A stretch of DNA of 64,000 bases from Deltaproteobacteria bacterium (GTDB taxonomy: Bacteria > Desulfobacterota > Desulfobaccia > Desulfobaccales > 0-14-0-80-60-11). A program made the position numbers and the translations under genes. Below are positions 1 through 64,000 of the stretch, piece after piece. The DNA lies in NCBI GenBank assembly GCA_030018495.1, contig JASEFS010000019.1:7664-71663 (forward strand). The letters are read 5' to 3'. Every line of letters begins with the position of its first letter. Within the stretch, counting starts at the first letter, position 1. The notes beneath the pieces were generated by a model, which saw nothing but the letters and a program-made list of their open reading frames with translations, was not told where the DNA came from and did not search any database.

Positions 1-1093
1 GATAGCTTTTCCAGCCGCGTCTTGCTTCCAGGACCTCGCCTTGTCGTTTGCCTACCAGATAGGCGTCCGGGCTGACTTTTCCACCGACCAGATCAGGGGC
101 AAGCCCCCAGACGGCATTGATTATGAGGCGGTCAGGCAGGCAGCTTTCCGGATCCGTGGTGAACATAACGCCCGCAGCCTGAGCCGGAATCAGGGGTTGG
201 ATGAGGACGCTCATGGCCGAATCCTGGGGAGCGATGCCCTGGTCGTGATAATAGCTTAAGGCCCGCGCCGAAAACTGGGAAGCCGCCACTTCCCGCCAGC
301 GCGCCGGCACCTCCTCTGCAGGCACACCGAGAAAACTGGCATAGAGACCGGCAAAGGTGGCAGCGGTATCCTCCAGCGCGCCGCTGGAACGCACCACCAG
401 ACTCCGGCCCGGTTCCGACGCCAACCTTCGGGCTTCTGCCAACAAAGCCCGGGCCAGCTCCTCAGGTACAGGCTGGGCCAGCATCAAGGCTTGCAGATCG
501 TCGGCCGCGGCCTCTACTTCCCGCGGGTTGCCGTAATCGAGCTTTGCCAGTCTGGCTTGCACGGCCTCCTGAAGCGTACCCGACTTCCCGTTCCGGCTAA
601 TTTTTTGTTCCACAAACAGGCGGTATGCCGAAAAGGTGGCCACCACTCCCGGTGGGACGGGAAGCTTCAGATCCATTATCAACCGGGCCAGATTGGCGGC
701 CTTGCCGCCGAGGCTGGCCAAGTTATCCGGCGTTGCTTCTTCAAGACGTACCAATGGGGGCCCGGCAGGTAGTGGGGGATGAGCGGCCAAACGCTCGGAT
801 AAGGCTTCCTGGATTCTGCCGCGCACCTCATGCAGCTCCGGCCATCGCCCGCCCGACATCTTCAGCAGGGAAGCCACCAGATTGCGGATCTGCACATCAA
901 GGGCGGCTACCGCGGCCCGCAGTGACTTGAGATCTACGGCATGGCGGCCGGCCAGCTTTTCCTCCAAATCGCCCATCAGGGCCAGGGCTTCATTATTGGC
1001 GGCCAGGAGTTCCTGGAAGCCGTGAAATATTTCCCTGAGACCCGGAGCAGTACGGGGCAGCTTTTGGCGGCGGAAAAAATCAAGGAAGCCCAT
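1..1093 (-). CDS. PEP synthase/pyruvate,water dikinase-like protein, paralog 1 (3' part outside window; absent from ORF track)
   Basis: Manual translation from ATG 1093: MGFLDFFRRQ...FQELLAANNEALALMGDLEEKL...LGGKAANL...LVVRSSGALEDTAATFAGLY. Same N-terminal block and ATP-grasp motifs as the other three paralogs. Confidence 0.88.
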   Translation of the reverse strand, partial: MGFLDFFRRQKLPRTAPGLREIFHGFQELLAANNEALALMGDLEEKLAGRHAVDLKSLRAAVAALDVQIRNLVASLLKMSGGRWPELHEVRGRIQEALSERLAAHPPLPAGPPLVRLEEATPDNLASLGGKAANLARLIMDLKLPVPPGVVATFSAYRLFVEQKISRNGKSGTLQEAVQARLAKLDYGNPREVEAAADDLQALMLAQPVPEELARALLAEARRLASEPGRSLVVRSSGALEDTAATFAGLYASFLGVPAEEVPARWREVAASQFSARALSYYHDQGIAPQDSAMSVLIQPLIPAQAAGVMFTTDPESCLPDRLIINAVWGLAPDLVGGKVSPDAYLVGKRQGEVLEARRGWKSY

Positions 1094-1373
1094 AAGCAAA
1101 TTTCATCAAAAATTTGGCATTCGGTCTTTACGAAAATTATACCCGATTTAAGGTTTACGACAGGGGTAAAGATCGGTCCGATTTGGTTCTTTTGCGGAAA
1201 GGAAATCGGGTACTTTTTACCCATGCTCATTTTAGACTCAGGAACTTACAGCTTTTACAATGTGTAAAAATTCCTGACAGAATTTTTCCAGAAAGGGCAG
1301 GGAAAATTTTTTAAAGCAGGCGTATCCTCTTTGGTTCTCAATGCTTAAATTATTTCCAGCCTCGGATGGCAAT

Positions 1374-1388
1374 TGGCACGGGCATTGC
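1374..1388 (+). promoter_or_regulatory. sigma54 (-24/-12) promoter
   Basis: TGGCACG-GGCA-TTGC is an exact match to TGGCACG-N4-TTGC, ~90 bp upstream of the 1481 operon. Inverted repeat TTTTACA-atg-TGTAAAA at ~1253-1269 is a possible UAS. Confidence 0.75.
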
Positions 1389-1480
1389 CTAATTAAGGAA
1401 AAAAGTGCGGTTTACTCCGGCGAGCTCAACATAGGGGCCGCCGCTTGAAAATAGTCATTTTATCTCACGGAGGTATTTAA

Positions 1481-1774
1481 GTGAAAAAGTTTCCTGCTCT
1501 TATCCTAAATTTTCTCCTGCTCGCCCTGCCCGCCTTAGTCTGGGCTGCCGGTCCGGGAGAAAAAGCCCCGGATATGGCAACCCGCCAGGTAAAGGTGGAA
1601 GGCATCTCTTTTATCAATGCCTTTTTTGCCGGCTGGTACAACGACAACAAGATGGTGTTCGCCATCATCGTCACGGTGATCATGGGCCTGGTTGGGGGCA
1701 TCATCGCCTTTGTCACTGACATAATCCTGAAATTTATCGGGATGGATGTCAGCAAAATCGAGCACCACGAATAG
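1481..1774 (+). CDS. Small membrane protein, DVU0150-like partner of TSUP
   Basis: GGAGG RBS, signal peptide, one TM helix, WYN...G...D..L...G.D.S...HE pattern, directly upstream of a TSUP gene. Confidence 0.7.
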   Translation: MKKFPALILNFLLLALPALVWAAGPGEKAPDMATRQVKVEGISFINAFFAGWYNDNKMVFAIIVTVIMGLVGGIIAFVTDIILKFIGMDVSKIEHHE

Positions 1775-1796
1775 CTGGGATGGGAGGAATATAGGC

Positions 1797-2810
1797 ATGC
1801 TGGAAATGTTTAATGTGTACCTGCCAATAGCTGAGTTGCATTTCAACGCCTTCATCCTGGTGGCTATCGGCTTTTCCGTAGGGGTTTTGGGCGGCTTCTT
1901 CGGGGTAGGCGGTGCTTGGGTCGTCACCCCGGCTCTGAATATTTTCGGCTTCCCCATGGCTTACGCCATCGGTACGGATTTGGCTCATATTTTCGGGAAA
2001 TCCATTGTGGCCACTGCCAAACACCGGAAGATGGGCAATGTGGACATGAAATTGGGCTTTTTGTCCATAATCGGTTCCGTGATCGGCGTGGAGGCCGGCG
2101 CCCAGACCGTCATGTGGCTGACCGCCAAAGGTTTTGCCGGACCTGTGGTGCGTTATACTTACATGCTTCTCCTGTTCGGTTTGGGCATCTACATGCTCTA
2201 TGACTATGCCACCAAAGACAAGCGGGCCGCAGCCAAGGCAGCCAAAACGGCTAATCCTGGTGCTGCCGTGATGGCGCCGCGCAAGGCCTGGAACTTGCCG
2301 CCCATGGTCCATTTTCCGGTTTCCGGCATTACCATTTCCTTTTGGACGGTCATGGGAGTGTTCTTTTTCACCGGCTATCTTTCCGGGTTTCTGGGGGTGG
2401 GCGGCGGCTTCATCCGCATGCCGGCCCTCATCTATCTGATCGGCTGTCCCACGGCCATTGCAGTGGGCACTGACCTGTTCTCGGTGCTCTTTTCCGGGGC
2501 TTACGGCTGTTGGACATACGGGGTGAAAGGCGCGGTGGACATTATCGCGGCTCTCTACATGCTTGTCGGCGCCTCCATCGGAGCACAGTTGGGCGTCACC
2601 GCGGTGAAATATATCCGGGGCTATGGCATTCGGCTCCTCTTTGCCATCATGATCATCCTGGCCGGGACCTCCGTGGCTTTAAAGCAATTCAATCTGACCA
2701 CTGCGGCAGCCTGGTTGGTTATGAGCGCGGCGTTGGGCATGTGCGCCATTATTATGTTCAAGCTGTGGGTCGGCTTTAAGAAGGAAAAAGCCGAAAAGAT
2801 GGGCCTTTAA
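1797..2810 (+). CDS. TSUP family transporter (sulfite exporter TauE/SafE)
   Basis: Duplicated GFFGVGG / GFLGVGGG and AIGTDL / AVGTDL motifs, multiple TMs. Start moved to ATG 1797 after GGGAGG. Confidence 0.92.
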   Translation: MLEMFNVYLPIAELHFNAFILVAIGFSVGVLGGFFGVGGAWVVTPALNIFGFPMAYAIGTDLAHIFGKSIVATAKHRKMGNVDMKLGFLSIIGSVIGVEAGAQTVMWLTAKGFAGPVVRYTYMLLLFGLGIYMLYDYATKDKRAAAKAAKTANPGAAVMAPRKAWNLPPMVHFPVSGITISFWTVMGVFFFTGYLSGFLGVGGGFIRMPALIYLIGCPTAIAVGTDLFSVLFSGAYGCWTYGVKGAVDIIAALYMLVGASIGAQLGVTAVKYIRGYGIRLLFAIMIILAGTSVALKQFNLTTAAAWLVMSAALGMCAIIMFKLWVGFKKEKAEKMGL

Positions 2811-2830
2811 TCAAGAGAGGAGGATGACTT

Positions 2831-3250
2831 ATGAAAATCTTGGTGCCTGTGGACGGTTCGGACTTCTCTCTAAAGGCCCTGGAAACCGCGTGCGATATGG
2901 CCAAGGCCCAGGCTCCGTCCTCCATGGTTCTGGTTTCCGTGAGCATGGTCCTGCCCGAGTTGGAAGAGGGAGCTTATATCGCGGAAAAAATGAAGGCCAT
3001 TGCAGAGGCCGCTTTGGACAAGGCCAAAGGAGTGGCTTCAGCCAAAGGGATGACCCCCTCCTTGATTTTGGCCTCCGGGGTTTCGCCGGCGGATGAGATA
3101 GTTAAGGTAGCCAAGAATGAGAACGCCGACCTGATTGTGATGGGCAGCCGGGGCTTGGCCGGCAAAGGCAAGTATTTCCTGGGCAGCACCGCTTCCCAGG
3201 TGGTTACTCACTCCCATTGCTCCGTCCTGGTGGTGAAGACGCCGGAGTAA
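2831..3250 (+). CDS. Universal stress protein
   Basis: KILVPVDGS...DLIVMGSRG...LGSTA...VLVV. Confidence 0.95.
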   Translation: MKILVPVDGSDFSLKALETACDMAKAQAPSSMVLVSVSMVLPELEEGAYIAEKMKAIAEAALDKAKGVASAKGMTPSLILASGVSPADEIVKVAKNENADLIVMGSRGLAGKGKYFLGSTASQVVTHSHCSVLVVKTPE

Positions 3251-3284
3251 TAGGGTCTATATAGCGGTTGTTGCTTTCCCCCTC

Positions 3285-3312
3285 AGGCGGCCCTCAGGGC
3301 CGCCTCCTTTTT
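3285..3312 (+). terminator. Rho-independent terminator (group IIC intron target)
   Basis: AGGCGGCCC-tca-GGGCCGCCT followed by CCTTTTT, after the USP stop. Confidence 0.8.
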
Positions 3313-3566
3313 GTGCCGAGCATGCAACGCAGCTTGGAGGTGCAAGTCCTCTACCCAACCTGATGGAGGTGAAGGGTTAGCGAAGCGCAAGGGCGTCGCC
3401 GTGAGGCGGGGTCTGAAGGAAGCGTGGAGCAAAGCCGTGACCTGACGGACAGAAACCGGATACGAGGCAGATTTGGCCGGACGAGCGGACAAATGATCGC
3501 GAAGTTCATATCCATCAAGGGCCAAGGCTGCAAATTCGGCAGTGTGCGGTGAAGCGGCGGGCTTAT
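3311..3566 (+). mobile_element. Truncated class C (IIC) group II intron: 5' end/domain I only
   Basis: TTGTGCCGAGCATG...GTGCAAGTCC...GTTAGCGAAGCGCAAGGG...TCTGAAGGAAGC...GCAAA...CTGACGGACAGAAAC...GAGGC follows the IIC domain I layout and starts just after a terminator hairpin. No RT ORF or domain V/VI seen. Confidence 0.82.
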
Positions 3567-3580
3567 TTATCACACCCTCA

Positions 3581-4124
3581 AGGGCGCAATAAATTGCGCC
3601 CCTACGATAAGCCGGCAGCTACAGTAGCTGGGTAAGCCTGAAGTGAGAACTGTTTATAACGGCGGGCAGTGCCCACCCTACACTTTGAAGTGAGAGTTTT
3701 TAGTTTTTAGTAAAAAGCGGTCCGGTCGGCATAAAAATATGGAGATGCAAGGAGGCCTCGCAACCGCAGCAAACGCCAGGTGGCACAGGCGTCCGTCCTG
3801 TGCAGGGACAGGTTGCAAACCTGCGCCGCCGGGACTTTGCGGTTAATGGAAATCTTGCTTTTATTCAGGAGTCGACGCCCTGTTTTTAGGTCTTTCGCCG
3901 AAAACCGAAAACGAACTACCTTGAATTGCTCTATGGCAATAAGGCAGTTACGGCCGGCAATCGCCGGCAAGGGCGCTATTTATAACGGCGGGCAGTGCCC
4001 CCCCTTACTCCCGAGACTTAGATGGCACAAGCGTCTCGCCCGTGCATTTCCGCCCCTAACATTTTCCCTATTTCCGAGGACAGGTTGTAATGCGAAAAAA
4101 GTAAGGGCGGTTGGTGAACCGCCC
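3581..4124. repeat. Cluster of REP-like (GTAG/GTGG-type) palindromes
   Basis: AGGGCGCAATAAATTGCGCCCCTAC (3581-3605), GGCGGGCAGTGCCCACCCTAC (3661-3681), 22-bp direct repeat at 3653-3674 and 3979-4000, GTGGCACAGG..CCTGTGC (3780-3803), GTAAGGGCGGTTGGTGAACCGCCC (4101-4124). Confidence 0.7.
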
Positions 4125-4151
4125 CTTTTATCAAAAAGGATTATTTTAAAA

Positions 4152-5876
4152 TCAATAAAATAGCAGCAAATAGACCGAAGCCAGGGCCACGGTGATGAGC
4201 ATGGGAATCATGCAGGCCTTCATATAATAAAGAAATGAGATGTGATAGCCCGCCTTTTCGGCCAGTCCCACAGTGACCACGTTGGCGGAGGCGCCGATCA
4301 TGGTGCCGTTGCCGCCGAAGCAGGCCCCCAAGGCCAATGCCCACCACAAGACGCCGCTTTCCGCGCCGGGGATGGTGGTGTTTAAATACGCAACAATGGG
4401 GAGCATGGTGGCGGTGAATGGAATATTGTCGATAGCCGCGGAGGCCAGGGCCGCCACCCAGACTATCAGCAGGATCGCCACCGGCAGCGACCCCCGGGAC
4501 ATGTTCGCCACCCATTCGGCGATGGCCTGGATCAGGCCTGTCTCTTCTGCGCCCGCCACCACAATGAACAATGCCATGAAAAAGACCAGGGTGGGCCATT
4601 CCACTTCATGCTCCAGCATTTCCACGATATTGCCCCGGGAGATGGTGAGCAGCACCATGGCTCCGGTCAGCGCGGCGATGGACGGCTCCATGTGCAGGAC
4701 GCCGTGAATAATGAACAGAAAGATGGTGAAGGCCAGCATCCCCAGAGACAGTATGAGCAGCTTTTTATTAGTGATCTTATATTCTTCCCTCAAATATTCG
4801 ATGGTGCGGCCCACATCCTTGACTTCGGCTTCCAGGTAGGACTTCTTGTACCAATAAACGTAGTAAATCAGGGTGACCGCCATGCAGATGCCCACAATGC
4901 CGGTCAGGTTCATCACAAAATCCACAAAGGACAGCTTGGCATAGGAGCCGATGAGGATATTGGGAGGGTCGCCGATCAGGGTGGCGGTGCCGCCCACATT
5001 GGAGGCAAAGACCTCGGGAATCAAAAACGCGATGGGGTTGACCTTGAGGGTGACCGCGATCTCAATGGTCACCGGGATCATAAGGAGCATGGTGGTGACG
5101 TTGTCCAGGAAGGCGGATGCCACCGCGGTGACCACCATCAAGATGCAGGACAGGACGAACACGTTGCCCCGGGCGATGGCGTAGGACTTGAAGGCCAGCC
5201 ACTGGAACATGCCGGTTTTTTTCAGGACCCCCACAATAATCATCATGCCCATGAGCAGGAAGATGACGTTCATGTCCATGGCCGCCATGGCGTCCTCAAA
5301 AGACAGGATAAAGTAGTTTTTGTCAAAGGTGCCCGCGGTATAGGATATGAAAAGTATTACTGCGGCCCCCAGGAGCGCGGCCAGGGTGCGGTGCATCAAT
5401 TCCGCGGCAATGATCACATAGACCAAAATCAGGATGCCGGTGGCCAGCCAGAAAGCGGGCGTGATCTTGCGGAACATATTGAAGGTCTGGTTCGCCTGGA
5501 ACAACCGGTTGCCGTGCTGGTCCACTCCGGCTTCCAGGACCTGGACCGGGCTGGGCTGAAGATCCCGCCAAGCGGGCTTGTGGGCCTTAACCTCCACCTT
5601 GGCGGCCGGCAGGGAGCCTGCGGGCAAAATTACCTCCGCCATAAAGGCTCCATGCTTGCCGGTGACGACCTCTTCCCCGTCCACGGTCTCCTGGTGCCGG
5701 CCGTTGACCAGCACTTCCACTTCCACCTCCTTGACGCCCTTGCCCTGGGGATTTTTGATGACTCCGGATACGGTCAGCCGGTCTCCCGGCTCCGGCACGG
5801 CCGCGAAGCCCCAGACAACGCTGCAAAACAGGATGGGCAAAAGGAACGCTCCTGTCAGACGGATGACTCTGAACAT
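4152..5876 (-). CDS. ArsB/NhaD (IT superfamily) permease with N-terminal periplasmic beta-sandwich-like domain
   Basis: SAFLDNVTT, SNVGGTATLIGDPPN, DNIPF and GGNGTMIGASAN motifs; signal peptide plus ~120 aa soluble domain. Confidence 0.92.
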   Translation of the reverse strand: MFRVIRLTGAFLLPILFCSVVWGFAAVPEPGDRLTVSGVIKNPQGKGVKEVEVEVLVNGRHQETVDGEEVVTGKHGAFMAEVILPAGSLPAAKVEVKAHKPAWRDLQPSPVQVLEAGVDQHGNRLFQANQTFNMFRKITPAFWLATGILILVYVIIAAELMHRTLAALLGAAVILFISYTAGTFDKNYFILSFEDAMAAMDMNVIFLLMGMMIIVGVLKKTGMFQWLAFKSYAIARGNVFVLSCILMVVTAVASAFLDNVTTMLLMIPVTIEIAVTLKVNPIAFLIPEVFASNVGGTATLIGDPPNILIGSYAKLSFVDFVMNLTGIVGICMAVTLIYYVYWYKKSYLEAEVKDVGRTIEYLREEYKITNKKLLILSLGMLAFTIFLFIIHGVLHMEPSIAALTGAMVLLTISRGNIVEMLEHEVEWPTLVFFMALFIVVAGAEETGLIQAIAEWVANMSRGSLPVAILLIVWVAALASAAIDNIPFTATMLPIVAYLNTTIPGAESGVLWWALALGACFGGNGTMIGASANVVTVGLAEKAGYHISFLYYMKACMIPMLITVALASVYLLLFY

Positions 5877-5930
5877 GATTTACTCCTTAGGGGTAATATG
5901 ACCTTACGAGGCCTGACGGATAACCGGGCA

Positions 5931-7664
5931 TCAATAGACAGTGATTAAATAAACCGTTGATAAAGCCAGGGTGACCAGCATGGGGATGAAACAGGCCTTG
6001 AGATATTCCCCGAAAGAAATGGAATATCCCGCCTTTTCGGCGAGGCCTACGGTCACTATATTGGCGGAGGCGCCGATCATGGTGCCGTTGCCGCCGAACG
6101 CGGCCCCGAGAGCCAAGGCCCACCACAGGGCGCCGCCTTGGGCCGCCGGCATGATACTGCTCAAGTGGGCGATAATAGGCAGCATGGCCGCGGTAAAAGC
6201 AGTGGTTTCAACCACGCAGGATGCCAAGGCTGAAATCCACAGGACCAGAAGCAGCGCCAAAATGAAATTGCCCCCCGCGGTTTGGTCCACCCAGTCCGCA
6301 ATCATTTGAAGCAATCCGGTGGAGCGGACGCCGGCAATAATGATGAAAAGAGCCATGAGAAAGAGCAGGGTGGGCCATTCCACCTCGTGTTCCAGCAAGC
6401 TGACGATGTCGACCCGGGAGATGATCACCAATAAAATGGCGCCGCTGAGCGCGGCCACAGAAGGCGGCATGCCCAGGAGATGATGCACCAGAAACAGCAG
6501 CAGCATGCCGGCCAGAATAATCAGCGACCTCGCCAGCAGCCGCTTATCCCGGATGCGGTATTCCGTCTTAAAAAAATCGAGGGTGCGGGAAACATCCAGG
6601 TCGAACACCCGGCGATAAACCCGGCGATACCAGAAAAAGTAGTAGACTACCGCCACGACCACACAAATGAGTACTATGCCGCTCATATTGGCCAGAAAAT
6701 CCACAAAGGAGAGCCTGGCATACGAGCCGATCATGACATTGGGAGGATCGCCGATCAGGGTGGCCGCTCCCCCGAGGTTGGCCGCGAAGACTTCGGGAAT
6801 CAAAAAGGCCGTGGGGTTCACTTTCAAGGGCAAGGCGAGTTCAATGGTCACCGGGATCACCAGGAGCATGGTGGTGACGTTGTCGATAAGGGCTGAAACG
6901 GCCGCGGTGAACAGCATCAAAAAACAAACCAAAAACAGCACCCGGCCGCGCGCCAGTGCATAAGCCTGATAGGCCAGCCAGCGGAACAGGCCGGTTTTTC
7001 TTAAAACTCCGACAATGAACATCATCCCCAAAAGCAGGAACACGACGTTCATGTCAATAGCTTCCACGGCATCTTCAAAGGACAAGATGAAAAAGTCCTC
7101 ATTAAAGGTGCCCACTGCATAAGTAATGAACAGCAGCAAGGCGGCTCCCAAGGTCGCGGCCAAAGTGCGATGCAGCCGCTCCATGGTAATGAGGGCAAAT
7201 ACGGCCAGAAGAACGCCCCCGGCAATCCAGGCTGCCGACGTCAGGCGCCGCTTTAAGGTGATTTTTTGGACGGCCTGAAAAACGCGGCCGCCGGCCCGGT
7301 CCCGGGGAGCTTCTATAACAGGAACAGGGAGGGCGGCGGACCGAAACCCGGGTCTCTGAGCGCGGATTTCCACCCGGGCGGGTGGGAGCTTGCCGGCAGG
7401 CAGGGCAAACTCAGCCACAAAAACGCCATGCCGGTCGGTGGCCACCAGGGTTTCGCCCTCGATCGTCGGCAGCGGCTGGCCATCAACCTCGACCTGGACT
7501 TGCACGTCTCTCAGCTCCCTGCCCTGGGAGTCCCGGACAACCCCTGATAGATTTAAGGTATCCCCCGGCGCCGGCGCGGCGGCAGCCAAGTTAAAAGGCC
7601 CCAGCAAGCAAGCCACGAGTGGGGGGAACAGGATTCTGAGGGCGCCTCGGAAAATGGGCAGCAT
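5931..7664 (-). CDS. ArsB/NhaD permease paralog (more diverged)
   Basis: SALIDNVTT, LIGDPPN, GGNGTMIGASAN; DNIP motif replaced by ETTA. Confidence 0.9.
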   Translation of the reverse strand: MLPIFRGALRILFPPLVACLLGPFNLAAAAPAPGDTLNLSGVVRDSQGRELRDVQVQVEVDGQPLPTIEGETLVATDRHGVFVAEFALPAGKLPPARVEIRAQRPGFRSAALPVPVIEAPRDRAGGRVFQAVQKITLKRRLTSAAWIAGGVLLAVFALITMERLHRTLAATLGAALLLFITYAVGTFNEDFFILSFEDAVEAIDMNVVFLLLGMMFIVGVLRKTGLFRWLAYQAYALARGRVLFLVCFLMLFTAAVSALIDNVTTMLLVIPVTIELALPLKVNPTAFLIPEVFAANLGGAATLIGDPPNVMIGSYARLSFVDFLANMSGIVLICVVVAVVYYFFWYRRVYRRVFDLDVSRTLDFFKTEYRIRDKRLLARSLIILAGMLLLFLVHHLLGMPPSVAALSGAILLVIISRVDIVSLLEHEVEWPTLLFLMALFIIIAGVRSTGLLQMIADWVDQTAGGNFILALLLVLWISALASCVVETTAFTAAMLPIIAHLSSIMPAAQGGALWWALALGAAFGGNGTMIGASANIVTVGLAEKAGYSISFGEYLKACFIPMLVTLALSTVYLITVY

Positions 7665-7750
7665 TGCCTTTAAAACCCTTCAAAGCCATCAAGCATTGCT
7701 AAAAAGCTGTTGACTGCTTGGGCAAACTCAAAAATAAGCTGATAAAAAGT

Positions 7751-7768
7751 TTGTGCAAAATTACACAA
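7751..7768. promoter_or_regulatory. Rex-like operator
   Basis: TTGTGCA-AAAT-TACACAA, 12/14 match to TTGTGAA-N4-TTCACAA, in a divergent promoter region. Second site 7879-7896 matches 11/14. Confidence 0.5.
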
Positions 7769-7914
7769 ATTTATGGTGGCTTGTCAAATAAAACCGGAGC
7801 TGCTTCTATTGCAATTTGCAACAATTCTTTTTTTAACTTGACATCTTTTGAGCACTTCATTATTTACAAACAGATACTTTGTGAAAAATATAGCAAGGCA
7901 GGTGGGAGGGTCGC

Positions 7915-8421
7915 ATGCCTAACGCAACCAAAGTCAAGGATCTTATGATCCCTCTGGAGGATTATCCGCACATCCCGTACTGGTTCACCCTGCGCCAGGC
8001 CATGGCCATCGTCCGGGAGGCCTCCATTAAGTATGAAGGGTTTATGCCCAGGTCGGTTCTGGTTTTTGATGAAAAATATCAGCTCATGGGCATGTTGACC
8101 CTGCGGGACATCATAAAGGGCCTGGAACCTCAGTTTTTAAAAGAAACAGCCCTAATAAAGGTTGATCCCAGCCTCACCATACTCACCAAGGACCTGTTCG
8201 GCCCCGGTTTGAAGCAGGCTTCCCAAAAGCCGGTAAGCGAAGTCATGAGCCCCATCAAGGTGATGGTTAATGCTGATGATCCCATTGCCAAGGCCTTGTT
8301 CCTGATGATCAAGGAAAATGTGGGCATGATGCCGGTCATGCAGGAAAAAAAGGTGGCGGGCATGATTCGCCTGAGCGACCTGTTCAAGGTCGTCTCGGAT
8401 GCCGTGCTGGGTGATGAATAA
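7915..8421 (+). CDS. CBS domain protein
   Basis: KVKDLMIP...GMLTLRDI...VSEVMSP...MPVM...GMIRLSDL; two CBS repeats. Confidence 0.9.
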   Translation: MPNATKVKDLMIPLEDYPHIPYWFTLRQAMAIVREASIKYEGFMPRSVLVFDEKYQLMGMLTLRDIIKGLEPQFLKETALIKVDPSLTILTKDLFGPGLKQASQKPVSEVMSPIKVMVNADDPIAKALFLMIKENVGMMPVMQEKKVAGMIRLSDLFKVVSDAVLGDE

Positions 8422-8497
8422 TCTCCATTGCCGGAGATTCCGCAGGGGCCGCTCTATTGCCACTTCCTAGCGCTCATTAGAGAAGGAGTCAGTCATT

Positions 8498-10030
8498 ATG
8501 GCTGAAGAACCCAGAAAAATGCCGGTAGGCGAAGGCCTGCCGGAAATGCCCGAAGAGATCGTCCTGGCTCCGGTGAAGCGGGTCATAGACTGGAAACGCG
8601 TGTTTTTCATCTTGTTGGGACTCGGCATATTCTTGCTCTTTTATCTGATTCCGGGCTTGCCCGACGCGGTGGACCCCAACGGCAAAGTTTTCACCTTGTC
8701 CTGGACCGGGAAAATGGCCCTGGGGCTGTTTCTTATGGCCGGCACCTGGTGGGTCTTTGAGGTCATGCCCATCGGCGGCACGGCCATCGCCATCGGCCTG
8801 TTTCAGACTTTATTTTACATCCGGCCCGCCAAAGAGGCCTTGCGGGACTTTCTTGACCCCTCCGTCTGGTTCATCTTCGGCTCTGTGGTCATCGGTCTGG
8901 CCTTCACCCGCTCCGGCTTGACCAAACGTATGGCTTACAAAATGCTGAATGTGGTGGGGGAGCGCACCAACTTCATTTTGCTGGGGTCGTTTATAGTCAC
9001 CGCGGCCATGACCCTGCTCATGGCCCACACCGCGGTGGCCGCCGCCATTTTTCCTCTGCTCCTGGCCATTCACAGCCTCTATAGCGATTCGGATGAGCCC
9101 ACCCGGTTCGGCAAAGGCCTCTTTATCGGCATGGCCTGGGTGGCCGGCGCCGGCTCCATCATCACCTACTTGGGAGCCGCCCGGGGCGTGGCTGCGGCCG
9201 GGATGTTCAAAGAATTCACGGGCCATGATATCGGCTTCTTTCAACTCACCTGGTACATGTTCCCCATCGGCTTCCTCATGGTGTTCCTCATCTGGCTGAT
9301 CATCATCATCTGCTTTCGGCCGGAGCGGCCGCGCATCGAAGGCTTGCGGGAGAAAGCCATCGAGCTGGCCAGGGAGCTGGGTCCCCTGAACCCCCGGGAA
9401 AAGTTTGTCATCTTCACCATGGTGGCCGTTATTGTGCTGTTCATGCTCAAGTCCTTCGCCCCGTATAAAGTCCTGCAAGACCTGGATCGGGCGGGCATTA
9501 TGCTGACCGCCACCGTGGCCTTTTTTCTTACCCGGACCCTCACGGTGGAAGACTTGGAGGCCATCCCCTGGAACATTATTCTGCTCTTCGGCGGGGCCAT
9601 GAGCATCGGCTTTTGCCTGTGGCAGACCGGCGCGGCCCAGTGGCTGGCGGTGCACTGGCTTACCCTGTTCCTCAAGGCCAACTGGCTGGTGTTCGTGCTG
9701 GGCATCGCCTTCTTCGTCCTGGTAATGACCAATTTCATCATGAACGTGGCCGCGATCGCCATTTCGCTCCCGGTGTCCCTGGTCATCGCCAATTATTTGG
9801 GGGTGGCGCCCCATGTGATTCTCTTCGCCTCCCTGGTGACCGCGGGGATGCCCTTCAACCTCTTGATCGGCGCGGCGCCCAATGCCATCGCGTATGAGAG
9901 CAAGCAGTTCACCACCGGCGAGTTCTTCGGCTACGGCATGATTCCCAGCGCCGTGCTCATGGCGGTCCTGGCGGTCTTTGTTTATCTGATTTGGCCGCTC
10001 ATGGGCATGCCGGTGGTCGTAGCTAAGTAG
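8498..10030 (+). CDS. SLC13/DASS family permease
   Basis: WWVFEVMPIG, IPWNIILLFGG, TNFIMNVA, APNAIAY; many TMs. Confidence 0.9.
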   Translation: MAEEPRKMPVGEGLPEMPEEIVLAPVKRVIDWKRVFFILLGLGIFLLFYLIPGLPDAVDPNGKVFTLSWTGKMALGLFLMAGTWWVFEVMPIGGTAIAIGLFQTLFYIRPAKEALRDFLDPSVWFIFGSVVIGLAFTRSGLTKRMAYKMLNVVGERTNFILLGSFIVTAAMTLLMAHTAVAAAIFPLLLAIHSLYSDSDEPTRFGKGLFIGMAWVAGAGSIITYLGAARGVAAAGMFKEFTGHDIGFFQLTWYMFPIGFLMVFLIWLIIIICFRPERPRIEGLREKAIELARELGPLNPREKFVIFTMVAVIVLFMLKSFAPYKVLQDLDRAGIMLTATVAFFLTRTLTVEDLEAIPWNIILLFGGAMSIGFCLWQTGAAQWLAVHWLTLFLKANWLVFVLGIAFFVLVMTNFIMNVAAIAISLPVSLVIANYLGVAPHVILFASLVTAGMPFNLLIGAAPNAIAYESKQFTTGEFFGYGMIPSAVLMAVLAVFVYLIWPLMGMPVVVAK

Positions 10031-10075
10031 GGGTTTGAATTGAGTTGATAATCAAGGTCTGACAGAGGACTGACA

Positions 10076-11797
10076 ATGCGGAAAATCTTAGTCCGCGGCG
10101 CTTTTGCGCTACTCATGCTGTGTCTGATAGCCCCGGCTGCGTTGGCCCAGGTGGACGGCCCCGGTGACCGCCTCACTCTCTCTGGAGTAGTGAAGAACCC
10201 CCAGGGCAAAGGCGTCAAAGAGGTGGAGATAGAGGTCCTGGTCAACGGCCGGCATGTCAAGCCTCTGGGCGCGGATGAAGAGATCGTCACCGGCAGCAAA
10301 GGAAGTTTCGTGGAGGAGTTTCAGCTCCCTGCAGGGACCCTTCCCGACGCCCGGATTGAGATCAAAGCCAGCAAGCCCAGTTGGCAAACCCTGACCGCTG
10401 CGGTGGACGCGGTGGCGCAGACAGGGACGGACGAGAAGGGGAACCGGCTTTTTCAGGCCACCCAAAATTTGCCTCTTAAGCGGGCCGTCGTCCCGGCCTT
10501 TTGGATCGCCACTTTGGTTCTCATGGCGACTTACGTGCTCATCGCCGCGGAGGTAATGCACCGCACCCTGGCGGCCCTTCTGGGCGCGGCGGTGATCCTC
10601 TTCATCACCTACACCGCCGGCACCTTCGACAAAAGCTACTTTATTCTTTCCTTCGAGGACGCTATCGGGGCCATCGACATGAACGTCATCTTCCTGCTCA
10701 TGGGCATGATGATCATTGTCGGGGTCCTCAAAAAGACCGGGCTCTTTCAGTGGCTGGCATACAAGTCCTACGCCCTGGCCCGTGGCAATATTTTTATCCT
10801 GTCCTTCATCCTGCAGGTGGTCACCGCGGTGACTTCGGCCTTTCTGGACAACGTCACCACCATGCTGCTCCTGATCCCGGTGACCATTGAGATTGCCGTG
10901 ACCCTGAAGGTGCACCCCTTGACCCTGCTGGTGCCCGAGGTGTTCGCCTCCAACGTGGGGGGCACCGCCACCTTGATCGGGGACCCGCCCAACATCCTCA
11001 TCGGCTCCTACGCCAAGCTGACCTTCGCCCAGTTTGTCGTCAATCTCGCCTTGATCTGCGGCGTCTGCCTGGTGATCTCGTGCCTCTGGTACCTCTGGTG
11101 GTATAAGAAGGGCTATCTGGAAGCGGAGGTCAAGGACGTGGACCGGACCATCGGCTACCTGAGGGAAGAGTACCGCATCACGGATAAGAAGCTGACGGTC
11201 ATGGGTCTGGGGATTCTGGGTTTTGTCATCTTCCTGTTCGTCGTCCACGGGGTCCTGCACATGGAGCCCTCCATTGCCGCTCTCATCGGCGCCATGCTGC
11301 TGTTGACCATATCCAGGGTGGACATCGTGGAGATGTTGGAGCACGAAGTGGAGTGGCCCACCCTGGTGTTCTTCATCGCGCTGTTCATGGTCATCGCCGG
11401 GGCGGAAGAGACGGGGCTCATTCAGATGATCGCCGAATGGGTGCTGAACGTCTCCCAGGGCAACCTGACCATCGCCATAATCATGATTCTGTGGGTTTCG
11501 GCCATCGCCAGCGCGTTTATCGACAATATTCCTTTCACCGCCACCATGCTGCCCATCGTGCTATTTCTCAACGAAAGCATGGGCGTGACCAATAACGTGC
11601 TCTGGTGGTCCCTGGCCCTGGGGGCCTGCCTGGGCGGCAACGGCACCATGATCGGGGCCAGCGCCAATGTGGTGACGGTGGGCCTGGCCGAGAAGGCCGG
11701 CTATCACATTTCCTTTCTCGGCTACATGCGGGCCTGCTGGTGGCCCATGCTCCTAACCGTGGCCATTTGCATGGCCTATCTGCTGATTGCCTATTGA
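10076..11797 (+). CDS. ArsB/NhaD permease paralog with periplasmic N-domain
   Basis: Closely similar to 4152-5876 (KNPQGKGVKEVE.EVLVNGRH, LIGDPPN, DNIPFTATMLP). Confidence 0.92.
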   Translation: MRKILVRGAFALLMLCLIAPAALAQVDGPGDRLTLSGVVKNPQGKGVKEVEIEVLVNGRHVKPLGADEEIVTGSKGSFVEEFQLPAGTLPDARIEIKASKPSWQTLTAAVDAVAQTGTDEKGNRLFQATQNLPLKRAVVPAFWIATLVLMATYVLIAAEVMHRTLAALLGAAVILFITYTAGTFDKSYFILSFEDAIGAIDMNVIFLLMGMMIIVGVLKKTGLFQWLAYKSYALARGNIFILSFILQVVTAVTSAFLDNVTTMLLLIPVTIEIAVTLKVHPLTLLVPEVFASNVGGTATLIGDPPNILIGSYAKLTFAQFVVNLALICGVCLVISCLWYLWWYKKGYLEAEVKDVDRTIGYLREEYRITDKKLTVMGLGILGFVIFLFVVHGVLHMEPSIAALIGAMLLLTISRVDIVEMLEHEVEWPTLVFFIALFMVIAGAEETGLIQMIAEWVLNVSQGNLTIAIIMILWVSAIASAFIDNIPFTATMLPIVLFLNESMGVTNNVLWWSLALGACLGGNGTMIGASANVVTVGLAEKAGYHISFLGYMRACWWPMLLTVAICMAYLLIAY

Positions 11798-12028
11798 TCC
11801 CATGCCGGCGGGTCGTTTCCGGCGCTTTAAAACGCTGACGCGGCCCGCCTTCACTTTTCGGATAAGCTGCCTGAGGACAGCCGGGTTTGCCTTAAGACTC
11901 GGTGCTCGAGACGTCCTGCTTTTCTTGCTAAATTCAGCTAAATTAGCTAAAATTTTAGAAGAAATCAGGATGCAGATTTTCTTATTTGAGATTTTCATGA
12001 ACGCCTTGGGGGAAGGACGACCGCGCTG

Positions 12029-14587
12029 ATGGTGACCTCTATCAGGAGGGCCTGGCAGCGCCTTGCCAAGGCCGGGCCGAAGCATAAGCCGCACCTGGAA
12101 TTGTCCGAAAAGTATGCGCATTTCCAACGGCTTTTATCGGCCAACAATCAGGTTTTGGCCCTGATGACGGATATGGAGGAGAAGTTGTCGGGCGATTACC
12201 TGTTTGATTTCCACTACATCCGCAGCACGGTGGACCGGATGCGCGCCGAAACCACGGCCCTGGTGGAGGCCTTGAACGGCATGTCCGGAAATCGTTACCA
12301 GGCGCTCTCCCGCGCTTCTGCCCAAATATTAGGCGAAGTCGAGGACATCCTTAAGCGGCGCCGGGAAATTCCGGTGGCGCCGCTGGTGATTCGGTTCGAA
12401 GATCTCAATGCAGAGATGGCGGAAATAGCGGGCGGCAAGGCCGCAAATTTGGGGGAGGTAAAAAACCGCGTCGGCCTGCCGGTGCCCCCCGGCTTTGCCA
12501 TTTCCAGCTATGCGTATAAATGTTTTTTGGACTACAATCAGCTCAGCGAGCGCCTCACCGCGCTCTTGAACCGCTGGAGCATGGCGGACCTGGACACTTT
12601 GTCCCAAGTCAGTCAAGAGCTTAAAGTCATGGTCCACGCCGCCCGGGTGCCTCCCGACCTGGAGGAAGCCATGTGCCAGGGCTATGCCAGGCTGGCCGCG
12701 GAGACCGGGGGCCGCCCGCTTCTGGCCCTGCGGTCCAGCGCGGTGGGTGAGGACCTGACCTTTACCTTTGCAGGGCAGTATGCCACCTATTTGAATGTAA
12801 CTCCTGAAGAGATGGCCAGCCGCTATAAGGACATCGCCGCCAGCCTCTTCACCCCGAGGGCTTTATTTTATTATAAAAACAAAGGATTTCGAGAAGAGGA
12901 AATGGCCATGGGCGTGGCGGTCATGCCCATGATTCAGGCCAAAGCCAGCGGGGTGCTGTTTACGCGGCACTCCGATCCCCGGCGCCAGGACGCCGCGCTC
13001 ATCAATGCGGTTTGGGGTTTGGGCAAATATGCCGTCACCGGCAAGGTCAGCCCCGATCAATATGTGGTTTCTTATGAGGAGCACGGCCGGGTTCTGGAAG
13101 AAGTCATTGCCGAAAAAAATGTCATGCTGGTAAGCCTGCCGGAGGGGGGGGTGGAGGAAAGGCCGGTGCCGCCGGAACTGGTTAAAGCCCCCTGCCTGGG
13201 AGCCCCGGAAATAACGGAACTCCTGCGGTGGGCCGAAATCTTGGAGAGACACTACGGCCGGCCCCAGGACGTGGAATGGGCCCTGGACGAAGACGGGCGG
13301 CTGTGGCTTCTGCAAAGCCGGCCCCTTAAAGTGTCCGTCAAAAAAGCAGTGGAGCAGAAACCCCGGGTGTTCAAAGATTATCCGGTGCTTTTGGACAAAG
13401 GCACGGTAGCCTGCCGGGGAGTGGGCGCCGGGCCTGTGGTTATAGTGAAAAGCGAACAGGATTTGAAAAATTTCCCCCCCGGCGCGGTGCTGGTGGCCCG
13501 CCACACCTCCCCCAAATATGTCACGGTCATGGACCGGGCCGCCGCGGTCATCACGGACGCGGGCAGTCCCACCGGCCATATGGCACTTCTGGCCCGGGAG
13601 TTCAAAGTGCCGGCCATCCTGTGCACGGAGAACGCCACCAGGGTTTTACGCCCCGGCCAGGTGGTTACGGTGGACGCCAACTTCAACAACGTCTATGAAG
13701 GGGTGGTGCAGGAGCTGTTGGATACTGAGAAGGAGACGGGAAACGATTTGGCCGACACCCCGGTGTTTCAGACCCTGAAGGCGGTGGTGAAAAAAGTTGT
13801 CCCCTTGAATCTTCTGAATCCTCAGGACGAAAGTTTTGCCGCTGAAAATTGCCGCACTTTGCATGATGTGGTGAGGTTCGCCCACGAGCATTCCATGCGG
13901 GAGATGTTCAAACTCAGCGAAAACGACCTGGAGGGCGACCTGGACCTGGTGGATTTGGAGACGGACCTGCCTCTGAAAGTGCGGCTTCTGGACCTGGGCG
14001 GCGGCTTAAAGCGGGGTTTCCGGCGCAAGGTCAAACCCCAGCAAATTCTCTCGCTGCCGTTCAAGGCCTTTTATCAGGGCCTCACCTCCATGCGCTGGCC
14101 GCAGGCCAAACCTGCCGGAGTGAAAAGCCTGGCCTCGGTTTTCGTGAGCACCGAAGAGGATGTGGCCCAGGGGGCCTCGCGCTGGCAGGATCAGAGTTAT
14201 GTGGTCCTCTCCCAAAATTATATGAATTTCAGCATCCGTTTGGGCTATCATTTGTCCACCGTGGAAGCGTACTTAAGCGACCAGATCAATGACAACTATA
14301 TAACCTTTCATTTCAAGGGGGGCGGCTCCACCCCCGAGCGGCGGGAACGGCGCACCCGCCTGATTGCCGAGATAATCAGTCACATTGATATCAACTGCCG
14401 GGTGAAAGGCGATTTCATTGAGGCCCGGGTGGCCAAATATCCTCTGAAAGACATGGCCCGGCGGTTGACCCTGCTGGGAAAGCTCACGGTATATACCAAG
14501 CAGCTTGATATGGTGCTGTTCTCCGAAGGCATCGTCGACTGGTACATCAAAGATTTCCTGCGGGAACACGTGGGAACGGGGAACTGA
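12029..14587 (+). CDS. PEP synthase-like dikinase, paralog 2 (ATP-grasp + phospho-His swivel + atypical C-domain)
   Basis: GGKAANLGE, LRSSAVGED..FAGQY, PQDVEWA, LLQSRP, GSPTGHMALLARE. Confidence 0.9.
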   Translation: MVTSIRRAWQRLAKAGPKHKPHLELSEKYAHFQRLLSANNQVLALMTDMEEKLSGDYLFDFHYIRSTVDRMRAETTALVEALNGMSGNRYQALSRASAQILGEVEDILKRRREIPVAPLVIRFEDLNAEMAEIAGGKAANLGEVKNRVGLPVPPGFAISSYAYKCFLDYNQLSERLTALLNRWSMADLDTLSQVSQELKVMVHAARVPPDLEEAMCQGYARLAAETGGRPLLALRSSAVGEDLTFTFAGQYATYLNVTPEEMASRYKDIAASLFTPRALFYYKNKGFREEEMAMGVAVMPMIQAKASGVLFTRHSDPRRQDAALINAVWGLGKYAVTGKVSPDQYVVSYEEHGRVLEEVIAEKNVMLVSLPEGGVEERPVPPELVKAPCLGAPEITELLRWAEILERHYGRPQDVEWALDEDGRLWLLQSRPLKVSVKKAVEQKPRVFKDYPVLLDKGTVACRGVGAGPVVIVKSEQDLKNFPPGAVLVARHTSPKYVTVMDRAAAVITDAGSPTGHMALLAREFKVPAILCTENATRVLRPGQVVTVDANFNNVYEGVVQELLDTEKETGNDLADTPVFQTLKAVVKKVVPLNLLNPQDESFAAENCRTLHDVVRFAHEHSMREMFKLSENDLEGDLDLVDLETDLPLKVRLLDLGGGLKRGFRRKVKPQQILSLPFKAFYQGLTSMRWPQAKPAGVKSLASVFVSTEEDVAQGASRWQDQSYVVLSQNYMNFSIRLGYHLSTVEAYLSDQINDNYITFHFKGGGSTPERRERRTRLIAEIISHIDINCRVKGDFIEARVAKYPLKDMARRLTLLGKLTVYTKQLDMVLFSEGIVDWYIKDFLREHVGTGN

Positions 14588-14588
14588 G

Positions 14589-16898
14589 ATGCGGCGCTTT
14601 GCCTCCCAGATTTCCAGATACGCCTTGCCCGTTTTGCTGGTGCTTAATCTTATTCTTCTGGGCGCCGGCATCTACCTGGGCTTCAAATCCGCCAGCCAGA
14701 TGCAGGAGATCGTCCGGGAAGACTTCAACCAGCAGCAACTGGTGCTGGCCCGGCACATCGCCAGCATGCTGGAGCAGGATGTCCAATTCCTGAAGCGGGA
14801 GTTGAACACGGCCAATCTGTCGCCGTCCGTCCAGTATTTGGAACCCCTTACCTGGGCCAACCGCATGCGCTTCACGCTTTCCAGCGTCCGGGAAGAAGGG
14901 GTGGTGGAGATCTTCCGCATCAATAAGGAGGGGACCCGGAAGCACGTGGTGGATGAGCGCGGTCTGGATCATGTGTTCACCGGCTCCTTTAAGGAGGAGC
15001 CCTACCTGGAATGGGCCTCCCAGCCGGAAAATAAAGGGCGGATTTACATGGGGGAGGTGTCCACCCAGGTGCCCAACTATGTCGGCCGCCTCATTATCAC
15101 CATGGTGGTCCCCACCTACGCGGTATCGGTGGATGAAAGCCATCCGCACCCTTCCGGGGAGTGGGCCGGGGTTATGGGCTTTTATATCGACGCCCATTAT
15201 CTGGCCACCAAGTTCACCCAGGGCATCCGGAGCGGCAAGACCGGCTATGCCTGGATCATGAACAATCAGGGTATTTTCCTGAGCCACCCCGAACGGGATT
15301 TTATCGGGCAAAATGCCTTTACGGTGCGCAAGCAGCGGATGCCGGCCATTTCTTTTACGGCCATCAATGAGATTCAGCGGGAGAAGATGCTTGCCGGCCA
15401 GGAAGGCTGGGGCACTTACATTTCCGGCTGGCACCGAGGTCTGGCCGGAGAAATTCAAAAACTCATCGCTTATACTCCGGTGCAGATGGGCGAGCCGCGC
15501 TACGGCAACCCCGACAGTACCGCCCTGACGTGGTCGGTGGCGGTAGTGGCCCCGGAAGAAGAAGTCCTGGGGGTGGTACACTCTCTGTACACCCGACAAT
15601 TTCTGCTCCAGGTGATTATCGGCTTCTTCGTCCTGTCCGGCACCATCGTCTTGCTGAACTTTCGGTATGAGCGCCAGTTTTCCGCGTCTCTGGAAGAGGA
15701 AGTCAACCGTATCCGGGATGAGCTGCAGAAGTCTGAGACCCGGTACCAGGCCTTGGTGGAAAACGCCGCGGACCTTATTTACACGGTGGACGAGTCAGGT
15801 AAAATCCTGTCTCTCAATAAATTTGCCGCGGATTTCTTCGCCTACTCCTGGCCCTCCATGGCCCCCGGCGAAGCGCGGCCGGAAGATTTTGTGGGGCGCA
15901 CCTTTTTCGATATTTTCTCCCGGGATTCGGCCATGTTTCACCTTGATTGGCTCAGAGAGGTGAGAGAGACAGGCCGGGTCAAACCCAAGCGCCATCAGGT
16001 TGCCATCGGGGAACACGAATTCTGGTTTTCCACCAGCATCGTAGGGCTCAAAGACGAAAACGGTGATATTTACGCGTATGAGATTATTTCCCGCAACATC
16101 ACCGGCCGCAAAGCCTTCGAAGAGCGCATGATAAATATGGAGAAGCTGGCCGCGGTGGGCACCCTGGCGGCAGGTGTGGCTCATGAAATAAACAATCCCA
16201 TCGCTGTTATCCTGGGATTCACCGAACATCTCCTGGAAAAGACCGATGACCGGCCGGACATCAAGGAGACCTTGCAGGTTATTGAAGAAGAAGGCTTGAA
16301 GTGCAAAAAGATCGTACAGAATCTCCTCACTTTTGCCAGGGCGCCGGAGCGGGCTGAAACCACCGCGGAAATAAATTCCATCATAGAGAAAATGCTGGCC
16401 GTGGTGAGCAATACCTTGCTCACCAAGAAAATCCGCCTGGAATCCAGCCTGTCTCCCGACCTCCCCCGAACGAAGGGCGACCCCCGGGAATTGCAGCAGG
16501 TTTTTATTAACATGGTGAATAATGCCATGGATTCCATGAAGGGCGGCGGCGTCCTGAAAGTCAGCACCCGCATGGCTGCGGACGGCAAGCGGGTGGCCAT
16601 TGAATTCAGCGACACCGGCACCGGTATCCCCAGGGAAGTGCAGCCCAAAATCTTCGAACCCTTCTTCACCACCAAAAAAACCGGAGAAGGCACCGGCCTG
16701 GGGCTGTCGGTGAGCTACGGCATTGTCACCAAATACGGCGGTAATATTATTTTCAGCAGTTATCATGCGAACGAATATCCGGAAAAGCACGGCACCACGT
16801 TCAGAATTTATCTCCCGGTGGCCACGAGAACGGAAGCTGAGGGCGAAGTCTCGGACGCCGCAATGGAAGAAGCAACCGCGCCTTTCAGCGCTTTGTGA
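14589..16898 (+). CDS. Membrane sensor histidine kinase (Cache-PAS-HisKA-HATPase)
   Basis: Two TMs, GYAWIMNNQG..LSHP Cache motif, [23 protein letters not shown]...GTGLGLS. Start ATG 14589. Confidence 0.95.
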   Translation: MRRFASQISRYALPVLLVLNLILLGAGIYLGFKSASQMQEIVREDFNQQQLVLARHIASMLEQDVQFLKRELNTANLSPSVQYLEPLTWANRMRFTLSSVREEGVVEIFRINKEGTRKHVVDERGLDHVFTGSFKEEPYLEWASQPENKGRIYMGEVSTQVPNYVGRLIITMVVPTYAVSVDESHPHPSGEWAGVMGFYIDAHYLATKFTQGIRSGKTGYAWIMNNQGIFLSHPERDFIGQNAFTVRKQRMPAISFTAINEIQREKMLAGQEGWGTYISGWHRGLAGEIQKLIAYTPVQMGEPRYGNPDSTALTWSVAVVAPEEEVLGVVHSLYTRQFLLQVIIGFFVLSGTIVLLNFRYERQFSASLEEEVNRIRDELQKSETRYQALVENAADLIYTVDESGKILSLNKFAADFFAYSWPSMAPGEARPEDFVGRTFFDIFSRDSAMFHLDWLREVRETGRVKPKRHQVAIGEHEFWFSTSIVGLKDENGDIYAYEIISRNITGRKAFEERMINMEKLAAVGTLAAGVAHEINNPIAVILGFTEHLLEKTDDRPDIKETLQVIEEEGLKCKKIVQNLLTFARAPERAETTAEINSIIEKMLAVVSNTLLTKKIRLESSLSPDLPRTKGDPRELQQVFINMVNNAMDSMKGGGVLKVSTRMAADGKRVAIEFSDTGTGIPREVQPKIFEPFFTTKKTGEGTGLGLSVSYGIVTKYGGNIIFSSYHANEYPEKHGTTFRIYLPVATRTEAEGEVSDAAMEEATAPFSAL

Positions 16899-16920
16899 GG
16901 AATTCCCCCAGGAGGACCAG

Positions 16921-17331
16921 ATGGCCGAAAGACTGTTAGTTGTTGATGATGAGCCGAACATGTTGAGGCTTTTAAAGACTATCCTGATGGATAAAACCGG
17001 CTATGAAGTGGAAACCACCAACAACCCCCTTGAGGTGGAAAAGATGCTCAAGGAGCAGCCCTACGACCTGGTGGTGACCGACCTCAAAATGCCCTTGGTG
17101 GACGGCATTGATTTAATAGAAATCATCAAGAAAATCGATTCCCAGATCCCCATTATTATCATTACGGCCTACGGCACCATGGAGACCGCCGAAGAGGCCA
17201 TTCAGAAGGGCGCCTACGACTTCATCACCAAACCCTTCCGCAAAGAGAGCATCTTGATAACCATAAAGCGGGCCCTGGAGTGGAAAAGGATGCATCGCGA
17301 ACTGGCCGCCTTGAAAACGCCGGGAGCCTGA
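16921..17331 (+). CDS. Stand-alone response regulator (receiver + short helix)
   Basis: LVVDDE, TDLKMP, ITAYG, ITKPF; GGAGG RBS; no output domain. Confidence 0.93.
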   Translation: MAERLLVVDDEPNMLRLLKTILMDKTGYEVETTNNPLEVEKMLKEQPYDLVVTDLKMPLVDGIDLIEIIKKIDSQIPIIIITAYGTMETAEEAIQKGAYDFITKPFRKESILITIKRALEWKRMHRELAALKTPGA

Positions 17332-17368
17332 TTTTCTCAAAAGGAGCTGAACTCCTCGACCAGCGGGC

Positions 17369-19933
17369 ATGTTTAAATTTCTGCGCCGGTTTTTGAGAGA
17401 AGAGCAAGACCCTCAGGTTCTGTTGCGGGAGAAGTTTCACCATTTTCGCATCCTTCTGGAAAGCAACAACCAGGTCCTCAGCCTCATGGCGGACATGGAG
17501 GAGAAGGCCTCCGGCGACTACCTCTTCGACGCCGGTTATTTAAAGAGCCGGGTGGGCCAATTGGGCACCCAAGTGGCCCGCATCATCCAGGAACTCGGTC
17601 ATCTCACCGACAACCGCTACCCGGAGCTGGTCCCCATCCATCAGGAAATCCTGGCCGCCATCCTGGCCGAATTAGCTGCGACCCGGGAAATTCCTGCTAC
17701 CCCGTGGGTGCTGCCGTTGGCACAATTGGCCAAAGAGTCGGCTCCTGCGGTCGGCGCCAAGATGGCCAATCTGGGGGAAATTCAAAACCGCTTGGGGATT
17801 CGGGTGCCCCGAGGTTTCGCGGTGACCGCCGCGGCCTACCGGCATTTTCTGGAGGAATCCGGCCTGACCGCGCTCCTGGAGGAACGTTTGGACCAGGCGC
17901 GCATCGACGACTTGGAGTCCCTGGAGCAGATCAGCCGGGAAGTGCAGGAACTGGTGCGCCGGGCGCCGCTGCCGCCGGACCTGGAGGAGGCCCTCCGCCA
18001 GGCCGCGGCCACACTGGCCGGAGGCCGGCTGGCCGTGCGGTCCAGCGCGGTGGGCGAAGACACGGATTATTCCTTTGCCGGCCAGTTCCACACCCTGCTG
18101 AATGTGGACGCCGCGGACCTGCCGGTTCATTACAAGGAAGTGGTGGCCAGCAAGTTCCGGCCCCGGGCCGTATATTACTGGAAATATCGGCAGTTCTCCT
18201 TGGGCGAGGTGCCCATGGCGGTGGGCTGCCTGGTTATGGTGCCGGCCCGGGTCAGCGGCATTATGTTCAGCCGCGACCCCCACGCACCGGAGGCGGACGT
18301 CGTGATCGTCAACGCGGTCTGGGGATTGGGGAAGTACGCGGTGGACGGCACCATCACCCCGGATTTTTATAAGGTGGCCCGGAGCAAGCCGTTCGGCGTC
18401 TTGGAGCAGCGGGTAGTCGTCAAGCCGGTGGCTTTGATTTGTGAAGCTGCCGGCGGGTGCCGCTCGGCAACGATGCCCCCCGAACAGGCGGCGTCCGCCT
18501 GCCTCACGCCGGCGCAGCTTGAGGCCCTGGCTGAGATCGCGGTGAATCTGGAGGCTCATTTCGGGCGGCCCCAGGACATTGAGTGGGCCATCGACGAGCA
18601 GGGCGAAATCATTATCCTGCAAACCCGCCCCCTGCGCGTCAGCGCCCCGGCCTTCGGCGAGGCTGGCCGGGAGCCGGTTTTGGAGCTGCCGCCGCCTCTA
18701 TTAAGCTGCGGCATCCGGGCCTCCGGCGGTGCGGCCGCAGGTCCGGTCTTTCACTTGGAGACTGAGGAAGACATCAAAGATATCCCGCCGGGGGCCGTGG
18801 TGGTGGCGCGTCAATCCAGCGCCCGCCTCGTCCTGGTCATGGACAAGATCAGCGCCATCGTCACCGAAATCGGCGGGCCCACGGACCACATGTCCATTCT
18901 GGCCCGGGAGTTCAAAGTGCCGGCTTTGGCGGAGGTCAAGGGCGCCATGCAAACCCTGAAGCCCGGCCTGGTGGTGACCGTGGACGCCGATACCGCCGAA
19001 ATTTATCCGGGTGTGGTGCGTGACCTGTTGGAGCGCCGCCAACGAACCGACAAGATCATGCAGGACCATCCGGATCTGCAAAAGCTGACCGCAATCCTCA
19101 AAAAGACCGTCCCGCTTAACCTGGTGGACCCGAGCAGCCCCGAATTTCAGGCGAAAAACTGCCGCACCTTCCACGACATCACCCGGTTCAGCCACGAAAA
19201 GGCTATGGACGCCATGTTCTTTCTGGACGTGGAAGAAGCCGTGACCGCGGGCGGCGTTTGCCGCTTGAAGACGGAATTGCCCCTCAACATCTTCATTCTC
19301 GACCTGGGCGGCGGTTTGAGAGTGAGCGGTCAGGCTGCCGTAACCGAGGACGATATTTCCTCCCGGCCATTCCGGGCGCTCCTCCGGGGCTTTCACCACC
19401 CTGAGGTGCGCTGGGCCGGCCAGGTGGCCCCGGACCTCAAAGGCTTCATCTCGGTCTGGGCCAACACCATGTACGATATGGCCAAGCACGAGCGGGGTCT
19501 GGGCGGGAAAAGCTTCGCCATCATCACGGAGAACTACCTCAATTTCAACTCCCGCCTGGGCTACCATTTCGGCTTGGTGGACGCTTATCTTTCCGAGGAA
19601 CGCAACGACAACTATATCAGCTTCCAGTTCAAGGGCGGGGCGGCCAGCGTGGACCGCCGGGAGCGCCGGGCCCGGCTGCTGGAGAAAATCCTCAGCAGCC
19701 TGGGTTTCAAGGTCCAGATCACCGGCGACCTGGTCCAGGGACGTCTGGCCAAGTACTCGGCCGCGGACAGCGAAGAGATGCTGGAGATGACCGGGCTGGT
19801 CATGGCCTTTGCCCGGCAGTTGGACCTGGCTTTGTCTTCCGAAGCCGTGGTCGACCGCTGCCTGGCAGCCTTTAAGGCCAAGGATTACGGGTTAAGCTGC
19901 CTGCGCCCTGATGATGCGGCTCGTGGTAACTAA
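17369..19933 (+). CDS. PEP synthase-like dikinase, paralog 3
   Basis: GAKMANLGE, VRSSAVGED..FAGQF, PQDIEWA, GGPTDHMSILARE, NFNSRLGYH. Confidence 0.9.
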   Translation: MFKFLRRFLREEQDPQVLLREKFHHFRILLESNNQVLSLMADMEEKASGDYLFDAGYLKSRVGQLGTQVARIIQELGHLTDNRYPELVPIHQEILAAILAELAATREIPATPWVLPLAQLAKESAPAVGAKMANLGEIQNRLGIRVPRGFAVTAAAYRHFLEESGLTALLEERLDQARIDDLESLEQISREVQELVRRAPLPPDLEEALRQAAATLAGGRLAVRSSAVGEDTDYSFAGQFHTLLNVDAADLPVHYKEVVASKFRPRAVYYWKYRQFSLGEVPMAVGCLVMVPARVSGIMFSRDPHAPEADVVIVNAVWGLGKYAVDGTITPDFYKVARSKPFGVLEQRVVVKPVALICEAAGGCRSATMPPEQAASACLTPAQLEALAEIAVNLEAHFGRPQDIEWAIDEQGEIIILQTRPLRVSAPAFGEAGREPVLELPPPLLSCGIRASGGAAAGPVFHLETEEDIKDIPPGAVVVARQSSARLVLVMDKISAIVTEIGGPTDHMSILAREFKVPALAEVKGAMQTLKPGLVVTVDADTAEIYPGVVRDLLERRQRTDKIMQDHPDLQKLTAILKKTVPLNLVDPSSPEFQAKNCRTFHDITRFSHEKAMDAMFFLDVEEAVTAGGVCRLKTELPLNIFILDLGGGLRVSGQAAVTEDDISSRPFRALLRGFHHPEVRWAGQVAPDLKGFISVWANTMYDMAKHERGLGGKSFAIITENYLNFNSRLGYHFGLVDAYLSEERNDNYISFQFKGGAASVDRRERRARLLEKILSSLGFKVQITGDLVQGRLAKYSAADSEEMLEMTGLVMAFARQLDLALSSEAVVDRCLAAFKAKDYGLSCLRPDDAARGN

Positions 19934-20022
19934 CCGCTTGCAGTTCTCTTTTCTCTCATGTTTCAATCTCATTGCATGGGAAGATGTTGCAAAAAGTAAC
20001 GGTAATTATTAATAAAAAGGGC

Positions 20023-20052
20023 TTGACAACTTCGTGAAAGATTTAACATACT
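20023..20052 (+). promoter_or_regulatory. sigma70-type promoter overlapped by a Rex-like box
   Basis: TTGACA (20023) -N18- CATACT; TCGTGAA-AGAT-TTAACAT at 20032-20049 (11/14 to Rex consensus). Confidence 0.5.
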
Positions 20053-20083
20053 AAGCGAATATTTTGGGTTGGGAGGAATGCGC

Positions 20084-21025
20084 ATGGAAATCTATCTTCC
20101 CATTGCCGGGATGAGTCTCAACTTTTTCCTTGTCATCGGCATTGGTGCGGTGGTGGGTTTTCTTTCGGGTCTATTCGGGGTGGGAGGCGGCTTTCTGCTA
20201 ACGCCCTTGATGATGATGATCGGCATACCACCGGCGGTGGCTGCGGCCTCGGATTCCAATCAGATTGTGGCGGCGGCCAGTTCCGGGGCTTTCGCCCACT
20301 GGCGCCTGGGTAATGTGGATTTCAAGCTGGGCCTGATCATTTTGGCGGGCGGCATCTTCGGCGGCACCATCGGCGTGCAGCTTGTGTATTATCTGCGTCA
20401 GGTCGGCAATTTTGAATTCGTTATGAAAGTAGTGTATGTGCTCATGCTGGGGCTGGTGGGCGGCGCCATGTTCATGGAGAGCCTGCGCACCATCATGCGC
20501 AGCCGCAGGCCGGCGTCAGATCCGGTGGTGGTGGAATCCGCCCAGCCAAAACTATCCAGGATGTTTGACAGGCTGCCCCTGAAAATGCACTTCCATCGCT
20601 CGGGCTTGCACACCTCGGCCATTTTTCCCTTTTCCATCGGCACCACCGTGGGCATCATGGCGGCTCTGCTGGGCGTGGGCGGCGGGTTTATCATGGTGCC
20701 GGCCATGATCTACATCATCGGCATGCCCACCATCGTAGCCATCGGCACCGACTTGTTCCAGATTGTGCTCACTTCGGCCAACGTCACGCTTCAACAGGCG
20801 TTTGTCAATAAAACGGTGGACCTGCTCCTGGCGCTGGTGCTTCTTTTCGGCTCCACTATCGGCGCCCAGTTCGGGGCCATGGCGGGCAAGCGTCTAAAAG
20901 GCGAGCAGATCCGGATCCTCCTGGCAATCATCGTTTTGGCCATGACCGTGAAGCTCTTCCTGGATTTGGTCCTGACTCCGGAACATTTGGTCAGTCTGGC
21001 CCCTGCCAAGGGAGGAGGACACTGA
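20084..21025 (+). CDS. TSUP family transporter (TauE/SafE)
   Basis: MEIYLPIA, SGLFGVGGGFLLTP, LGVGGGFIMVP, AIGTDLFQ. Start ATG 20084 after GGGAGG. Confidence 0.92.
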   Translation: MEIYLPIAGMSLNFFLVIGIGAVVGFLSGLFGVGGGFLLTPLMMMIGIPPAVAAASDSNQIVAAASSGAFAHWRLGNVDFKLGLIILAGGIFGGTIGVQLVYYLRQVGNFEFVMKVVYVLMLGLVGGAMFMESLRTIMRSRRPASDPVVVESAQPKLSRMFDRLPLKMHFHRSGLHTSAIFPFSIGTTVGIMAALLGVGGGFIMVPAMIYIIGMPTIVAIGTDLFQIVLTSANVTLQQAFVNKTVDLLLALVLLFGSTIGAQFGAMAGKRLKGEQIRILLAIIVLAMTVKLFLDLVLTPEHLVSLAPAKGGGH

Positions 21026-21026
21026 G

Positions 21027-21824
21027 ATGAAACGGCTTGTCATAATCCTGGCTGCAGTCAGTCTCATGGGCCTGGTCGCCGGAAGGGCCTGGTCAATCAG
21101 CCCCGAAGCACAGAACAAAGTGGTCACCGCGGCTTCCAAGAACGTGATTCAGATCGGGCTTTCCTACCGGGGCGACGAAATTCACTTTTTCGGCGTCAAC
21201 CCGGTGCCGGGGGCCGACGTGATTACCCGGCTGACCGCAGAAAAAGAAGAGGTGATCAAACTCTCCATGAAGGGGAAGGTGGGGCCTTTCTGGATGACGG
21301 TCAAACAGTACGAAGTCACCGGAGCCCCTTTTATTTACAAGATTCACGCCAACAAACCCATCGGGGAAATAATCTCCGAGGAAACCGCCCGGGAACTGGA
21401 AATCGGCTATCCGGCCATTAAAAACAGGATGAAGATGCATTTGGTGCGCGGCCAGGCCGCGCCCGGCGATGCGGATAAGGTCTTCGAGGGCCTGGTCAAC
21501 ATCAAGGAATCGGATAATCTCTATAACATTGTGGAAGATCCCCGGCGCCTGGAAATCGAGGAAGGCAAATTATTCAAACACTATTTCCGCTTTCCCCCTA
21601 AAGCCACCGAAGGCAGCTACCAGGTGGAAACCTTCGCTTTTCAAAACGGCGAACTGGTGGGTTACGGTAAGGATGTAATCGAGATCAAGAAAGTGGGGCT
21701 GGAGAGCTGGCTGACGAAAACCTCCCAGGAGTCCCCGGTGTTTTATGGCATCATGGCGGTGCTCATCGCCATGGGGGCCGGCTTGGGAGTGGGCATGATT
21801 TTCCGGAAGGGAGGGCACCATTAA
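21027..21824 (+). CDS. TIGR02186-like membrane-anchored protein (TSUP partner)
   Basis: Signal peptide, KGKVGPFWM, KKVGLE, C-terminal YG...TM; usual neighbour of this TSUP subfamily. Confidence 0.75.
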   Translation: MKRLVIILAAVSLMGLVAGRAWSISPEAQNKVVTAASKNVIQIGLSYRGDEIHFFGVNPVPGADVITRLTAEKEEVIKLSMKGKVGPFWMTVKQYEVTGAPFIYKIHANKPIGEIISEETARELEIGYPAIKNRMKMHLVRGQAAPGDADKVFEGLVNIKESDNLYNIVEDPRRLEIEEGKLFKHYFRFPPKATEGSYQVETFAFQNGELVGYGKDVIEIKKVGLESWLTKTSQESPVFYGIMAVLIAMGAGLGVGMIFRKGGHH

Positions 21825-22294
21825 TGGCTGCGGAACATGGTAAGCATATCGTGGCGGCGGTGGATGGTTCGGCGCCCTCTTGGGAAGCTTTCGAAACCGC
21901 GGTGACGTTGGCGAAGTTGATGAACCGCCCGGTGGACGTGCTTCACGTCATTCAACTGGTGAAGGCCGGGTACTTCGCGTTTATCGATCGGCATCTGCAG
22001 GAAGAGCATGAGGCTATGGCCCGCAAGATTTTGGATGAGGCAGTGGAGCGGGGCAAAAAAGCCGGGGTGGAAGTGAGCCCCCACATGCTGACCACCGAAA
22101 AGGACCCCAGCAGCGCCATCCTGGAATATCTGGAACAGGCCGGAGAGGTAAAGTTTCTGGTGATGGGCACTTTCGGCCACGGCTTCGTGGCCCGGCATCT
22201 CCTGGGCTCGGTGACCGAGCGGGTCATCCGCGAGGTGGCTCACCGGGGTCTCAAAGTGCCGGTGCTTATCGTGCCCGGAGAAGGGGCCGATTAG
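21824..22294 (+). CDS. Universal stress protein
   Basis: HIVAAVDGS...LVMGTFG...LLGSVTERV...PVLIVP. Confidence 0.92.
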   Translation: MAAEHGKHIVAAVDGSAPSWEAFETAVTLAKLMNRPVDVLHVIQLVKAGYFAFIDRHLQEEHEAMARKILDEAVERGKKAGVEVSPHMLTTEKDPSSAILEYLEQAGEVKFLVMGTFGHGFVARHLLGSVTERVIREVAHRGLKVPVLIVPGEGAD

Positions 22295-22335
22295 CCGGAA
22301 AACAGCCTGTCCGGCTTAGACACGCCTGATAAACG

Positions 22336-22370
22336 CTCCTCTCGCCCATGCGGTGAGGGGAGTTTTTTTT
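22336..22370 (+). terminator. Rho-independent terminator
   Basis: CTCCTCTCGCC-catgc-GGTGAGGGGAG followed by T8. Confidence 0.75.
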
Positions 22371-22388
22371 GCCGGAAAAAGCAACCGT

Positions 22389-23006
22389 TTAAAAAGTCGA
22401 AGCGATTACTTCCACCCGGCCATCCTTCATGTGGTATTTGCTTACCACCAGATGAAGGAGGTTGCGGGCCAGGGCCTCGTCAATGATGCTGCTTTCCCGC
22501 CGCAAGGTTTCTTGCAGGGACGCGATGAACTCAATGGTGGCCGTTTCCACCAGGTCGCGGCCGGTCTTGCCGGTAGCTCGCACCCGGTTCGCCGCCGGGG
22601 CGATCTGGCGCACAATCGCGGAAATATGGCCTTCGTCAAGGTCGGGATGCTCCACGGCTGCGGTCACCGCGCCGCAGCATTCGTGTCCCTTGATTACCAG
22701 CAGAGGCACATGCAGATGGGCTACCGCGTATTCCAGACTGCCGATGGTGGTGGGATCCAGGGTCAAGCCGGCGCTCCGCACCACAAACAGGTCACCCAGG
22801 CTCTGGTCAAAGATGATTTCGGCCGGCACCCGGGAATCGGAGCAGCACAGGACCGCTGCCATGGGCTTTTGTCCTCTGTGCAGACTGCGCCTTAGATCCA
22901 GAAGGTTCCGTCCCATGAAAAAACCCTGGGCAAAGCGCATGTTACCTTCGATAAGCCTTTGCCAAACCTGCTTTCCCTCCAAGGTCTGATTGATGGCGTG
23001 AGACAT
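22389..23006 (-). CDS. Beta-class carbonic anhydrase
   Basis: CSDSRVP, GDLFVVR.AG, GSLEYA, GHECCGAV zinc ligands; AGGAG RBS before ATG 23006. Confidence 0.93.
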   Translation of the reverse strand: MSHAINQTLEGKQVWQRLIEGNMRFAQGFFMGRNLLDLRRSLHRGQKPMAAVLCCSDSRVPAEIIFDQSLGDLFVVRSAGLTLDPTTIGSLEYAVAHLHVPLLVIKGHECCGAVTAAVEHPDLDEGHISAIVRQIAPAANRVRATGKTGRDLVETATIEFIASLQETLRRESSIIDEALARNLLHLVVSKYHMKDGRVEVIASTF

Positions 23007-23117
23007 GTTTATAAACTCCTGCACCAGGGGAAGGGTGAAAGTTCATAGGGTAATTGCCAGCAGGCTTTAGCCTTGATCTGGCGAACGCGGCAAGTGCGGC
23101 TTGCACGAAGCCGAAGC

Positions 23118-23189
23118 TTACTTTCAGCAGCCTCCGGTGGCGATCACGAGGACCACCACGGCAAGCAGGATCAGAAATATCCACATCAT
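23118..23189 (-). CDS. Candidate 23-aa single-TM selenopeptide MMWIFLILLAVVVLVIATGGC(U)K (21 aa if UGA is a stop)
   Basis: AAGGA RBS just after the RR stop; hydrophobic helix; GGA GGC TGC TGA AAG TAA; SECIS-like hairpin downstream. Confidence 0.55.
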
Positions 23190-23205
23190 TGTCGGGTTCC
23201 TTCGG

Positions 23206-23625
23206 TTACGGAGTGGTGGCTTCCAACCTTTTTTTCAGCTCCTTGTTCTGGCGCACCATCTCCCGCCAGCGCATGGCCTTGTCGATGGCCAGCAGGATCT
23301 GCTCTTTGCGGAAAGGCTTGGTGATGAAGTCGAAAGCCCCTTTAGCCATGGCTTCTTCAGCCGACTCCAGGGAGCCGTAGGCGGTAATCACCATGACCAA
23401 CAGGTCTTCATCTTTTTTCTTGGCCGCCTCCAGGAGCTCCATGCCGTCCATGCCGGGCATCTTGAGATCGGTGAGAACCAGGTCAAACTGCTCCTTGTCC
23501 AGCAGCTCCGAGGCTTCCATGGGGTTGTTGGTGATCGATACCTGGTGGTCGGTGTAGCCTTCCACCATCATCTTAAGCAGGGTCAACATATCGAGTTCGT
23601 CGTCAACAGCCAGAATACGTCCCAT
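23206..23625 (-). CDS. Stand-alone response regulator
   Basis: ILAVDDE, TDLKMP, ITAYG, ITKPF; paralog of 16921-17331. Confidence 0.93.
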   Translation of the reverse strand: MGRILAVDDELDMLTLLKMMVEGYTDHQVSITNNPMEASELLDKEQFDLVLTDLKMPGMDGMELLEAAKKKDEDLLVMVITAYGSLESAEEAMAKGAFDFITKPFRKEQILLAIDKAMRWREMVRQNKELKKRLEATTP

Positions 23626-23640
23626 GCTTGCAGGACCTCC

Positions 23641-25902
23641 TCAATTGGCAGCTCGCCGGCCGCTGGCCGCGGCCGGGATTTCAGTTGCCGGCGGCAGAGA
23701 CACAAAAAAAGAGGTGCCGCTTTCGCCGGGGGCCTCTTTTTTCGTGCGGGTTTCGAAACGGATGCGGCCGCCGCATTTCTCAATGATGGCGTAACTCACG
23801 GAAAGGCCCAAACCAGTGCCTTCGCCCACCTTTTTGGTGGTGAAAAAAGGATCAAAAATCCGGTCCACATACTCTTTAGGAATACCTGTGCCGGTGTCGG
23901 CAACCATGGCCTCCACCATGCGGGTATCCGGATTGATGCGGGTGCTGATGGTAAGTTTGCCGCCGTCGGGCATGGCGGCGATGGCGTTGGTGATGAGATT
24001 CAGGAAAACTTGTTGCATTTCTCCCGCATCGCCTCTCACCTTGGGGAGTCCGGGGGTCAGGCGCAGGTCCAAGTCAATTTTTTTGGTCAACAAGGTGTTT
24101 TGCACCAACTTGAGAACGTTTTCCATTTCCTGATTCAGGTCGCAGAATTCATCATGCCGGGTAGGCTGGCGGGCAAAGGTCATCAGGTTTTCCACGATGC
24201 GCTTGCAGTTGAGGCCCTGCCGCTCGATGGTCTTCAACATTTCATATTCTTTGCTGTCCGGAGGAGTGCGGTCCAGGAGCATCTCGGTGAAGCCCAGCAT
24301 GATGCCCACCGGGTTATTGATTTCATGGGCCACACCCGCAGCCAGGGTGCCGATGGAGGCAAGCTTTTCCGTGCGCACCATTTGCTGTTCCATGCGCTGG
24401 CGCTCGGTCATATCCCGGGCGAATACCAGCACCCGCTCCACGGCGCGGCCGTCTTCCCCGTAAAGGGGGACCATATGGGTGGAGAGCCAATAGGTCCGTC
24501 CCCGTATGCGCACTTCGCCCCGGCTTTCGTGATTTCTGCCCGTGGTGACTACATAATTGACATTGTTAAGCATGGCCTCGGCGTCCTCGGGAGCCAGGAA
24601 ATCCATAATGGATCTACCCCGAAGGGCTTGGGCCGGCATGTTGAAAGCTCGGGCCGCGGCGGTGTTGGCCCGCATGATCCGCCCCTGATTGTCCAACAGC
24701 AGAATAAAATCCGGGGAGCGCTCCACCACGGAACGGTACCGCTCCTCGCTGCGCTTGAGGTCCACGGTGGCCTTGTCCACGGCTTTCTGCAGCTCGTCCG
24801 TCCAGCGCCGCTCGTAATAAATAATGGCCATCCCCATGAGCAGCAGGGCGAAGATGAGCAAGCCCTGAATCAGGAACTGGCGAATGTATAAGGAAGAGAT
24901 GGTGCCTGCCACCTCATCGGTGGGGGCCACCACCGCCACCGGCCAGATCCTTACATTCGGCAGGTCTTCATGATGAAGGTCCCGGGGGCCTTGCTGTTCT
25001 ACATGAGCGTGGCTGTAAGCCAGAAATTTTTCCATGCGCTGGATGACTCCCCGGTGCCATCCCGAATAGTATCTGGCCGTGCCCTCATACCCGGCAAGCA
25101 TGCGGGTTTTCTGGATTTCATTAATCTTATCAAAGCTGATGGCCGGGTTGCGCTTGCCCCGGGCGGTGAAGGCGTCCTCGCCGATAAATTCCCGTTCCGG
25201 GTGGTAGAGAAAAATGCCCTGCTGATTGATGATCCAACAGTACCCGCTCCGGCCGGAGCGGATTTCCCGGGCATAGTGGCCGGTAAAGGCGCTGACGTCC
25301 ACCTTGAAAAAGAGCACGCCGTCAAACCCGCCGGGAGGCTTGGGATGCGATTCGTCCACGCTCTCCAGATATATCGGCGTAGCGATGGTCATAAAAGGAA
25401 TTTTAACTGTGCCCTTGGGTTCAACCTGTATCTTTGACTGATATATCTGGCCCTTATTGACAGGGTTATGGGCCCAGACAACTTCGGGCATTTGAGAGAA
25501 GCTCTCATCTGTATACACATGGGGCCCGCTGGCATCCAAAAGGTAAGCCACATGACCATCGTGGCGGATGCGGACGATGGCGGTCACGCCCAGGCGGGAG
25601 AGCTCGCCGAAGCTGACCTGCATGCGGTTGGACCAAGCCACTTCCTCCAAATACTGAACGGCAGGAGAATAGGCGAGAATCTTCAGCTCCCGGCGCAGAA
25701 AAGCCAGGCCGTCCTCGATTTGCCGGGCCGCGGTCCGGGCCAGGATAAGCTGCTGCTGCTGAAAGTCGTCGGCTACAATGTCCTGGGTGCGCTTCAGCGA
25801 CCAAAAGCCCAGGATAAAGGCCACCGCTAACAGGACCACCACCAGGAGCCCCAGAAGCTTGATGACCCGGTTGAAGCCGATTTTTTCAATAGGGTTGATC
25901 AT
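23641..25902 (-). CDS. Membrane sensor histidine kinase (Cache-PAS-HisKA-HATPase)
   Basis: Paralog of 14589-16898 ([36 protein letters not shown]). Confidence 0.95.
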
Positions 25903-25908
25903 ATTATT

Positions 25909-28434
25909 TCAAATATTCAAATTATATCCTGATGTGATGAATTCGTGATAATACTGCTCGACCATGGCGTCGTCCTGCATGGTTACGTCCAGTTGTTTGC
26001 TCACCATGATCAGGCGCCCCAGCACCTCCAGCTTCTCCTCCAGGACGTGAACCGGAAAACCGTCCAGGCGGGCCGTGATGGAATCGCCCTTGAGCTCCAC
26101 CCGGAAGTCCAGGTGCTGCAGTACCTTGGCCAGAAAAAGCACCCGCCGCGCCCGCCGGGTAAGGTCAGCCCCTCCCCCATAAAACACCAGGGTGACGTAG
26201 CTTTCCTCCGGCGCGCCCAGGTACGCGTCGATGGTGGTGAAGTGGTAGCCCAAACGGCTGGAGAAATTCATATAATCCCGGGCGATGATGGCGAAGTTGT
26301 CTTCCTGGAGGCGGTCCTGGGCGCCGGCGTCCGAGGCCGCACCCATGACCACGGAAATGAAGCTGGTCAAATCCAGGGGCTTGGGACCCTTCCAGCCGAT
26401 GGCCGCCACCCCTCGCCAATACGCCAGCATGGGCCGGGAGCGCAGGTCTTCGGGAGTGATGATGGGGGATTCCCGGGCTTCGGGCCTCAGGCCGCCGCCC
26501 ACATCTATGACATAAATCTCCAGCGGCAAATCGCTCTGCAAGCTCCGGGCGTACTCCCTGGACATCGCTCCCCGGGAGACCTTGAAAAGCTCGGTCATGG
26601 CCTTTTCATGGGCAAAGCGGGTGATGTCGTGATAGGTCTCACAGGCCTCGGGGCGGAAGCGCTCGCTTCTGGGATCCAGGAGGTTGAGAGGAGTAATGTG
26701 CTTTAAGGCCCGCTCCAGGGTCCGCCAGGCACGGCTCTGGTGCAGAATGGCGTCCTCCGGGGGCGCCACGAGAAGTTCTTCCTGCCGCCCGGCGTAGACG
26801 TTGCCGTAATAGGCGTCAACGGTCACCAGGTCCCCCTGGTGCAGGCGGCTGGCCGCGTCTTTGGCCCCGAACAGGGCGGGCACGCCCGCCTCCCGGAGGA
26901 CCGTGGCCAGGTGCGTGGTGGCGCTCCCCATCTCGCAGATGACCGCGGCCACCCGGCCCACAGCCAGGCCGTATTCCGGCAGGGCTTGGCGGATCACCAG
27001 CACCGACCCCGCAGGGATTTCCTGGATGTCCTGGTCCCGAAGGATGTGCACCGGGCCGGCCCCGGCCCCCCGGGAGGCGATGACGCCGTTCTCCAGGAGT
27101 ACCGGAACACCCTTGAGCCGCGGCGGCACGTAGCCGGCCTTGGCTTTGCGGCTCAGACGCAAGGGGCGGGCCTGGAGGATGACCAATTTGCCAGCCTGGT
27201 CCAGGGCCCATTCAATATCCTGGGGGACGCCGAAGTGCCGGGCCACGGCTTCGGCAACGCGGGCCAGCTCCATTGCCTGCTCCGGCGTCAGGCAAGGGCC
27301 GGCAAGCTCAGCAACGGCGTATTCCTCAAGGATGCCGCCGGTCGGCGCCAAGCGGTGTATCCGGGTCTTGGCCCCGATATCCTGGGAGACCAGGCGGCCT
27401 TTCTCCACCCGGTAGACGTCGGGTTCGGCCTGTCCGCCCACCGCGGTGGAGCCCAAGCCCCACACCGCGTTGATGATGACAACATCCTCACCCGTGCGGG
27501 GATCGGCAGTATAGAGCACCCCGGCGGCCCTGGCGTTCACCATTTCCATGACGAGCACGCCCATGGCCAGCTCCTGGTATGAATAGCCGCTGGCATGGCA
27601 ATAGTAGAGGGCCTGGGGGGTGAACTGGCTGGCAATGACCTGCTTGTAACGCTCCGCCACCATATCCGCAGGAACGTTCAGGATGCTTTCGAACTGTCCG
27701 GCAAAACTGATGAGGCCGTCTTCCTGGAGTGCGGAGCTGCGCACGGACACCCGGTCAACCCCCAGACGATCCATTTCCTGCGCCAGAGCTTCCGCAAGCG
27801 CCTGGGGCAGCGGGCTGGCCAGAAGGCGCCGCTTGATGGCTTCCCCGGCCTGCCGCAAACTGTCCAGCTGCCGGATGTTGGCCTTGCTGATGGCCTCCCG
27901 GATAAAGGCTTCCAAACCGGCTTCCTCAAAAAACAGTTTTTGGGCATAGGCGCTTACTGCAAAGCCGCGGGGCACCGGAAACCCCTGGCCCAACAACTCT
28001 CCCAGTTTGGCGGCTTTGCCGCCGAAGTAGTGCTGATCAACGGCCTGGCTTAAAGGCAGGGTCAGAGGACCGGGCTTGAGCTCCGGAGTGGCCAGCTCGG
28101 CCTTAAGGCGCGCCGTAATCCTTTGGCGGGCTGCCTCCAAGCCGCGGTAACGTCCTCCGGCCAGAGCGATGAGAGCTTCCACGAGAATCTCCACTTCCCG
28201 GGAAAGCCGGTCGACCGCGCCCCGGACATAGGACATGTCAAACAGATATCCTTCATTGCGCTTGGTCTGGAGATCGGCCAGGATGGCCAGGATGGCGCTG
28301 TTGGCGTGCAGCAGGCGCTTGTAATGGCGATAGCGTTCCAAAAGCGGCGCAGGAGGCCCTGCAGAAATCGGAGGACGGTCCGGCTTCCTTTTTTTTGTGA
28401 GCCATTGTTTTAACTTGTCCAGGGCCTCAGCCAC
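25909..28434 (-). CDS. PEP synthase-like dikinase, paralog 4
   Basis: GGKAAKLGE, VRSSALQED..FAGQF, PQDIEWA, GSATTHLATVLRE, NFSSRLGYH. Confidence 0.9.
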   Translation of the reverse strand: MAEALDKLKQWLTKKRKPDRPPISAGPPAPLLERYRHYKRLLHANSAILAILADLQTKRNEGYLFDMSYVRGAVDRLSREVEILVEALIALAGGRYRGLEAARQRITARLKAELATPELKPGPLTLPLSQAVDQHYFGGKAAKLGELLGQGFPVPRGFAVSAYAQKLFFEEAGLEAFIREAISKANIRQLDSLRQAGEAIKRRLLASPLPQALAEALAQEMDRLGVDRVSVRSSALQEDGLISFAGQFESILNVPADMVAERYKQVIASQFTPQALYYCHASGYSYQELAMGVLVMEMVNARAAGVLYTADPRTGEDVVIINAVWGLGSTAVGGQAEPDVYRVEKGRLVSQDIGAKTRIHRLAPTGGILEEYAVAELAGPCLTPEQAMELARVAEAVARHFGVPQDIEWALDQAGKLVILQARPLRLSRKAKAGYVPPRLKGVPVLLENGVIASRGAGAGPVHILRDQDIQEIPAGSVLVIRQALPEYGLAVGRVAAVICEMGSATTHLATVLREAGVPALFGAKDAASRLHQGDLVTVDAYYGNVYAGRQEELLVAPPEDAILHQSRAWRTLERALKHITPLNLLDPRSERFRPEACETYHDITRFAHEKAMTELFKVSRGAMSREYARSLQSDLPLEIYVIDVGGGLRPEARESPIITPEDLRSRPMLAYWRGVAAIGWKGPKPLDLTSFISVVMGAASDAGAQDRLQEDNFAIIARDYMNFSSRLGYHFTTIDAYLGAPEESYVTLVFYGGGADLTRRARRVLFLAKVLQHLDFRVELKGDSITARLDGFPVHVLEEKLEVLGRLIMVSKQLDVTMQDDAMVEQYYHEFITSGYNLNI

Positions 28435-28620
28435 TTCGTAAATTCCCGCAAACGTGATATATACCTATTTTAAATAACAATCGGGCAAAAAGCCACTTTT
28501 ACGGTTTTCGCCTTACGGTTTTCGGTTTTCGTTGAAATGGTTAGATTGTGTGCTCAAAACCCAAATCATGCTTCTGGTTTTTATGCTTAAACCTGGAAAT
28601 ATGAAATAAGAGAACAGCCC

Positions 28621-29238
28621 ATGACCATGATAGCTGATCCGGAGCAGTATTTCAGGAACTTCATTCCCCCCCGGGATGAGATCCTGCGGGAATTGGAGCA
28701 AGAGGCGAAAGACGAAAGGATTCCCATTGTGGGGCCGGTGGTGGGCGAGCTGCTCTTTATCTTGGCCCGGGCGGTCCGGGCTCAAAGAATCCTGGAGCTG
28801 GGGACCGCCATCGGCTACTCCGCCATTTACCTGGCCCACGGCTGCGAGCCCGCCAAAGGACGGGTCATAACTTTGGAATGGGATGAGGGTATGGCGGCCC
28901 GGGCCAGGAGCAATATTGCCAAGGCCGGGTTGAGCCATCTGGTTGAAGTCCAGGTGGGAGACGCTCAAAAGCTGATGGCGGACATGACCGGGGGTACTTT
29001 TGACCTGGTTTTCCTGGACATCGACAAGGAAGGATATTTGCCGGCCCTGGCGCACTGCCACCGCCTTCTGAAAACCGGCGGCCTGCTGATCGCCGACAAC
29101 GTCGGATTTGCCGGGGCTGATCCCTTCAACCAGGGGATTATGGCGGACCGGCGCTGGCGCGCCGTCTCTCTGCTCTGCTTCCTGCCGAACCACTCCCCCG
29201 AAAAAGACGGCCTGGCTTTCGCAGTGAAGGTGGCCTGA
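28621..29238 (+). CDS. O-methyltransferase (YrrM/TrmR-like)
   Basis: ILELGTAIGYS, FDLVFLDIDK, GGLLIADNV. Confidence 0.9.
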   Translation: MTMIADPEQYFRNFIPPRDEILRELEQEAKDERIPIVGPVVGELLFILARAVRAQRILELGTAIGYSAIYLAHGCEPAKGRVITLEWDEGMAARARSNIAKAGLSHLVEVQVGDAQKLMADMTGGTFDLVFLDIDKEGYLPALAHCHRLLKTGGLLIADNVGFAGADPFNQGIMADRRWRAVSLLCFLPNHSPEKDGLAFAVKVA

Positions 29239-29275
29239 CGGGGCGGCCGGTCAAGCCGGCCACCCGCAAAAGCTG

Positions 29276-30676
29276 TTACAGACAGCGCATAAACGCGGTT
29301 AAGGCTTGCTTTTCTTTCGGAGTGAGATTCAAACGGGTCACCAGATTAAAGAATTCCACCGTATCCTCCAGGGTTAAGCAGCGGCCGTCGTGCAGGTACG
29401 GCGGGGAGTCTTTAATGCCTCTCAGCGTGAAGGTTTTAATGGGACCGTCCGCCGCGATGTACTGACCGTTGATCATCTGGGGCTTGTAAAAGCGTTCCAC
29501 TTTCAGGTCGTGCATCTTGTCGTCCAAATAAAACGGCGCAGGATGGCACTCGGCGCACTTGCCTTTGCCGAAAAAAATCTCCTGACCCAGCATTTCTTCC
29601 TCAGTGGCCTTTTCCGGGTCAAGCCTGCCGAATTCGTTGAGCTTCGGAGCCGGCGGAAAATCAAAGATATTTTGCATCTGGGCCATCATTACCACCTGGC
29701 TGGCCCGGTCCGGCAGATTGACGCCCTTCTTGGCCGCGATGACGTGGTCGCCGTCAAAATATGCAGTGCGCTGCTCAAATTCGGTAAAGTCTTCTATGGA
29801 CCGCAAAGACCGCTTGGAGCCGTGAATCTGCTGGTTGAACATGCCCCGGAGGCTGACGGTGTCGAGGCGGAACCGCAGGGCCTGGGGGCGGGTGTCCGGG
29901 TTCAGGTGAAAGGCCCCGTTGGTATGGCCGTTGGCATGGCAGTCCAGGCACGACACCCCCAAGCTGGGCTCTTCCACCTTCCGGTCCTCCGTCTGGTTGA
30001 ACTGCTGCTGGGGGAAGGGAGTAAGCAGCAGGCGCAGGCCCTCCATTTGGACCGGGGTCAGGATGCCGTGCATAATTTCATAATAATTTTTAATGGAAAG
30101 AAGCTTTCCCTGAGAGACATCTCCCAGGTCAGGCCGGGTGGTCAGAAAAATGGGGGGCGGAAACTCCGGCAAAAAATGTTCCGGCAGATCGAATTCCACG
30201 TCGAAGCGCTCCAGGGAGCGTTGCTCAAGCTTGCGGATTTCGTCAATCTGATTTTTGGGAAAGACCTGGCCGCCCACCGGGTGTTTAACGTGAGGCAGGG
30301 GCAGGAAACCCTTGGGGAAAAGGTCTTTTTCCCGGATCACCCCCGGGGGCGTCTGGGCCAGCTTTTCCCAAGTCATATCAGCGGGAAGCTTGACGCGCAC
30401 GCCTTCCTGGACGGGCTTGCGGCCGCCGGACATCATCACCCCCTTGGCCGGGCGATTGCTTAAATCGTAGCGCTCCTGGAGCAGGGCTTGCTGGGTTTTC
30501 ATGACCTTGGGTTTATCCGCCACGTCCTGTTTCATGATGGCGGCAAAATCCTTTTTGATTACTACGGGCAGGTAGGTTTCTTTCTCATAATCCTGGGCAT
30601 GTCCGGCAACCAACAAACCAACGATCGCGGCCCCAACCAGGCCCGCAAGGAGCCATTGGTGTTTTCTGTGCCTCAT
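29276..30676 (-). CDS. Periplasmic diheme cytochrome c, peroxidase/MauG-like superfamily
   Basis: Signal peptide, CLDCH and CAECH, TLRGI..SPPYLHDG..TLED. Confidence 0.75.
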   Translation of the reverse strand: MRHRKHQWLLAGLVGAAIVGLLVAGHAQDYEKETYLPVVIKKDFAAIMKQDVADKPKVMKTQQALLQERYDLSNRPAKGVMMSGGRKPVQEGVRVKLPADMTWEKLAQTPPGVIREKDLFPKGFLPLPHVKHPVGGQVFPKNQIDEIRKLEQRSLERFDVEFDLPEHFLPEFPPPIFLTTRPDLGDVSQGKLLSIKNYYEIMHGILTPVQMEGLRLLLTPFPQQQFNQTEDRKVEEPSLGVSCLDCHANGHTNGAFHLNPDTRPQALRFRLDTVSLRGMFNQQIHGSKRSLRSIEDFTEFEQRTAYFDGDHVIAAKKGVNLPDRASQVVMMAQMQNIFDFPPAPKLNEFGRLDPEKATEEEMLGQEIFFGKGKCAECHPAPFYLDDKMHDLKVERFYKPQMINGQYIAADGPIKTFTLRGIKDSPPYLHDGRCLTLEDTVEFFNLVTRLNLTPKEKQALTAFMRCL

Positions 30677-31094
30677 GACATCTCCTTTCTGATTAACCCA
30701 TGGTTTTGCAGAAAATCAGCATGGAAATTGCTGTGGTAATCGGCAGTGCCCTTTATTTTTTACTAATCAGCCTGTAAGGCGGGGTCAAGTTAGACGCGTT
30801 AAAACAACAGACCGTTTCAGCCGATTCCGGCAGCCCAGGAGGATTCGGCCGCCGAGTGGCAGAATTTACGCAAAAACTGGTAAAGTCAGGCTGTGTTCAC
30901 CTCATGGCCAGTGATGCCCATACGCCAGACATAGGCCGCCCCTGCTGTCGCCGGCCCCGAAGAAGCTGACCGGACCGGCAGGGGAAAGCCAAGCCTGGGG
31001 TATGGTCTTTACGCTGCCGAAAAGATAGTGCGGGGAGAACATCCCTGAAGGCAGGAGAAGTAACCCCAAACAACCCGCCGCCATCCCTTCGGGT

Positions 31095-31382
31095 TTATTG
31101 TTTTCCTGGCAGCGGGCGAGCGATCTGCTCCAAATTGCCTTCCATGTCGGTTATGATCAAACGGCCGGAGGGGAGGCGAAAAGCCCTGGCGCCGATCTCG
31201 CCCTGAGCATACTCCGGCGGCACTTTTACTTCCGGCAAATTGGTTTCCACTCCGAAAAGCTCGTAAGAGCCGGTGCCTAATTCCCTCACGCTCTGGAGAT
31301 CCCGCACCTGGTGGGTCACCCCTTCTTCGGTCAAAACTTCCATGAGCTCCCGACGATCCGCATCCGTGCAAATAAACCTCAT
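31095..31382 (-). CDS. Hypothetical protein
   Basis: GGAGAGGG RBS, plausible globular composition. Confidence 0.65.
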   Translation of the reverse strand: MRFICTDADRRELMEVLTEEGVTHQVRDLQSVRELGTGSYELFGVETNLPEVKVPPEYAQGEIGARAFRLPSGRLIITDMEGNLEQIARPLPGKQ

Positions 31383-31684
31383 TTTTAGCCCTCCTCCGGC
31401 CGCTTCTTAGATACTGTGGTAAGGTCGACCTTATAGTTTCTGCCTCTATTTTAGAGTTAATCATCACATTTCTTTCAGGCAACACCGCGGCGTGTTTAAG
31501 AAAAATGGCACGAGCCTGGAGGATGGGGGCCGAGGGAGGGTTTTATGGGAATTAGGAGGAGGGGCGGGGGGTGCGGGGCTTGCGGCTAATGAAGCCGAAT
31601 TCCGGTGAAAAAAGGGGAACAGGCGCGCCAGCGCTCATTCCCCCTTTTCAGGAATTGCATATGACCAAGAAGCGGTTTGCCCGG

Positions 31685-32275
31685 CTACTGGATGGAGCGG
31701 TATTGCGTCCGCAATCTATCCATCAGGTAATCAAAGGAATTAGTGCTCATGACCCTGGCGAACTGCCGCTTGTAATTGTCCAGAATGCTGACGCCGTCCA
31801 CTATGACATCATACAGGACCCATCCGGCGCTTTTCCGGGCCATGAGATAATCCACCGGGATTTTCTCATTCGTGCGAATTAGGGTGGTATCCACGCTGGC
31901 TTGGTTGCCCTGGACTTGCTCCTTATGATATTGGACGGTTTCCTGCTTGAGAAAGTTCAGCACCAGCCGGGTGTAGGAATCCGTGAACAAAGCACTGAAA
32001 ATATCCTGGAATTCCTTTCGTTGGGAGGCATTCAGGCTGTTGTAGGCGTTACCCAGCGAGTCCTTGGACATCCGGTCGAAATCGAAATTCTTGCGAATAA
32101 TGTTTCGAATGGCTTCCTTCCGGGCTTGCTGAGATAGGCCGGGATTGTTCTGAATGCCCATTACCTCGTTCAGGATGTCCTTCACATAGGAAGTGGGAGT
32201 GGCGGCAAGGGCTGCAGCGGTGAAGGCCGTCAAAATGGCCGGGATGACAAGAGTTATCCAAAATTTAGATTTCAT
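31685..32275 (-). CDS. MlaC/ttg2D family periplasmic lipid-binding protein (HpnM-like)
   Basis: FDFDRMSKDSLG, VDY, W.LYDVIVDGVS...NYK.QF; adjacent to an MMPL gene. Confidence 0.85.
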   Translation of the reverse strand: MKSKFWITLVIPAILTAFTAAALAATPTSYVKDILNEVMGIQNNPGLSQQARKEAIRNIIRKNFDFDRMSKDSLGNAYNSLNASQRKEFQDIFSALFTDSYTRLVLNFLKQETVQYHKEQVQGNQASVDTTLIRTNEKIPVDYLMARKSAGWVLYDVIVDGVSILDNYKRQFARVMSTNSFDYLMDRLRTQYRSIQ

Positions 32276-32279
32276 AAAC

Positions 32280-35060
32280 CTACCCTCTCAGGATTTGATC
32301 CAGCCAGCGCCTGACCCCGACTACAGAAGCAAGCGCGGGTTGGGGTGGTGCTTCCTCCCGGTAAACCAGACGGAGGAAGGCAGGCAGAACAATTAAAGCC
32401 GCCAGGAGGACGCTCAGGGCGCCCACCGTGGATAGCAGACCCAAACTGAAGGTGCCCCGATGGCCGGAAATCATCATGCTGCCGAAGCCGAAGGCCGTGG
32501 TCAGGGCAGCCAGGGCCACGCCCTTGGCGGTGCTGGCCGGCAGGGTGATGGCCCGGGCGGACTCCTCCAATTGCCAGCGAACCAGAATAACTATACCATA
32601 CTCGATTCCCTCCCCCAATATGAGGGGCACAAAGAGAACATTGGCCTGGTTAAAGGGAATTCCCAGCAGCCACATCAATATCAGGGTCAGGGCGGTGCCG
32701 ACGAAAAGGGGGATCAGGGCCAGAATGGTCATTGTGACGGAGCGCAGGAGAAGCCACAACATCACGGCAATGGCCAGTATCGCCACGCCCGCGGCCCACA
32801 GGATGGAATTTCTGAACGCGAAATTGAAATGGTAAAGCAGCACCGGATCGCCTGCCACGTTAGGGTCCACGGTGCGGAGATCGTTGACGAATCGCCCCAG
32901 GGGTTCGGTTTCCCAAATATCGATGGAGGAAAAGACCCGGATGAGATAAGTGTCTTGGGCACTGATGAAACGTTCCCGCACACTATAAGGCAAATCTTCA
33001 ATTTGAGGGGTGGATTTGGAGGCCACATTGGCCTTGAGCAAATCCCATTTTTCCCTGAGATCGTCGAAGAACCGGACTTCAAAGGCTCGCAGCCGGGAGG
33101 ACACCTCGGGGGCGCCGGGATTCAGGCGCGGAATCACCTGGGAGAGCAGAAGGTTGGCTTCGTCCAGTTGCTCCTGGGTGGGCTTGCTCTCCGGCTGCCA
33201 ATCGCTTTCCTTGGCTTCGGACAACTTGAAGCGGATGCGTCCCAGGATTTCGGCGAGTTCCCCGGGTTTTGTGGGCGAATTGGGATTGGAGGCAAACTCT
33301 ATGCGGCGGACAACCGGTGCCAACTCCTGAATTATGGCCTGCTTGGCCGGCACATTCTCGGGCAGAAAAGACAGGATGGACTCACAGTGCGACACCGTGG
33401 GCAAGGCTTTCAGGGCCTTCACCTTGGTCGGAAGATCCTCCAGGTCGACGGCCACCATGGTGCCGTAAGCACTGGAATACCGGGACTCCTTTAAAATTTT
33501 TAATTCCCATATAACCGATTCGGTTTCTTGATTCTGCAAGTGCAGCGGGTTCAGATCAAAAGGCACAAACTTCAAGGCGACGCCGCCCAGGATCAGGATG
33601 ACCACTCCGGCGGCCACGATAAAGCCGGGCCGCCGCCATTGCAAGGACATAAAGGGGCGCGGCTCAGCCGGTTTATAATCATAATTGTTCACTTCGGCAT
33701 CCGGCTGACACTTTTCAGTGACCAGCGCCAAAGCCGGCAGCAGCACAATGGAGCCGAAGATCATGACGCCGATGCCCATGGCCACGATCAGGCCCAGCTC
33801 CGCCAAGCCTTTGAAGCCGGTAAACACCAAGGGCAGTATGGAGAGGATGGCGACCAGGGCGGCATAAAAGTTTCCCGGGGTGGCGCCGATCATGGTGCGG
33901 GTAAAAATACCCTCGGTGCAATAAGGCCGGCCGCCTTCCTCCTCTTCCAGTCGGGAGTACCAGTGGATGCCGAAATCCACGGTAATTCCCAGCAATAACG
34001 GAGCGAAAACGATGGACAGGATGTTGAGGCTCCCAACCACCAGGGTGGCCAGTCCCATGCTCCAACAAAGGCCCAGTAACAGGACCAGACCTTGCACCAG
34101 CGGACGCTTGATGCTCCAAAAAAATATAACCATGATAAGCGTCTGCGCAAACAGCGAAAGCCAGGAGGCCAAATTGATATCCGCCATGGCGCCGGTCATT
34201 TCATCGTCAGACAAGGCTGCGGGTCCGGTTACTCCCACCGATATGCCAGGAAAGCGGGTTTTCACCTGGTCCACTATTTGCCGCAATAATTCCAAGGCCT
34301 TGGCCGAAGTGATGTAGCCGTCTTCATGGGTGGTGACCAGAAACAAAAGGTATTTCTTGTTATCCGTGAAGAAATAGCCCTCTTGGGCGAAGTCGCCGAA
34401 ATCACCGGGGAAAACTCTGTTCAAAGGGGAGACGTAGGAAGTCTCGCCGGCCAGATACCGGTTGAGCTGCTCCAAGGTGCCGTTCAGCAAGGAGAGATCC
34501 GGGATCGGCTCTTTTTCTTCGTCCTCCTTCAAGAAGGAGGTGAAGAGCTCGCCGATCATGGCCCGGGTGATTTCCTGGTTCACCACCTGAAAAAATCGGG
34601 CCAGGCTGGGTTCCGCGGCAATGGAGGCGAGGATCTGGCGGTGCTCCAGGAGTTTGGACTTGAGCTCCTGCAGCTCGTCTACATCCGGATAGAGAAGAGC
34701 CCATTTCTTGAAAGGCTCCGGGTCAACCCGGTAAAACAACTGGGGGAAGTGGCCGGGATGTTTGCGCAACTCCTGGGCCAGGGCTTCGGCAAACCTGATG
34801 GACCGGGCCGGCTTGCCGTTTTCCACGACTACTACAAATTGATCGCGATCTCCGAACTGGCGCTCATACTCTTGGCTGAGACGCATGAGGCGCTGGTCGC
34901 TGCCTACCAGTTCGCTGCGGCTGGTGGAGAAGCGCAGATTTTTATAGGAATAAAAGACCGACAGGGCTGCGGTCAAAAGACTAAAGATTATGATGGGCCA
35001 AGCGGCCCGCCTCATGATGCGGAACAGAAGCGGGCTCTTACGGAGCTTGTCAATATCCAA
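32280..35060 (-). CDS. hpnN: MMPL/RND transporter, hopanoid-associated HpnN-like
   Basis: GVTGP.AL..DE, GITVDFGIH, F.GLAELG, FDLNPLHLQ, S.HRG..SLG. Confidence 0.75.
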   Translation of the reverse strand: MDIDKLRKSPLLFRIMRRAAWPIIIFSLLTAALSVFYSYKNLRFSTSRSELVGSDQRLMRLSQEYERQFGDRDQFVVVVENGKPARSIRFAEALAQELRKHPGHFPQLFYRVDPEPFKKWALLYPDVDELQELKSKLLEHRQILASIAAEPSLARFFQVVNQEITRAMIGELFTSFLKEDEEKEPIPDLSLLNGTLEQLNRYLAGETSYVSPLNRVFPGDFGDFAQEGYFFTDNKKYLLFLVTTHEDGYITSAKALELLRQIVDQVKTRFPGISVGVTGPAALSDDEMTGAMADINLASWLSLFAQTLIMVIFFWSIKRPLVQGLVLLLGLCWSMGLATLVVGSLNILSIVFAPLLLGITVDFGIHWYSRLEEEEGGRPYCTEGIFTRTMIGATPGNFYAALVAILSILPLVFTGFKGLAELGLIVAMGIGVMIFGSIVLLPALALVTEKCQPDAEVNNYDYKPAEPRPFMSLQWRRPGFIVAAGVVILILGGVALKFVPFDLNPLHLQNQETESVIWELKILKESRYSSAYGTMVAVDLEDLPTKVKALKALPTVSHCESILSFLPENVPAKQAIIQELAPVVRRIEFASNPNSPTKPGELAEILGRIRFKLSEAKESDWQPESKPTQEQLDEANLLLSQVIPRLNPGAPEVSSRLRAFEVRFFDDLREKWDLLKANVASKSTPQIEDLPYSVRERFISAQDTYLIRVFSSIDIWETEPLGRFVNDLRTVDPNVAGDPVLLYHFNFAFRNSILWAAGVAILAIAVMLWLLLRSVTMTILALIPLFVGTALTLILMWLLGIPFNQANVLFVPLILGEGIEYGIVILVRWQLEESARAITLPASTAKGVALAALTTAFGFGSMMISGHRGTFSLGLLSTVGALSVLLAALIVLPAFLRLVYREEAPPQPALASVVGVRRWLDQILRG

Positions 35061-35417
35061 CCGGTTAGGTCCTGATCCTTGGAGTTAGAAAAATTTTGGT
35101 GCGCCCCAAATCCTTGGGCACCGCCACCCATACCGGGGTGAGCCTCATCCCCTGACCTTGCCCTCTTGCTTGAGACGTTTTTGAGGGTTGTCATTTCTTT
35201 AGAGGCTAAAAGATTTTATTTTATTTAAAAAATTAAGATGGTCAAGGATGATCGGCAAGTGGGGCTGTTTCTCATACCTCTTCATGTATCGGCTAGATTC
35301 CCCCTGATCCTCAATGATTAGCTGCCGGCAGAAAAAATTTGAGGTCTGCCTTGCCTTTCCGACCTGAGTAATTATTCTTAAAAAATAAGCATTACTCAAG
35401 TCTCGAGGAGGGATTTC

Positions 35418-35762
35418 ATGCCCCAGATAGAAAAAATTCCCGGCGGCTTCGGAATCGAAGGCCTGGAACTGCGCAAGGGCAAATGCGGCTGCAGCGGTAT
35501 GGGCGGTGACTGCTGCTTTACCTATTCCAAGGTGAAGAAGGACGGCAATACGCTGATTTATGAAGGCAAGGCCACCGCGCCTTCCACTGTCAACAATTAT
35601 GAATGGGGCTACCGGGTGCGCAAAGGAGACGTGGCGGTGGAAGTCAAGATGGAGGACACCCGGGACAACAAGGACTTTTTCTCGGGCTGCTACCCGCCCT
35701 CCCTTCAGGATTGGAAGGACCGGGGCTGGGAAGTGGAAAGCGAATACGAACGCCCCCTTTGA
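35418..35762 (+). CDS. Cys-motif hypothetical protein (CGC-x6-CC)
   Basis: GAGGAGG RBS; KCGCSGMGGDCC. Confidence 0.8.
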   Translation: MPQIEKIPGGFGIEGLELRKGKCGCSGMGGDCCFTYSKVKKDGNTLIYEGKATAPSTVNNYEWGYRVRKGDVAVEVKMEDTRDNKDFFSGCYPPSLQDWKDRGWEVESEYERPL

Positions 35763-35815
35763 TTAAGGCAAGCCGGCACGGCTGCCTCAAATAAAATCAA
35801 CTAAGGAGATTGGTT

Positions 35816-35971
35816 ATGTGCAATTGTGCGTGTCAAACCCAAAAAAATCCCCAACCGGAGCAGCAGGACAATAAAACGTATGTCTGTATTCAATGCAATA
35901 CCTTCAAGTCTGTGGCCCCGGATAATCCCGTTCCTGAGTGTTGCGGCAAAAAAATGAACGAGATGGATTAG
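35816..35971 (+). CDS. Small desulforedoxin-like metal-binding protein, 51 aa (absent from ORF track)
   Basis: AAGGAG RBS; MCNCACQ...YVCIQCNTFKSVAPDNPVPECCGKKMNEMD; followed by a terminator. Confidence 0.75.
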   Translation: MCNCACQTQKNPQPEQQDNKTYVCIQCNTFKSVAPDNPVPECCGKKMNEMD

Positions 35972-36000
35972 CCCGCAACCTGAACCTTCAACCGATTTGC

Positions 36001-36041
36001 AAAAAAAACAGGCCTGGTTTTTTAGCCAGGCCTGTTTTTTT
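36001..36041. terminator. Bidirectional terminator
   Basis: A-tract-CAGGCCTGG-loop-CCAGGCCTG-T-tract between convergent genes. Confidence 0.85.
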
Positions 36042-36062
36042 GCCTGAGAAGCCGACTTGCTG

Positions 36063-36389
36063 TCAGGTTTCATGCTTCAAGACATCATGGACCCAGCTCA
36101 AGGCTGCAGAGGTGGTGGGAAAACCGATGGTGCTGGTCAATAAAATAATGGCGTGATAGATCTCTTCCGGTTTGGCTCCCGCCTTGACCGCCCGTCTCAC
36201 ATGACTGTGCACCGAGCCTTCGGAGCGGATGGCTGCGGCTGCGGCCAACTGAATCAGGTGCGAGGTCTTGTCATCCAGCGGCCCTTCCTGACGCACCGAT
36301 TCGCCGAGCTGCTCCAGGGCGTCCATAAATTTGCCGTGGTGTGATTTGATAAAGGTGTACCATCCCGGATAGATTTTTTCCTCGGCCAT
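36063..36389 (-). CDS. Carboxymuconolactone decarboxylase/AhpD-like protein (no CxxC)
   Basis: LDDKTSHLI, SHVRRA..AGA..EEI, GFP. Confidence 0.85.
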   Translation of the reverse strand: MAEEKIYPGWYTFIKSHHGKFMDALEQLGESVRQEGPLDDKTSHLIQLAAAAAIRSEGSVHSHVRRAVKAGAKPEEIYHAIILLTSTIGFPTTSAALSWVHDVLKHET

Positions 36390-36423
36390 AGCTGCCTCCC
36401 GCGGCCCAGAGAGTTTGCTTTTC

Positions 36424-37254
36424 TCAGTGCCACTCGATGTAGTTACGGTAATTTATAATAACAATAAGAAGATAAATACCTACGGTCAATACAGCATAGC
36501 CGAAGACGAAATACATCACTCTGTACCAGGTCGGCGGCCCTGGAACCATGACCTCCTCCAACCTGCCGTCCTCCTGAAGGCGGGCGATCCAAGCCGGCTT
36601 TTCCTTGAGTTCTTTCTCCAATTCCACGCTTCCGGCGAACATGCACTCGTTCATGGGGAACATGCCCCGGCGCAAATGGCCGATGGAAAAATGAATGATG
36701 AAGATGTAGAGCATGGCCAAGAGAGCTTCGGCCCGATGCAGCAAAAGCATGACATTAAGACTCCAGCCGGGCATGTACCGCGACGCCCCTACAGGGTACA
36801 TGAGCACCAGACCGGTCACCCCCAATAGCGGCAGGCCCCAAAACACCGCCCAGTAATCGAATTTTTCCCAATATGTCCACCGGTCGAATTGGGGGGGTGG
36901 TCCCAAGCCTAAGAACCAGCGTATTTTCTGGCCCAGGTGCACTACATCCTGAAAGCGCGGCACCAGCGAATCAGGATGAAACAGCCTTTTGCCCGGGGTC
37001 CTCCATTCAACTTTGAAGAGCACATAGACAATGTGCACTGCAAAGGCGATCATCATGAGAATTCCCACGGTGTTATGAATGGCGGTGGCCGTTTCGTAGC
37101 TGCCGAAAAGGCCGACAACCCATTTGCCCCAGGTGGTGGCATACAAAAGCCGCCCCATCCCTGTTACAGCCTGAATCAGAAAAGTCACCATGATGAACAG
37201 GTGAAAGAGGCGGTCGAAAACACTAAAGCGCAGAATTCTGGTCTTTTCTCTCAT
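36424..37254 (-). CDS. Cytochrome b subunit (FdnI/CbcL-like)
   Basis: RFS..DR..H, His-bearing TMs, FDRWTYWEKFDYWAVFWG, H..EALLA. Confidence 0.85.
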   Translation of the reverse strand: MREKTRILRFSVFDRLFHLFIMVTFLIQAVTGMGRLLYATTWGKWVVGLFGSYETATAIHNTVGILMMIAFAVHIVYVLFKVEWRTPGKRLFHPDSLVPRFQDVVHLGQKIRWFLGLGPPPQFDRWTYWEKFDYWAVFWGLPLLGVTGLVLMYPVGASRYMPGWSLNVMLLLHRAEALLAMLYIFIIHFSIGHLRRGMFPMNECMFAGSVELEKELKEKPAWIARLQEDGRLEEVMVPGPPTWYRVMYFVFGYAVLTVGIYLLIVIINYRNYIEWH

Positions 37255-37930
37255 CTTCGGGCTTCCGCTTCTTTTCCATCACTTGATGGTAAAATTCCTT
37301 GGAGATCCATACCAGGCTGTGCAGGATAAAAAACCCCATAACTCCCACAATAAGGAGGTACATGAACCAGTTGGTGTAATAGAGGGAAGGAAAGGTCTTG
37401 CGGGTAGCGGCCGCGGCAGCCGGCGGTTCGTGCACCATGAAGGTGGCGAAAGAGGCGTTCGCGCCCTCATGGCACTTGGCGCACACATAGGCGTGGCGCC
37501 GGATGGGATTTAAGGGGGAGAAATAGTGGTTGATGCTGGCGATGGGCTCGCCGCCGTGGCATTGGCGGCAGGTAACGTTGCCCCTTACCGTATGGCTGTG
37601 TTTGGCCTCCGCCACGTGGCAGTCTTCGCAGCGGCGCATTGCGTAGAATTCGAGGCCGCGGTGGGAATCGGCCAGATAAGTGCGAGTCCTGATTTCAGCG
37701 GCCCCCGGGCTGTAAGGGAAGGGTTTGCGCCCGACGCCGGGCACCCCCACAAAGGGACGAACTCGCCTGGGCTTGACTTCATATTCTTCGTAATAACCCG
37801 TGCTGGCCTCCCGTTCCCGGTAACGCCGGATGGAGGAGGTGACTTCCTCCTGGGCCGGGGCCGGCACAGCTACCAGAAGACTTAAACACAATAGGGCTAG
37901 ACTAAAAATTACCCGCCCCTTGGCGCTCAT
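37223..37930 (-). CDS. Membrane-anchored triheme cytochrome c
   Basis: CEDCH, CRQCH, CAKCH; signal peptide; C-terminal TM containing His. Confidence 0.85.
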   Translation of the reverse strand: MSAKGRVIFSLALLCLSLLVAVPAPAQEEVTSSIRRYREREASTGYYEEYEVKPRRVRPFVGVPGVGRKPFPYSPGAAEIRTRTYLADSHRGLEFYAMRRCEDCHVAEAKHSHTVRGNVTCRQCHGGEPIASINHYFSPLNPIRRHAYVCAKCHEGANASFATFMVHEPPAAAAATRKTFPSLYYTNWFMYLLIVGVMGFFILHSLVWISKEFYHQVMEKKRKPEDERKDQNSAL

Positions 37931-37942
37931 AATGAGTACTCC

Positions 37943-39271
37943 TTATCTCTGGGCGGGTTTTTGGGGAGACTCTTTTTTTTCAGCCGGCTTTGGGCTTTCT
38001 TTCTTCGGTTCATGTAGATGAATCGGTTGAATCGACGGCCCCACGGGTTTGGGAAGTACCGCCAGAGCGTCATACTCGGCCTGAAGTTGCTTTAGATCCT
38101 GATCCTTATGCTTATGACAGGTTTGGCAGGAATTGGGGATGACCGGGTTGGCCAGGGTGTCTTTGGGCAGCAAGGCCACAAAGACGTGGCTGTGAATATC
38201 CCCTGATTCCGCACTTTCGGCGATTCTCGGCATATGGCAGCCCACACAATTGCCGAAAGAGTGGATGGAATGGGCCAGGTTATTATTAATCATGTCGTGA
38301 CAGATAAGGCATTGCTTGGAGCCGGCGCCCACCGTCTGGGAGCGCGTGGGCGGCATGCCAACCTGGTGCACAAAATGGCAGGAAGTGCAGGTCACGCCCT
38401 CTTTGGCGTGCTTGGACATGGACCAGTCAATATATTGCTGATGATGGCCCTTGGAAAATTCGTTGGCATAGACGTGCTTTACATCACCGGCTTCAAAGGA
38501 GGTGGATTTGTAAAAGGCTTCCAGGGCCTTGCCGGGCTCGTAGCCTACCGGCCAGCCCGCGCCCTTCACCTTGGTGGATTTACCCCGGTTATGGCAGGAG
38601 CCGCAGATCTGCACCGCCACCCCCATGGTGAGCTTGGCCGGATTGACGATGGTGGCCCGTTTTTCGAAGACTTCGGTCTTCGGCAGGGCCGCGTGCCAGG
38701 AGCCCTTGCCGTGGCAGGCTTCGCAGGCCACCCCGGGCTCCACAAAAGTATTCTTCTCCAAATCAGCCCCGGTGGCGTGGCAGCCGCCGCAGCCCATGAT
38801 CCAGGGCCTCTTGTCCCAATCGGCCTCATGGTAATTGACCCAGCGGTGGGTGTCCAGGTTGTACTGCACCGGAGCGATGTAAAGCTTGCCGTCTTTCTCA
38901 ACCAGGTAGCGCTGCTTCCACTGGCTGCCGATGGTGTATTTGATCTCTTCTATTTTCGGGACGTAAATCTTATCCGCCGGGACTTTGAGCTTATCCCCCA
39001 GCTTGGCCAGGTCAGCCCGGATTTCCTTTTCGTTGATCTCCGTGACAATGGCGTCCCGGTTTTTCTGGGCGTCCTGGAGCATGCGGGAATGGAGCGTCAT
39101 CTTCCAGGAGTCGAAGTGCTCCAGATGGCACATTTTGCAGGTATCCGAACCGACATATTCTTTCGGTTTGCTTTTGAGGGCCTGCACGTCGATGGGCTGC
39201 TCGCCGCAGGCGAGAATAGTCAGAATGGCAAATCCCGTTGACAAGAACCGTACCAGCTCAATGCCCCTCAT
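37943..39271 (-). CDS. Octaheme cytochrome c lipoprotein
   Basis: Lipobox ILAC; eight CxxCH (CKMCH, CGGCH, CEACH, CGSCH, CTSCH, CLICH, CVGCH, CQTCH). Confidence 0.9.
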   Translation of the reverse strand: MRGIELVRFLSTGFAILTILACGEQPIDVQALKSKPKEYVGSDTCKMCHLEHFDSWKMTLHSRMLQDAQKNRDAIVTEINEKEIRADLAKLGDKLKVPADKIYVPKIEEIKYTIGSQWKQRYLVEKDGKLYIAPVQYNLDTHRWVNYHEADWDKRPWIMGCGGCHATGADLEKNTFVEPGVACEACHGKGSWHAALPKTEVFEKRATIVNPAKLTMGVAVQICGSCHNRGKSTKVKGAGWPVGYEPGKALEAFYKSTSFEAGDVKHVYANEFSKGHHQQYIDWSMSKHAKEGVTCTSCHFVHQVGMPPTRSQTVGAGSKQCLICHDMINNNLAHSIHSFGNCVGCHMPRIAESAESGDIHSHVFVALLPKDTLANPVIPNSCQTCHKHKDQDLKQLQAEYDALAVLPKPVGPSIQPIHLHEPKKESPKPAEKKESPQKPAQR

Positions 39272-39517
39272 GCTCTATCCTTTCTTCCCATGAAAATTTG
39301 GAACTTGCAATGACGCCCGTAAAGTGCTTCAGGAGGCTTAGTGTTATTCTACCAAAAGACTATATAATAAAAAGATAATTTTTGTAAACAAAATTTTGCC
39401 TATATCTTTCACAACTTCACATCATATTGGCCATAATGGGTAATTACCCTAACCGTGGTTGTCAATGCCCAAAATGTTTCCATTTTGCTATAATGGCCAA
39501 AAATTCAGGGCGGGTCA

Positions 39518-41662
39518 GTGGATTTTCCGGTTTATTCGGCCAAAAGCAAAATCAAAGCCTGGGCTCTTTTAACAGGGGTCATCCTGCTTTTCGCTATAAT
39601 CCTCAAAATTGCCGGGATCATGGAGCCGTATTCCATGAAGACCCTGGACATCCTTTTCCGCCTGGCGCCTCTGCCGCCGGCCAGCCCCCAGGTGGTTATG
39701 GTAACCGTGGACCAACCCGATGTGGACTTCTTCAAGGAGCAAGGCATCAACTGGCCCTGGCCCCGGCAGCTTTACGCCCCCATCATCGAGTTTTGCCAGC
39801 GGGGCGGCGCCCGCGCCGTCATCTTCGACCTTCTTTATACCGAGCCATCTTTCTATGGGCCGGAGGATGACCAGCAATTGGCCAAGGCTGCGGCAGGTGC
39901 CGGGAATGTGGTATTTGCCTGCTTCCTTACCCGGGAGGAGAAGGGGGCCAATCCCCAGGAAGCCGAGCTTCTGGCCAAGGCCGGCCTGACCATCAGCGGC
40001 CCCCCGCCCCAAGGGTTTCCGGACTACCGTGCGGTCATTGCGCCCGTGGCCCCGCTGGTGCAGGCGGCCAACACCCTGGGCAACGTGGAGTGCGGCCCCG
40101 ACCCCGACGGCATCTACCGCCGCCTGCCATTGGCCGTCCCCTTCAAGGGCCGCTGGCTGCCCCTCCTGGGCTTTTCCGCCTTCCAGCGTTCGGCGGCGCC
40201 GGGAGAGTGGCGCTTTGACCACAAAGCGTTGGTGCATGGGGCTTATCGCCTTCCTTTGGACTCCCAGGGCCGGTTTCTGTTGAAGTTTCGGGGCCCGGCC
40301 CGCAGCCATAAGCGCTTCAGCGCCGCCAATGTCATTCAATCCGAAATCCGCCTGCGCCACAACCAGCCGCCTCTTTATCCAGCCGACGCGTTTAAGGACA
40401 AGTGGGTTTTCGTGGGCCTCACCGCGCCGGGCCTTTTTGATTTGAAAGCCTCGCCGGTAAGCCCCATTTATCCCGGCGTGGAACTGCACGCCACCCTGCT
40501 GGACAACCTTATTCAAGGGGACTTTCTTTGCCCCGCCCCCGTCTGGTTTCAGTGGCTGCTGACCGGCGTCCTGGCCGCCGGGTTGTCCCTGGCCGTGCTC
40601 TTTACCTCCGGCCTGTGGGCCCCGCTGCTGGCACTGGGAACTGCAGTAGTAGGTTTTCTGGGGCTGACGGTGTTGCTTTTTTGGGCCAGTTGGTGGAGCG
40701 ATCCGGTTCTGCCCGGCGTCGCCCTGGCTTCGAGCTTCGCCCTGGCCTCGGTTTACAGTTATGCCACCGAGGGCCGCCAAAAGCAGGCCATCCGCCGCAT
40801 GTTCGCCCAATACATGTCGGAGACGGTGATCAACCACTTGCTGGCGCATCCGGAAAAACTCAAGCTGGGAGGCGAGCGCCGCCGGGTCACCCTGTTTTTC
40901 TCGGACCTGGCCGGCTTCACCACCCTGAGCGAACGCCTGCAGCCGGAAGCCGTGGTGGCGCTTCTCAACGAGTATCTGTCCCGCATGACCGAGATTATTC
41001 TGGAGGAAATGGGCACGGTGGACAAGTTCGAGGGGGACGCCATCATGGCTTTCTGGGGCGCGCCCCTGGACCAGGAGGATCAGGCGGTGCGGGCCTGTCG
41101 CACCGCCTTGCGCCAGCAGGCGGCTCTGATCGACCTCAACCGGCACCTGAGCGGGCAGGGGTTGCCCGCGCTCAGTATGCGCATCGGCCTGCACACCGGC
41201 GAGGCCATCGTGGGGAATTTGGGTTCCCAGAGCCGCTTCGACTACACCGTGATCGGCGACAACGTTAACCTGGCCAGCCGCCTCGAAGGCTTGAACAAGT
41301 TTTACGGCACCGGCATTCTGGCCAGCGAGGCAACCGTGGCTGAGAGCAGCGACGGCATCGAATTTTGGGAACTGGACCGGGTGGCGGTGAAAGGGCGGGA
41401 AGCCCCGGTGACTGTTTTTAATGTGATGGCTTTGCGGGGCGGGCTGTCTCCGGCCCAGGCTGCGGCCCGGGAGGAATACGCCCGGGGCCTGGAATGTTTC
41501 CGCCGGCGCCTCTTTGAAGAGGCGGAGCGGCATTTTTTAGCCGCTTTGGAAAAATGGCCCGGCGCCACGGCTGCTTCTGTGTTCTTAGGGCGTTGCCGCG
41601 CCTTGCAGAAAAACCCGCCGCCGCCGGCCTGGGATGCGGTCTTCCGGCCGGATAAAAAATAG
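39518..41662 (+). CDS. CHASE2-domain class III adenylate cyclase
   Basis: WPWPR, D.DGI.RR, GVELHA, three TMs, FFSDLAGFT, DKFEGDAIMAFWGAP, DYTVIGDNVNLASRLEG. Confidence 0.95.
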   Translation: MDFPVYSAKSKIKAWALLTGVILLFAIILKIAGIMEPYSMKTLDILFRLAPLPPASPQVVMVTVDQPDVDFFKEQGINWPWPRQLYAPIIEFCQRGGARAVIFDLLYTEPSFYGPEDDQQLAKAAAGAGNVVFACFLTREEKGANPQEAELLAKAGLTISGPPPQGFPDYRAVIAPVAPLVQAANTLGNVECGPDPDGIYRRLPLAVPFKGRWLPLLGFSAFQRSAAPGEWRFDHKALVHGAYRLPLDSQGRFLLKFRGPARSHKRFSAANVIQSEIRLRHNQPPLYPADAFKDKWVFVGLTAPGLFDLKASPVSPIYPGVELHATLLDNLIQGDFLCPAPVWFQWLLTGVLAAGLSLAVLFTSGLWAPLLALGTAVVGFLGLTVLLFWASWWSDPVLPGVALASSFALASVYSYATEGRQKQAIRRMFAQYMSETVINHLLAHPEKLKLGGERRRVTLFFSDLAGFTTLSERLQPEAVVALLNEYLSRMTEIILEEMGTVDKFEGDAIMAFWGAPLDQEDQAVRACRTALRQQAALIDLNRHLSGQGLPALSMRIGLHTGEAIVGNLGSQSRFDYTVIGDNVNLASRLEGLNKFYGTGILASEATVAESSDGIEFWELDRVAVKGREAPVTVFNVMALRGGLSPAQAAAREEYARGLECFRRRLFEEAERHFLAALEKWPGATAASVFLGRCRALQKNPPPPAWDAVFRPDKK

Positions 41663-41903
41663 TGTCAATAGAAGCAGTTTTCTCTCAAGCCAAAAATATT
41701 CTTGAACCGGAAGAGCTCTTTAACCGTTTTTAAAAGGTCAAGTTGCAGATGTGGAGAGCCGGCAGAGCGCCGCTCATTCTAAAGTTCATATAATTTTTGA
41801 AATTGGTATAATGCATGCATTTTGAACAGGATTGACCGGAACCCTTTAAAAAGGAAAAATACCGACCTGGCACGGGAAGAACCAGGAGGAAGAAGGAGGC
41901 CGT

Positions 41904-42404
41904 GTGAGACGATTCATGAAGCTTTCCAGAAAGACCTTAGGGCTGCTCATAATCGTAATGATGCTGCTCTTGAGCGGCGGACCGGGTTGGGCCCGCACCC
42001 TGACTGTCAGCCAGCCCAACCAGCAGATCTACCAGGAGGCCAATTTTGCCAGCACGCCTTTGGGCGCAGTGCCTCAAGGAGCCAAAGTGAACCTCATCCG
42101 GCAGGAAGGGGAGTGGTACAAGGTGGATTACCAGGGCACCATAGGCTGGCTGCACCGGCAGGCGGTTCCCGAAGCCGCGCCGGCCAAAATGGACCTTTCC
42201 AAAATGCTCTTCGGCGGCCCGGTAAAGGAGACCGGTTCGGATGAAGTGGCCTTGGCCGGCAAGGGCTTCACGCCGGAGGTGGAAGCCGGCTTTCGCCAGA
42301 AAAATCCGGGGCTGGCCTACGCCCAGGTGGATAAAGTGGAGACCTTCGGGGTGGACCAGGCGCAGCTTCAGAAATTTGTCTCGGAAGGAGGTCTGAACCC
42401 ATGA
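41904..42404 (+). CDS. Exported SH3-domain protein
   Basis: Signal peptide; G.KV..I..EGEWYKV....TIGWLH. Confidence 0.8.
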   Translation: MRRFMKLSRKTLGLLIIVMMLLLSGGPGWARTLTVSQPNQQIYQEANFASTPLGAVPQGAKVNLIRQEGEWYKVDYQGTIGWLHRQAVPEAAPAKMDLSKMLFGGPVKETGSDEVALAGKGFTPEVEAGFRQKNPGLAYAQVDKVETFGVDQAQLQKFVSEGGLNP

Positions 42405-43273
42405 GAGCGACATCATTCGGACCAACCGCGCTTCTGCTCATGGCGTGCCTTTTATGGGGCTGCAGCGGCGTTTCTTTGGACCTGCCTTCCTCTGTACAGC
42501 CGGCCGCGCAAATCGCCGCCAAGACCGGTGCCAAGGCGATCCATGCCTCCCGCCCCATCAGTGATTCCGAAGAATACTATGTGGGCCGGGCCGTAGGCGC
42601 CCGCATACTGGCGAAATACCCCCTCTACCAGGACCAGGAAGTCACCCGGTATGTAAACAAGGTGGGCTTGACGGTGGCCCGCAAATCGTCCCGGCCTAAC
42701 CCCTACCGGGGCTACCATTTCGCGGTCCTGGACACGCCGGAGCCCAACGCCTTCGCCTGTCCCGGCGGCACCATCCTGATTACCCGGGGGCTTTTGAAGA
42801 ACTGCGCCACCGAGGACGAACTGGCCGCGGTGCTGGCCCATGAAGTGGCCCATATCGCCAACAAGGACGGCATCAAATCCATCAGCCAGGCCCGTTGGAC
42901 CGAGGTGGCCACCACCCTGGGCACCGAAACCGCCAAACAGTACGGCGGCAGCGCCGGACAGATGGTGACCCTGTTTGAAGGCTCCATCGACGACGTCTTC
43001 AAAACCATCGTGGTGAACGGCTACAGCCGCTCGGCTGAAGAAAGCGCGGACCGGGAAGCCGTAAGCATTTTGCGTAAAGCCGGCTACAACCCGGGGGCCC
43101 TGGCCGCGGTGCTCACTAAAATGAGCGGCAAGGAAGGGGCCGGCGGGATCTACCGGACCCATCCACCCACCAGCGAGCGACTGGCCAAGGTGCAGTCCCT
43201 GGCCCCGGCTTCTTCTGCGTCCAGCGAAAAAGAAGCCGTCCGCACTGCCAGATTCCAGCAGCTAAAAATTTAG
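42401..43273 (+). CDS. M48 family metalloprotease lipoprotein
   Basis: Lipobox LWGC; NAFACPGG, ELAAVLAHEVAH, E..AD, THP...ER. Confidence 0.92.
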   Translation: MRATSFGPTALLLMACLLWGCSGVSLDLPSSVQPAAQIAAKTGAKAIHASRPISDSEEYYVGRAVGARILAKYPLYQDQEVTRYVNKVGLTVARKSSRPNPYRGYHFAVLDTPEPNAFACPGGTILITRGLLKNCATEDELAAVLAHEVAHIANKDGIKSISQARWTEVATTLGTETAKQYGGSAGQMVTLFEGSIDDVFKTIVVNGYSRSAEESADREAVSILRKAGYNPGALAAVLTKMSGKEGAGGIYRTHPPTSERLAKVQSLAPASSASSEKEAVRTARFQQLKI

Positions 43274-43530
43274 CGTCCGCCAGGGGGAGGACGGTTTGCG
43301 TCCTCCCCTTTCTACGCTTGAAACACTTCTATATTCCTGTTGCGAAGTTCATCAGGCGGCCTCTTCCGGAAACTCTTTAAGGAGAATTGCGCAAGGAGCC
43401 GTTTCTCGGTTTCTCAGGGACATTTGTGAAAAAACTCTTTATAGGCTGGAACCTGCGCCTCCTCTTGATTCCGCCCGGGCGCCATCTCATATTATGTGTA
43501 AAATATTACGCCAGGGAAAGGAGGCCGACC

Positions 43531-44142
43531 ATGGTTACTGTTGCCGGCGAGGATCTGTTCACTCCCATATTCAACAAGCTGGAAGGATTAGTAAGTGCGG
43601 GCCGGAATGCCTTTAACCGACATAGCCGTCAGGATCTGGAGCAACTCAAGGCACTTCACCGGGAAATTGTTCTCGATATTGCCGATGCCATCAAAAAGAT
43701 TGAAGGGACTCTGGCCAAAAAACAGGCGGGGGAACGGGCTGAGGCCCTCAAAGAGCAGAGCCTCCTGACCCGCTTGCAGCTTATCGCTGAAAAATTGGGC
43801 GGCCTCACTGAGCCTATCGACAAAAAAATCAAGGATGGGGTGCTTTTTTCCGAGAAAGCAGTATCCCAAACCAATTATCTCTTCGACCATCAGGCGGGAA
43901 TCCTGCGCTCCCTTTTGGACATCCTCAAGACCGATAACGCCATGCTCAAGCGTTTCGTCCAGGAGGAAGGCCAGAAGCTGGTTCAGGATTGCATTAATTT
44001 CGCCACCGAGCATGAAGACCGCCTGATTGAAGGTCTCTGCCTGCCCCAGGCCGCGCCGCTTTTCTTGTCGATTCTGGACAACATGCGCACGGCCGCGCAG
44101 CATGAAGTGGACATCGCTCAGATGCTGGCCAAGAAAAACTGA
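43531..44142 (+). CDS. PhoU-like helical protein (resembles the Na/Pi cotransporter C-domain)
   Basis: AGGAGG RBS before ATG 43531; FSEKA, HEDRLIEGLC...LSILDN pattern. Confidence 0.65.
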   Translation: MVTVAGEDLFTPIFNKLEGLVSAGRNAFNRHSRQDLEQLKALHREIVLDIADAIKKIEGTLAKKQAGERAEALKEQSLLTRLQLIAEKLGGLTEPIDKKIKDGVLFSEKAVSQTNYLFDHQAGILRSLLDILKTDNAMLKRFVQEEGQKLVQDCINFATEHEDRLIEGLCLPQAAPLFLSILDNMRTAAQHEVDIAQMLAKKN

Positions 44143-44189
44143 AAGGGGGTTGACCGTCGAACCGGAGTCCGGTTTTTTCCCTTTTCACC

Positions 44190-45551
44190 TTATGGTTTGA
44201 GGACGGGAAATTTTTGGAGATAGACTTCCAGGGAAAATTTGTCTTTCAGGCCGCTTAAGCTCATATAGCGGATCTTGCCGAAAACCTGGCGCTCCTTCCA
44301 GGCCCGGTCATGGACTCCGCCGATGCTCCAGGCGATGCCGGTGTAGCCGTTGGGGTCGCGGCCGTCCAGTTCGTAGCGGTCATTAAGATAAATAGCGGTC
44401 TGCAGGGCGTCTTCGGGGGAGGCGGTCCATTCCAGTATTTTTTTGGCCCAATACATGCGCATGTAGCCGTGCATTTTGCCGGTGAGCACCATTTCCCGCT
44501 GGGCCGCATTCCAGGCTTCATCGTGGGTGCGGGCCTGCTCAAATTCCTCCGGAGAATATAAAAATTGCCGTTTATCCCGGCGGTGGGCGTCGAGGGTGGC
44601 CTGCGCCCAAGCGGGAAAGGCCTTGAAGTCGTCGTAGTCCTCATTATAAAAACAAAAATTATCGGAGAGCTCCCGCCTGACGATAAGCTCTTCCAGGAAA
44701 TCTCGCTTGGCCTCCCGGGGAGCTTCTGCCCGGCGCACCTCCAAAGCCACCCGCTGTGCCGCGAGGTGCCCGAAGTGCAGGTAAGGCGAGAGGTTGGATT
44801 GGCCTTCTTTGGTGGGGTCGTTGCGGTTGAGGTTGTAATGAGCCAGTTTCTCTTCGAGAAAATACTCGAGTTGTTGACGGGCCGCCGCTTCCCCCGGCGC
44901 CAGCCAATCAACTTCGGGCACGGTGCGGTCGGCGGGATGATTGTGCAAAATATATTGCCAGGGAATCTGGTCTCCGGACTTCTCCAATTTATAGGGGTGT
45001 TCCTGAAGCTCGGGAATTTCGGTGAGAAAATCGGGCAAGACCCGATGAATCTTTGGTCTGAAGGTATAGGCGCCGTATTCCTGCTTGGGTGAGGCCAGCC
45101 AGCAGGGGACGATATTGTGGGCGTCCACTTCGTAAATAGGGATGTCGAGCTTTTTGGCAACCTCCTGCTTCCAGGCCCGCTTGAGCCGCAGCGGGTCAAA
45201 ATCGGTGACCAGTAAAGAGGTCTTAAGATTTTTGGCCAGTTTGGGGACTTCCCGGCCCGGCTCGCCGGTTAGCAGGAAGAACGGCACCGAATGGGCGGCC
45301 AGCCCTTTTTCCACTTCGGCCAGACCGCGTATCATAAAGGCGAACTGCCGGAACGCGGCGTTGAGGAACTCCGGCACCAGGCAAAAGCAGACCGCCAGGG
45401 GGGCTTGCTGCGCCACGGCCGACTCCTGGGCGTGGAGCAAAGCCCAATTGTCCCGGACGCGCTGGTCGCGGCTCATCCAATAAAGGACCGGGCCCCGCTT
45501 TTGCGGACCATCTTTTATGATTCTAATCCTGCTCGCATTCATGAGATTCAC
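44190..45551 (-). CDS. phr: Class II CPD DNA photolyase
   Basis: YWMSRDQR..DNWAL, VDAHNIVP, SNLSPYLHFG, RRELSDN, GKMHGYMRMYWAKK, DGRDPNG. Confidence 0.95.
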   Translation of the reverse strand: MNLMNASRIRIIKDGPQKRGPVLYWMSRDQRVRDNWALLHAQESAVAQQAPLAVCFCLVPEFLNAAFRQFAFMIRGLAEVEKGLAAHSVPFFLLTGEPGREVPKLAKNLKTSLLVTDFDPLRLKRAWKQEVAKKLDIPIYEVDAHNIVPCWLASPKQEYGAYTFRPKIHRVLPDFLTEIPELQEHPYKLEKSGDQIPWQYILHNHPADRTVPEVDWLAPGEAAARQQLEYFLEEKLAHYNLNRNDPTKEGQSNLSPYLHFGHLAAQRVALEVRRAEAPREAKRDFLEELIVRRELSDNFCFYNEDYDDFKAFPAWAQATLDAHRRDKRQFLYSPEEFEQARTHDEAWNAAQREMVLTGKMHGYMRMYWAKKILEWTASPEDALQTAIYLNDRYELDGRDPNGYTGIAWSIGGVHDRAWKERQVFGKIRYMSLSGLKDKFSLEVYLQKFPVLKP

Positions 45552-45688
45552 TGTCCATTTTGCCCTGAATTTTTTATTTATATCATTACCGTTTCACATT
45601 GACAGGGTTTATCCTTTTACTGGAATCTTTATATATGGAATTATGTTAAAATATTAAGCCAATAATCATCTTAGGCGGAGTCTGGAAC

Positions 45689-48001
45689 TTGCAGTTGAAA
45701 GCTACTCCGGAGCCAGGAACCTTGGCCAGAAAGCGGGTGCATGTAGCCGGGCTGGTCCAGGGCGTGGGTTTCCGCCCGTTTGTCTACCGGCTGGCCAAAA
45801 GTTTGCATCTCACCGGATGGGTGCGCAACACTTCCCAGGGGGTGGATATCGAGGCTCAAGGGGCTCCCGCGTTGCTGGAGAGTTTTATTCAAGACCTGGC
45901 AAGGCAAGCGCCTCCCCTGGCCCGGGTTGAGTCGGTGAAGGTTGCCGACATTGAGCCTGCGGGTGACGCGGCGTTTGCCATTTTGGAGAGCAAGACCTCC
46001 AGGGGCGTTGAGGCCGTGATCCCTCCGGATGTGGGGCTTTGCCGGGATTGCGCCGCCGAGATCCTCGACCCGCGGGACCGGCGTTATCACTATCCCTTCA
46101 CCAATTGCACCAACTGCGGTCCTCGTTTTACCATCATCCGGCAGGTGCCTTACGACCGGCCCCGGACCACCATGAGCGCTTTTGCCATGTGCGCCGCCTG
46201 CGAACGGGAATACCAGGACCCGGCAGACCGGCGGTTTCATGCCGAACCTACGGCCTGTCCGGCCTGCGGCCCCAAGTTATGGCTGGAGGTGGGGAACAGC
46301 CGCGTTGATAATGACGTCCTGGAAACCGCCGGGCGGCTGCTTCGAGAGGGCAGGGTGGTGGCGGTCAAGGGCCTGGGCGGCTTCCACCTGGCCTGCGACG
46401 CCAAGAACGACGCGGCGGTTCAAACCCTGCGTCAACGCAAGGGGCGCGTGGCCAAGCCTTTTGCCGTGATGGTCCGGGATCTGAAGGAAGCCGAGCGCCT
46501 CTGCTGTCTGGATGCGGAGGCCCGCAAGCTGCTTCTCTCACCCCGGAATCCGGTGGTGCTGGCCCGCAAAAAGCCGGAGAGCGGCGTGTCCGCAAAAGTG
46601 GCCCCCGGCAATAATTACCTCGGCCTCCTGCTGCCCTATACGCCCCTGCACCTGCTGCTCTTTGAACATGCCCCTGCCGCGTTGGTGATGACCAGCGGGA
46701 ATCTGAGCGAAGAGCCGCTGGCGTTCACCAATGAAGAGGCCAGGACCAGGCTGGCCGGGCTGGCCGACGCCCTGCTCTTGCACAACCGGGATATCCACGT
46801 GCCTTGCGATGATTCGGTGGTGCGGCCGACACCCGGCGGCATGGTGATTCCTCTGCGCCGGGCCCGGGGCTATGTGCCCCAGACGGTGCCGCTGCCGCTG
46901 GCGTCCCCTGAAATTTTGGGGGTGGGCGCGGAACAGAAGAACACCTTCTGCCTGGCCTGGAACCACACCGCGCTGCTGAGCCAGCACATCGGCGACCTGG
47001 ATACGATGGAGGCCTTTGAATTCTACCGGCGGGCCGTGAACCATTTCAAAGACCTGGCCCGGAAAGACCCGCAGATAATCGCCCATGACCTTCATCCCCG
47101 GTATCTCAGCACCCGGTATGCCTTATCCCAGAAGGAAAAGCGGCTTATCGGGGTGCAGCATCACCACGCGCACATCGCCGCCTGCCTGGCGGAAAACGGC
47201 CGGCAGGAAAAGTGCCTCGGTCTGGCTCTGGACGGCACGGGCTATGGCCCGGATGGCAGCATCTGGGGCGGGGAGATTTTGGTGGCCGATCTGGCCGAAT
47301 TTTCGAGAACCGGGCACCTGGCCCAAGTCAGGCTGCCTGCCGGGGAAGGCGCGGTGCGGCAGCCTGCCAAGATGGCGGTGTCTTATCTTCACGCCGCCTA
47401 TGGTGAGGCCTATGAGCAGGTGGCCCGGGACCTGGGTTTGGAATTTTCTCCCCTGGAGTGGCGCGTCTTGGGGCGCCAGTTGGCAACCGGCCTCAATGCC
47501 CCCCTTACATCCAGTGCCGGGCGCCTGTTCGACGCCGTGGCCGCAGCTCTGGGGATTTGCCGGGAGCGTACCTATGAGGGTCAGCCTGCGGTGGAATTGG
47601 AAATGGCGGCGGACCCCCAGGAGAGCGGCTTTTATCAAGTGCCGCTGCGAAAGGACGCTGAACCCTTCATCGTGGATACTGTCAGCCTTTTCCGCCAGAC
47701 TGTTAAAGATCGCCTGTCGGGTACTGATCATGCTATAGTAGCCGCGAGATTTCACAATTCGCTGGTAAAAGGCCTGGCCGCGGCCTGCGTGGCGGGGCGC
47801 GAGAGGACCGGGCTTAATCTGGTGGCCCTCTCCGGCGGGGTTTTTCAGAACGCCCTGATGGCGGTGAGCCTCAAGGACCGCCTGGAGCAAGCGGGCTTCG
47901 AAGTCCTGGCCCACAGGCTGGTGCCCCCCAATGACGGCGGCATCTCCCTGGGACAGGTGGCCGTGGCCGCAGCCAAAATCAACCGCAAAACTGAAAACTG
48001 A
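45689..48001 (+). CDS. hypF: Hydrogenase maturation carbamoyltransferase HypF
   Basis: GLVQGVGFRPFV, CTNCGPR, HDLHP.Y, QHHHAH, DGTGYG, NDGGISLGQ. Confidence 0.97.
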   Translation: MQLKATPEPGTLARKRVHVAGLVQGVGFRPFVYRLAKSLHLTGWVRNTSQGVDIEAQGAPALLESFIQDLARQAPPLARVESVKVADIEPAGDAAFAILESKTSRGVEAVIPPDVGLCRDCAAEILDPRDRRYHYPFTNCTNCGPRFTIIRQVPYDRPRTTMSAFAMCAACEREYQDPADRRFHAEPTACPACGPKLWLEVGNSRVDNDVLETAGRLLREGRVVAVKGLGGFHLACDAKNDAAVQTLRQRKGRVAKPFAVMVRDLKEAERLCCLDAEARKLLLSPRNPVVLARKKPESGVSAKVAPGNNYLGLLLPYTPLHLLLFEHAPAALVMTSGNLSEEPLAFTNEEARTRLAGLADALLLHNRDIHVPCDDSVVRPTPGGMVIPLRRARGYVPQTVPLPLASPEILGVGAEQKNTFCLAWNHTALLSQHIGDLDTMEAFEFYRRAVNHFKDLARKDPQIIAHDLHPRYLSTRYALSQKEKRLIGVQHHHAHIAACLAENGRQEKCLGLALDGTGYGPDGSIWGGEILVADLAEFSRTGHLAQVRLPAGEGAVRQPAKMAVSYLHAAYGEAYEQVARDLGLEFSPLEWRVLGRQLATGLNAPLTSSAGRLFDAVAAALGICRERTYEGQPAVELEMAADPQESGFYQVPLRKDAEPFIVDTVSLFRQTVKDRLSGTDHAIVAARFHNSLVKGLAAACVAGRERTGLNLVALSGGVFQNALMAVSLKDRLEQAGFEVLAHRLVPPNDGGISLGQVAVAAAKINRKTEN

Positions 48002-48011
48002 AAACTTTCCC

Positions 48012-48233
48012 ATGTGTCTTGCCATACCCATGAAAATTATCGAGGTTGACGGCGTCACCGCGGTCACCGAAGTGGACGGGGTGAAACGCCGGGCCCGCCT
48101 GGACCTCCTGCCCGAAGCCGGCGTAGGGGATTATGTCCTGGTGCACGCCGGCTTGGCCATTGCCAAGGTGGACGCCGCCGCGGCCCGAGAAACCCTGGAT
48201 GTTTTGCGGAAACTGGCCGATGAAGTTCAGTGA
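48012..48233 (+). CDS. hypC: HypC chaperone
   Basis: MCLAIP, GDYVLVHAGLAI. Confidence 0.96.
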   Translation: MCLAIPMKIIEVDGVTAVTEVDGVKRRARLDLLPEAGVGDYVLVHAGLAIAKVDAAAARETLDVLRKLADEVQ

Positions 48234-49308
48234 GGAGTTCCGGGACCAGGCTTTGGTGAAAGAGGCGGTTCGGCGTCTGGGCCGGCTGAGCGACGGCCCG
48301 GCCGTGATCATGGAGGTGTGCGGCACTCACACCATGAGCGTGGCCCGCTTCGGCTTGAAGTCCCTGCTGCCCGCCGGCGTCCGGCTGGTTTCGGGGCCGG
48401 GCTGCCCGGTTTGCGTCACCGCCCAGGAAGACATCGACGCGTTCCTGGCGTTGGGTGAGCGGCCCAATACCATCCTTGCAACTTTCGGTGATATGATGCG
48501 GGTGCCGGGCAGCGCCGCCTCCCTGGAGCGCCGCCGGGCCGAAGGCGTGGATGCCCGAGTGGTTTACGCCCCCCTGGATGCAGTGGACATCGCCCGGCAA
48601 AACCCGAATAAGGATGTGATTTTTTTCGGGGTCGGCTTTGAGACCACCATGCCTGCAACGGCCCTGGCCATTGAGGCTGCAGCCCGGGAACAGGTCGGGA
48701 ATTTCTCGGTCTTCTGCGTTCACAAAACCATGCCCAGGGCGCTGCGGGCGCTGCTGGCCAGCGGGTCAGTCAATGTTTCCGGGCTGCTCCTGCCCGGCCA
48801 TGTCACCGCCATAATCGGGGCCGAAGCGTATACCTTTATTTCCGAAGAATTCCGGATTCCCAGCGCGGTTACCGGTTTCGAGCCCCTGGATATTTTGTGG
48901 GGGATTGAGTCGATTTTGCGACAACTGCGGGAAAAGCGGGCCGTTATTGATAATGCCTACAGTCGTGCGGTAAAAAATTCTGCCAACCCCCTGGCCTCGC
49001 GGCTGCTCGAGAAGGTGTTTGAGCCGACGGAGGCAAATTGGCGCGGTCTGGGAGTTATCCCGGAAAGCGGGGTGAAGCTCCGGGAAGAATTTTCTCAAGC
49101 CGACGCCTCGGTCCGCTTTCGGGAGATCGTTGCCGCGGTGCCTCCGGCCCGGCCCAGCGCGTGCCGCTGCGGCGAAGTGTTGCGGGGGGTTCTGACGCCC
49201 TCCGAATGCCGGCTTTTCGCTAAGGCCTGCACGCCTTCCCAGCCGCTGGGCCCGTGCATGGTGTCCAGCGAAGGGGCCTGCGCCGCGGCGTTTCGTTTCG
49301 AACTATAA
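48220..49308 (+). CDS. hypD: HypD
   Basis: MEVCGTH, GPGCPVCV, GFETT, PGHV, CMVSSEGAC. Confidence 0.97.
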   Translation: MKFSEEFRDQALVKEAVRRLGRLSDGPAVIMEVCGTHTMSVARFGLKSLLPAGVRLVSGPGCPVCVTAQEDIDAFLALGERPNTILATFGDMMRVPGSAASLERRRAEGVDARVVYAPLDAVDIARQNPNKDVIFFGVGFETTMPATALAIEAAAREQVGNFSVFCVHKTMPRALRALLASGSVNVSGLLLPGHVTAIIGAEAYTFISEEFRIPSAVTGFEPLDILWGIESILRQLREKRAVIDNAYSRAVKNSANPLASRLLEKVFEPTEANWRGLGVIPESGVKLREEFSQADASVRFREIVAAVPPARPSACRCGEVLRGVLTPSECRLFAKACTPSQPLGPCMVSSEGACAAAFRFEL

Positions 49309-49377
49309 AGTGAGGGAAGTAAAAGGGCAGGGCATTAGGTGCCGGGCCTTTTCCTCATTATTCTGGTTTAAGGTATT

Positions 49378-50376
49378 ATGGAACGCGTCCTTCTCAGTCA
49401 CGGGGCCGGCGGGCCGGAAATGGCGGAGTTGATCGACCGGGTGTTTCTGACCTGCTACGCCGCTGACGATTATGTCCGCGACGACAGCTTTGCTTTGACC
49501 CTGGACGGCCGGCATATCGCGTTCACCACGGACTCCTTCGTGGTGGACCCGATTTTCTTCCCTGGCGGCGATATCGGGCGGCTGGCGGTGGCCGGCACGG
49601 TGAACGATCTCCTGACAGCCGGGGCGCGCCCCCTGGTGCTCTCCGCGTCTTTTATTCTGGAGGAGGGCCTGCCGGTGGAGACGCTCACCCGCATAGCCGC
49701 GTCCATGGCCCGGACGGCAAAGGAGAGCAACGTCGCCATTGTGACCGGCGATACCAAGGTGGTGCCCAAGGGTTCGGCGGACAAAATATTTATAACCACC
49801 TCAGGAGTTGGGCAAATCATTCGGCCCGGAGTTTCCGGGGCCGCGCTCCAAGCGGGCGATCGCCTAATTCTCACCGGTTCTATAGGTGACCACGGCGCCG
49901 CGGTCATGCTGGCCCGGGAGGGGCTGTTGGATGGGGAGAACATTTTAAGCGATGCAGCCCCTCTAACCGAGTTGGTGCTGCGCCTGTTGGAAGCGGGCCT
50001 GGAAATTCATGCCATGCGGGACCCGACGAGGGGCGGGATCGCCGCGGCTTTAAACGAAATGGCCCGGCAATCCGGGGTTTGCGTGGAAATCGTCGAATCT
50101 CAGGTTCCCGTGAAGCCGCCGGTCGCGGCGGCCTGCGAAGCCCTGGGGTTGGATGTGTTCCAGGTGGCCAACGAAGGCAAGATGCTCATTGCGGTGGCTT
50201 CTGAAGACGCGGACGCGGCCCTGGCTTTGGTGCGATCCTGCTGCTACGGCGCTGAGGCCCGGATCATCGGCCAGGTAAAGCCGGGGCCGGCCGGGCGGGT
50301 GCAGCTCAAGACGCTGATCGACACGACCAGGCTGATCGAGCCGCCCAGAGGCGAATTGCTGCCTCGCATTTGCTGA
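49378..50376 (+). CDS. hypE: HypE
   Basis: HGAGG, TTDSFVV.P.FFPGGDIG, RDPTRGG, C-terminal PRIC. Confidence 0.97.
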   Translation: MERVLLSHGAGGPEMAELIDRVFLTCYAADDYVRDDSFALTLDGRHIAFTTDSFVVDPIFFPGGDIGRLAVAGTVNDLLTAGARPLVLSASFILEEGLPVETLTRIAASMARTAKESNVAIVTGDTKVVPKGSADKIFITTSGVGQIIRPGVSGAALQAGDRLILTGSIGDHGAAVMLAREGLLDGENILSDAAPLTELVLRLLEAGLEIHAMRDPTRGGIAAALNEMARQSGVCVEIVESQVPVKPPVAAACEALGLDVFQVANEGKMLIAVASEDADAALALVRSCCYGAEARIIGQVKPGPAGRVQLKTLIDTTRLIEPPRGELLPRIC

Positions 50377-50405
50377 GGCTTAAACGCGTATAGAAGTCTT
50401 GGCCC

Positions 50406-50434
50406 TTGCAAAAACCTGGAGTAATGATTAAAAT
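50406..50434 (+). promoter_or_regulatory. sigma70 promoter of ssrA
   Basis: TTGCAA-N17-TAAAAT, 8 nt upstream of the mature 5' end. Confidence 0.7.
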
Positions 50435-50442
50435 AGTTTTGA

Positions 50443-50792
50443 GGGGGCGAAACGGCTTCGACGTAGATAGGGAACTTTAAGTTGCATGCCGAGGTCCTGT
50501 CCGCTCGTAAAACGGGTGGGAAAACCAATAAGTGCCGACAATTACGGCTACGCTCTAGCCGCTTAAGGCTGGCATCCGGGAAGTCCTTGCCGGAAGGGAG
50601 CCCCGGGTGACGGAATTCCGGCAAAGCTGCCACGCAGGCCCATGGCTTGGCAGACTAAAACTTAAGGTGGGCTAGTCTTAGGGAATTCCGCCGGTGGAAG
50701 TCCTTACAGGCGAAGGCAATACGCCGGCTAAGCATGTAGAAGCTTAAAGGGAATATTTGCGGACGCGGGTTCGACTCCCGCCGCCTCCACCA
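50443..50792 (+). ncRNA. ssrA: tmRNA; tag (A)ADNYGYALAA at 50534-50566
   Basis: 5' GGGGGCGAAACGGCTTCGAC; 3' GGACGCGGGTTCGACTCCCGCCGCCTCCACCA; internal tag ORF ending ALAA-stop. Confidence 0.97.
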
Positions 50793-50812
50793 TTAAAGTT
50801 GTTGATATTATT

Positions 50813-50843
50813 AGCCGCGCTTTAGTGAAGTGCGGCTTTTTTT
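50813..50843 (+). terminator. Terminator after ssrA
   Basis: AGCCGCGCTT-tagtg-AAGTGCGGCT followed by a T-tract. Confidence 0.8.
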
Positions 50844-50878
50844 GCGTCCGTACACCGTCCGTAAACCTTCTCATAAGG

Positions 50879-50920
50879 ATCCCTGTTCAGGTCAATCCTG
50901 GGCGGGGATTTTTTTCTTTT
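50879..50920 (+). terminator. Second terminator-like hairpin
   Basis: ATCCCTGTTCAGG-tcaat-CCTGGGCGGGGAT followed by a T-tract. Confidence 0.65.
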
Positions 50921-51126
50921 CCACTGCTTCTTCGCGGGCCTCATTACCTCCCGGGGGCGCCCCTCCCCGATAGAGTAACTCCACCGGAGGCCCGGCGAGG
51001 CCATCCTGCCTGCGGGGGTTCAACCCTACCTTCCACTTCCCCGGCCTCGTCCATTTTACGGCGGAGCGAAGAACGGGCCGGTTTCCCATGGCCAGCCCGC
51101 GGTCTGACCGGGGGCGATGTGGGACG

Positions 51127-51172
51127 CACCCCTCTTCCAGCACGGGGGACGGCTGGGGGAGGGGTGTTTTTT
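51127..51172 (+). terminator. Third terminator-like hairpin, before the first phage gene
   Basis: CACCCCTCTTCCAGC...GCTGGGGGAGGGGTG followed by T6. Confidence 0.7.
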
Positions 51173-51431
51173 GTTGCCCCTTTTGCGGCTGAAAGGAGAC
51201 GGCGATGCGGCGGATATTACGGGGTCTGCTGACGGCGGCGGGGGCCTGCTGCTGGTGCCCGCGCTGCTGGCGGAGGGAACAGCCAAGCTGTTCTGGTTTG
51301 GCATCCTGGGCCTGGATCGTCTCTACACCCTTTTGGAGGAGTGAAATGGCTTACCTCAAGTTTTACGGCTTGTGGCTGGGCTTGACCGTCGCCCTCACGG
51401 CGGTGACGTCGTGGCTCATGAGGAAGTGCAG

Positions 51432-51635
51432 ATGAGGTGCAAGGAGGTGAGACTGGTGAAGGTCTGGAACGAGGAAGGGCAAAGGGAACAGCGGGAACTG
51501 CCCCCGCAGCGGATTTGCGCCTGGTGCGGCTGCCGCCTGCCGGACAGGGGCAGGCCCGAGCTCCCCCCGGGCAAGGTGTCCCACGGCATTTGCCAGCCCT
51601 GCGTCGGGGAAAACTTCAAAGACCTGGAGGGATAA
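51432..51635 (+). CDS. Phage small zinc-finger protein
   Basis: ICAWC...SHGICQPC; ATGA overlap with the preceding ORF. Confidence 0.7.
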   Translation: MRCKEVRLVKVWNEEGQREQRELPPQRICAWCGCRLPDRGRPELPPGKVSHGICQPCVGENFKDLEG

Positions 51636-51636
51636 G

Positions 51637-52248
51637 ATGGAAGTCCGTTTTGAGCGTAAGCGGGGCTGCGGCTTCCGCAAGCCCGGCGGCCTGTACCTGG
51701 TGGCCCCGGGCGACGCAGAGCCTTGCTGCAAGCTCCCCCTGAAACTGGACGTGTGCCCCACCTGCCACGCCGGCGTCAAGCCCACCCGGGGGTGGACCTG
51801 GGTGGACGGGGACGCCCTGCTGGGGCATATCACCTGCCAAGACGATTACAAGGACGGCAGGTGCCCCGCCTCCCGACCCATGGGCCGGGTGGGGCTCCTA
51901 TGGGTAGGGGAGAAGTTTTACCCCACCCCCGCCGACTTCAACCGGGAGGCTGCCGACCTGGGCATCTCCCGGCGCATTCCGGCCCTCCCCAAAGGCTTCA
52001 GTCTCGGGGAGACCTGGGTCTTCCTGGCCCACCGCAAGGCCGTCTACTTGGGCCATTCCGGCCTTGCCTCCGAGTATGGCGGGCCGGAAGAACATTTCTA
52101 TGCCCCCGCCATCTTCCGCATCTTCAAACCCGCCGCAGTTGAGTACGTTGTCCGGGGGGATGAGACCCCGGAGCAACTCCAAAGGCTCATCGACCGGGGC
52201 ATCACCCCGGTCAAGGTGGTTCCCGCCGAAGAGGCGGAGGCCGCATAA
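51637..52248 (+). CDS. Phage hypothetical Cys-rich protein
   Basis: GGAGG RBS; RGCG.RK.GGLY, CPTC. Confidence 0.75.
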   Translation: MEVRFERKRGCGFRKPGGLYLVAPGDAEPCCKLPLKLDVCPTCHAGVKPTRGWTWVDGDALLGHITCQDDYKDGRCPASRPMGRVGLLWVGEKFYPTPADFNREAADLGISRRIPALPKGFSLGETWVFLAHRKAVYLGHSGLASEYGGPEEHFYAPAIFRIFKPAAVEYVVRGDETPEQLQRLIDRGITPVKVVPAEEAEAA

Positions 52249-52269
52249 CCCATCACAGGAGGATATTCC

Positions 52270-52449
52270 ATGCCCGACTTTGCCGTTGAAGTCAAATTTA
52301 AGAGCATCTACGGCCCCTTCACTTACCCCGACCCCGCCATGTTGAAGCAGGACTTCCTGGCCGGCAAGCTCCCCCTGACCCCGGCAAACGCCATCATCGA
52401 GGACAACCTGACGGGCATCACCGTCAAGGAAGTGAAGCCGGAAAAGTAA
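52270..52449 (+). CDS. Phage hypothetical protein, 59 aa (MPDFAVEVKF...)
   Basis: AGGAGG RBS; fills the gap in the operon. Confidence 0.65.
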   Translation: MPDFAVEVKFKSIYGPFTYPDPAMLKQDFLAGKLPLTPANAIIEDNLTGITVKEVKPEK

Positions 52450-52453
52450 GACC

Positions 52454-52996
52454 TTGAATTATCCGAGCGTGACCCAGGTCCTTAAACCTTTTGCCGACTT
52501 CTCCCCGGTTCCGCCCGAGGTCCTGGACGCGGCCGCGGAGCGGGGCCAGGAGGTCCACCGCCTTTGCCACCTGCACGCCAAGGGGCTGTGGGTGGACGAG
52601 GTGGCGCCGGAGTGCGCCGGCTATTTCGCGTCGTTCCAGGGCTGGTTCGACGCGTACGTGGAAAGGGTCTGGCTGGTGGAGGAACGGCTGGTGTGCGAAG
52701 TCCTGGGATTCACCGGCGAGCCGGACCTGGTGGTCACGCTCCGGGGGGACGCCCGGCCGTCGGTCTGGGACCTGAAGACTCCCCGGGCCAGCGCCCCGAC
52801 GTGGCGGGTGCAGGTGTCGGCTTACCGGTACCTTGCCCGCAAAGCCGGATACGACATCCTCCGGATGGGGTGCTTAAGGCTGTCGCCGACCGGGGGGGCG
52901 CCCATTCTGGAGGAATACACGCAAACCGTGGAGAGGGACTTTGCCGTGTTTCTCTCCGCCCTGAATTGCTGGAGGTTTTTCCATGATCGAGATTGA
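52454..52996 (+). CDS. PD-(D/E)xK exonuclease (RecB/Cas4-like)
   Basis: PSVT, RG..VH, GEPDL, DLKT, Q..AY motifs. Confidence 0.8.
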   Translation: MNYPSVTQVLKPFADFSPVPPEVLDAAAERGQEVHRLCHLHAKGLWVDEVAPECAGYFASFQGWFDAYVERVWLVEERLVCEVLGFTGEPDLVVTLRGDARPSVWDLKTPRASAPTWRVQVSAYRYLARKAGYDILRMGCLRLSPTGGAPILEEYTQTVERDFAVFLSALNCWRFFHDRD

Positions 52997-53714
52997 TTTC
53001 GCCGCGGCCCTGGAACCGCAGCCCCAGGAGCTGGATATCGTGGAGCCGGACCTGCCGGAGGCGGCAGAGTTCGACACGCAGCGGGCATTGGCCCACGTCC
53101 TGCGGTTTGAGCAGGAGATCAAGCTGCTGGTGGCCAGGTCCAAGACCCTGACCGTGATCCAGAACGACGAAGCGCGGGACCTGGCCGCGGAATGGGGAGC
53201 CCAGGCCAAGAAACTATACAAGCGGCTGGAGGAGCTGCGCCACCACTACGTCGACCCCCACAACAAGTATCTGCGGGAGGTCAACAACTTTTTCAAGAAG
53301 TTCACCGACCCCCTGCAGGCCATTGAAAAGAGCATGGGGCGGCTGCTGGCGGCCTACCGGAAACTCCAGGAGAACGAGCGCCGGCGCAAAGCGGCGGAGC
53401 AGGAGGCGGAGGCCCGAAGGCTCCAGGAGCAGTTGGAAGCCGAGGCCCAGGCGGCGGCAGCCGAAGGCAAGCCTTACGAACCGGTGACGGTGGTCGCGCC
53501 GCTGGTGACCGAGGTGCCGAAAGTCACCCGGACCGCGGAGGGCAGCGCCCAGCAGCGGAAGCGCTGGGTGGGGCGCATCGTCAACCCCGAACTCGTGCCC
53601 CGGGAATACTGCGAGCCGAGCCAGAAGCTGATCAACCAGGCGGTCAGGGCCGGCGTGCGGGAGATTCCGGGCTGCGTCATCGAAGAGGAATACGAAACCG
53701 GATTCCGAGTATAG
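52983..53714 (+). CDS. Phage coiled-coil protein of the recombination module
   Basis: Coiled coil, C-terminal VPREY...IPG; between exonuclease and Bet. Confidence 0.7.
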   Translation: MIEIDFAAALEPQPQELDIVEPDLPEAAEFDTQRALAHVLRFEQEIKLLVARSKTLTVIQNDEARDLAAEWGAQAKKLYKRLEELRHHYVDPHNKYLREVNNFFKKFTDPLQAIEKSMGRLLAAYRKLQENERRRKAAEQEAEARRLQEQLEAEAQAAAAEGKPYEPVTVVAPLVTEVPKVTRTAEGSAQQRKRWVGRIVNPELVPREYCEPSQKLINQAVRAGVREIPGCVIEEEYETGFRV

Positions 53715-53723
53715 GAGGGAATT

Positions 53724-54890
53724 ATGAGCAGCAATCTGCCGCAACAGCCGCAGCACAAGATGGTGGTCTACAAGGCCAAGGACGGCCAGGAGGTCCAGCT
53801 TTCCATCGACATCGTGCGCAACTACCTGGTGACCGGCAGAAAAGAGCTGGTCACCGTGCAGGAGTTCGTCTACTTCATGGGGATTTGCAAGAGCCGGGGG
53901 CTGAACCCCTTTGCCAGGGACTGCTACCTGATCAAGTACACCGAAAGCGACCCCGCGGCCATCGTCACGTCCATCGACTTTTACCGCTCCCGGGCCCGGG
54001 CCCAGGCCGACTGCACCGGATGGGAAAAGGGCGTGGTCTGCCGCAACGAAAAAACCGGCGAGCTGCGCTATTCCAAGGGCCTGGTGCTCCCCGATGAGAA
54101 GCTGGTGGGCGGCTGGTTCAGGGCCACGCCCAAAGGCTGGGACGTGCCCTTCGAGCTGGAAGTCAACCTGGAGGGCTACATCAAGCGGACCAGGGACGGC
54201 AAAATCACCCAGTTCTGGACCGAAGCCAAACAGCCCACCATGATCGCCAAGGTGGCGGAGTCCCAGGGTTTGCGGACGCTCTGGCCGGACGAGTTCCGGG
54301 GCACCATCACCGCAGAGGAGGCCAGCCTGCAGCTGGACAACTTTGAGACCATTGACGTCGAGACCCTCAAGGCGGGGGAGGCGCCGGAGCCGCCGCCGGA
54401 CACCTCAGAGTTCGACCTGCTGGTGGAGGAGATGAATCTCTCGCCGGAGCGCCTGGACCGCCTGGTGAGGTTCGTGGCGGAGTGCGCCGCGGCCAACAGC
54501 CGGAAGTCGATGGCTGCCGTAACCCCGGCGGACATCAAGGTGCGGGCGGCGGCCAATTTCGGGGCCTTCTGGCAGGCCTTCGAAGCCTGGGAGAAGCGCG
54601 GGGAAGGGCTACAAAGCCCTGCGCCGGAAGAAGAGCCGACGGCGAAGCAGGCCCCGCCTGAGGCCGGCCAGGAAGAATCAGCGCCCCCGGAAGCTCCTTC
54701 ACCCGAGGAGCTGAAGGCGAAGCTCAAGGCCGTTTACGACCTGGCGGTGAAGAAGCAGATCGTGGGCCAGGTCATGGAGCAGTTCAGGATGAACCAGTGG
54801 GACGACTTCCTGGCCTTCCCGGAGATGCTGCCCACGCTGGAGGCTTTTGTGCACCAGTATGAAGCGCCAAAGGGCAAGGGCAAGAGATAG
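53724..54890 (+). CDS. bet: Phage single-strand annealing recombinase (Bet/RecT family)
   Basis: F...C...GLNPF...YLIKY, LVGGW, W...P.MI.KVAE...LR..P. Confidence 0.85.
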   Translation: MSSNLPQQPQHKMVVYKAKDGQEVQLSIDIVRNYLVTGRKELVTVQEFVYFMGICKSRGLNPFARDCYLIKYTESDPAAIVTSIDFYRSRARAQADCTGWEKGVVCRNEKTGELRYSKGLVLPDEKLVGGWFRATPKGWDVPFELEVNLEGYIKRTRDGKITQFWTEAKQPTMIAKVAESQGLRTLWPDEFRGTITAEEASLQLDNFETIDVETLKAGEAPEPPPDTSEFDLLVEEMNLSPERLDRLVRFVAECAAANSRKSMAAVTPADIKVRAAANFGAFWQAFEAWEKRGEGLQSPAPEEEPTAKQAPPEAGQEESAPPEAPSPEELKAKLKAVYDLAVKKQIVGQVMEQFRMNQWDDFLAFPEMLPTLEAFVHQYEAPKGKGKR

Positions 54891-54899
54891 GGGGGGAGG

Positions 54900-55064
54900 A
54901 TGCCTGTCTGTCCGTTTGTCGACCGCAACTGCACGGCAGCCTGCAAGGCTTACCTAGCCAGGGACGGCCGGGATTTATGCGGGGTGATTTCCGCCATCCT
55001 GCACCTCGGGAAACAGCTGCGCGAACTCACCCAGGCGTACCTGTGCAATTCGAAGGAAAGCTGA
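54900..55064 (+). CDS. Phage small Cys protein (MPVCPFVDRNCTAAC...)
   Basis: G-rich RBS; 54 aa; coupled to neighbours. Confidence 0.55.
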   Translation: MPVCPFVDRNCTAACKAYLARDGRDLCGVISAILHLGKQLRELTQAYLCNSKES

Positions 55065-55065
55065 C

Positions 55066-55287
55066 ATGACTCTGACCAAGGTTTACGGCCCTGACGGCGA
55101 GAAGGTTGTCTCGGAGCAACCGATAGCGCTGGCGTCCCTGCCCCTGCTGGACGCGGAGCGGGCCAACGCCGTGCTCCAGGAGGCGGCGGAGCTGGCGGGG
55201 AACTGCGGCAGCGGCTGCGCCAAGTGCCCGGTGCGGTCGCTGTTGGAGTCCCTGGACCTCAGGTTCGAACAAAGGGTGCCGGCATGA
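55066..55287 (+). CDS. Phage hypothetical protein (CxxxCxxC)
   Basis: ORF coupled by ATGA overlap to the next gene. Confidence 0.6.
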   Translation: MTLTKVYGPDGEKVVSEQPIALASLPLLDAERANAVLQEAAELAGNCGSGCAKCPVRSLLESLDLRFEQRVPA

Positions 55288-55577
55288 GGCGGCTGGTTCT
55301 CGCGGCCCTGGTCATGCTGGTGCTGATGCCGTCCCTTCGGACGGCGGCGGAAACGCTCAGGCCTTTGACCCGGGGGGACTGCCAGGTAATGGAAGAGCAC
55401 CTGCGGAGCCGGGGCCATGAGGTGCGGGTGGAGACCGGCGAGCTGGCGGCGGCGGAAGGGGTCCTCTGGGCCGTGCTCGTCTGCCGCACCCGCGAGGGCG
55501 CGGTTTTCACCTGGGCCTACCCCCTGGGGCCGCTGGAGGGCAACTTCCTGACGGGCCCTGGCAAGAGGTCGAAATGA
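55284..55577 (+). CDS. Phage exported hypothetical protein
   Basis: Signal-peptide-like N-terminus MRRLVLAALVMLVL; ATGA overlaps at both ends. Confidence 0.6.
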   Translation: MRRLVLAALVMLVLMPSLRTAAETLRPLTRGDCQVMEEHLRSRGHEVRVETGELAAAEGVLWAVLVCRTREGAVFTWAYPLGPLEGNFLTGPGKRSK

Positions 55578-55711
55578 CCTGGGTCTGGATATTGGCGGCT
55601 TTGTTTGCGGGCGCGGCCATGGGAATGCTGGCGGTTTGCCTGGTGCGAAGCGGTTGCAAAATCGAAGCTCCGAAGAAATCAATGTTCAAAGGGGAGGGGC
55701 AGAATGGGTAG
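55574..55711 (+). CDS. Phage small membrane protein
   Basis: MTWVWILAALFAGAAMGMLAVCL...; ATGA overlap. Confidence 0.55.
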   Translation: MTWVWILAALFAGAAMGMLAVCLVRSGCKIEAPKKSMFKGEGQNG

Positions 55712-56606
55712 AGCCTGGGGGAGGCTGTACACGGGCACGCGTCATCATCGGAAAATTCGTGTCCTCCGGCAAAGATGTCCCGATTCCTGGTGGATATTAT
55801 ACCCGCTTTTGGAGATGGCCTTTGAGACGGACGACGAAGGCTTGGTTTACCTGGACCAGGACCTGCCCTATACGCCGCAGGAGTTGGCTGAAGAAGTCGG
55901 AATGGCCGACGTCGAACTGCTCAGTAGGACCCTGCAGGTGATGGCCGACCTGAAGCTCCTGAGTTTGGAGGACGGTTTTGTCCGATTTCTGTCCTACAAT
56001 GAGCGCCAATACAAGTCAGACGCTTCCGGTCTGACCGACCGGGTGGAGCGTTGTCGTCAGAAACAAGTTGGTAACGGTTCGGAAACGATGTTGAAACGGG
56101 TTGGTAACGGTTCGGTAACACCAGATACAGAAACAGAAACAGAAACAGAAACAGATACTAGTACCTCCCTACGGGAGGTAGTCGTCGGACAAGCCGACGA
56201 CCCCCTTTTGCCAGAGGTTCTTAGTGATAACGGCAAAGGCAAAAGAAGGCGCAAGCCAGCATCTTTCACGCCGAACGACCTTGGCAGGCTCTGGAACGAG
56301 GTGGCCCACCCAGCCATGCCCCGGGTCATCCTGCCCTTGAGCCAGAGCCGGATAAATAAATTTCGCCCAGCACTAACCGAGCGCCAAGATCCGGAGTGGT
56401 GGAAGGCGCTGTTTGTCAAAGCCGGGGGCATCCCGGGCCTGCGGGGGGAAAACGACCGGGGTTGGCGGGCCGACCTTGAGTTTGTGGTGCGCAGGCGAAC
56501 GGAAATCCTGGAAGGGAAGTATGACAGTTGGGGGACGGCAATTGGCAACGTCGACGGCGTCCAGGCCTGGCTGAAAAAGAAGCGTGAGGAAAAGGCCCAT
56601 GGCTGA
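55704..56606 (+). CDS. Phage replication initiator (replisome organiser-like)
   Basis: N-terminal W.RLY....H.KI, PYT..ELA, Y.ERQYKSD...RV.R.R, (TE)n linker, C-terminal W.ADL.F......ILEGKY. Confidence 0.8.
   Translation: MGRAWGRLYTGTRHHRKIRVLRQRCPDSWWILYPLLEMAFETDDEGLVYLDQDLPYTPQELAEEVGMADVELLSRTLQVMADLKLLSLEDGFVRFLSYNERQYKSDASGLTDRVERCRQKQVGNGSETMLKRVGNGSVTPDTETETETETDTSTSLREVVVGQADDPLLPEVLSDNGKGKRRRKPASFTPNDLGRLWNEVAHPAMPRVILPLSQSRINKFRPALTERQDPEWWKALFVKAGGIPGLRGENDRGWRADLEFVVRRRTEILEGKYDSWGTAIGNVDGVQAWLKKKREEKAHG
56067..56156. repeat. Iteron-like repeats within the initiator gene (candidate ori)
   Basis: GTTGGTAACGGTTCGG at 56067 and 56100; (ACAGAA)4 at 56127-56150. Confidence 0.6.
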
Positions 56607-57009
56607 CTTCGAAGAGTTTTCGCGGTTCATCATCGAGTTGTGCGCCTATTTCGAGCGCAAGCATCCCTCGCCCCTGACTCTGGACCAGTGGTGGGAGGAA
56701 CTCAAGCACATCCAGCCGGACTATTACCCCGGCATCGCCAAGGCGCTCAAGGAATACGAATCCTGGCCCAAAAACTTTCCGCAGAAGGTCCTGGAGATAT
56801 ACAGCCGGATGGGTCATGCGGCAACGAACCAGGAGCATCCGGCCGTCTGGAGACCCTGGAAATACGCCGAGAAGGAGTGCAAAACCTGTGAAGGGCAGGG
56901 CTTTACCAAACAGGAGAAAACCATCTTCTCCAAGGACGGGGAGCGCAGCGTCCGTTTAAAGGCCCGGGTGCTCTGCGCCTGCGTGGAAAGGCACATTTAT
57001 GCCTTCTAA
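56599..57009 (+). CDS. Phage replication-linked protein with zinc ribbon
   Basis: Follows the initiator; CKTCEGQG...CAC. Confidence 0.6.
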   Translation: MADFEEFSRFIIELCAYFERKHPSPLTLDQWWEELKHIQPDYYPGIAKALKEYESWPKNFPQKVLEIYSRMGHAATNQEHPAVWRPWKYAEKECKTCEGQGFTKQEKTIFSKDGERSVRLKARVLCACVERHIYAF

Positions 57010-57030
57010 AGATTCCAGCGCCATGAGCCG

Positions 57031-57261
57031 GTGGACCTGGTGACCGTGAAGAAATGCAAGGGCTGCGGCGCGGACATCCTCTGGATAAGGATGCCCAGCG
57101 GGGCCGCAATGCCGGTTGATTACAGGCCCACCAAGGTCATCGTCCGGGTCCTTCCGTGGATGTTGGGAGGGCCGACACGGGAGCCGGAGTGGAGGCTGTG
57201 TGACAGCTATATCCCCCATTGGGCCACGTGTCCGGAGGCGAAACTTTTTAAAAAGCCATGA
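57031..57261 (+). CDS. Phage zinc-binding protein
   Basis: CKGCGADILWI...G..MPVD...PHWATC. Confidence 0.7.
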   Translation: MDLVTVKKCKGCGADILWIRMPSGAAMPVDYRPTKVIVRVLPWMLGGPTREPEWRLCDSYIPHWATCPEAKLFKKP

Positions 57262-57274
57262 AAGGAGGTGGAGT

Positions 57275-57556
57275 GTGGACCGGCTGTTGAGCATGTTGTT
57301 ATCGAAAGCCGGGGCGGCCCTAGCCGGCGCCTTGGCGATCCTGGCATTGTGGTTACGGGGCGCCTGGCACAAGCGCCGGGCGGAGAAGGCCGAGGCCCGG
57401 GCCCGGACCGCGGAGGCCCGGGTGGAAATCCAAAAAGTGGAGGCCGAATATGCGCCCAAAATCGAACGGGTGGAAGAAGCCGGCCGGGATGGTGATGCTA
57501 ATGCTGTGGCTGACAGCATCAACAGGCTGTGGGGCGATAAAGCCAAATCTGAGTAA
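57275..57556 (+). CDS. Putative i-spanin (Rz-like)
   Basis: AAGGAGG RBS plus GTG; N-terminal TM followed by an Ala/Glu/Arg coiled coil. Confidence 0.6.
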   Translation: MDRLLSMLLSKAGAALAGALAILALWLRGAWHKRRAEKAEARARTAEARVEIQKVEAEYAPKIERVEEAGRDGDANAVADSINRLWGDKAKSE

Positions 57557-57731
57557 ACCGCCCTGGCCGATACCGGGCCCCCGGAAGGCGGAGGCCCTGG
57601 CGCACCCGAAGACGGGGGAGTCCGGCGTCTGGGAACCGGCCTGGAGCGCCGCCAACGGGGTCAAATACACCCTGGAGCTGGAGAAGCGCAACCGGATGAT
57701 GGATGCGATTGTCGATGCCTATCAGGAGTGA
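57450..57731 (+). CDS. Putative o-spanin lipoprotein (Rz1-like), overlapped in the +1 frame
   Basis: GGAGG RBS at 57439; lipobox-like STGC; Pro-rich segment KPPWPIPGP. Confidence 0.6.
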   Translation: MRPKSNGWKKPAGMVMLMLWLTASTGCGAIKPNLSKPPWPIPGPRKAEALAHPKTGESGVWEPAWSAANGVKYTLELEKRNRMMDAIVDAYQE

Positions 57732-57743
57732 AAAGGAGCAGCC

Positions 57744-58034
57744 ATGAGAAGAAACGAGTTGTTGCAGCGGGTGAGGGACGAGGCCGAGGTGGAGGCCTCG
57801 CTGAAGGCGGTGAACCAGATTGTCCAGGCCTTCTGCCGGGTGGTGCAGGACGAGACGCGGCAGCACGGCCGTTGCCAGGTGCGCGGCCTGGGGGTGTTCA
57901 GCCTGAAGCAGCGGGCGGCCCGGATGGTCCGCGACATCAAAACCGGCCAGAAGCGGGAGGTCCCCGCCAAGCGGGTGGTGCGCTTCCGGCCGGAGGCGGG
58001 GTTCGCCGCGCTGGCCGACAAAGCAGCCGGATAG
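57744..58034 (+). CDS. HU/IHF family DNA-binding protein
   Basis: GLGVF..K.RAAR..R..KTG....VPAK.VVRFRP. Confidence 0.9.
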   Translation: MRRNELLQRVRDEAEVEASLKAVNQIVQAFCRVVQDETRQHGRCQVRGLGVFSLKQRAARMVRDIKTGQKREVPAKRVVRFRPEAGFAALADKAAG

Positions 58035-58147
58035 ACCTTGGGCTCACCGGCGCGCCGTCCGCCTTCCGGCCCCGCGGGCGGGCGGTCAAATCCCGGACGT
58101 GGCGATGGTGAGCGGGGCCTCAACCTGAAGAAAGGAGAAGCGAAACG

Positions 58148-58501
58148 ATGATTCCATACCGGCCGCTGCGGAAAAAGCTGGTGTTCAGTTTCGGGGGTTC
58201 GGACACCCAAAAGTCGGCCAACATCTACCTGGAAGGCAAGCTGCACCACGTGCACGTGCGGGTGCCGGACTTCGCCAACGCGGTGACCGCCGGCGTGGCC
58301 GTCGCCGATCCGGACGGCTACGCCTATCTGGAGGAAACCAGCCTGGCGGAGAACCAGAACCACAACCTCGTGTTCGCGAAGGAAGTGCTGCTGCTGGGGG
58401 AAGGGGGCACGGTGAAAGTGACCCTTTCCGGCGCGCCCGGCGGCGCCGGGGGAGAGGTGATAGTGGCGCTGTACTACTTCGGGGTGGGGGAATCGGGCTG
58501 A
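58148..58501 (+). CDS. Phage hypothetical beta-rich protein
   Basis: AAGGAG RBS; alternating hydrophobic pattern. Confidence 0.65.
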   Translation: MIPYRPLRKKLVFSFGGSDTQKSANIYLEGKLHHVHVRVPDFANAVTAGVAVADPDGYAYLEETSLAENQNHNLVFAKEVLLLGEGGTVKVTLSGAPGGAGGEVIVALYYFGVGESG

Positions 58502-58722
58502 TCCTGACGGTCGACTCTTGCCGCGAGGCACTCCAGGAGCTTGATGACCGTGGCGGGGATTTTGCGCCGGCCGTATTCCCAGTGTTCGACGGCATATTTG
58601 CTGACGCCCAGGGCGGCGGCCAGGTCCGAGCGGTGCTCATAGCCCATGGACTCCCGCCAGCGCCGGAACTCCTCCGGGGTCATGCCGGGATGCTCAGGTT
58701 TCGGCTTCTTTTTGCGGCCCAT
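58474..58722 (-). CDS. XRE-family HTH protein
   Basis: MTPEEFRRWR..MG.....LAAALGVS...V..WE.G...IP; GGAGG RBS before ATG 58722. Confidence 0.85.
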   Translation of the reverse strand: MGRKKKPKPEHPGMTPEEFRRWRESMGYEHRSDLAAALGVSKYAVEHWEYGRRKIPATVIKLLECLAARVDRQDQPDSPTPK

Positions 58723-58739
58723 GGTAACCTCCGTCACCG

Positions 58740-58880
58740 TCAGTTGATAACACGGCCCGGCCGGCGGGTCAACCGGGCCTCCAGCTTTTTCAGGACAGCC
58801 AAAGACTCCCTGATCCTGGCCTCCAGTTCATCCAGGAGGGCCAGGATCTCCCGCACCGCCAGGCCGGCCTTACTTTCCAT
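58740..58880 (-). CDS. Small coiled-coil protein, 46 aa (MESKAGLAVREIL...)
   Basis: Manual translation; overlaps the recombinase stop; GAGGA RBS. Confidence 0.5.
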   Translation of the reverse strand: MESKAGLAVREILALLDELEARIRESLAVLKKLEARLTRRPGRVIN

Positions 58881-59454
58881 CGTCGTTCCTCAGGCCCTTG
58901 AGGGCCGCCTCCAGCTCCGGGTCGCAGACGTGGGTGTAAATCTCCGTGGTGGCGAGCGACGCATGGCCCAGGGCCTTCTGCACCAGGCGCAGGTTCCTGG
59001 TGTGGCGCAAAAGGTCGGTGGCAAAGGTGTGCCGCAGGGCGTGGGCGTGGGGGTCTTTCTCCAGCCCGGCCCGGCGCACCGCGGCCTTGACGATCTTGCG
59101 CAGGTTGCGCTCTCCCAGGGGCCGCCCGTCCAGGGCGGTGATGAGACTGTCGTTCTGGCGGGGCAGGGCCTCCCGCACCTCCCGCCAGCGGGAGAGGAGG
59201 TCCAGGTCCTCTGCGGCCAGCCAGAGGGTGCGCTGCTTCTTATACTTGCCGTTGACGAGGACCTTGCCGGAGTTCCAGTCCACGTCCGCGGTCCTGAGGT
59301 TTCTGACCTCACAGCCCCGCAGGCCGGCATTCAGCATCAGGCGCACGATGCAGAGCGCCCGCAGCCGGCCGGGGCTACCGTCGTGGAGCACTCCCAGGAG
59401 GAGATCCTGCTCCTCCCGGGAGAGGGTGATAGGAAGTTTCCTGGGGCGGGTCAT
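58870..59454 (-). CDS. Short tyrosine recombinase (catalytic domain only, FimB/resolvase-sized)
   Basis: GLR..E, GK..KQR, HALRH, LGH, TEIYTH; 194 aa with no arm-binding or core-binding domain. Confidence 0.92.
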   Translation of the reverse strand: MTRPRKLPITLSREEQDLLLGVLHDGSPGRLRALCIVRLMLNAGLRGCEVRNLRTADVDWNSGKVLVNGKYKKQRTLWLAAEDLDLLSRWREVREALPRQNDSLITALDGRPLGERNLRKIVKAAVRRAGLEKDPHAHALRHTFATDLLRHTRNLRLVQKALGHASLATTEIYTHVCDPELEAALKGLRNDDGK

Positions 59455-59463
59455 GAGTTAGCC

Positions 59464-59643
59464 TCATCTCCCCTTGTAGATGTTCAGCCCCACCTTGATG
59501 TCCTCATGGCCGGGGACGCCGACGTTGCCTTCGGTGGTGGCGATGATGATGGTCTTGCCGGATTTGGACGGGCCAAAGCTCTTGCCCAGGTCCACCCGGA
59601 TTACCAAGTCTTTCCCTTCGACTTTCATGTCCACGTTTTTCAT
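59464..59643 (-). CDS. Small hypothetical protein (GPSKSGKT.IIATT.GN)
   Basis: GAGGAG RBS before ATG 59643; compact beta-rich sequence. Confidence 0.75.
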   Translation of the reverse strand: MKNVDMKVEGKDLVIRVDLGKSFGPSKSGKTIIIATTEGNVGVPGHEDIKVGLNIYKGR

Positions 59644-59819
59644 GTAGGTTCTCCTCTCGTGTCGGCCTTCCGCCATTGTGTTAAGGCATCCCGGGCCCCT
59701 TCGACAAAGGCCCGATATAAGACCTCCGGGTCATATCCTTCGGGACACAGTTCCCGGAAAATCTCTGTCAAGAAGGCAAACCCCTGTTCGTGCGCCAGCT
59801 CTATACTATCCACGCTCAT
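59640..59819 (-). CDS. Hypothetical protein, 59 aa (MSVDSIELAH...)
   Basis: GAGGAGG RBS; ATGA overlap with the next gene. Confidence 0.6.
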   Translation of the reverse strand: MSVDSIELAHEQGFAFLTEIFRELCPEGYDPEVLYRAFVEGARDALTQWRKADTRGEPT

Positions 59820-59835
59820 CTTGGCCTCCTCATCT

Positions 59836-60459
59836 TCAAAACTGATACCTGCCGGAAGGCCTTCTAACCTTCCACATCCAGGAGCTTTCCGCCGCCTTGG
59901 TGCGGCCCAGGTTGAGCCGGCCCCGGCGGTTTTTCAGGACCAAGCCCTCGATCTCCTCGTTCCGGGTGACTTCTGCAAAGACCCGCCGCCAGCCGTCGTA
60001 GTACTGGCAGGGCATACCCAGGGCCGGGGCATCGGGTTCACCCCCATAGGCCAGGAGGTGGGGCCGCAGGACATAGGCCAGGAGGTTGCGCCGGTCCTGG
60101 AAAGGGGCATTGAGGAGCAGCTCGCCCTCCCTGATAAAGACGTCATAGAGCACGATTTTGTGGCTGATGCCCCTAGTCTTGTGGTGCCGCAATTCCCCGT
60201 CAAAGAGCCAATAGCCCTTGAGGTCCAGGCCGTCCAGGGCGTCGATGATTTCCCGGCTGGGCCGGTAGTCCATCAACTGCTGATGCCGGTTCCAGAAGAA
60301 CCAGGCGCCGTCCAGGTGGTGCAGCTGGAGGCGGCTGCCGTTGTATTTGGGCTCCGCTACCCAGTCGGGGTCCCGGCTCAGGCGCTCGAACAAGGGCTGC
60401 TCGATGTGCAAAAGCCGGGGGCGCTCCGGGTAGAAGTAGGTGAAGTCGTCGATCCTCAT
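59836..60459 (-). CDS. ATP-dependent ligase-like nucleotidyltransferase, adenylation domain only
   Basis: Motifs I EPKYNGSR, III FDGEL, IIIa LYDV, IV EGLVLK, V WMWKVR; ends shortly after motif V. Confidence 0.85.
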   Translation of the reverse strand: MRIDDFTYFYPERPRLLHIEQPLFERLSRDPDWVAEPKYNGSRLQLHHLDGAWFFWNRHQQLMDYRPSREIIDALDGLDLKGYWLFDGELRHHKTRGISHKIVLYDVFIREGELLLNAPFQDRRNLLAYVLRPHLLAYGGEPDAPALGMPCQYYDGWRRVFAEVTRNEEIEGLVLKNRRGRLNLGRTKAAESSWMWKVRRPSGRYQF

Positions 60460-60507
60460 GGTCGCGGTTCCTCCTGGGCAGGGTTGCCCCTGCCCCTCTC
60501 CCGATGG

Positions 60508-60798
60508 TCAACCCAGGCCTCGCGCCCGGTCCAATTGGTCTTTGCGGCTGTAAAGCTCATCATGCACCAAGGAGGCTTGCGCCTCCAGCCACTCCCGCAC
60601 CTTGCCCCAGGCCGCCGCGATCTCCGGGGGAGGCGTGAGGGCGTGGAAGTCCAGGTTGAACTGCATCCAGGAGTCCCAGGCGTCCCGGATTTTTTCGGCT
60701 TCCTCCTCCCACTTCTCCACCTCCCGCTCAAGGTAATATTCCCGGGGGGTGGAGTCGTGGGGTGCGAAGCCCACCAGCTGTCTTATTTTGGCGTGCAT
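60508..60798 (-). CDS. Hypothetical helical protein
   Basis: GGAGG RBS; member of the minus-strand operon. Confidence 0.7.
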   Translation of the reverse strand: MHAKIRQLVGFAPHDSTPREYYLEREVEKWEEEAEKIRDAWDSWMQFNLDFHALTPPPEIAAAWGKVREWLEAQASLVHDELYSRKDQLDRARGLG

Positions 60799-60807
60799 GG
60801 CACCCTC

Positions 60808-61419
60808 CTACCTTATAGACGGCTTGAACTGCCGGGCAAAGGTCCTGAGCAGTTGGAGGTCCTCCGGGGCCACGGCCCGGTAAACGGCTTGGCTGAAGCA
60901 CTCCCGCGCCGCCAAGCTGACGGCGGTCTCGAAGAAGTCCCCGAAGCGCTCGCCTACCAGGGCCATGAGCTCGGCCTGGAGTTCCTCGCTTTCGAACACC
61001 TCGGCCCGGAGCTTCACCGAGAACTTCTTCTCCACCATTTCGTCGAACCGCTCGCCCAGGATTTCCGCCAGGCGGCCTTCATCCTCGGGGCTGATGGTGT
61101 ATTTGTTGGCGAAGATCACCTTGGCCTGGTGGCGGTTGCCCAGGACGGCATAGCTGCCCTGATACTTCCCGGCGTAGCCGTCTTTGTCCTGCTGCGTCCG
61201 CACAAACTCCGTGATGATGTCGCCAGCGCTGTTCATGGCCGCTTCCGCCATCTTCATATTGGTCTTGGCGTCCTGGTATTCATCCACCGCTGCGGCCACC
61301 TCCGGGGGAGCCTGCAGGGTGGGCATGGCGGTTTTCCTGGCGGCCTTGGGGGCTTTGGCCGTCTGCGCCAGAACCTCCCCGAAACTGGGGGACTTCTTCT
61401 TCAAAGCGACAACCTTCAT
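60808..61419 (-). CDS. Hypothetical protein, first gene of the minus-strand operon
   Basis: AAGGAGG RBS before ATG 61419. Confidence 0.75.
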   Translation of the reverse strand: MKVVALKKKSPSFGEVLAQTAKAPKAARKTAMPTLQAPPEVAAAVDEYQDAKTNMKMAEAAMNSAGDIITEFVRTQQDKDGYAGKYQGSYAVLGNRHQAKVIFANKYTISPEDEGRLAEILGERFDEMVEKKFSVKLRAEVFESEELQAELMALVGERFGDFFETAVSLAARECFSQAVYRAVAPEDLQLLRTFARQFKPSIR

Positions 61420-61438
61420 TGTGTCCTCCTTATAAATA

Positions 61439-61466
61439 AGTATAATCCAATGGCTTATTATTTCAA
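61439..61466 (-). promoter_or_regulatory. sigma70-type promoter in an AT-rich divergent region
   Basis: TTGAAA-N16-TATACT on the minus strand; TATAAT on the plus strand at 61441; AATAAG/CTTATT inverted repeat. Confidence 0.55.
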
Positions 61467-61520
61467 TATCTTTTTCGGCAAAAAATGCTTTTTCTTTAAT
61501 TTTTTTCAACTGAGGCGCAA

Positions 61521-62036
61521 GTGTCTGAAAAGACCTTGTTTTTAGGGATAGACCCGGGGGCTGCCGGAGGGTTCGCCCTTCTGGACGCGCACGGGCGGTT
61601 CGTGGCCGGCGACAAGTGGCGGGACGGGGTGCGCACGCTCCGGGGCCTCGCCCCCTATGCCCCCAGGGTGGCCCGGTGCCACCTGGAGCGGGTCAACCTC
61701 TTTCCCCGCCAGGCCAAGGGCTTCATCACCCAAATGCAGAGCTTGCTTGTGTCCGCGGGGCGCTGGCAACAGATATTGGAGTTCCTCCACGTGCCCTATG
61801 AGCTGATCCACCCTCAGACCTGGCAGGTAGCCTTCGGCCTCTACCATTGGCAGAGCCGCCGGGCCAAGGTGCGCGGCACCACGGGCAAGCTGGAGGGCTT
61901 TGCCCTGACGCCCTGGGACCTGGCCGCCCGCCTCTGGCCCGAGGCCGGCATCAAGGGGCAGGGGCAGTCGGGGATGGCAGTGGGGCTGCTCCTGGCCGAG
62001 CACGCCCGGGGGCAACATGAGGGACCTCTACTATGA
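61521..62036 (+). CDS. RuvC-like Holliday junction resolvase
   Basis: FLGIDPG..GG.A, LE.V, P..WQ, LL.AE. Confidence 0.75.
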   Translation: MSEKTLFLGIDPGAAGGFALLDAHGRFVAGDKWRDGVRTLRGLAPYAPRVARCHLERVNLFPRQAKGFITQMQSLLVSAGRWQQILEFLHVPYELIHPQTWQVAFGLYHWQSRRAKVRGTTGKLEGFALTPWDLAARLWPEAGIKGQGQSGMAVGLLLAEHARGQHEGPLL

Positions 62037-62550
62037 GCTGACCTGGAACGCCACGCGGTTTCGCCAGGGCCTGACTTGGGACAAACCAGACCGCCCTGAT
62101 GAGGACGAGGGGTATGCCCGGCCCAAGCGGATACACCGGGAGACAAGCTACCATGCGACGAGTAGCCTTGAGATTGCACAATGCCCAGTATGCGGTATCT
62201 GGCACGAAAAGGGGCTTGTCCATTGCCAGCCACACCAGCCACCGCCAGAGCAACCAGCTAAGAAACCCAGGCAAAGGCGGCCACCGCAGCCGGAACCGGA
62301 ATATGTGCCTTGGGAACCAGTGGCCAGGCCAGAACCCAAGCGCAAAATGCAGGGCAAGAGACAGCGGGAGAAACGGGACTTGGTGGCTTACCGATGGGGA
62401 GCGAATAATATGTTGCGGGCTGGTCACGACCTGGTGTCCGTCCTGCAGTGGCTTTGGAAACGGTTATATGCCAAGGGGCGTCAGGAGGAATACCGGCGTT
62501 TGGCCAGGGAGATGATGGTGGAGCACGAGGTTATGGGGATGCGGCGTTGA
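62017..62550 (+). CDS. Phage hypothetical protein
   Basis: Overlaps neighbours; CPVC..H motif and Pro/Gln linker. Confidence 0.6.
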   Translation: MRDLYYELTWNATRFRQGLTWDKPDRPDEDEGYARPKRIHRETSYHATSSLEIAQCPVCGIWHEKGLVHCQPHQPPPEQPAKKPRQRRPPQPEPEYVPWEPVARPEPKRKMQGKRQREKRDLVAYRWGANNMLRAGHDLVSVLQWLWKRLYAKGRQEEYRRLAREMMVEHEVMGMRR

Positions 62551-62945
62551 GTCAAGAGGCAACGGCCAAGGAATATGCGCTGTTCTTCCGGTTCGCCAGG
62601 GATAACTGCTGCAATTACTCCCCCAAAGGCCCCCTGGGGAAAAAACACTATTGCTGGCTGGAGCCCAAGGAGACCAACGGCCTCTGTGTCATCCAGTGTG
62701 GCAAACACTGCCGCTGGTTCGTGGGGGCCGTCCTGCCCCTGGACAAGGCCCTGGAAGCGGAGTGGCGCCGGGTGCATGATCCCAATGTGTTGCCCTGGAC
62801 CAAGGGGCAGAGGACTTGCTGTGTCTGCGGCAAACGCTTCCCGTCCGGAAACAACCGGCAATTGCGCTGCGCCGACTGCGCCAAGGCCCGCCGCCGGGAG
62901 CAGGTCATGAAACGGGTGCGTCGCCACCGACTCAAAAAAGGTTAG
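62547..62945 (+). CDS. Cysteine-rich VLP-domain-like protein
   Basis: CCNY...C...C..WF..AVLPLD..L...C.VCG..F....N.Q..C..C; TTG start overlapping the previous stop. Confidence 0.7.
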   Translation: MSQEATAKEYALFFRFARDNCCNYSPKGPLGKKHYCWLEPKETNGLCVIQCGKHCRWFVGAVLPLDKALEAEWRRVHDPNVLPWTKGQRTCCVCGKRFPSGNNRQLRCADCAKARRREQVMKRVRRHRLKKG

Positions 62946-63092
62946 ACTGTAACGCTTTAGACTTTGCAGGTGGGTGAAATCATTGACAAAAAAAGGGGCA
63001 TTTTTTGGGGGTCAAGGGTTTACCATTGGGTTCAATTTCTAAAGTATTACATGGGGCCAAAAAGCCGCGTGTGACGCAGACTTAGGAGACCT

Positions 63093-63455
63093 ATGAAGCC
63101 AACCGGCGTAAAGGAAAAAAAATCGCTGAAAGAGCCGTGGGATGACTGCCGCCGAAAGCGGTTCCTGGCCGTCCTGGAACTCTACGGCTGGACGCGCCTC
63201 GGCAAAGACCGCCTGGACGTGGACTTCTACCAGCTCGGGGGGACCCGCCTGGCCGTTGACTGGCACGGGCTGTTCGTGTTCACCCGCGCCAACGGCCGCT
63301 GGGTGCGGCGCTGCGGCTTGGCCGACAACCTGGTGGACGCCAACGTCCTCATGACGCGCTCTAACTGCCTCCAGCCCCTCTACCTCAATGGCAATTCTCA
63401 ACCTTATGAATTGGACCTCAGGAACGGGCGGATGAAAAGGAGCGCCTCGGGATGA
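63093..63455 (+). CDS. Phage hypothetical protein
   Basis: AGGAG RBS. Confidence 0.65.
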   Translation: MKPTGVKEKKSLKEPWDDCRRKRFLAVLELYGWTRLGKDRLDVDFYQLGGTRLAVDWHGLFVFTRANGRWVRRCGLADNLVDANVLMTRSNCLQPLYLNGNSQPYELDLRNGRMKRSASG

Positions 63456-63619
63456 CCGGCCCTCCAAAGTGCTCCTGCGCCTCCCTCCCGAACGGCTGGG
63501 TCTATCTGTTCGGCCCCTTCGGGGTTTACCTGGGAATCGGCCGGGCGGGAAACCTGGAGGAGCTGACCACGCTCCTTGCGGACGTCCGGCGCTGGGTCCA
63601 GATCAGCGGGGATAATTAA
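63452..63619 (+). CDS. Phage hypothetical protein, 55 aa
   Basis: ATGA overlap, AAGGAG RBS; MTGPPKCSC... Confidence 0.5.
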   Translation: MTGPPKCSCASLPNGWVYLFGPFGVYLGIGRAGNLEELTTLLADVRRWVQISGDN

Positions 63620-63788
63620 GGCCCACAAGAGACGGCTCAGCAGCCGGCCTTTCTTATAATACCTATATATTCTTTAAATATATCTGTATGGAGTAAGAAA
63701 GTTCTTTGAAAGTATCCTACTCCTTAAGAGACTGTCTTTAAGAAGAATAAACACGGACCCCATAATCCTAACCAAAGGAGCAACTTCC

Positions 63789-64000
63789 ATGCACAACACC
63801 GAAACAAAGCCCGAAAAAACTCCCAAAAATGTAAAAAAACCGCCAAAAATCCGGGAAATCCCTGAACTTATCGACCTGAATTCCGAACTTTCTGAAAAAG
63901 AAATCAAGGTTCTGGACGCCTACTTCTCCGGACACCCCCTCCACAAGGCCGTCAAAGCCGCCGGCTACAAGGCCAAGGACGCATCCACCCGCGTGTTCAT
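63789..64000 (+). CDS. terS: Terminase small subunit (partial)
   Basis: AAAGGAG RBS; LSEKE..VLDAY......AVKAAGY HTH pattern, at the start of the late region. Confidence 0.65.
   Translation, partial: MHNTETKPEKTPKNVKKPPKIREIPELIDLNSELSEKEIKVLDAYFSGHPLHKAVKAAGYKAKDASTRVF

What the first reader, a model, noticed from the sequence alone, without database searches (positions are those of the whole stretch)
1..28434. Four PEP-synthase-like dikinases with a non-canonical C-terminal domain, wired into two-component and transporter cassettes
Seen: four paralogs (<1-1093, 12029-14587, 17369-19933, 25909-28434) share a ~110-aa N-terminal helical extension and ATP-grasp motifs. The three complete ones also have a swivel domain with T-x-H (PTGH, PTDH, ATTH) and a ~280-aa C-domain (LNL.DP..F...C.T.HD..RF.HE; NF..RLGYH; GG....R.RR; QLD). 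Established: PpsA/PPDK use a PEP/pyruvate-binding TIM barrel as acceptor domain, and rifampin phosphotransferase shows that ATP-grasp plus His-swivel can be repurposed for other substrates. Inference: these are not gluconeogenic. They may form a dikinase-type signalling or substrate-trapping system coupled to the HK/RR pairs and the TSUP/SLC13/NhaD-type transporters. Similar clusters occur in sulfate reducers, but I know of no defined mechanism.
Basis: partly seen in the sequence, partly recalled or inferred. Interest (0 to 1): 0.8.

Follow-up and report, generated by a model that had tools for sequence, protein, structure and literature searches.

The report
Dikinase-like switches beside anion transporters
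Four neighbouring genes encode ATP-driven phospho-histidine enzymes derived from PEP synthase that have swapped the pyruvate-binding barrel for an unknown module, and they sit with sensor kinases and anion permeases in sulfur-cycling anaerobes, where they probably control oxyanion uptake in a way nobody has worked out.

Summary
Four paralogs (nine in the genome) have a three-helix N-extension, an ATP-grasp (PPDK_N), a His-swivel domain and a ~280-aa C-domain. The C-domain has no Pfam or PDB sequence match, and hhalign gives 0.09% probability against the genome's own PpsA barrel. A confident AlphaFold model (pLDDT 89) is alpha+beta, not (βα)8, with no convincing solved relative. The genome also has a canonical PpsA and PPDK.

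The family is large (1161 representative clusters) and occurs in Desulfobacterota and Nitrospirota. It is tightly linked to TauE+Usp or CitMHS/DASS+CBS transporters and to Cache histidine kinases with bare receivers.

New here: ~390-aa proteins made of the N-extension plus C-domain alone exist, and they sit directly after TauE genes. So this two-part module is the transporter-linked unit, and the dikinase cassette is an insertion.

The published Desulfovibrio "nitrate cluster" dikinase gene (Korte 2014) belongs to this family, as judged by a locus that reproduces the published cluster. There, loss of the dikinase, the receiver or TauE gives the same nitrate resistance.

Best reading (confidence 0.4): a sensor kinase and receiver drive an ATP-powered phospho-switch that gates anion permeases. 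The scan found this family twice before on other DNA. It is a new variant of a known enzyme kind, and the mechanism is open.

The parts
2..1099 (-). Dikinase paralog D, N-terminal 366 aa (N-extension plus part of the ATP-grasp). The full gene is 867 aa and continues off the window (G000:C16:6159-8762), followed by a tandem-Usp gene.
1746..2810 (+). TauE/TSUP permease 1, divergent from paralog D
   Evidence: TauE E 2.3e-44
2831..3250 (+). Usp 1, with a G-x2-G-x9-G-S motif
4152..5876 (-). IT-superfamily transporter (CitMHS), 574 aa
5931..7664 (-). IT-superfamily transporter (CitMHS), 577 aa
7915..8421 (+). Small CBS-domain protein, first gene of the co-directional array 7915-22294
8498..10030 (+). 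DASS/SLC13-type transporter (Na_sulph_symp)
10076..11797 (+). IT-superfamily transporter (CitMHS), 573 aa
12029..14587 (+). Dikinase paralog A (852 aa): N-extension 1-~118, ATP-grasp 132-446, swivel 482-551 (His517 in PTGH), C-domain 575-852 (13751-14584)
14505..16898 (+). Histidine kinase 1 (dCache_1-PAS-HisKA-HATPase_c). This is the longest ORF; the true start is probably later.
16903..17331 (+). Single-domain receiver 1 (start approximate)
17369..19933 (+). Dikinase paralog B (854 aa), swivel motif PTDH
20069..21025 (+). TauE/TSUP permease 2
21027..21824 (+). Alph_Pro_TM protein (N-terminal signal plus C-terminal TM), the usual TauE partner
21824..22294 (+). Usp 2, with a G-x2-G-x9-G-S motif
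23206..23625 (-). Single-domain receiver 2 (139 aa), last-but-one gene of the paralog C operon
23641..25902 (-). Histidine kinase 2 (dCache_1-PAS-HisKA-HATPase_c)
25909..28434 (-). Dikinase paralog C (841 aa), swivel motif ATTH (His508); full-length AlphaFold model pLDDT 90.9, pTM 0.83

Best explanation
These genes are members of a large, uncharacterised family of PEP-synthase-derived histidine-swivel phosphotransferases. The ATP-grasp and swivel cassette is intact. The PEP/pyruvate barrel is replaced by a two-part module: an N-terminal three-helix extension plus a ~280-aa alpha/beta C-domain of no recognised fold. That module also exists on its own next to TauE permeases.

Proposed mechanism:
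1. A Cache-type histidine kinase senses an external (oxy)anion and phosphorylates a bare receiver.
2. The receiver docks on the dikinase and switches it.
3. The dikinase takes the beta-phosphate of ATP onto its swivel histidine, releasing AMP and Pi.
4. It delivers the phosphoryl group at the C-module's invariant His-Asp...His/Arg site to a target that turns the adjacent anion permease on. The permease is either TauE with Alph_Pro_TM and Usp, or CitMHS/DASS with CBS.

In short, it is an ATP-driven phospho-switch for sulfur-oxyanion uptake rather than a metabolic PEP synthase.

Shown: the architecture, conservation of the catalytic residues, that the C-domain is not a barrel, the genomic linkage, and published shared knockout phenotypes. 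Inferred: the receiver-to-dikinase contact, the phosphoryl acceptor, and that the output is gating of the permease.
For: Architecture: PPDK_N plus mobile domain and no PEP-utilizers_C. Residues 120-576 of the full model match rifampin phosphotransferase 5hv3 (Z 43.0, rmsd 2.9, 417 aligned), PEP synthase 2ols (Z 38.6) and PPDK 1kbl (Z 28.5); no listed match covers 1-119 or 577-841.

Catalytic competence: the swivel His is kept in 86 of 86 full-length representatives, and the ATP-grasp motif residues in at least 80 of 86.

C-domain: H38, D39, H45, H167, R201 and D253 are kept in 86 of 86.

Not metabolic PpsA: a canonical PpsA (813 aa, three Pfam domains) and a PPDK are encoded elsewhere.

Linkage in the own genome: 5 of 9 Pfam-level TauE genes lie within 2 kb of a paralog (a sixth at 5.2 kb). 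All 4 CitMHS/DASS genes, 2 of 2 BLAST-detected Alph_Pro_TM genes and 7 of 20 Usp genes lie within 5 kb, while 2.7% of the genome lies that close.

Linkage in other genomes, 36 loci with at least 5 kb on each side: any two-component gene 30, HK plus bare receiver 24, transporter 25, CBS or Usp 25, none of these 2. Dikinase clades follow transporter type.

Kinase-less N-extension plus C-domain proteins (387-404 aa) are real genes. In 6 of 7 such loci the gene directly follows TauE and a 233-aa membrane protein.

Genetics (passages of PMC4001038): transposon mutants of DVU0246 (dikinase-like), DVU0247 (receiver), DVU0250 and DVU0251 (TauE) are all nitrate-resistant, while the DVU0245 phosphatase mutant has fitness -6.04. 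A locus with the same gene order, with two ORFs exactly matching the published lengths (1110 and 588 bp), carries a dikinase ORF that aligns to paralog A over residues 21-844 (E 1e-110).

Receiver docking: ipSAE 0.53 (runs 0.53, 0.56, 0.52) against a best control of 0.00, the tool's verdict being 'weak support'. The mark was reached by 58 of 80 solved complexes and 2 of 110 mismatched pairs, but at 0.60 or under by only 7 of those 80 and by both mismatches. The runs agree in at least 90% of contacts and the partner pLDDT is at least 82.
Against: No acceptor has been identified. The invariant His/Asp/Arg/Cys set looks like a small-molecule or metal catalytic site as much as a protein-docking site.

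The docking score is in the range the tool calls more often wrong than right unless the guess was likely beforehand, and no interface was given.

Kinase-less forms show that the module works without phosphotransfer. One of them (L091) has lost H38, D39 and H45.

In D. alaskensis G20 the phosphatase mutant had positive fitness (+2.08), unlike D. vulgaris (-6.04). The pooled DVU0250 fitness (-5.82) disagreed with the isolated mutant.

The published cluster has no Usp or CBS gene, so those cannot be universal targets.

Adjacency to HK/receiver could reflect co-regulation only. 11 of the 36 loci had no transporter within 5 kb. No RNA data were found.
Confidence: 0.4

Rival explanations
1. Metabolic enzyme (substrate trapping or activation). 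The C-module binds the small anion brought in by the neighbouring permease, or a common derivative of it, and the swivel His phosphorylates it. This would parallel PEP synthase, rifampin phosphotransferase or selenide water dikinase acting on their substrates.
For: Six C-domain residues (three His, two Asp, one Arg) are invariant in 86 of 86 representatives, with a near-invariant Cys, further Arg and two Tyr, typical of a catalytic pocket for an anionic ligand. Dikinase clades co-vary with transporter type. The enzyme family has repeatedly acquired new small-molecule acceptors: NCBIfam lists RPH, PigC and RedH as the next-best models.
Against: The same invariant site is shared by paralogs that sit next to unrelated transporter families (TauE versus CitMHS/DASS), which argues for one common ligand rather than transporter-specific substrates. 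Phosphorylated sulfate, sulfite or thiosulfate are not known metabolites (own knowledge). Kinase-less forms exist. A bare receiver and an HK are the commonest neighbours, and the receiver knockout phenocopies the dikinase knockout, which fits a signalling chain better.
Confidence: 0.22
2. Alternative phosphorelay. The dikinase is an ATP-driven phosphodonor to the bare receiver (swivel His to receiver Asp), or a phosphate sink for it. The phosphorylated receiver would then be the species that acts on the permease.
For: The receivers next to the dikinases have all canonical acceptor residues: D8 and K103-P104 are invariant, and D9, D53 and T81 are kept in at least 90% of 50 sequences. There is weak docking support (ipSAE 0.53 against control 0.00, with the caveats given above). 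The swivel domain is homologous to that of PTS enzyme I, a protein phosphodonor.
Against: A cognate HK is already present in 24 of 36 loci. His-to-Asp transfer needs no elaborate invariant acceptor domain. The kinase-less module still accompanies TauE without any receiver nearby.
Confidence: 0.15
3. Diverged but genuine PEP synthase or PPDK paralogs used in gluconeogenesis.
For: The best NCBIfam and PDB sequence hits are PEP synthases, and public annotation calls them 'pyruvate, water dikinase'.
Against: Scores stay below the equivalog cut-offs (393 against 598 bits). The sequence match ends at about residue 598. There is no PEP-utilizers_C, hhalign gives 0.09%, and the model is not a barrel. 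A canonical PpsA and a PPDK are present. Nine copies sit beside transporters.
Confidence: 0.02

Closest known systems
PEP synthase (PpsA; pyruvate, water dikinase; TIGR01418 / PRK06464)
   Same: Same ATP-grasp nucleotide domain and His-swivel phosphocarrier in the same order. Best sequence hits are 8a8e, 9dae and 2ols at E 1e-67 to 1e-79 over residues ~120-598. Structural Z is 38.6 to 2ols.
   Different: There is no PEP/pyruvate TIM barrel, an extra N-terminal three-helix extension is present, scores are below the equivalog cut-offs, and the genomic context is signalling and transport rather than central metabolism.
Rifampin phosphotransferase (RPH; NF041857) and the PigC/RedH ligases
   Same: These are precedents for a PpsA-type ATP-grasp plus swivel His re-used with a non-barrel acceptor domain. 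The best structural match is RPH 5hv3, Z 43.0.
   Different: In RPH the swivel lies at the C-terminus after the substrate domain: the match spans chain residues 0-866. Here the order is ATP-grasp, swivel, C-domain. Scores are far below the cut-offs (233.7 against 999). The acceptor domain is unrelated.
Desulfovibrio 'nitrate cluster' DVU0251-DVU0245 / Dde_0597-0605 (Korte et al. 2014, PMC4001038)
   Same: Same protein family and same wiring: TauE, a small membrane protein, HK, a bare receiver and the dikinase-like protein. A locus with the published gene order, with two ORFs exactly matching the published lengths, carries a dikinase ORF that aligns end to end with paralog A, including the N-extension and C-domain.
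   Different: That cluster adds a periplasmic phosphonate-type binding protein and a DSP-type phosphatase, and lacks Usp and CBS. Its swivel motif is A-S-H, not T-x-H. The window has four paralogs serving two transporter families. The papers I could read give no biochemical role for the dikinase gene.
Functional analogies recalled from knowledge, not tested: PTS-Ntr (EI-Ntr/NPr/EIIA-Ntr regulating K+ transporters) and glucan water dikinase with the SEX4 dual-specificity phosphatase
   Same: In PTS-Ntr a swivel-His enzyme serves as a regulatory phosphodonor for transporters. In the plant pair a dikinase is opposed by a DSP phosphatase, like DVU0246 and DVU0245.
   Different: The energy source is ATP, not PEP. 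No HPr-like carrier is found here, and no glucan-binding module. These are resemblances only.

Membership tests
PEP synthase (PpsA) | PPDK_N ATP-grasp nucleotide-binding domain | tested here: met
   E 5e-53 to 1.5e-92 in 4 of 4. Z 38.6 to 2ols.
PEP synthase (PpsA) | Mobile phospho-histidine domain with the catalytic His | tested here: met
   3 of 3 complete paralogs. His kept in 86 of 86 full-length relatives.
PEP synthase (PpsA) | C-terminal PEP/pyruvate-binding TIM barrel (PF02896) | tested here: not met
   no hit even at E = 10; hhalign probability 0.09% against the own genome's PpsA barrel; the predicted secondary-structure order is not (βα)8.
PEP synthase (PpsA) | Score above the NCBIfam equivalog cut-off (PRK06464 598 bits; TIGR01418 739.75 bits) | tested here: not met
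   the best scores are 393.1 and 379.1 bits.
Rifampin phosphotransferase (NF041857) | Equivalog cut-off 999 bits, with domain order ATP-grasp, rifampin-binding domain, C-terminal swivel | tested here: not met
   233.7 bits at best; here the swivel is central, followed by the C-domain.
DVU0246-type dikinase-like proteins of the Desulfovibrio nitrate cluster | N-extension, ATP-grasp, swivel and this C-domain, encoded beside TauE, a bare receiver and an HK | tested here: met
   the reference locus aligns over residues 21-844 at E 1e-110. Searches show the neighbourhoods.
DVU0246-type dikinase-like proteins of the Desulfovibrio nitrate cluster | Loss of function gives nitrate resistance or a thiosulfate growth defect | not testable with these tools
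   Needs genetics. Only the published phenotypes were seen.
Any solved fold for the C-domain | Structural match clearly above background | tested here: inconclusive
   best Foldseek E is 0.011; best Z is 6.4 (1tk1, 136 aligned, rmsd 3.9), within the tool's stated noise band of 7-8.

The most novel reading that the evidence does not exclude
This is a previously unrecognised signalling architecture. A two-component receiver controls a histidine-swivel dikinase, and the dikinase acts as an ATP-to-AMP-driven protein or ligand phosphorylating switch on secondary anion permeases. It does so through a new-fold two-part module (N-extension plus C-domain), which is the ancestral cytoplasmic partner of TauE-type permeases. 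Paired paralogs under one sensor (A and B here) would reciprocally set which transporter family (CitMHS/DASS or TauE) carries sulfur oxyanions into sulfate reducers and disproportionators.
Probability: 0.3. Interest if true: 0.85.

Novelty: new variant of a known kind. Interest (0 to 1): 0.62.

Why it matters
How sulfate reducers and sulfur disproportionators take up sulfate, thiosulfate and sulfite, and how they regulate that uptake, is still largely unknown. It controls sulfide production, which drives souring and corrosion and matters in gut and sediment sulfur cycling.

Loss of this gene set is the main route to nitrate resistance in Desulfovibrio, yet the role of the dikinase gene has stayed unexplained since 2014.

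This analysis turns that open question into defined experiments. It shows that the enzyme keeps its ATP/His machinery, carries a new acceptor module that also exists alone beside TauE, is multiplied up to nine-fold per genome, and splits into clades matched to transporter families. If the switch model holds, it would add a new output type to two-component signalling and a new use of the dikinase chemistry.

Tried and rejected
- **Pfam and PDB on the C-domain alone.** At E up to 10 there were only two noise hits, Hfq_1 at 0.18 and DUF6046 at 0.23, and 0 PDB sequences.
- **ESM Atlas on the C-domain.** Only LRR clusters at 0.86-0.88 with 77-87 of 256 shared features, which is noise.
- **Fold searches.** Foldseek found nothing at E <= 0.001. 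VIA-align wide gave a best Z of 6.4, to coproporphyrinogen oxidase, bilin reductases and the MotA C-domain. I treat these as background, not as a fold assignment.
- **Fused forms of 1492-4260 aa.** None scored; the tool itself calls this weak evidence.
- **G432 locus.** I took it for a short form, but it is a full-length gene split into 398-aa and 462-aa ORFs.
- **Phylum tally with the full-length profile (379 of 401).** Rejected as a family count, because the N-terminal domains also hit canonical PpsA. Redone with the C-domain profile.
- **BLAST-level count of TauE genes (5 of 6).** This was too optimistic. The Pfam model finds 9 TauE genes, of which 5 are within 2 kb.
- **The search for related loci with the 150-row alignment.** It failed because the alignment was too diverse. 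Repeated with a 12-row C-domain alignment.
- **Expression.** No RNA holder was listed for window 12029-21100, and read laying was not used.
- **Papers.** Carlson 2015 (PMC4438318) and Wu 2020 (PMC7784701) are not held. Supplementary tables of Korte 2014 are closed and may hold fuller fitness data. Marietou 2018 does not mention the dikinase, CBS or histidine kinases (0 occurrences each).
- **Literature searches for a described mechanism.** Searches found only the Korte 2014 genetics and a 2026 proteomics paper. I therefore say 'not found in the library searched', not 'unpublished'.
- **Dissulfuribacter 'PEP synthase' DITHS69_1988.** It is up log2 3.4 beside TauE and is probably a family member, but I could not check its sequence.

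Full report
**1. Observation**

Pfam finds the PPDK_N ATP-grasp in all four and the mobile phospho-histidine domain in the three complete ones. PEP-utilizers_C is found in none. NCBIfam's best models are PEP synthases, but at 293-393 bits against cut-offs of 598-740, and the matches stop near residue 560-600. The same holds against solved PEP synthases.

The neighbours are two TauE permeases, two Usp proteins, three CitMHS-type and one DASS-type transporter, a CBS protein, an Alph_Pro_TM protein, two dCache-PAS histidine kinases and two single-domain receivers. Genes 7915-22294 form one co-directional array: CBS, DASS, CitMHS, paralog A, HK, receiver, paralog B, TauE, Alph_Pro_TM, Usp. Paralog C, HK2 and receiver 2 form a second unit on the other strand.

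**2. The C-domain is not the PEP/pyruvate barrel**

Taken alone, the C-domain gives no PDB sequence hit at E <= 10 and only noise in Pfam. An AlphaFold2 model built on a 150-row alignment is confident (pLDDT 89.3, pTM 0.84). It has two long helices, a four-strand antiparallel meander, a further hairpin and three more helices, which is not a (βα)8 order.

| Search | Best result |
|---|---|
| Foldseek, PDB | E 0.011 |
| VIA-align over 48,161 chains | Z 6.4 (1tk1, 136 aligned, rmsd 3.9), inside the tool's stated noise band |
| hhalign, C-domain profile vs own canonical PpsA barrel | probability 0.09% |

That canonical PpsA (813 aa, all three Pfam domains) and a PPDK are encoded elsewhere in the genome. 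The nine paralogs are therefore not needed for gluconeogenesis.

The full-length model of paralog C is also confident (pLDDT 90.9, pTM 0.83). Residues 120-576 superpose on rifampin phosphotransferase (Z 43.0), PEP synthase (Z 38.6) and PPDK (Z 28.5). No listed match covers residues 1-119 or 577-841.

**3. The family**

An exhaustive search with the C-domain finds 1161 representative clusters at E <= 0.001 (518 at <= 1e-30). Of the best 150, 86 are 815-900 aa with the domain at the C-terminus. Public names are 'pyruvate, water dikinase' or 'PEP/pyruvate-binding domain-containing protein'.

In those 86 full-length proteins the swivel His is invariant and the ATP-grasp motifs are near-invariant, so ATP-dependent self-phosphorylation is very likely retained. 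In the C-domain, H38, D39, H45, H167, R201 and D253 are invariant. C34, R42, Y166, N182, R198 and D221 are near-invariant.

Distribution:

| Sample | Result |
|---|---|
| Reference genomes (genome-contig scan) | at least 583 confirmed loci, mostly Desulfobacterota orders and Nitrospirota (Thermodesulfovibrionales, Dissulfurispiraceae) by record title |
| The window's phylum | 59 of 151 genomes, 39 of 115 genera, patchy by family |
| Desulfovibrionaceae | 44 of 61 genomes |
| Copies per genome | 1-10; nine in this genome |

**4. Linkage to transporters and two-component genes**

In the own genome, only 2.7% of the sequence lies within 5 kb of a paralog. Against that background:

| Gene family | Near a paralog |
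|---|---|
| TauE (Pfam level) | 5 of 9 within 2 kb; a sixth at 5.2 kb |
| CitMHS/DASS | 4 of 4 within 5 kb |
| Alph_Pro_TM (BLAST level) | 2 of 2 within 5 kb |
| Usp | 7 of 20 within 5 kb |
| Receivers (BLAST level) | 8 of 32 within 5 kb |
| Histidine kinases (BLAST level) | 6 of 31 within 5 kb |

Of the 80 loci fetched from other genomes, 36 had at least 5 kb on both sides. The other 44 were dropped for short flanks or because no full focal gene was present. Among the 36:

| Neighbour within 5 kb | Loci (of 36) |
|---|---|
| Any two-component gene | 30 |
| HK plus bare receiver | 24 |
| CitMHS/DASS or TauE transporter | 25 |
| CBS or Usp | 25 |
| A second paralog | 12 |
| None of these | 2 |

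These loci are related to one another, so the counts are descriptive and not a test.

A tree of 92 family members shows that clades follow transporter type. Paralog A and the Nitrospirota clade sit with CitMHS/DASS plus CBS. The clades of paralog B and of the C52 and C62 copies sit with TauE plus Usp.

The receivers are canonical phospho-acceptors. The Usp proteins carry the G-x2-G-x9-G-S/T pattern, which I recall as the ATP-binding Usp signature.

Among the representatives there is a class of 387-404 aa with no Pfam hit. It consists of the N-extension joined directly to the C-domain, without ATP-grasp or swivel. These are real genes: they lie on contigs of up to 194 kb, and one cluster has six members of 404 aa.

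In metagenome loci, seven such genes were found. Six lie directly downstream of TauE and a 233-aa protein that has an N-terminal signal and a C-terminal TM segment. The seventh has only 1 kb of upstream sequence. None has an adjacent HK.

A second class of 675-741 aa (12 loci) keeps the N-extension, the C-terminal half of the ATP-grasp, the swivel His and the C-domain, but lacks about residues 125-298. In 10 of the 12 it follows a divergent TauE pair, and it usually precedes an HK, a receiver and a full-length paralog.

The motifs RLGYH, NxNY, GG, RRxRR, GD and QLD are kept in all forms. The helix motif H-D...H is kept in every kinase-bearing form but is lost in the kinase-less L091 protein.

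From this I infer three things. The N-extension and C-domain form one module that partners TauE-type permeases. The dikinase cassette is an insertion into that module. The H-D...H helix is likely where the phospho-histidine docks.

**6. Link to published genetics**

Korte et al. 2014 (PMC4001038; I read passages of the abstract, strain table, Table 3, results and discussion) described the 'nitrate cluster' DVU0251-DVU0245 / Dde_0597-0605. It comprises TauE, a conserved hypothetical, a PtxB-like binding protein, an HK, a receiver, a 'PPDK PEP/pyruvate-binding plus mobile domain' protein, and a dual-specificity phosphatase.

Transposon mutants of DVU0246, DVU0247, DVU0250 and DVU0251 grew unimpaired in 100 mM nitrate. 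The DVU0245 mutant was sensitive (fitness -6.04). The authors guessed a leaky thiosulfate transporter and gave no role for the dikinase gene. A later paper still speaks only of 'putative thiosulfate transporters' (PMC9723548, passages).

A locus in a Desulfovibrionaceae-family genome (G439, L081) has the same gene order. Its ORFs of 1110 bp and 588 bp match the published lengths exactly, and its 366-bp receiver ORF compares with the published 360 bp. Its dikinase ORF is 859 aa and aligns with paralog A over residues 21-844 (30% identity, E 1e-110), including the N-extension and C-domain. The published length of 2235 bp would cut off the N-extension, so the annotated start is probably too late.

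A 2026 proteomics paper on Dissulfuribacter thermophilus (PMC13490349, passages) reports a 'PEP synthase' up log2 3.40 during thiosulfate disproportionation. The adjacent TauE and its partner membrane protein rise with it. I could not verify that this protein belongs to the family.

**7. Mechanism**

The shared knockout phenotype places the receiver and the dikinase upstream of, or together with, the permease. No DNA-binding regulator is part of the conserved set. A bare receiver must act by binding a protein, and the dikinase is the obvious partner.

A complex prediction of paralog C with receiver 2 gave ipSAE 0.53 (0.52-0.56) against controls of 0.00, classed by the tool as weak support. At 0.60 or under, the mark was reached by only 7 of the 80 solved complexes and by both mismatched pairs that passed. 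The runs agree in at least 90% of contacts, the partner pLDDT is at least 82, and no interface was reported.

My best reading, at confidence 0.4, is a chain from sensor to receiver to dikinase to permease, in which the dikinase spends ATP to phosphorylate a target at the C-module. The opposing phosphatase phenotype in D. vulgaris fits a reversible phospho-ester, but the D. alaskensis G20 data do not agree with it.

The rivals are a small-molecule kinase acting on the imported anion (0.22), a His-to-Asp relay to the receiver (0.15), and a true PEP synthase (0.02).

One point argues against transporter-specific substrates: the acceptor site is invariant across paralogs that serve unrelated transporter families.

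**8. Novelty**

The enzyme kind, a PpsA-type dikinase with a swapped acceptor domain, has precedents in rifampin phosphotransferase and PigC/RedH. The gene cluster has been known genetically since 2014. This scan also met the family twice before on other DNA (e1-2075638 and e1-2424605), with readings that agree with mine.

What remains new is the acceptor module itself, its stand-alone form beside TauE, and the signalling architecture it implies. In the library searched I found no paper that assigns a biochemical function.

Noticed in passing
window 22389-23024 (-): A beta-class carbonic anhydrase (Pro_CA, E 1.7e-34) lies directly downstream of receiver 2, possibly as the last gene of the paralog C-HK2-receiver operon. 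Carbonic anhydrases often accompany anion transporters.
   Followed up: partly
window 28513-29193 (-) and 29276-30676 (-): Two ORFs of 226 and 466 aa just upstream of paralog C on the same strand have no Pfam family at E <= 0.001.
   Followed up: partly
L081:8348-10927 (-): The dikinase ORF of the locus matching the published nitrate cluster is open for 859 aa and aligns with paralog A from residue 21. The paper gives 2235 bp (744 aa), so the public start codon probably truncates the N-extension. Its swivel motif is A-S-H, so the Thr of T-x-H is not universal.
   Followed up: partly
L104:8717-10747, L106:8603-10828, L097:4111-6150 and 9 further metagenome loci: These 'intermediate' family members (675-741 aa) lack about residues 125-298 of the ATP-grasp but keep the swivel His. 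They sit after a divergent TauE pair and usually before an HK, a receiver and a full-length paralog. This suggests phosphorylation in trans between paralogs.
   Followed up: partly
L088:9189-11785 (-) (G432): In a 1.9-Mb Desulfovibrionaceae-family genome, the only copy of the gene is split into 398-aa and 462-aa ORFs inside an HK-receiver-TauE-229 aa-dikinase operon. This is either a frameshift, a pseudogene or a sequencing error.
   Followed up: partly
alignment A4 (receivers next to the dikinases): There are two receiver subtypes. One has TTNNP...DLKMPG...ITKPFRKE and a ~25-residue C-terminal helical tail. The other has DVRMPGMDG...LMKP and no such tail.
   Followed up: no
window 46000-62000: G+C rises to 0.61-0.64, against 0.54-0.59 in the first 46 kb. 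The content of that region was not examined.
   Followed up: no
window 31685-32275 (-): An MlaC-family lipid-transport protein lies here. It is unrelated to the cluster and marks its end on this side.
   Followed up: no

Follow-up and report, generated by a model that had tools for sequence, protein, structure and literature searches.

The window, by which we mean the whole 64,000-nt stretch of DNA analysed, carries on its minus strand a run of genes composed of a PEP-synthase-like protein, a histidine kinase, a receiver-only response regulator and a β-carbonic anhydrase (Table 1). Between the last two lies a micro-ORF with a strongly hydrophobic core (Kyte–Doolittle mean 2.66 for the ORF), an in-frame TGA directly behind a Cys codon and a TAA one codon further on. 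A sequence-only reading had proposed this as a membrane selenopeptide lying below the thresholds of gene callers; the ORF is indeed beyond their reach, and each detail given for it (ribosome-binding site, ATG, reading frame, TGA, stems, loop and spacing) is present in the DNA. A promoter and terminator scan around the peptide returned no promoter-like site between regulator and peptide, and no minus-strand terminator.

Table 1. Features of the candidate selenopeptide locus, in minus-strand order
Feature	Coordinates	Strand	Details
PEP-synthase-like protein	25909..28434	(-)	PPDK_N + PEP-utilizers, ~300 aa unassigned C-terminus
Histidine kinase	23641..25902	(-)	Domain matches: dCache_1 + PAS + HisKA + HATPase_c
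Receiver-only response regulator	23206..23625	(-)	Pfam Response_reg 94.8 bits; TAA 23208-23206; 16 nt upstream of selenopeptide ATG
Shine-Dalgarno-like AAGGA	23198..23202	(-)	8 nt before selenopeptide ATG; read in sequence
Candidate selenopeptide gene	23118..23189	(-)	ATG 23189-23187, 21 sense codons, UGA (putative Sec), AAG (Lys), TAA
Predicted selenopeptide product		(-)	23 aa, MMWIFLILLAVVVLVIATGGC-U-K; translation of ORF
Hydrophobic helix, residues 3-17	23139..23183	(-)	WIFLILLAVVVLVIA; predicted single membrane span
Cys-Sec codons TGC-TGA	23124..23129	(-)	TGC 23129-23127, TGA 23126-23124
Post-Sec codons		(-)	AAG 23123-23121, TAA 23120-23118
SECIS-type hairpin	23097..23113	(-)	CGGCUU (23113-23108) / AAGCCG (23102-23097), 6-bp stem
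SECIS-type hairpin loop CGUGC	23107-23103	(-)	G at loop position 2, then U
Possible lower stem	23092..23123	(-)	AAGU (23123-23120) / ACUU (23095-23092); window copy only; complementarity read directly
Beta-carbonic anhydrase	22389..23006	(-)	Pfam Pro_CA 119.8 bits; 112 nt downstream of selenopeptide gene

The ORF is conserved: 65 of the 69 genomes of one Desulfobaccales family (f1), the window genome included, carry the peptide gene. One copy is frameshifted and was left out of the census, which is based on the 64 intact copies. Scanned with a covariance model built on the UGA and the hairpin together, 63 of the 68 f1 relatives gave matches of 28–67 bits, and none of 14 genomes of the sister family f2 matched; a peptide profile search added one further genome, G007. 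These searches covered 83 genomes at the level of the order and, at the level of the phylum, 151 genomes by covariance model and 401 by profile. Covariance matches of 20–27 bits (L084, L086 and L087; G215 and G102 outside the family) lay within ordinary genes or lacked an ORF, and since all proved spurious on inspection we place the noise of the model at about 27 bits. Outside the family, the weak profile matches proved to be a SHOCT-domain protein (G044), a small membrane protein rich in His and Gly (G001, G102 and G380) and helix-GGCCG proteins (G356 and G110); none of them is more than a lead. As far as searched, the peptide family is restricted to one uncultured family of the Desulfobaccales. 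All of the genomes are metagenome-assembled and come from a single family of 14 genera, and the counts are thus not independent of one another.

No copy was found in four genomes of the family, G001 (84% complete), G002 (99%), G073 (84%) and G085 (92%). All four have tRNA-Sec, and the idea that genomes without the peptide are also without Sec was ruled out by its presence in 5/5 genomes tested. In an independent sample, a metagenome of a different study, one contig has the identical sequence at 22990–23159, spanning TGA-AAG-TAA and the hairpin. Of four DNA runs examined, X4 and X1 gave contigs identical to parts of the locus, and X1 may be the source sample; the contigs of X2 and X3 do not reach the peptide. 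The sequencing runs listed for the locus included none of RNA.

Library searches place the peptide in no described family. Neither Pfam nor NCBIfam gave a family match for the window copy and 33 family members; the weak similarities were to TatA-type N-terminal helices (E at least 0.013 among the 33 members scanned) and, in NCBIfam, of one copy to MgtS and of one to another small-protein model (E 0.013–0.02, far below cut-offs). Rfam had no match over 22900–23300 at E ≤ 10. Among the 119 prokaryotic selenoprotein families tabulated in 2026 (PMC13188914), the peptide does not appear. Our literature search returned no description of such a peptide; the families of Haft & Tolstoy 2025 were compared by way of the PMC13188914 table and NCBIfam 20.0, and supplementary tables may hold more.

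Within the family, the predicted product has the form M-E-W, hydrophobic helix, [KR]-G-G-C-U-G-[KR]-stop, with a length of 23–28 residues, and the hydrophobic core is kept in all copies. AGGA/GGAG-type motifs lie at an equal distance from the ATG in most of the 64. The codon at the putative Sec position is TGA in 64/64, never TAA or TAG, either of which would have spoken against the sequence-only reading. It is preceded by Cys in 62 copies (TGC 55, TGT 7), the exceptions being G005 with Gly and G030 with Leu, and followed by Gly in 60, for which all four GGN codons are used. The second codon after TGA is Lys in 28, Arg in 28, Ser in 3 and Gln in 3; two copies, the window (Lys) and G007 (Arg), have a single codon there. 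The closing stop is TAA in 31, TGA in 29 and TAG in 4, and TGG is never found in its place. The tetrapeptide G-C-U-G would be encoded in 58 of the 64 copies, the window having G-C-U-K. The window copy is the least typical of the family, combining a 6-bp stem, the shortest spacing and one post-UGA codon, and its covariance score of 38 bits is low within the family range.

For the hairpin, the window sequence taken singly is uninformative. The minimum-free-energy fold of 23135–23070 does not use the proposed stem, and 140/200 shuffles fold as well or better (z = +0.51), so that the window hairpin by itself is no more than chance would give. What lifts the observation far above chance is its conservation in relatives, and that alone. 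In an alignment of 21 sequences, compensatory changes occur in 7/7 stem pairs and 96.6% of cells are paired, a value reached by 0/500 shuffles; slid controls reach 15–54%. A hairpin is present in all 64 copies, with a stem of 6–9 bp placed 16–23 nt after the UGA (mode 21) and a G at position 1 of the apical loop in 54 and at position 2 in 10. The earlier claim of a SECIS element 3′ of the UGA is thereby borne out by orthologues. Spacings accepted by bSECISearch run from 16 to 37 nt; in the window copy, whose hairpin lies wholly 3′ of the TAA, 16 nt separate the UGA from the loop. The geometry of the family hairpin matches that of the host's own selD and two fdhA SECIS elements, which have loops GGU, GUU and GGUCU at 18–20 nt from the UGA. 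The family thus has what is expected of a selenoprotein gene, a hairpin just 3′ of the UGA with an early loop G at known spacing. Most copies have no U-tract in their 3′ flanks, which argues that the hairpin is not a terminator. The possible lower stem is read from the window copy, and the spacer is the most variable section of the family alignment.

The host is equipped to decode such a codon. Its genome encodes tRNA-Sec (73.2 bits, anticodon tca) along with selB (372.7 bits), selA (604.4 bits) and selD (386.5 bits), the last three above their cut-offs; a search for this machinery had been proposed as a check, and the complete selA, selB, selC and selD set of a selenoprotein-producing genome is there. 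Host selD has an in-frame TGA, as do two host fdhA genes.

Column entropy in the family alignment has third-position periodicity both before and after the UGA; directly past the final stop it levels off at a high value of about 1.85 bits. Over the helix, dN/dS is about 0.39 (98 non-independent pairs). An in-frame UGA is thus conserved with coding conservation on either side, as in a selenoprotein gene, which argues that the micro-ORF is translated into a membrane-type peptide and that its UGA is read as Sec. Were the region instead untranslated, a conserved non-coding RNA or 3′-UTR element of the regulator operon, the silence of gene callers would be natural. The ribosome-binding site at the right distance, the ATG, the three-base periodicity, the dN/dS and the preserved ORF length all count against this, as does the movement of ORF and hairpin between genomic contexts as a complete unit, and we regard it as barely credible.

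A more serious alternative takes the TGA as an ordinary stop, the default under table 11, which would leave a 21-residue membrane peptide ending Gly-Gly-Cys and a hairpin with a different task in the RNA, such as stabilising or processing the operon 3′ end. The unremarkable single-sequence fold suits this explanation, as does a second strong hairpin further downstream in some g9 copies, which could be the true terminator. It also gains from the absence of Cys-for-Sec orthologues: the GGC-TGY variants anticipated by the sequence-only reading do not occur among the 64 intact copies, so the classical Sec/Cys pairing cannot be invoked here. Cys-Cys look-alikes in other families (helix-[RK]GG(G)CCG) are statistically insignificant, with per-genome E of 0.002–0.017 over 401 genomes. 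An ordinary stop would, however, be expected to drift, as the final stops of the family and the stops of the regulator do, whereas this codon is invariant. The next two codons are conserved as amino acids with free third positions, a second stop follows in frame at a set interval (two codons on in most copies), and in loop G and spacing the hairpin agrees with the host's bona fide SECIS elements. On these grounds termination at the TGA is very unlikely. Decoding as Sec is the reading that we prefer, and we consider it highly probable, from conservation across the family, that the window holds an unannotated gene for a 23-residue selenoprotein, the founder of an f1 family of 23–28-residue peptides with a helix and a Sec tail; a redox or soft-metal role for them is proposed more tentatively.

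Two further readings turn on the neighbouring genes. In 40 of the 64 copies a response regulator lies upstream of the peptide on the same strand. The remaining 24 are away from the regulator, the two being uncoupled in g4, g10, g14, g12, g7 and g5. In g4 and g10 the module of kinase, regulator and carbonic anhydrase sits at another locus, and the peptide stays directly behind the orthologue of the window's PEP-synthase-like gene, between it and genes for Usp, a TIGR02186 membrane protein and a TauE-type permease; in g14, g12 and g7 its neighbours are unrelated. Downstream, the carbonic anhydrase follows on the same strand in 14/64 copies, a convergent Usp or TauE gene in 16, and in 34 the gene is unrelated or not identified. 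The neighbourhoods point to no consistent functional partner.

This variation bears on the idea that the micro-ORF is a selenium-sensing leader, in which passage or stalling at the UGA reports the supply of Sec-tRNA and controls the downstream gene, the peptide itself being functionless. The tiny ORF, the position of the UGA near its end and the copies with a following same-strand carbonic anhydrase are all compatible with such a device. The downstream gene nevertheless varies, and a pure leader would have no use for the amino-acid conservation seen in the M-E-W start, the hydrophobic helix and the residues G-G-C and G-[KR]; we judge a leader to be highly improbable.

It had also been suggested that a real, Sec-containing peptide feeds back on the co-encoded dCache/PAS kinase as MgrB does on PhoQ. 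Favouring this are the frequent position of the gene behind the regulator, the 16-nt gap in the window with no promoter-like site within it and the kinase being a membrane protein (dCache_1). MgrB acts through periplasmic cysteines, whereas the basic tail of the peptide predicts a cytoplasmic Sec. The peptide is not consistently coupled to one histidine kinase/regulator pair, as an MgrB-like peptide would be: more than a third of copies stand apart from the regulator, the g4 and g10 modules have left the peptide behind, and the g14, g12 and g7 copies lie among unrelated genes. The suggestion is not supported, and feedback on the kinase is unlikely.

In size and form the peptides resemble MgrB, MgtS, AcrZ and CydX-type subunits, small proteins by which bacteria tune larger membrane proteins. 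These too have 20–50 aa and a single helix, are missed by gene callers and often lie at the end of regulatory operons; none of them is known to contain selenocysteine, unlike the predicted peptide family.

Among selenoproteins, the 2026 inventory describes X-star families (PMC13188914): the Grx-like UXX-star (NF041114, NF041211), KCU-star/DUF466 (NF033934) and SaoC, Cys-Cys-COOH (NF040734). The same source has bacterial SECIS elements usually inside the coding region, and in the 3′ UTR when Sec is at the extreme C terminus (PMC13188914). Like the peptide family, the X-star families, as described there, place the UGA one, two or three codons ahead of the true stop, with the SECIS in the 3′ UTR, and KCU-star and SaoC share the vicinal Cys-Sec (PMC13188914). 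They are folded proteins (the NF041211 model is glutaredoxin-like with 71 positions; SaoC averages 158 aa), whereas the peptides would consist of one helix and a six-residue tail. None of the 33 scanned peptides matched an NCBIfam selenoprotein model at E ≤ 10, with NF041114, NF033934 and NF040734 covered by the whole-library scans; the peptide thus has no family-model match above cut-off that would assign it to UXX-star, KCU-star or SaoC. The only match of NF041211 in the host genome is at another locus (contig C4, 32 bits).

Animal thioredoxin reductase ends in a Gly-Cys-Sec-Gly redox tail. Its motif recurs in the predicted G-C-U-G of most peptides, with a Gly before it, which suggests a flexible, exposed Cys-Sec able to form a selenenylsulfide. 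The peptides differ in having no flavoprotein domain, in carrying the tail on a membrane helix and in an extra basic residue after the Gly. The peptides thus lack the arrangement of a pyridine-nucleotide disulfide oxidoreductase that ends in G-C-U-G, since one more residue follows the motif and an enzyme domain is absent; the likeness is one of motif, with no homology, and does not extend to the two copies without Cys.

Selenoprotein S can be likened to the peptides along with selenoprotein K (SELENOK). In the latter, a hydrophobic helix spans residues 20–42 and Sec is at position 92, within a ‘Sec-containing segment UGR’ (bioRxiv 10.1101/2021.05.15.444318). SELENOK (94 aa) is small like the peptides, with one N-terminal membrane helix and Sec third from the C terminus in a Gly-rich segment, and its U-G-R ending is that of half of the bacterial copies. 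It differs in a disordered cytosolic segment of roughly 50 residues, in having no Cys beside the Sec, in its eukaryotic SECIS and in its part, together with ER partners, in palmitoylation and ERAD. With no detectable sequence relationship, the likeness is presumably convergent. As read from the family alignment, the predicted tail unites two known motifs, GCUG as in thioredoxin reductase and a terminal U-G-R as in eukaryotic selenoprotein K.

We propose that a ribosome starting at ATG 23189 behind the AAGGA would make the hydrophobic helix and then Gly-Gly-Cys. The hairpin at 23113–23097, beyond the stop codon, would recruit SelB and Sec-tRNA to the UGA at 23126–23124; Sec would be inserted, then Lys, and synthesis would end at the TAA, most relatives adding Gly-Lys or Gly-Arg. 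The product would be a single-span membrane peptide with its short acidic N terminus outside and, by the positive-inside rule, its basic, Gly-rich C-U-G-[KR] tail at the cytoplasmic face. An exposed selenol, usually beside a thiol, may then act at the membrane surface, which is the weakest step of the scheme. By analogy with the thioredoxin-reductase tail, the selenol could be a selenenylsulfide/selenolthiol redox centre; a soft-metal or metalloid ligand is about as likely, and a peptide devoted to regulating the adjacent kinase is less likely than either. Cys-Sec redox chemistry is plausible, and the two copies without Cys mean that a Cys-Sec redox pair cannot be universal.

Selenoprotein pipelines begin with called ORFs or with homology to known families, and the BSepDB pipeline requires ORFs of at least 200 nt when identifying Sec-machinery genes. 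Gene callers, Pfam, NCBIfam and pipelines of this type would all miss a 24-residue selenoprotein. As this family shows, micro-ORFs can hide selenoproteins, which can be brought to light by a covariance model that combines UGA and hairpin. The locus would also offer a natural example of a bacterial SECIS lying wholly in the 3′ UTR.

The predicted peptide isolates a reactive G-C-U-G on a minimal membrane anchor and is within reach of chemical synthesis, so that Sec redox and metal chemistry at a membrane surface could be studied on it with unusual ease. The chemistry of selenoprotein K is still a matter of debate, and the likeness of the two endings makes the comparison worthwhile. The peptide would be far shorter than any selenoprotein known to us. 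Tentatively, and with more doubt than confidence, we raise the possibility that no smaller selenoprotein made on ribosomes has yet been described, and that it is a free, membrane-tethered Cys-Sec tail serving partner membrane or signalling proteins as an in-trans redox, selenium or soft-metal relay, and a convergent bacterial counterpart of SELENOK. If so, in these bacteria a separate gene of 23–28 residues would take on the task that in thioredoxin reductase falls to the enzyme's own GCUG tail.

The micro-ORF stands in a minus-strand row of five genes, together with those for a PEP-synthase-like protein, a histidine kinase, a response regulator and a β-carbonic anhydrase. The sequence-only reading described it accurately, with all bases of the AAGGA, ATG, ORF, TGA, stem and loop present. 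The minimum-free-energy fold of this copy lacks the flagged hairpin, and 140 of 200 shuffled sequences reach an equally good fold; by itself, the window copy's hairpin proves nothing. Two PEP-synthase-like paralogues lie on either side of the locus, each with PPDK_N and PEP-utilizers swivel domains followed by ~300 residues without a Pfam match. Both score far under the PEP-synthase, rifampicin-phosphotransferase and PigC cut-offs and are probably phosphotransferases.

Features at the micro-ORF locus of the window
Feature	Position	Strand	Detail
PEP-synthase-like paralogue	17369–19933	plus	854 aa
PEP-synthase-like gene	28434–25909	minus	841 aa
dCache/PAS histidine kinase	25902–23641	minus	
Receiver-only response regulator	23625–23206	minus	
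AAGGA, upstream of micro-ORF	23202–23198	minus	
Micro-ORF	ATG 23189; TGA 23126–23124; TAA 23120–23118	minus	MMWIFLILLAVVVLVIATGGC, then TGA, AAG, TAA
Hairpin		minus	stem CGGCTT/AAGCCG, loop CGTGC, loop start 16 nt after UGA
β-carbonic anhydrase	23006–22389	minus	

Using the stretch from regulator to anhydrase as a DNA query, we found the regulator in 29 relatives (77–87% protein identity), nucleotide similarity to the window ending where the regulator ends. Three-frame reading of the downstream regions revealed a micro-ORF in 21 of the 29, with a shared form: M-E-W, ~15 hydrophobic residues, [KR]-G-G-C, TGA, GGN, a Lys or Arg codon, and a stop. The remaining eight carry it at another place. 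We built a covariance model of the UGA and hairpin (R1) from the 21-sequence alignment and scanned 83 genomes of the order Desulfobaccales, obtaining matches of 28–67 bits in 63/68 relatives from the window genome's own family and in 0/14 genomes of the sister family. A peptide profile (A2) recovers the same sites plus a divergent copy in genome G007. The gene is present in 65 of the 69 family genomes, the window genome included, bearing out the ORF as conserved. No copy was found in G001 (same genus, 84% complete), G002 (99%), G073 (84%) or G085 (92%), all of which have tRNA-Sec. The G082 copy (L169, G082:C31, 111633–111697, minus strand) has a one-base frameshift inside the helix, which may be an assembly indel error and not a pseudogene, since G082 is a few-contig, 68%-complete assembly. 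Among 146 genomes from the phylum's other families, R1 gave two matches (23–24.5 bits), both within ordinary genes; across 388 phylum genomes outside the family, A2 gave weak matches alone (per-genome E at least 0.002; 17 genomes, six examined). As far as searched, these selenopeptides are confined to one uncultured family.

The window copy is a member, though atypical. It possesses one codon (Lys) after Sec where nearly all others have two, a 6-bp stem, an R1 score of 38 bits and the shortest UGA-to-loop spacing of all, 16 nt. The G007 copy also has a one-codon tail, ending C-U-R, with a spacing of 17 nt. The TGA-AAG-TAA is not an assembly slip, because a contig from another study's metagenome is identical to the window over 22990–23159.

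We took a codon census of the 64 intact copies, leaving out the frameshifted one. The putative Sec codon is TGA in all 64, as the sequence-only reading would have it. Cys precedes it in 62 (TGC 55, TGT 7), with Gly and Leu once each, and Gly follows in 60 (GGC 34, GGG 17, GGA 5, GGT 4), otherwise Arg (two), Lys (one) or Ala (one). The second codon after Sec is Lys in 28, Arg in 28 (six codons used), Ser in three, Gln in three and absent in two (window, G007). Closing stops are TAA (31), TGA (29) and TAG (four). Column entropy is low-low-high in the Gly-Gly-Cys codons 5′ of the UGA, likewise in the Gly codon 3′ of it, and rises to ~1.85 bits at all three positions right past the closing stop. 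Helix dN/dS is ~0.39 (98 related pairs). It is very improbable that the TGA is an ordinary stop ending a shorter peptide: it is fixed in every genus whereas the true stop nine bases on varies freely, and 3′ of it come codons constrained at the amino-acid level and a stop at a constant in-frame distance. The comparative evidence strongly supports the core of the earlier proposal, and decoding of the UGA as Sec is highly likely.

Aligning the 21 sequences with MAFFT (UGA−15 to UGA+45) gives a 7-bp helix with 96.6% of cells paired and two-sided changes at 7/7 pairs. Column shuffles matched any of five measures in 0/500 cases, sliding the 3′ arm by 1–3 columns drops pairing to 15–54%, and RNAalifold independently finds the same helix. 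The stem-loop flagged in the window is thus a kept feature, found in 64/64 copies with a stem of 6–9 bp starting 10–16 nt after the UGA and a loop starting 16–23 nt after it (mode 21). The loop G is the first base in 54 copies and the second in 10, U usually coming next. Going by sequence, it looks like the lineage's own SECIS elements, those in the window genome being selD (loop GGU, 20 nt from the UGA), fdhA copy 1 (GUU, 20 nt) and fdhA copy 2 (GGUCU, 18 nt). An intrinsic terminator is ruled out, because most copies have no U-tract in the flank 3′ of the stem. As the ORF ends 6–9 nt after the UGA, the hairpin lies in the 3′ UTR; bacterial SECIS elements are normally inside coding regions, as stated in a 2026 review (PMC13188914). 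A 3′-UTR SECIS must also occur in the UXX-star, KCU-star and Cys-Cys-COOH families tabulated there. In genus g9 (L032, L034, L035, L037), another hairpin, strong and GC-rich (GGCGGACC...GGTCCGCC), sits ~45–70 nt after the UGA, 3′ of the SECIS, and may be the operon's transcription terminator.

The window genome (3.46 Mb in 63 contigs, 99.97% complete) encodes tRNA-Sec (anticodon tca) and selA, selB and selD, each above its curated cut-off; selD and two fdhA genes have in-frame TGAs of their own. This full Sec set removes the objection that the machinery might be absent. On contig C4 (11016–11213, L240), a glutaredoxin-like ORF containing a single in-frame TGA is probably a further selenoprotein gene of this genome; its score against NF041211 (UXX-star family 2) is 32 bits, the cut-off being 100 bits.

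Judged by comparison, the peptides are a new selenoprotein family of an unusual kind. No Pfam or NCBIfam model matches them; NF041211 ('UXX-star 2'), a glutaredoxin-like model of 71 positions, has its best window-genome match at another locus. They are far shorter than any selenoprotein known to us. The tail holds G-C-U-G, a thioredoxin-reductase motif, and the TrxR tail is the closest motif, by analogy and not homology. The same applies to the closest functional analogue, eukaryotic selenoprotein K, described as a 94-aa protein that has a single hydrophobic helix, carries Sec at position 92 and ends U-G-R (bioRxiv 10.1101/2021.05.15.444318). No such micro-peptide is among the 119 families tabulated in the 2026 inventory (PMC13188914), nor did full-text searches of the available literature return a description.

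Upstream on the same strand, the regulator is found in 40/64 copies, the PEP-synthase-like gene in seven (the G089 match partial only) and carbonic anhydrase in one; in 16, none of the window's genes matched upstream. Genera g4 and g10 have the kinase-regulator-anhydrase block at a separate locus, adjoined by a third PEP-synthase-like paralogue. Their peptide lies between the orthologue of the window's 841-aa PEP-synthase-like gene and convergent Usp, TIGR02186 and TauE genes, the window's order minus the signalling block. The genes beside the peptide in g14, g12 and g7 are unrelated to these. Because neighbourhoods vary in this way, the suggestion that the peptide modulates the kinase as MgrB does PhoQ would require a consistent coupling that is not seen, and is not supported; the 64 neighbourhoods yielded no other consistent partner.

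The acidic N-terminus (M-E-W) and Lys/Arg flanking the tail predict a single-span, N-out, C-in peptide, which would expose a selenol, usually beside a thiol, at the cytoplasmic face. Small membrane proteins with a helix-[RK]GG(G)CCG arrangement occur in other Desulfobacterota (L231 1477–1629, G356, 51 aa; L237 1489–1653, G110, 55 aa), with a His/Gly/Lys-rich tail after the CCG motif; in G356 the gene is flanked by that of a MerR-family regulator, 20 nt ahead of it, and on its other side by a YHS/HMBD heavy-metal-binding gene. Both proteins may be Cys-Cys counterparts of the GGCUG peptides and give a weak lead towards metals, their homology unproven because the similarity is not significant over 401 genomes. 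An 82-aa SHOCT-domain membrane protein of the sister family (L215 627–872, G044) has a helix end, FFFSRGGC, equal to g14 selenopeptides over eight residues, which may hint at the peptide's origin or be chance. His/Gly-rich small membrane proteins (L173 1477–1632, G001; L233/L234, G102 and G380; M-E-x-F-L-R-N-N-W, helix, GxGCGxHG...), a type that recurs in the phylum, have no Pfam match.

The tail could plausibly be a selenenylsulfide redox centre, given its thioredoxin-reductase-like G-C-U-G, or a soft-metal ligand; a preprint by Haft and Gwadz takes CC and CU motifs to suggest heavy-metal contact. Two copies, L080 (G005, ...RGGG-U-A-R) and L083 (G030, ...RGGL-U-G-R), keep the TGA and hairpin without Cys, and so argue that Sec alone may carry the essential function. 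They offer a useful natural comparison for what the Cys before Sec contributes.
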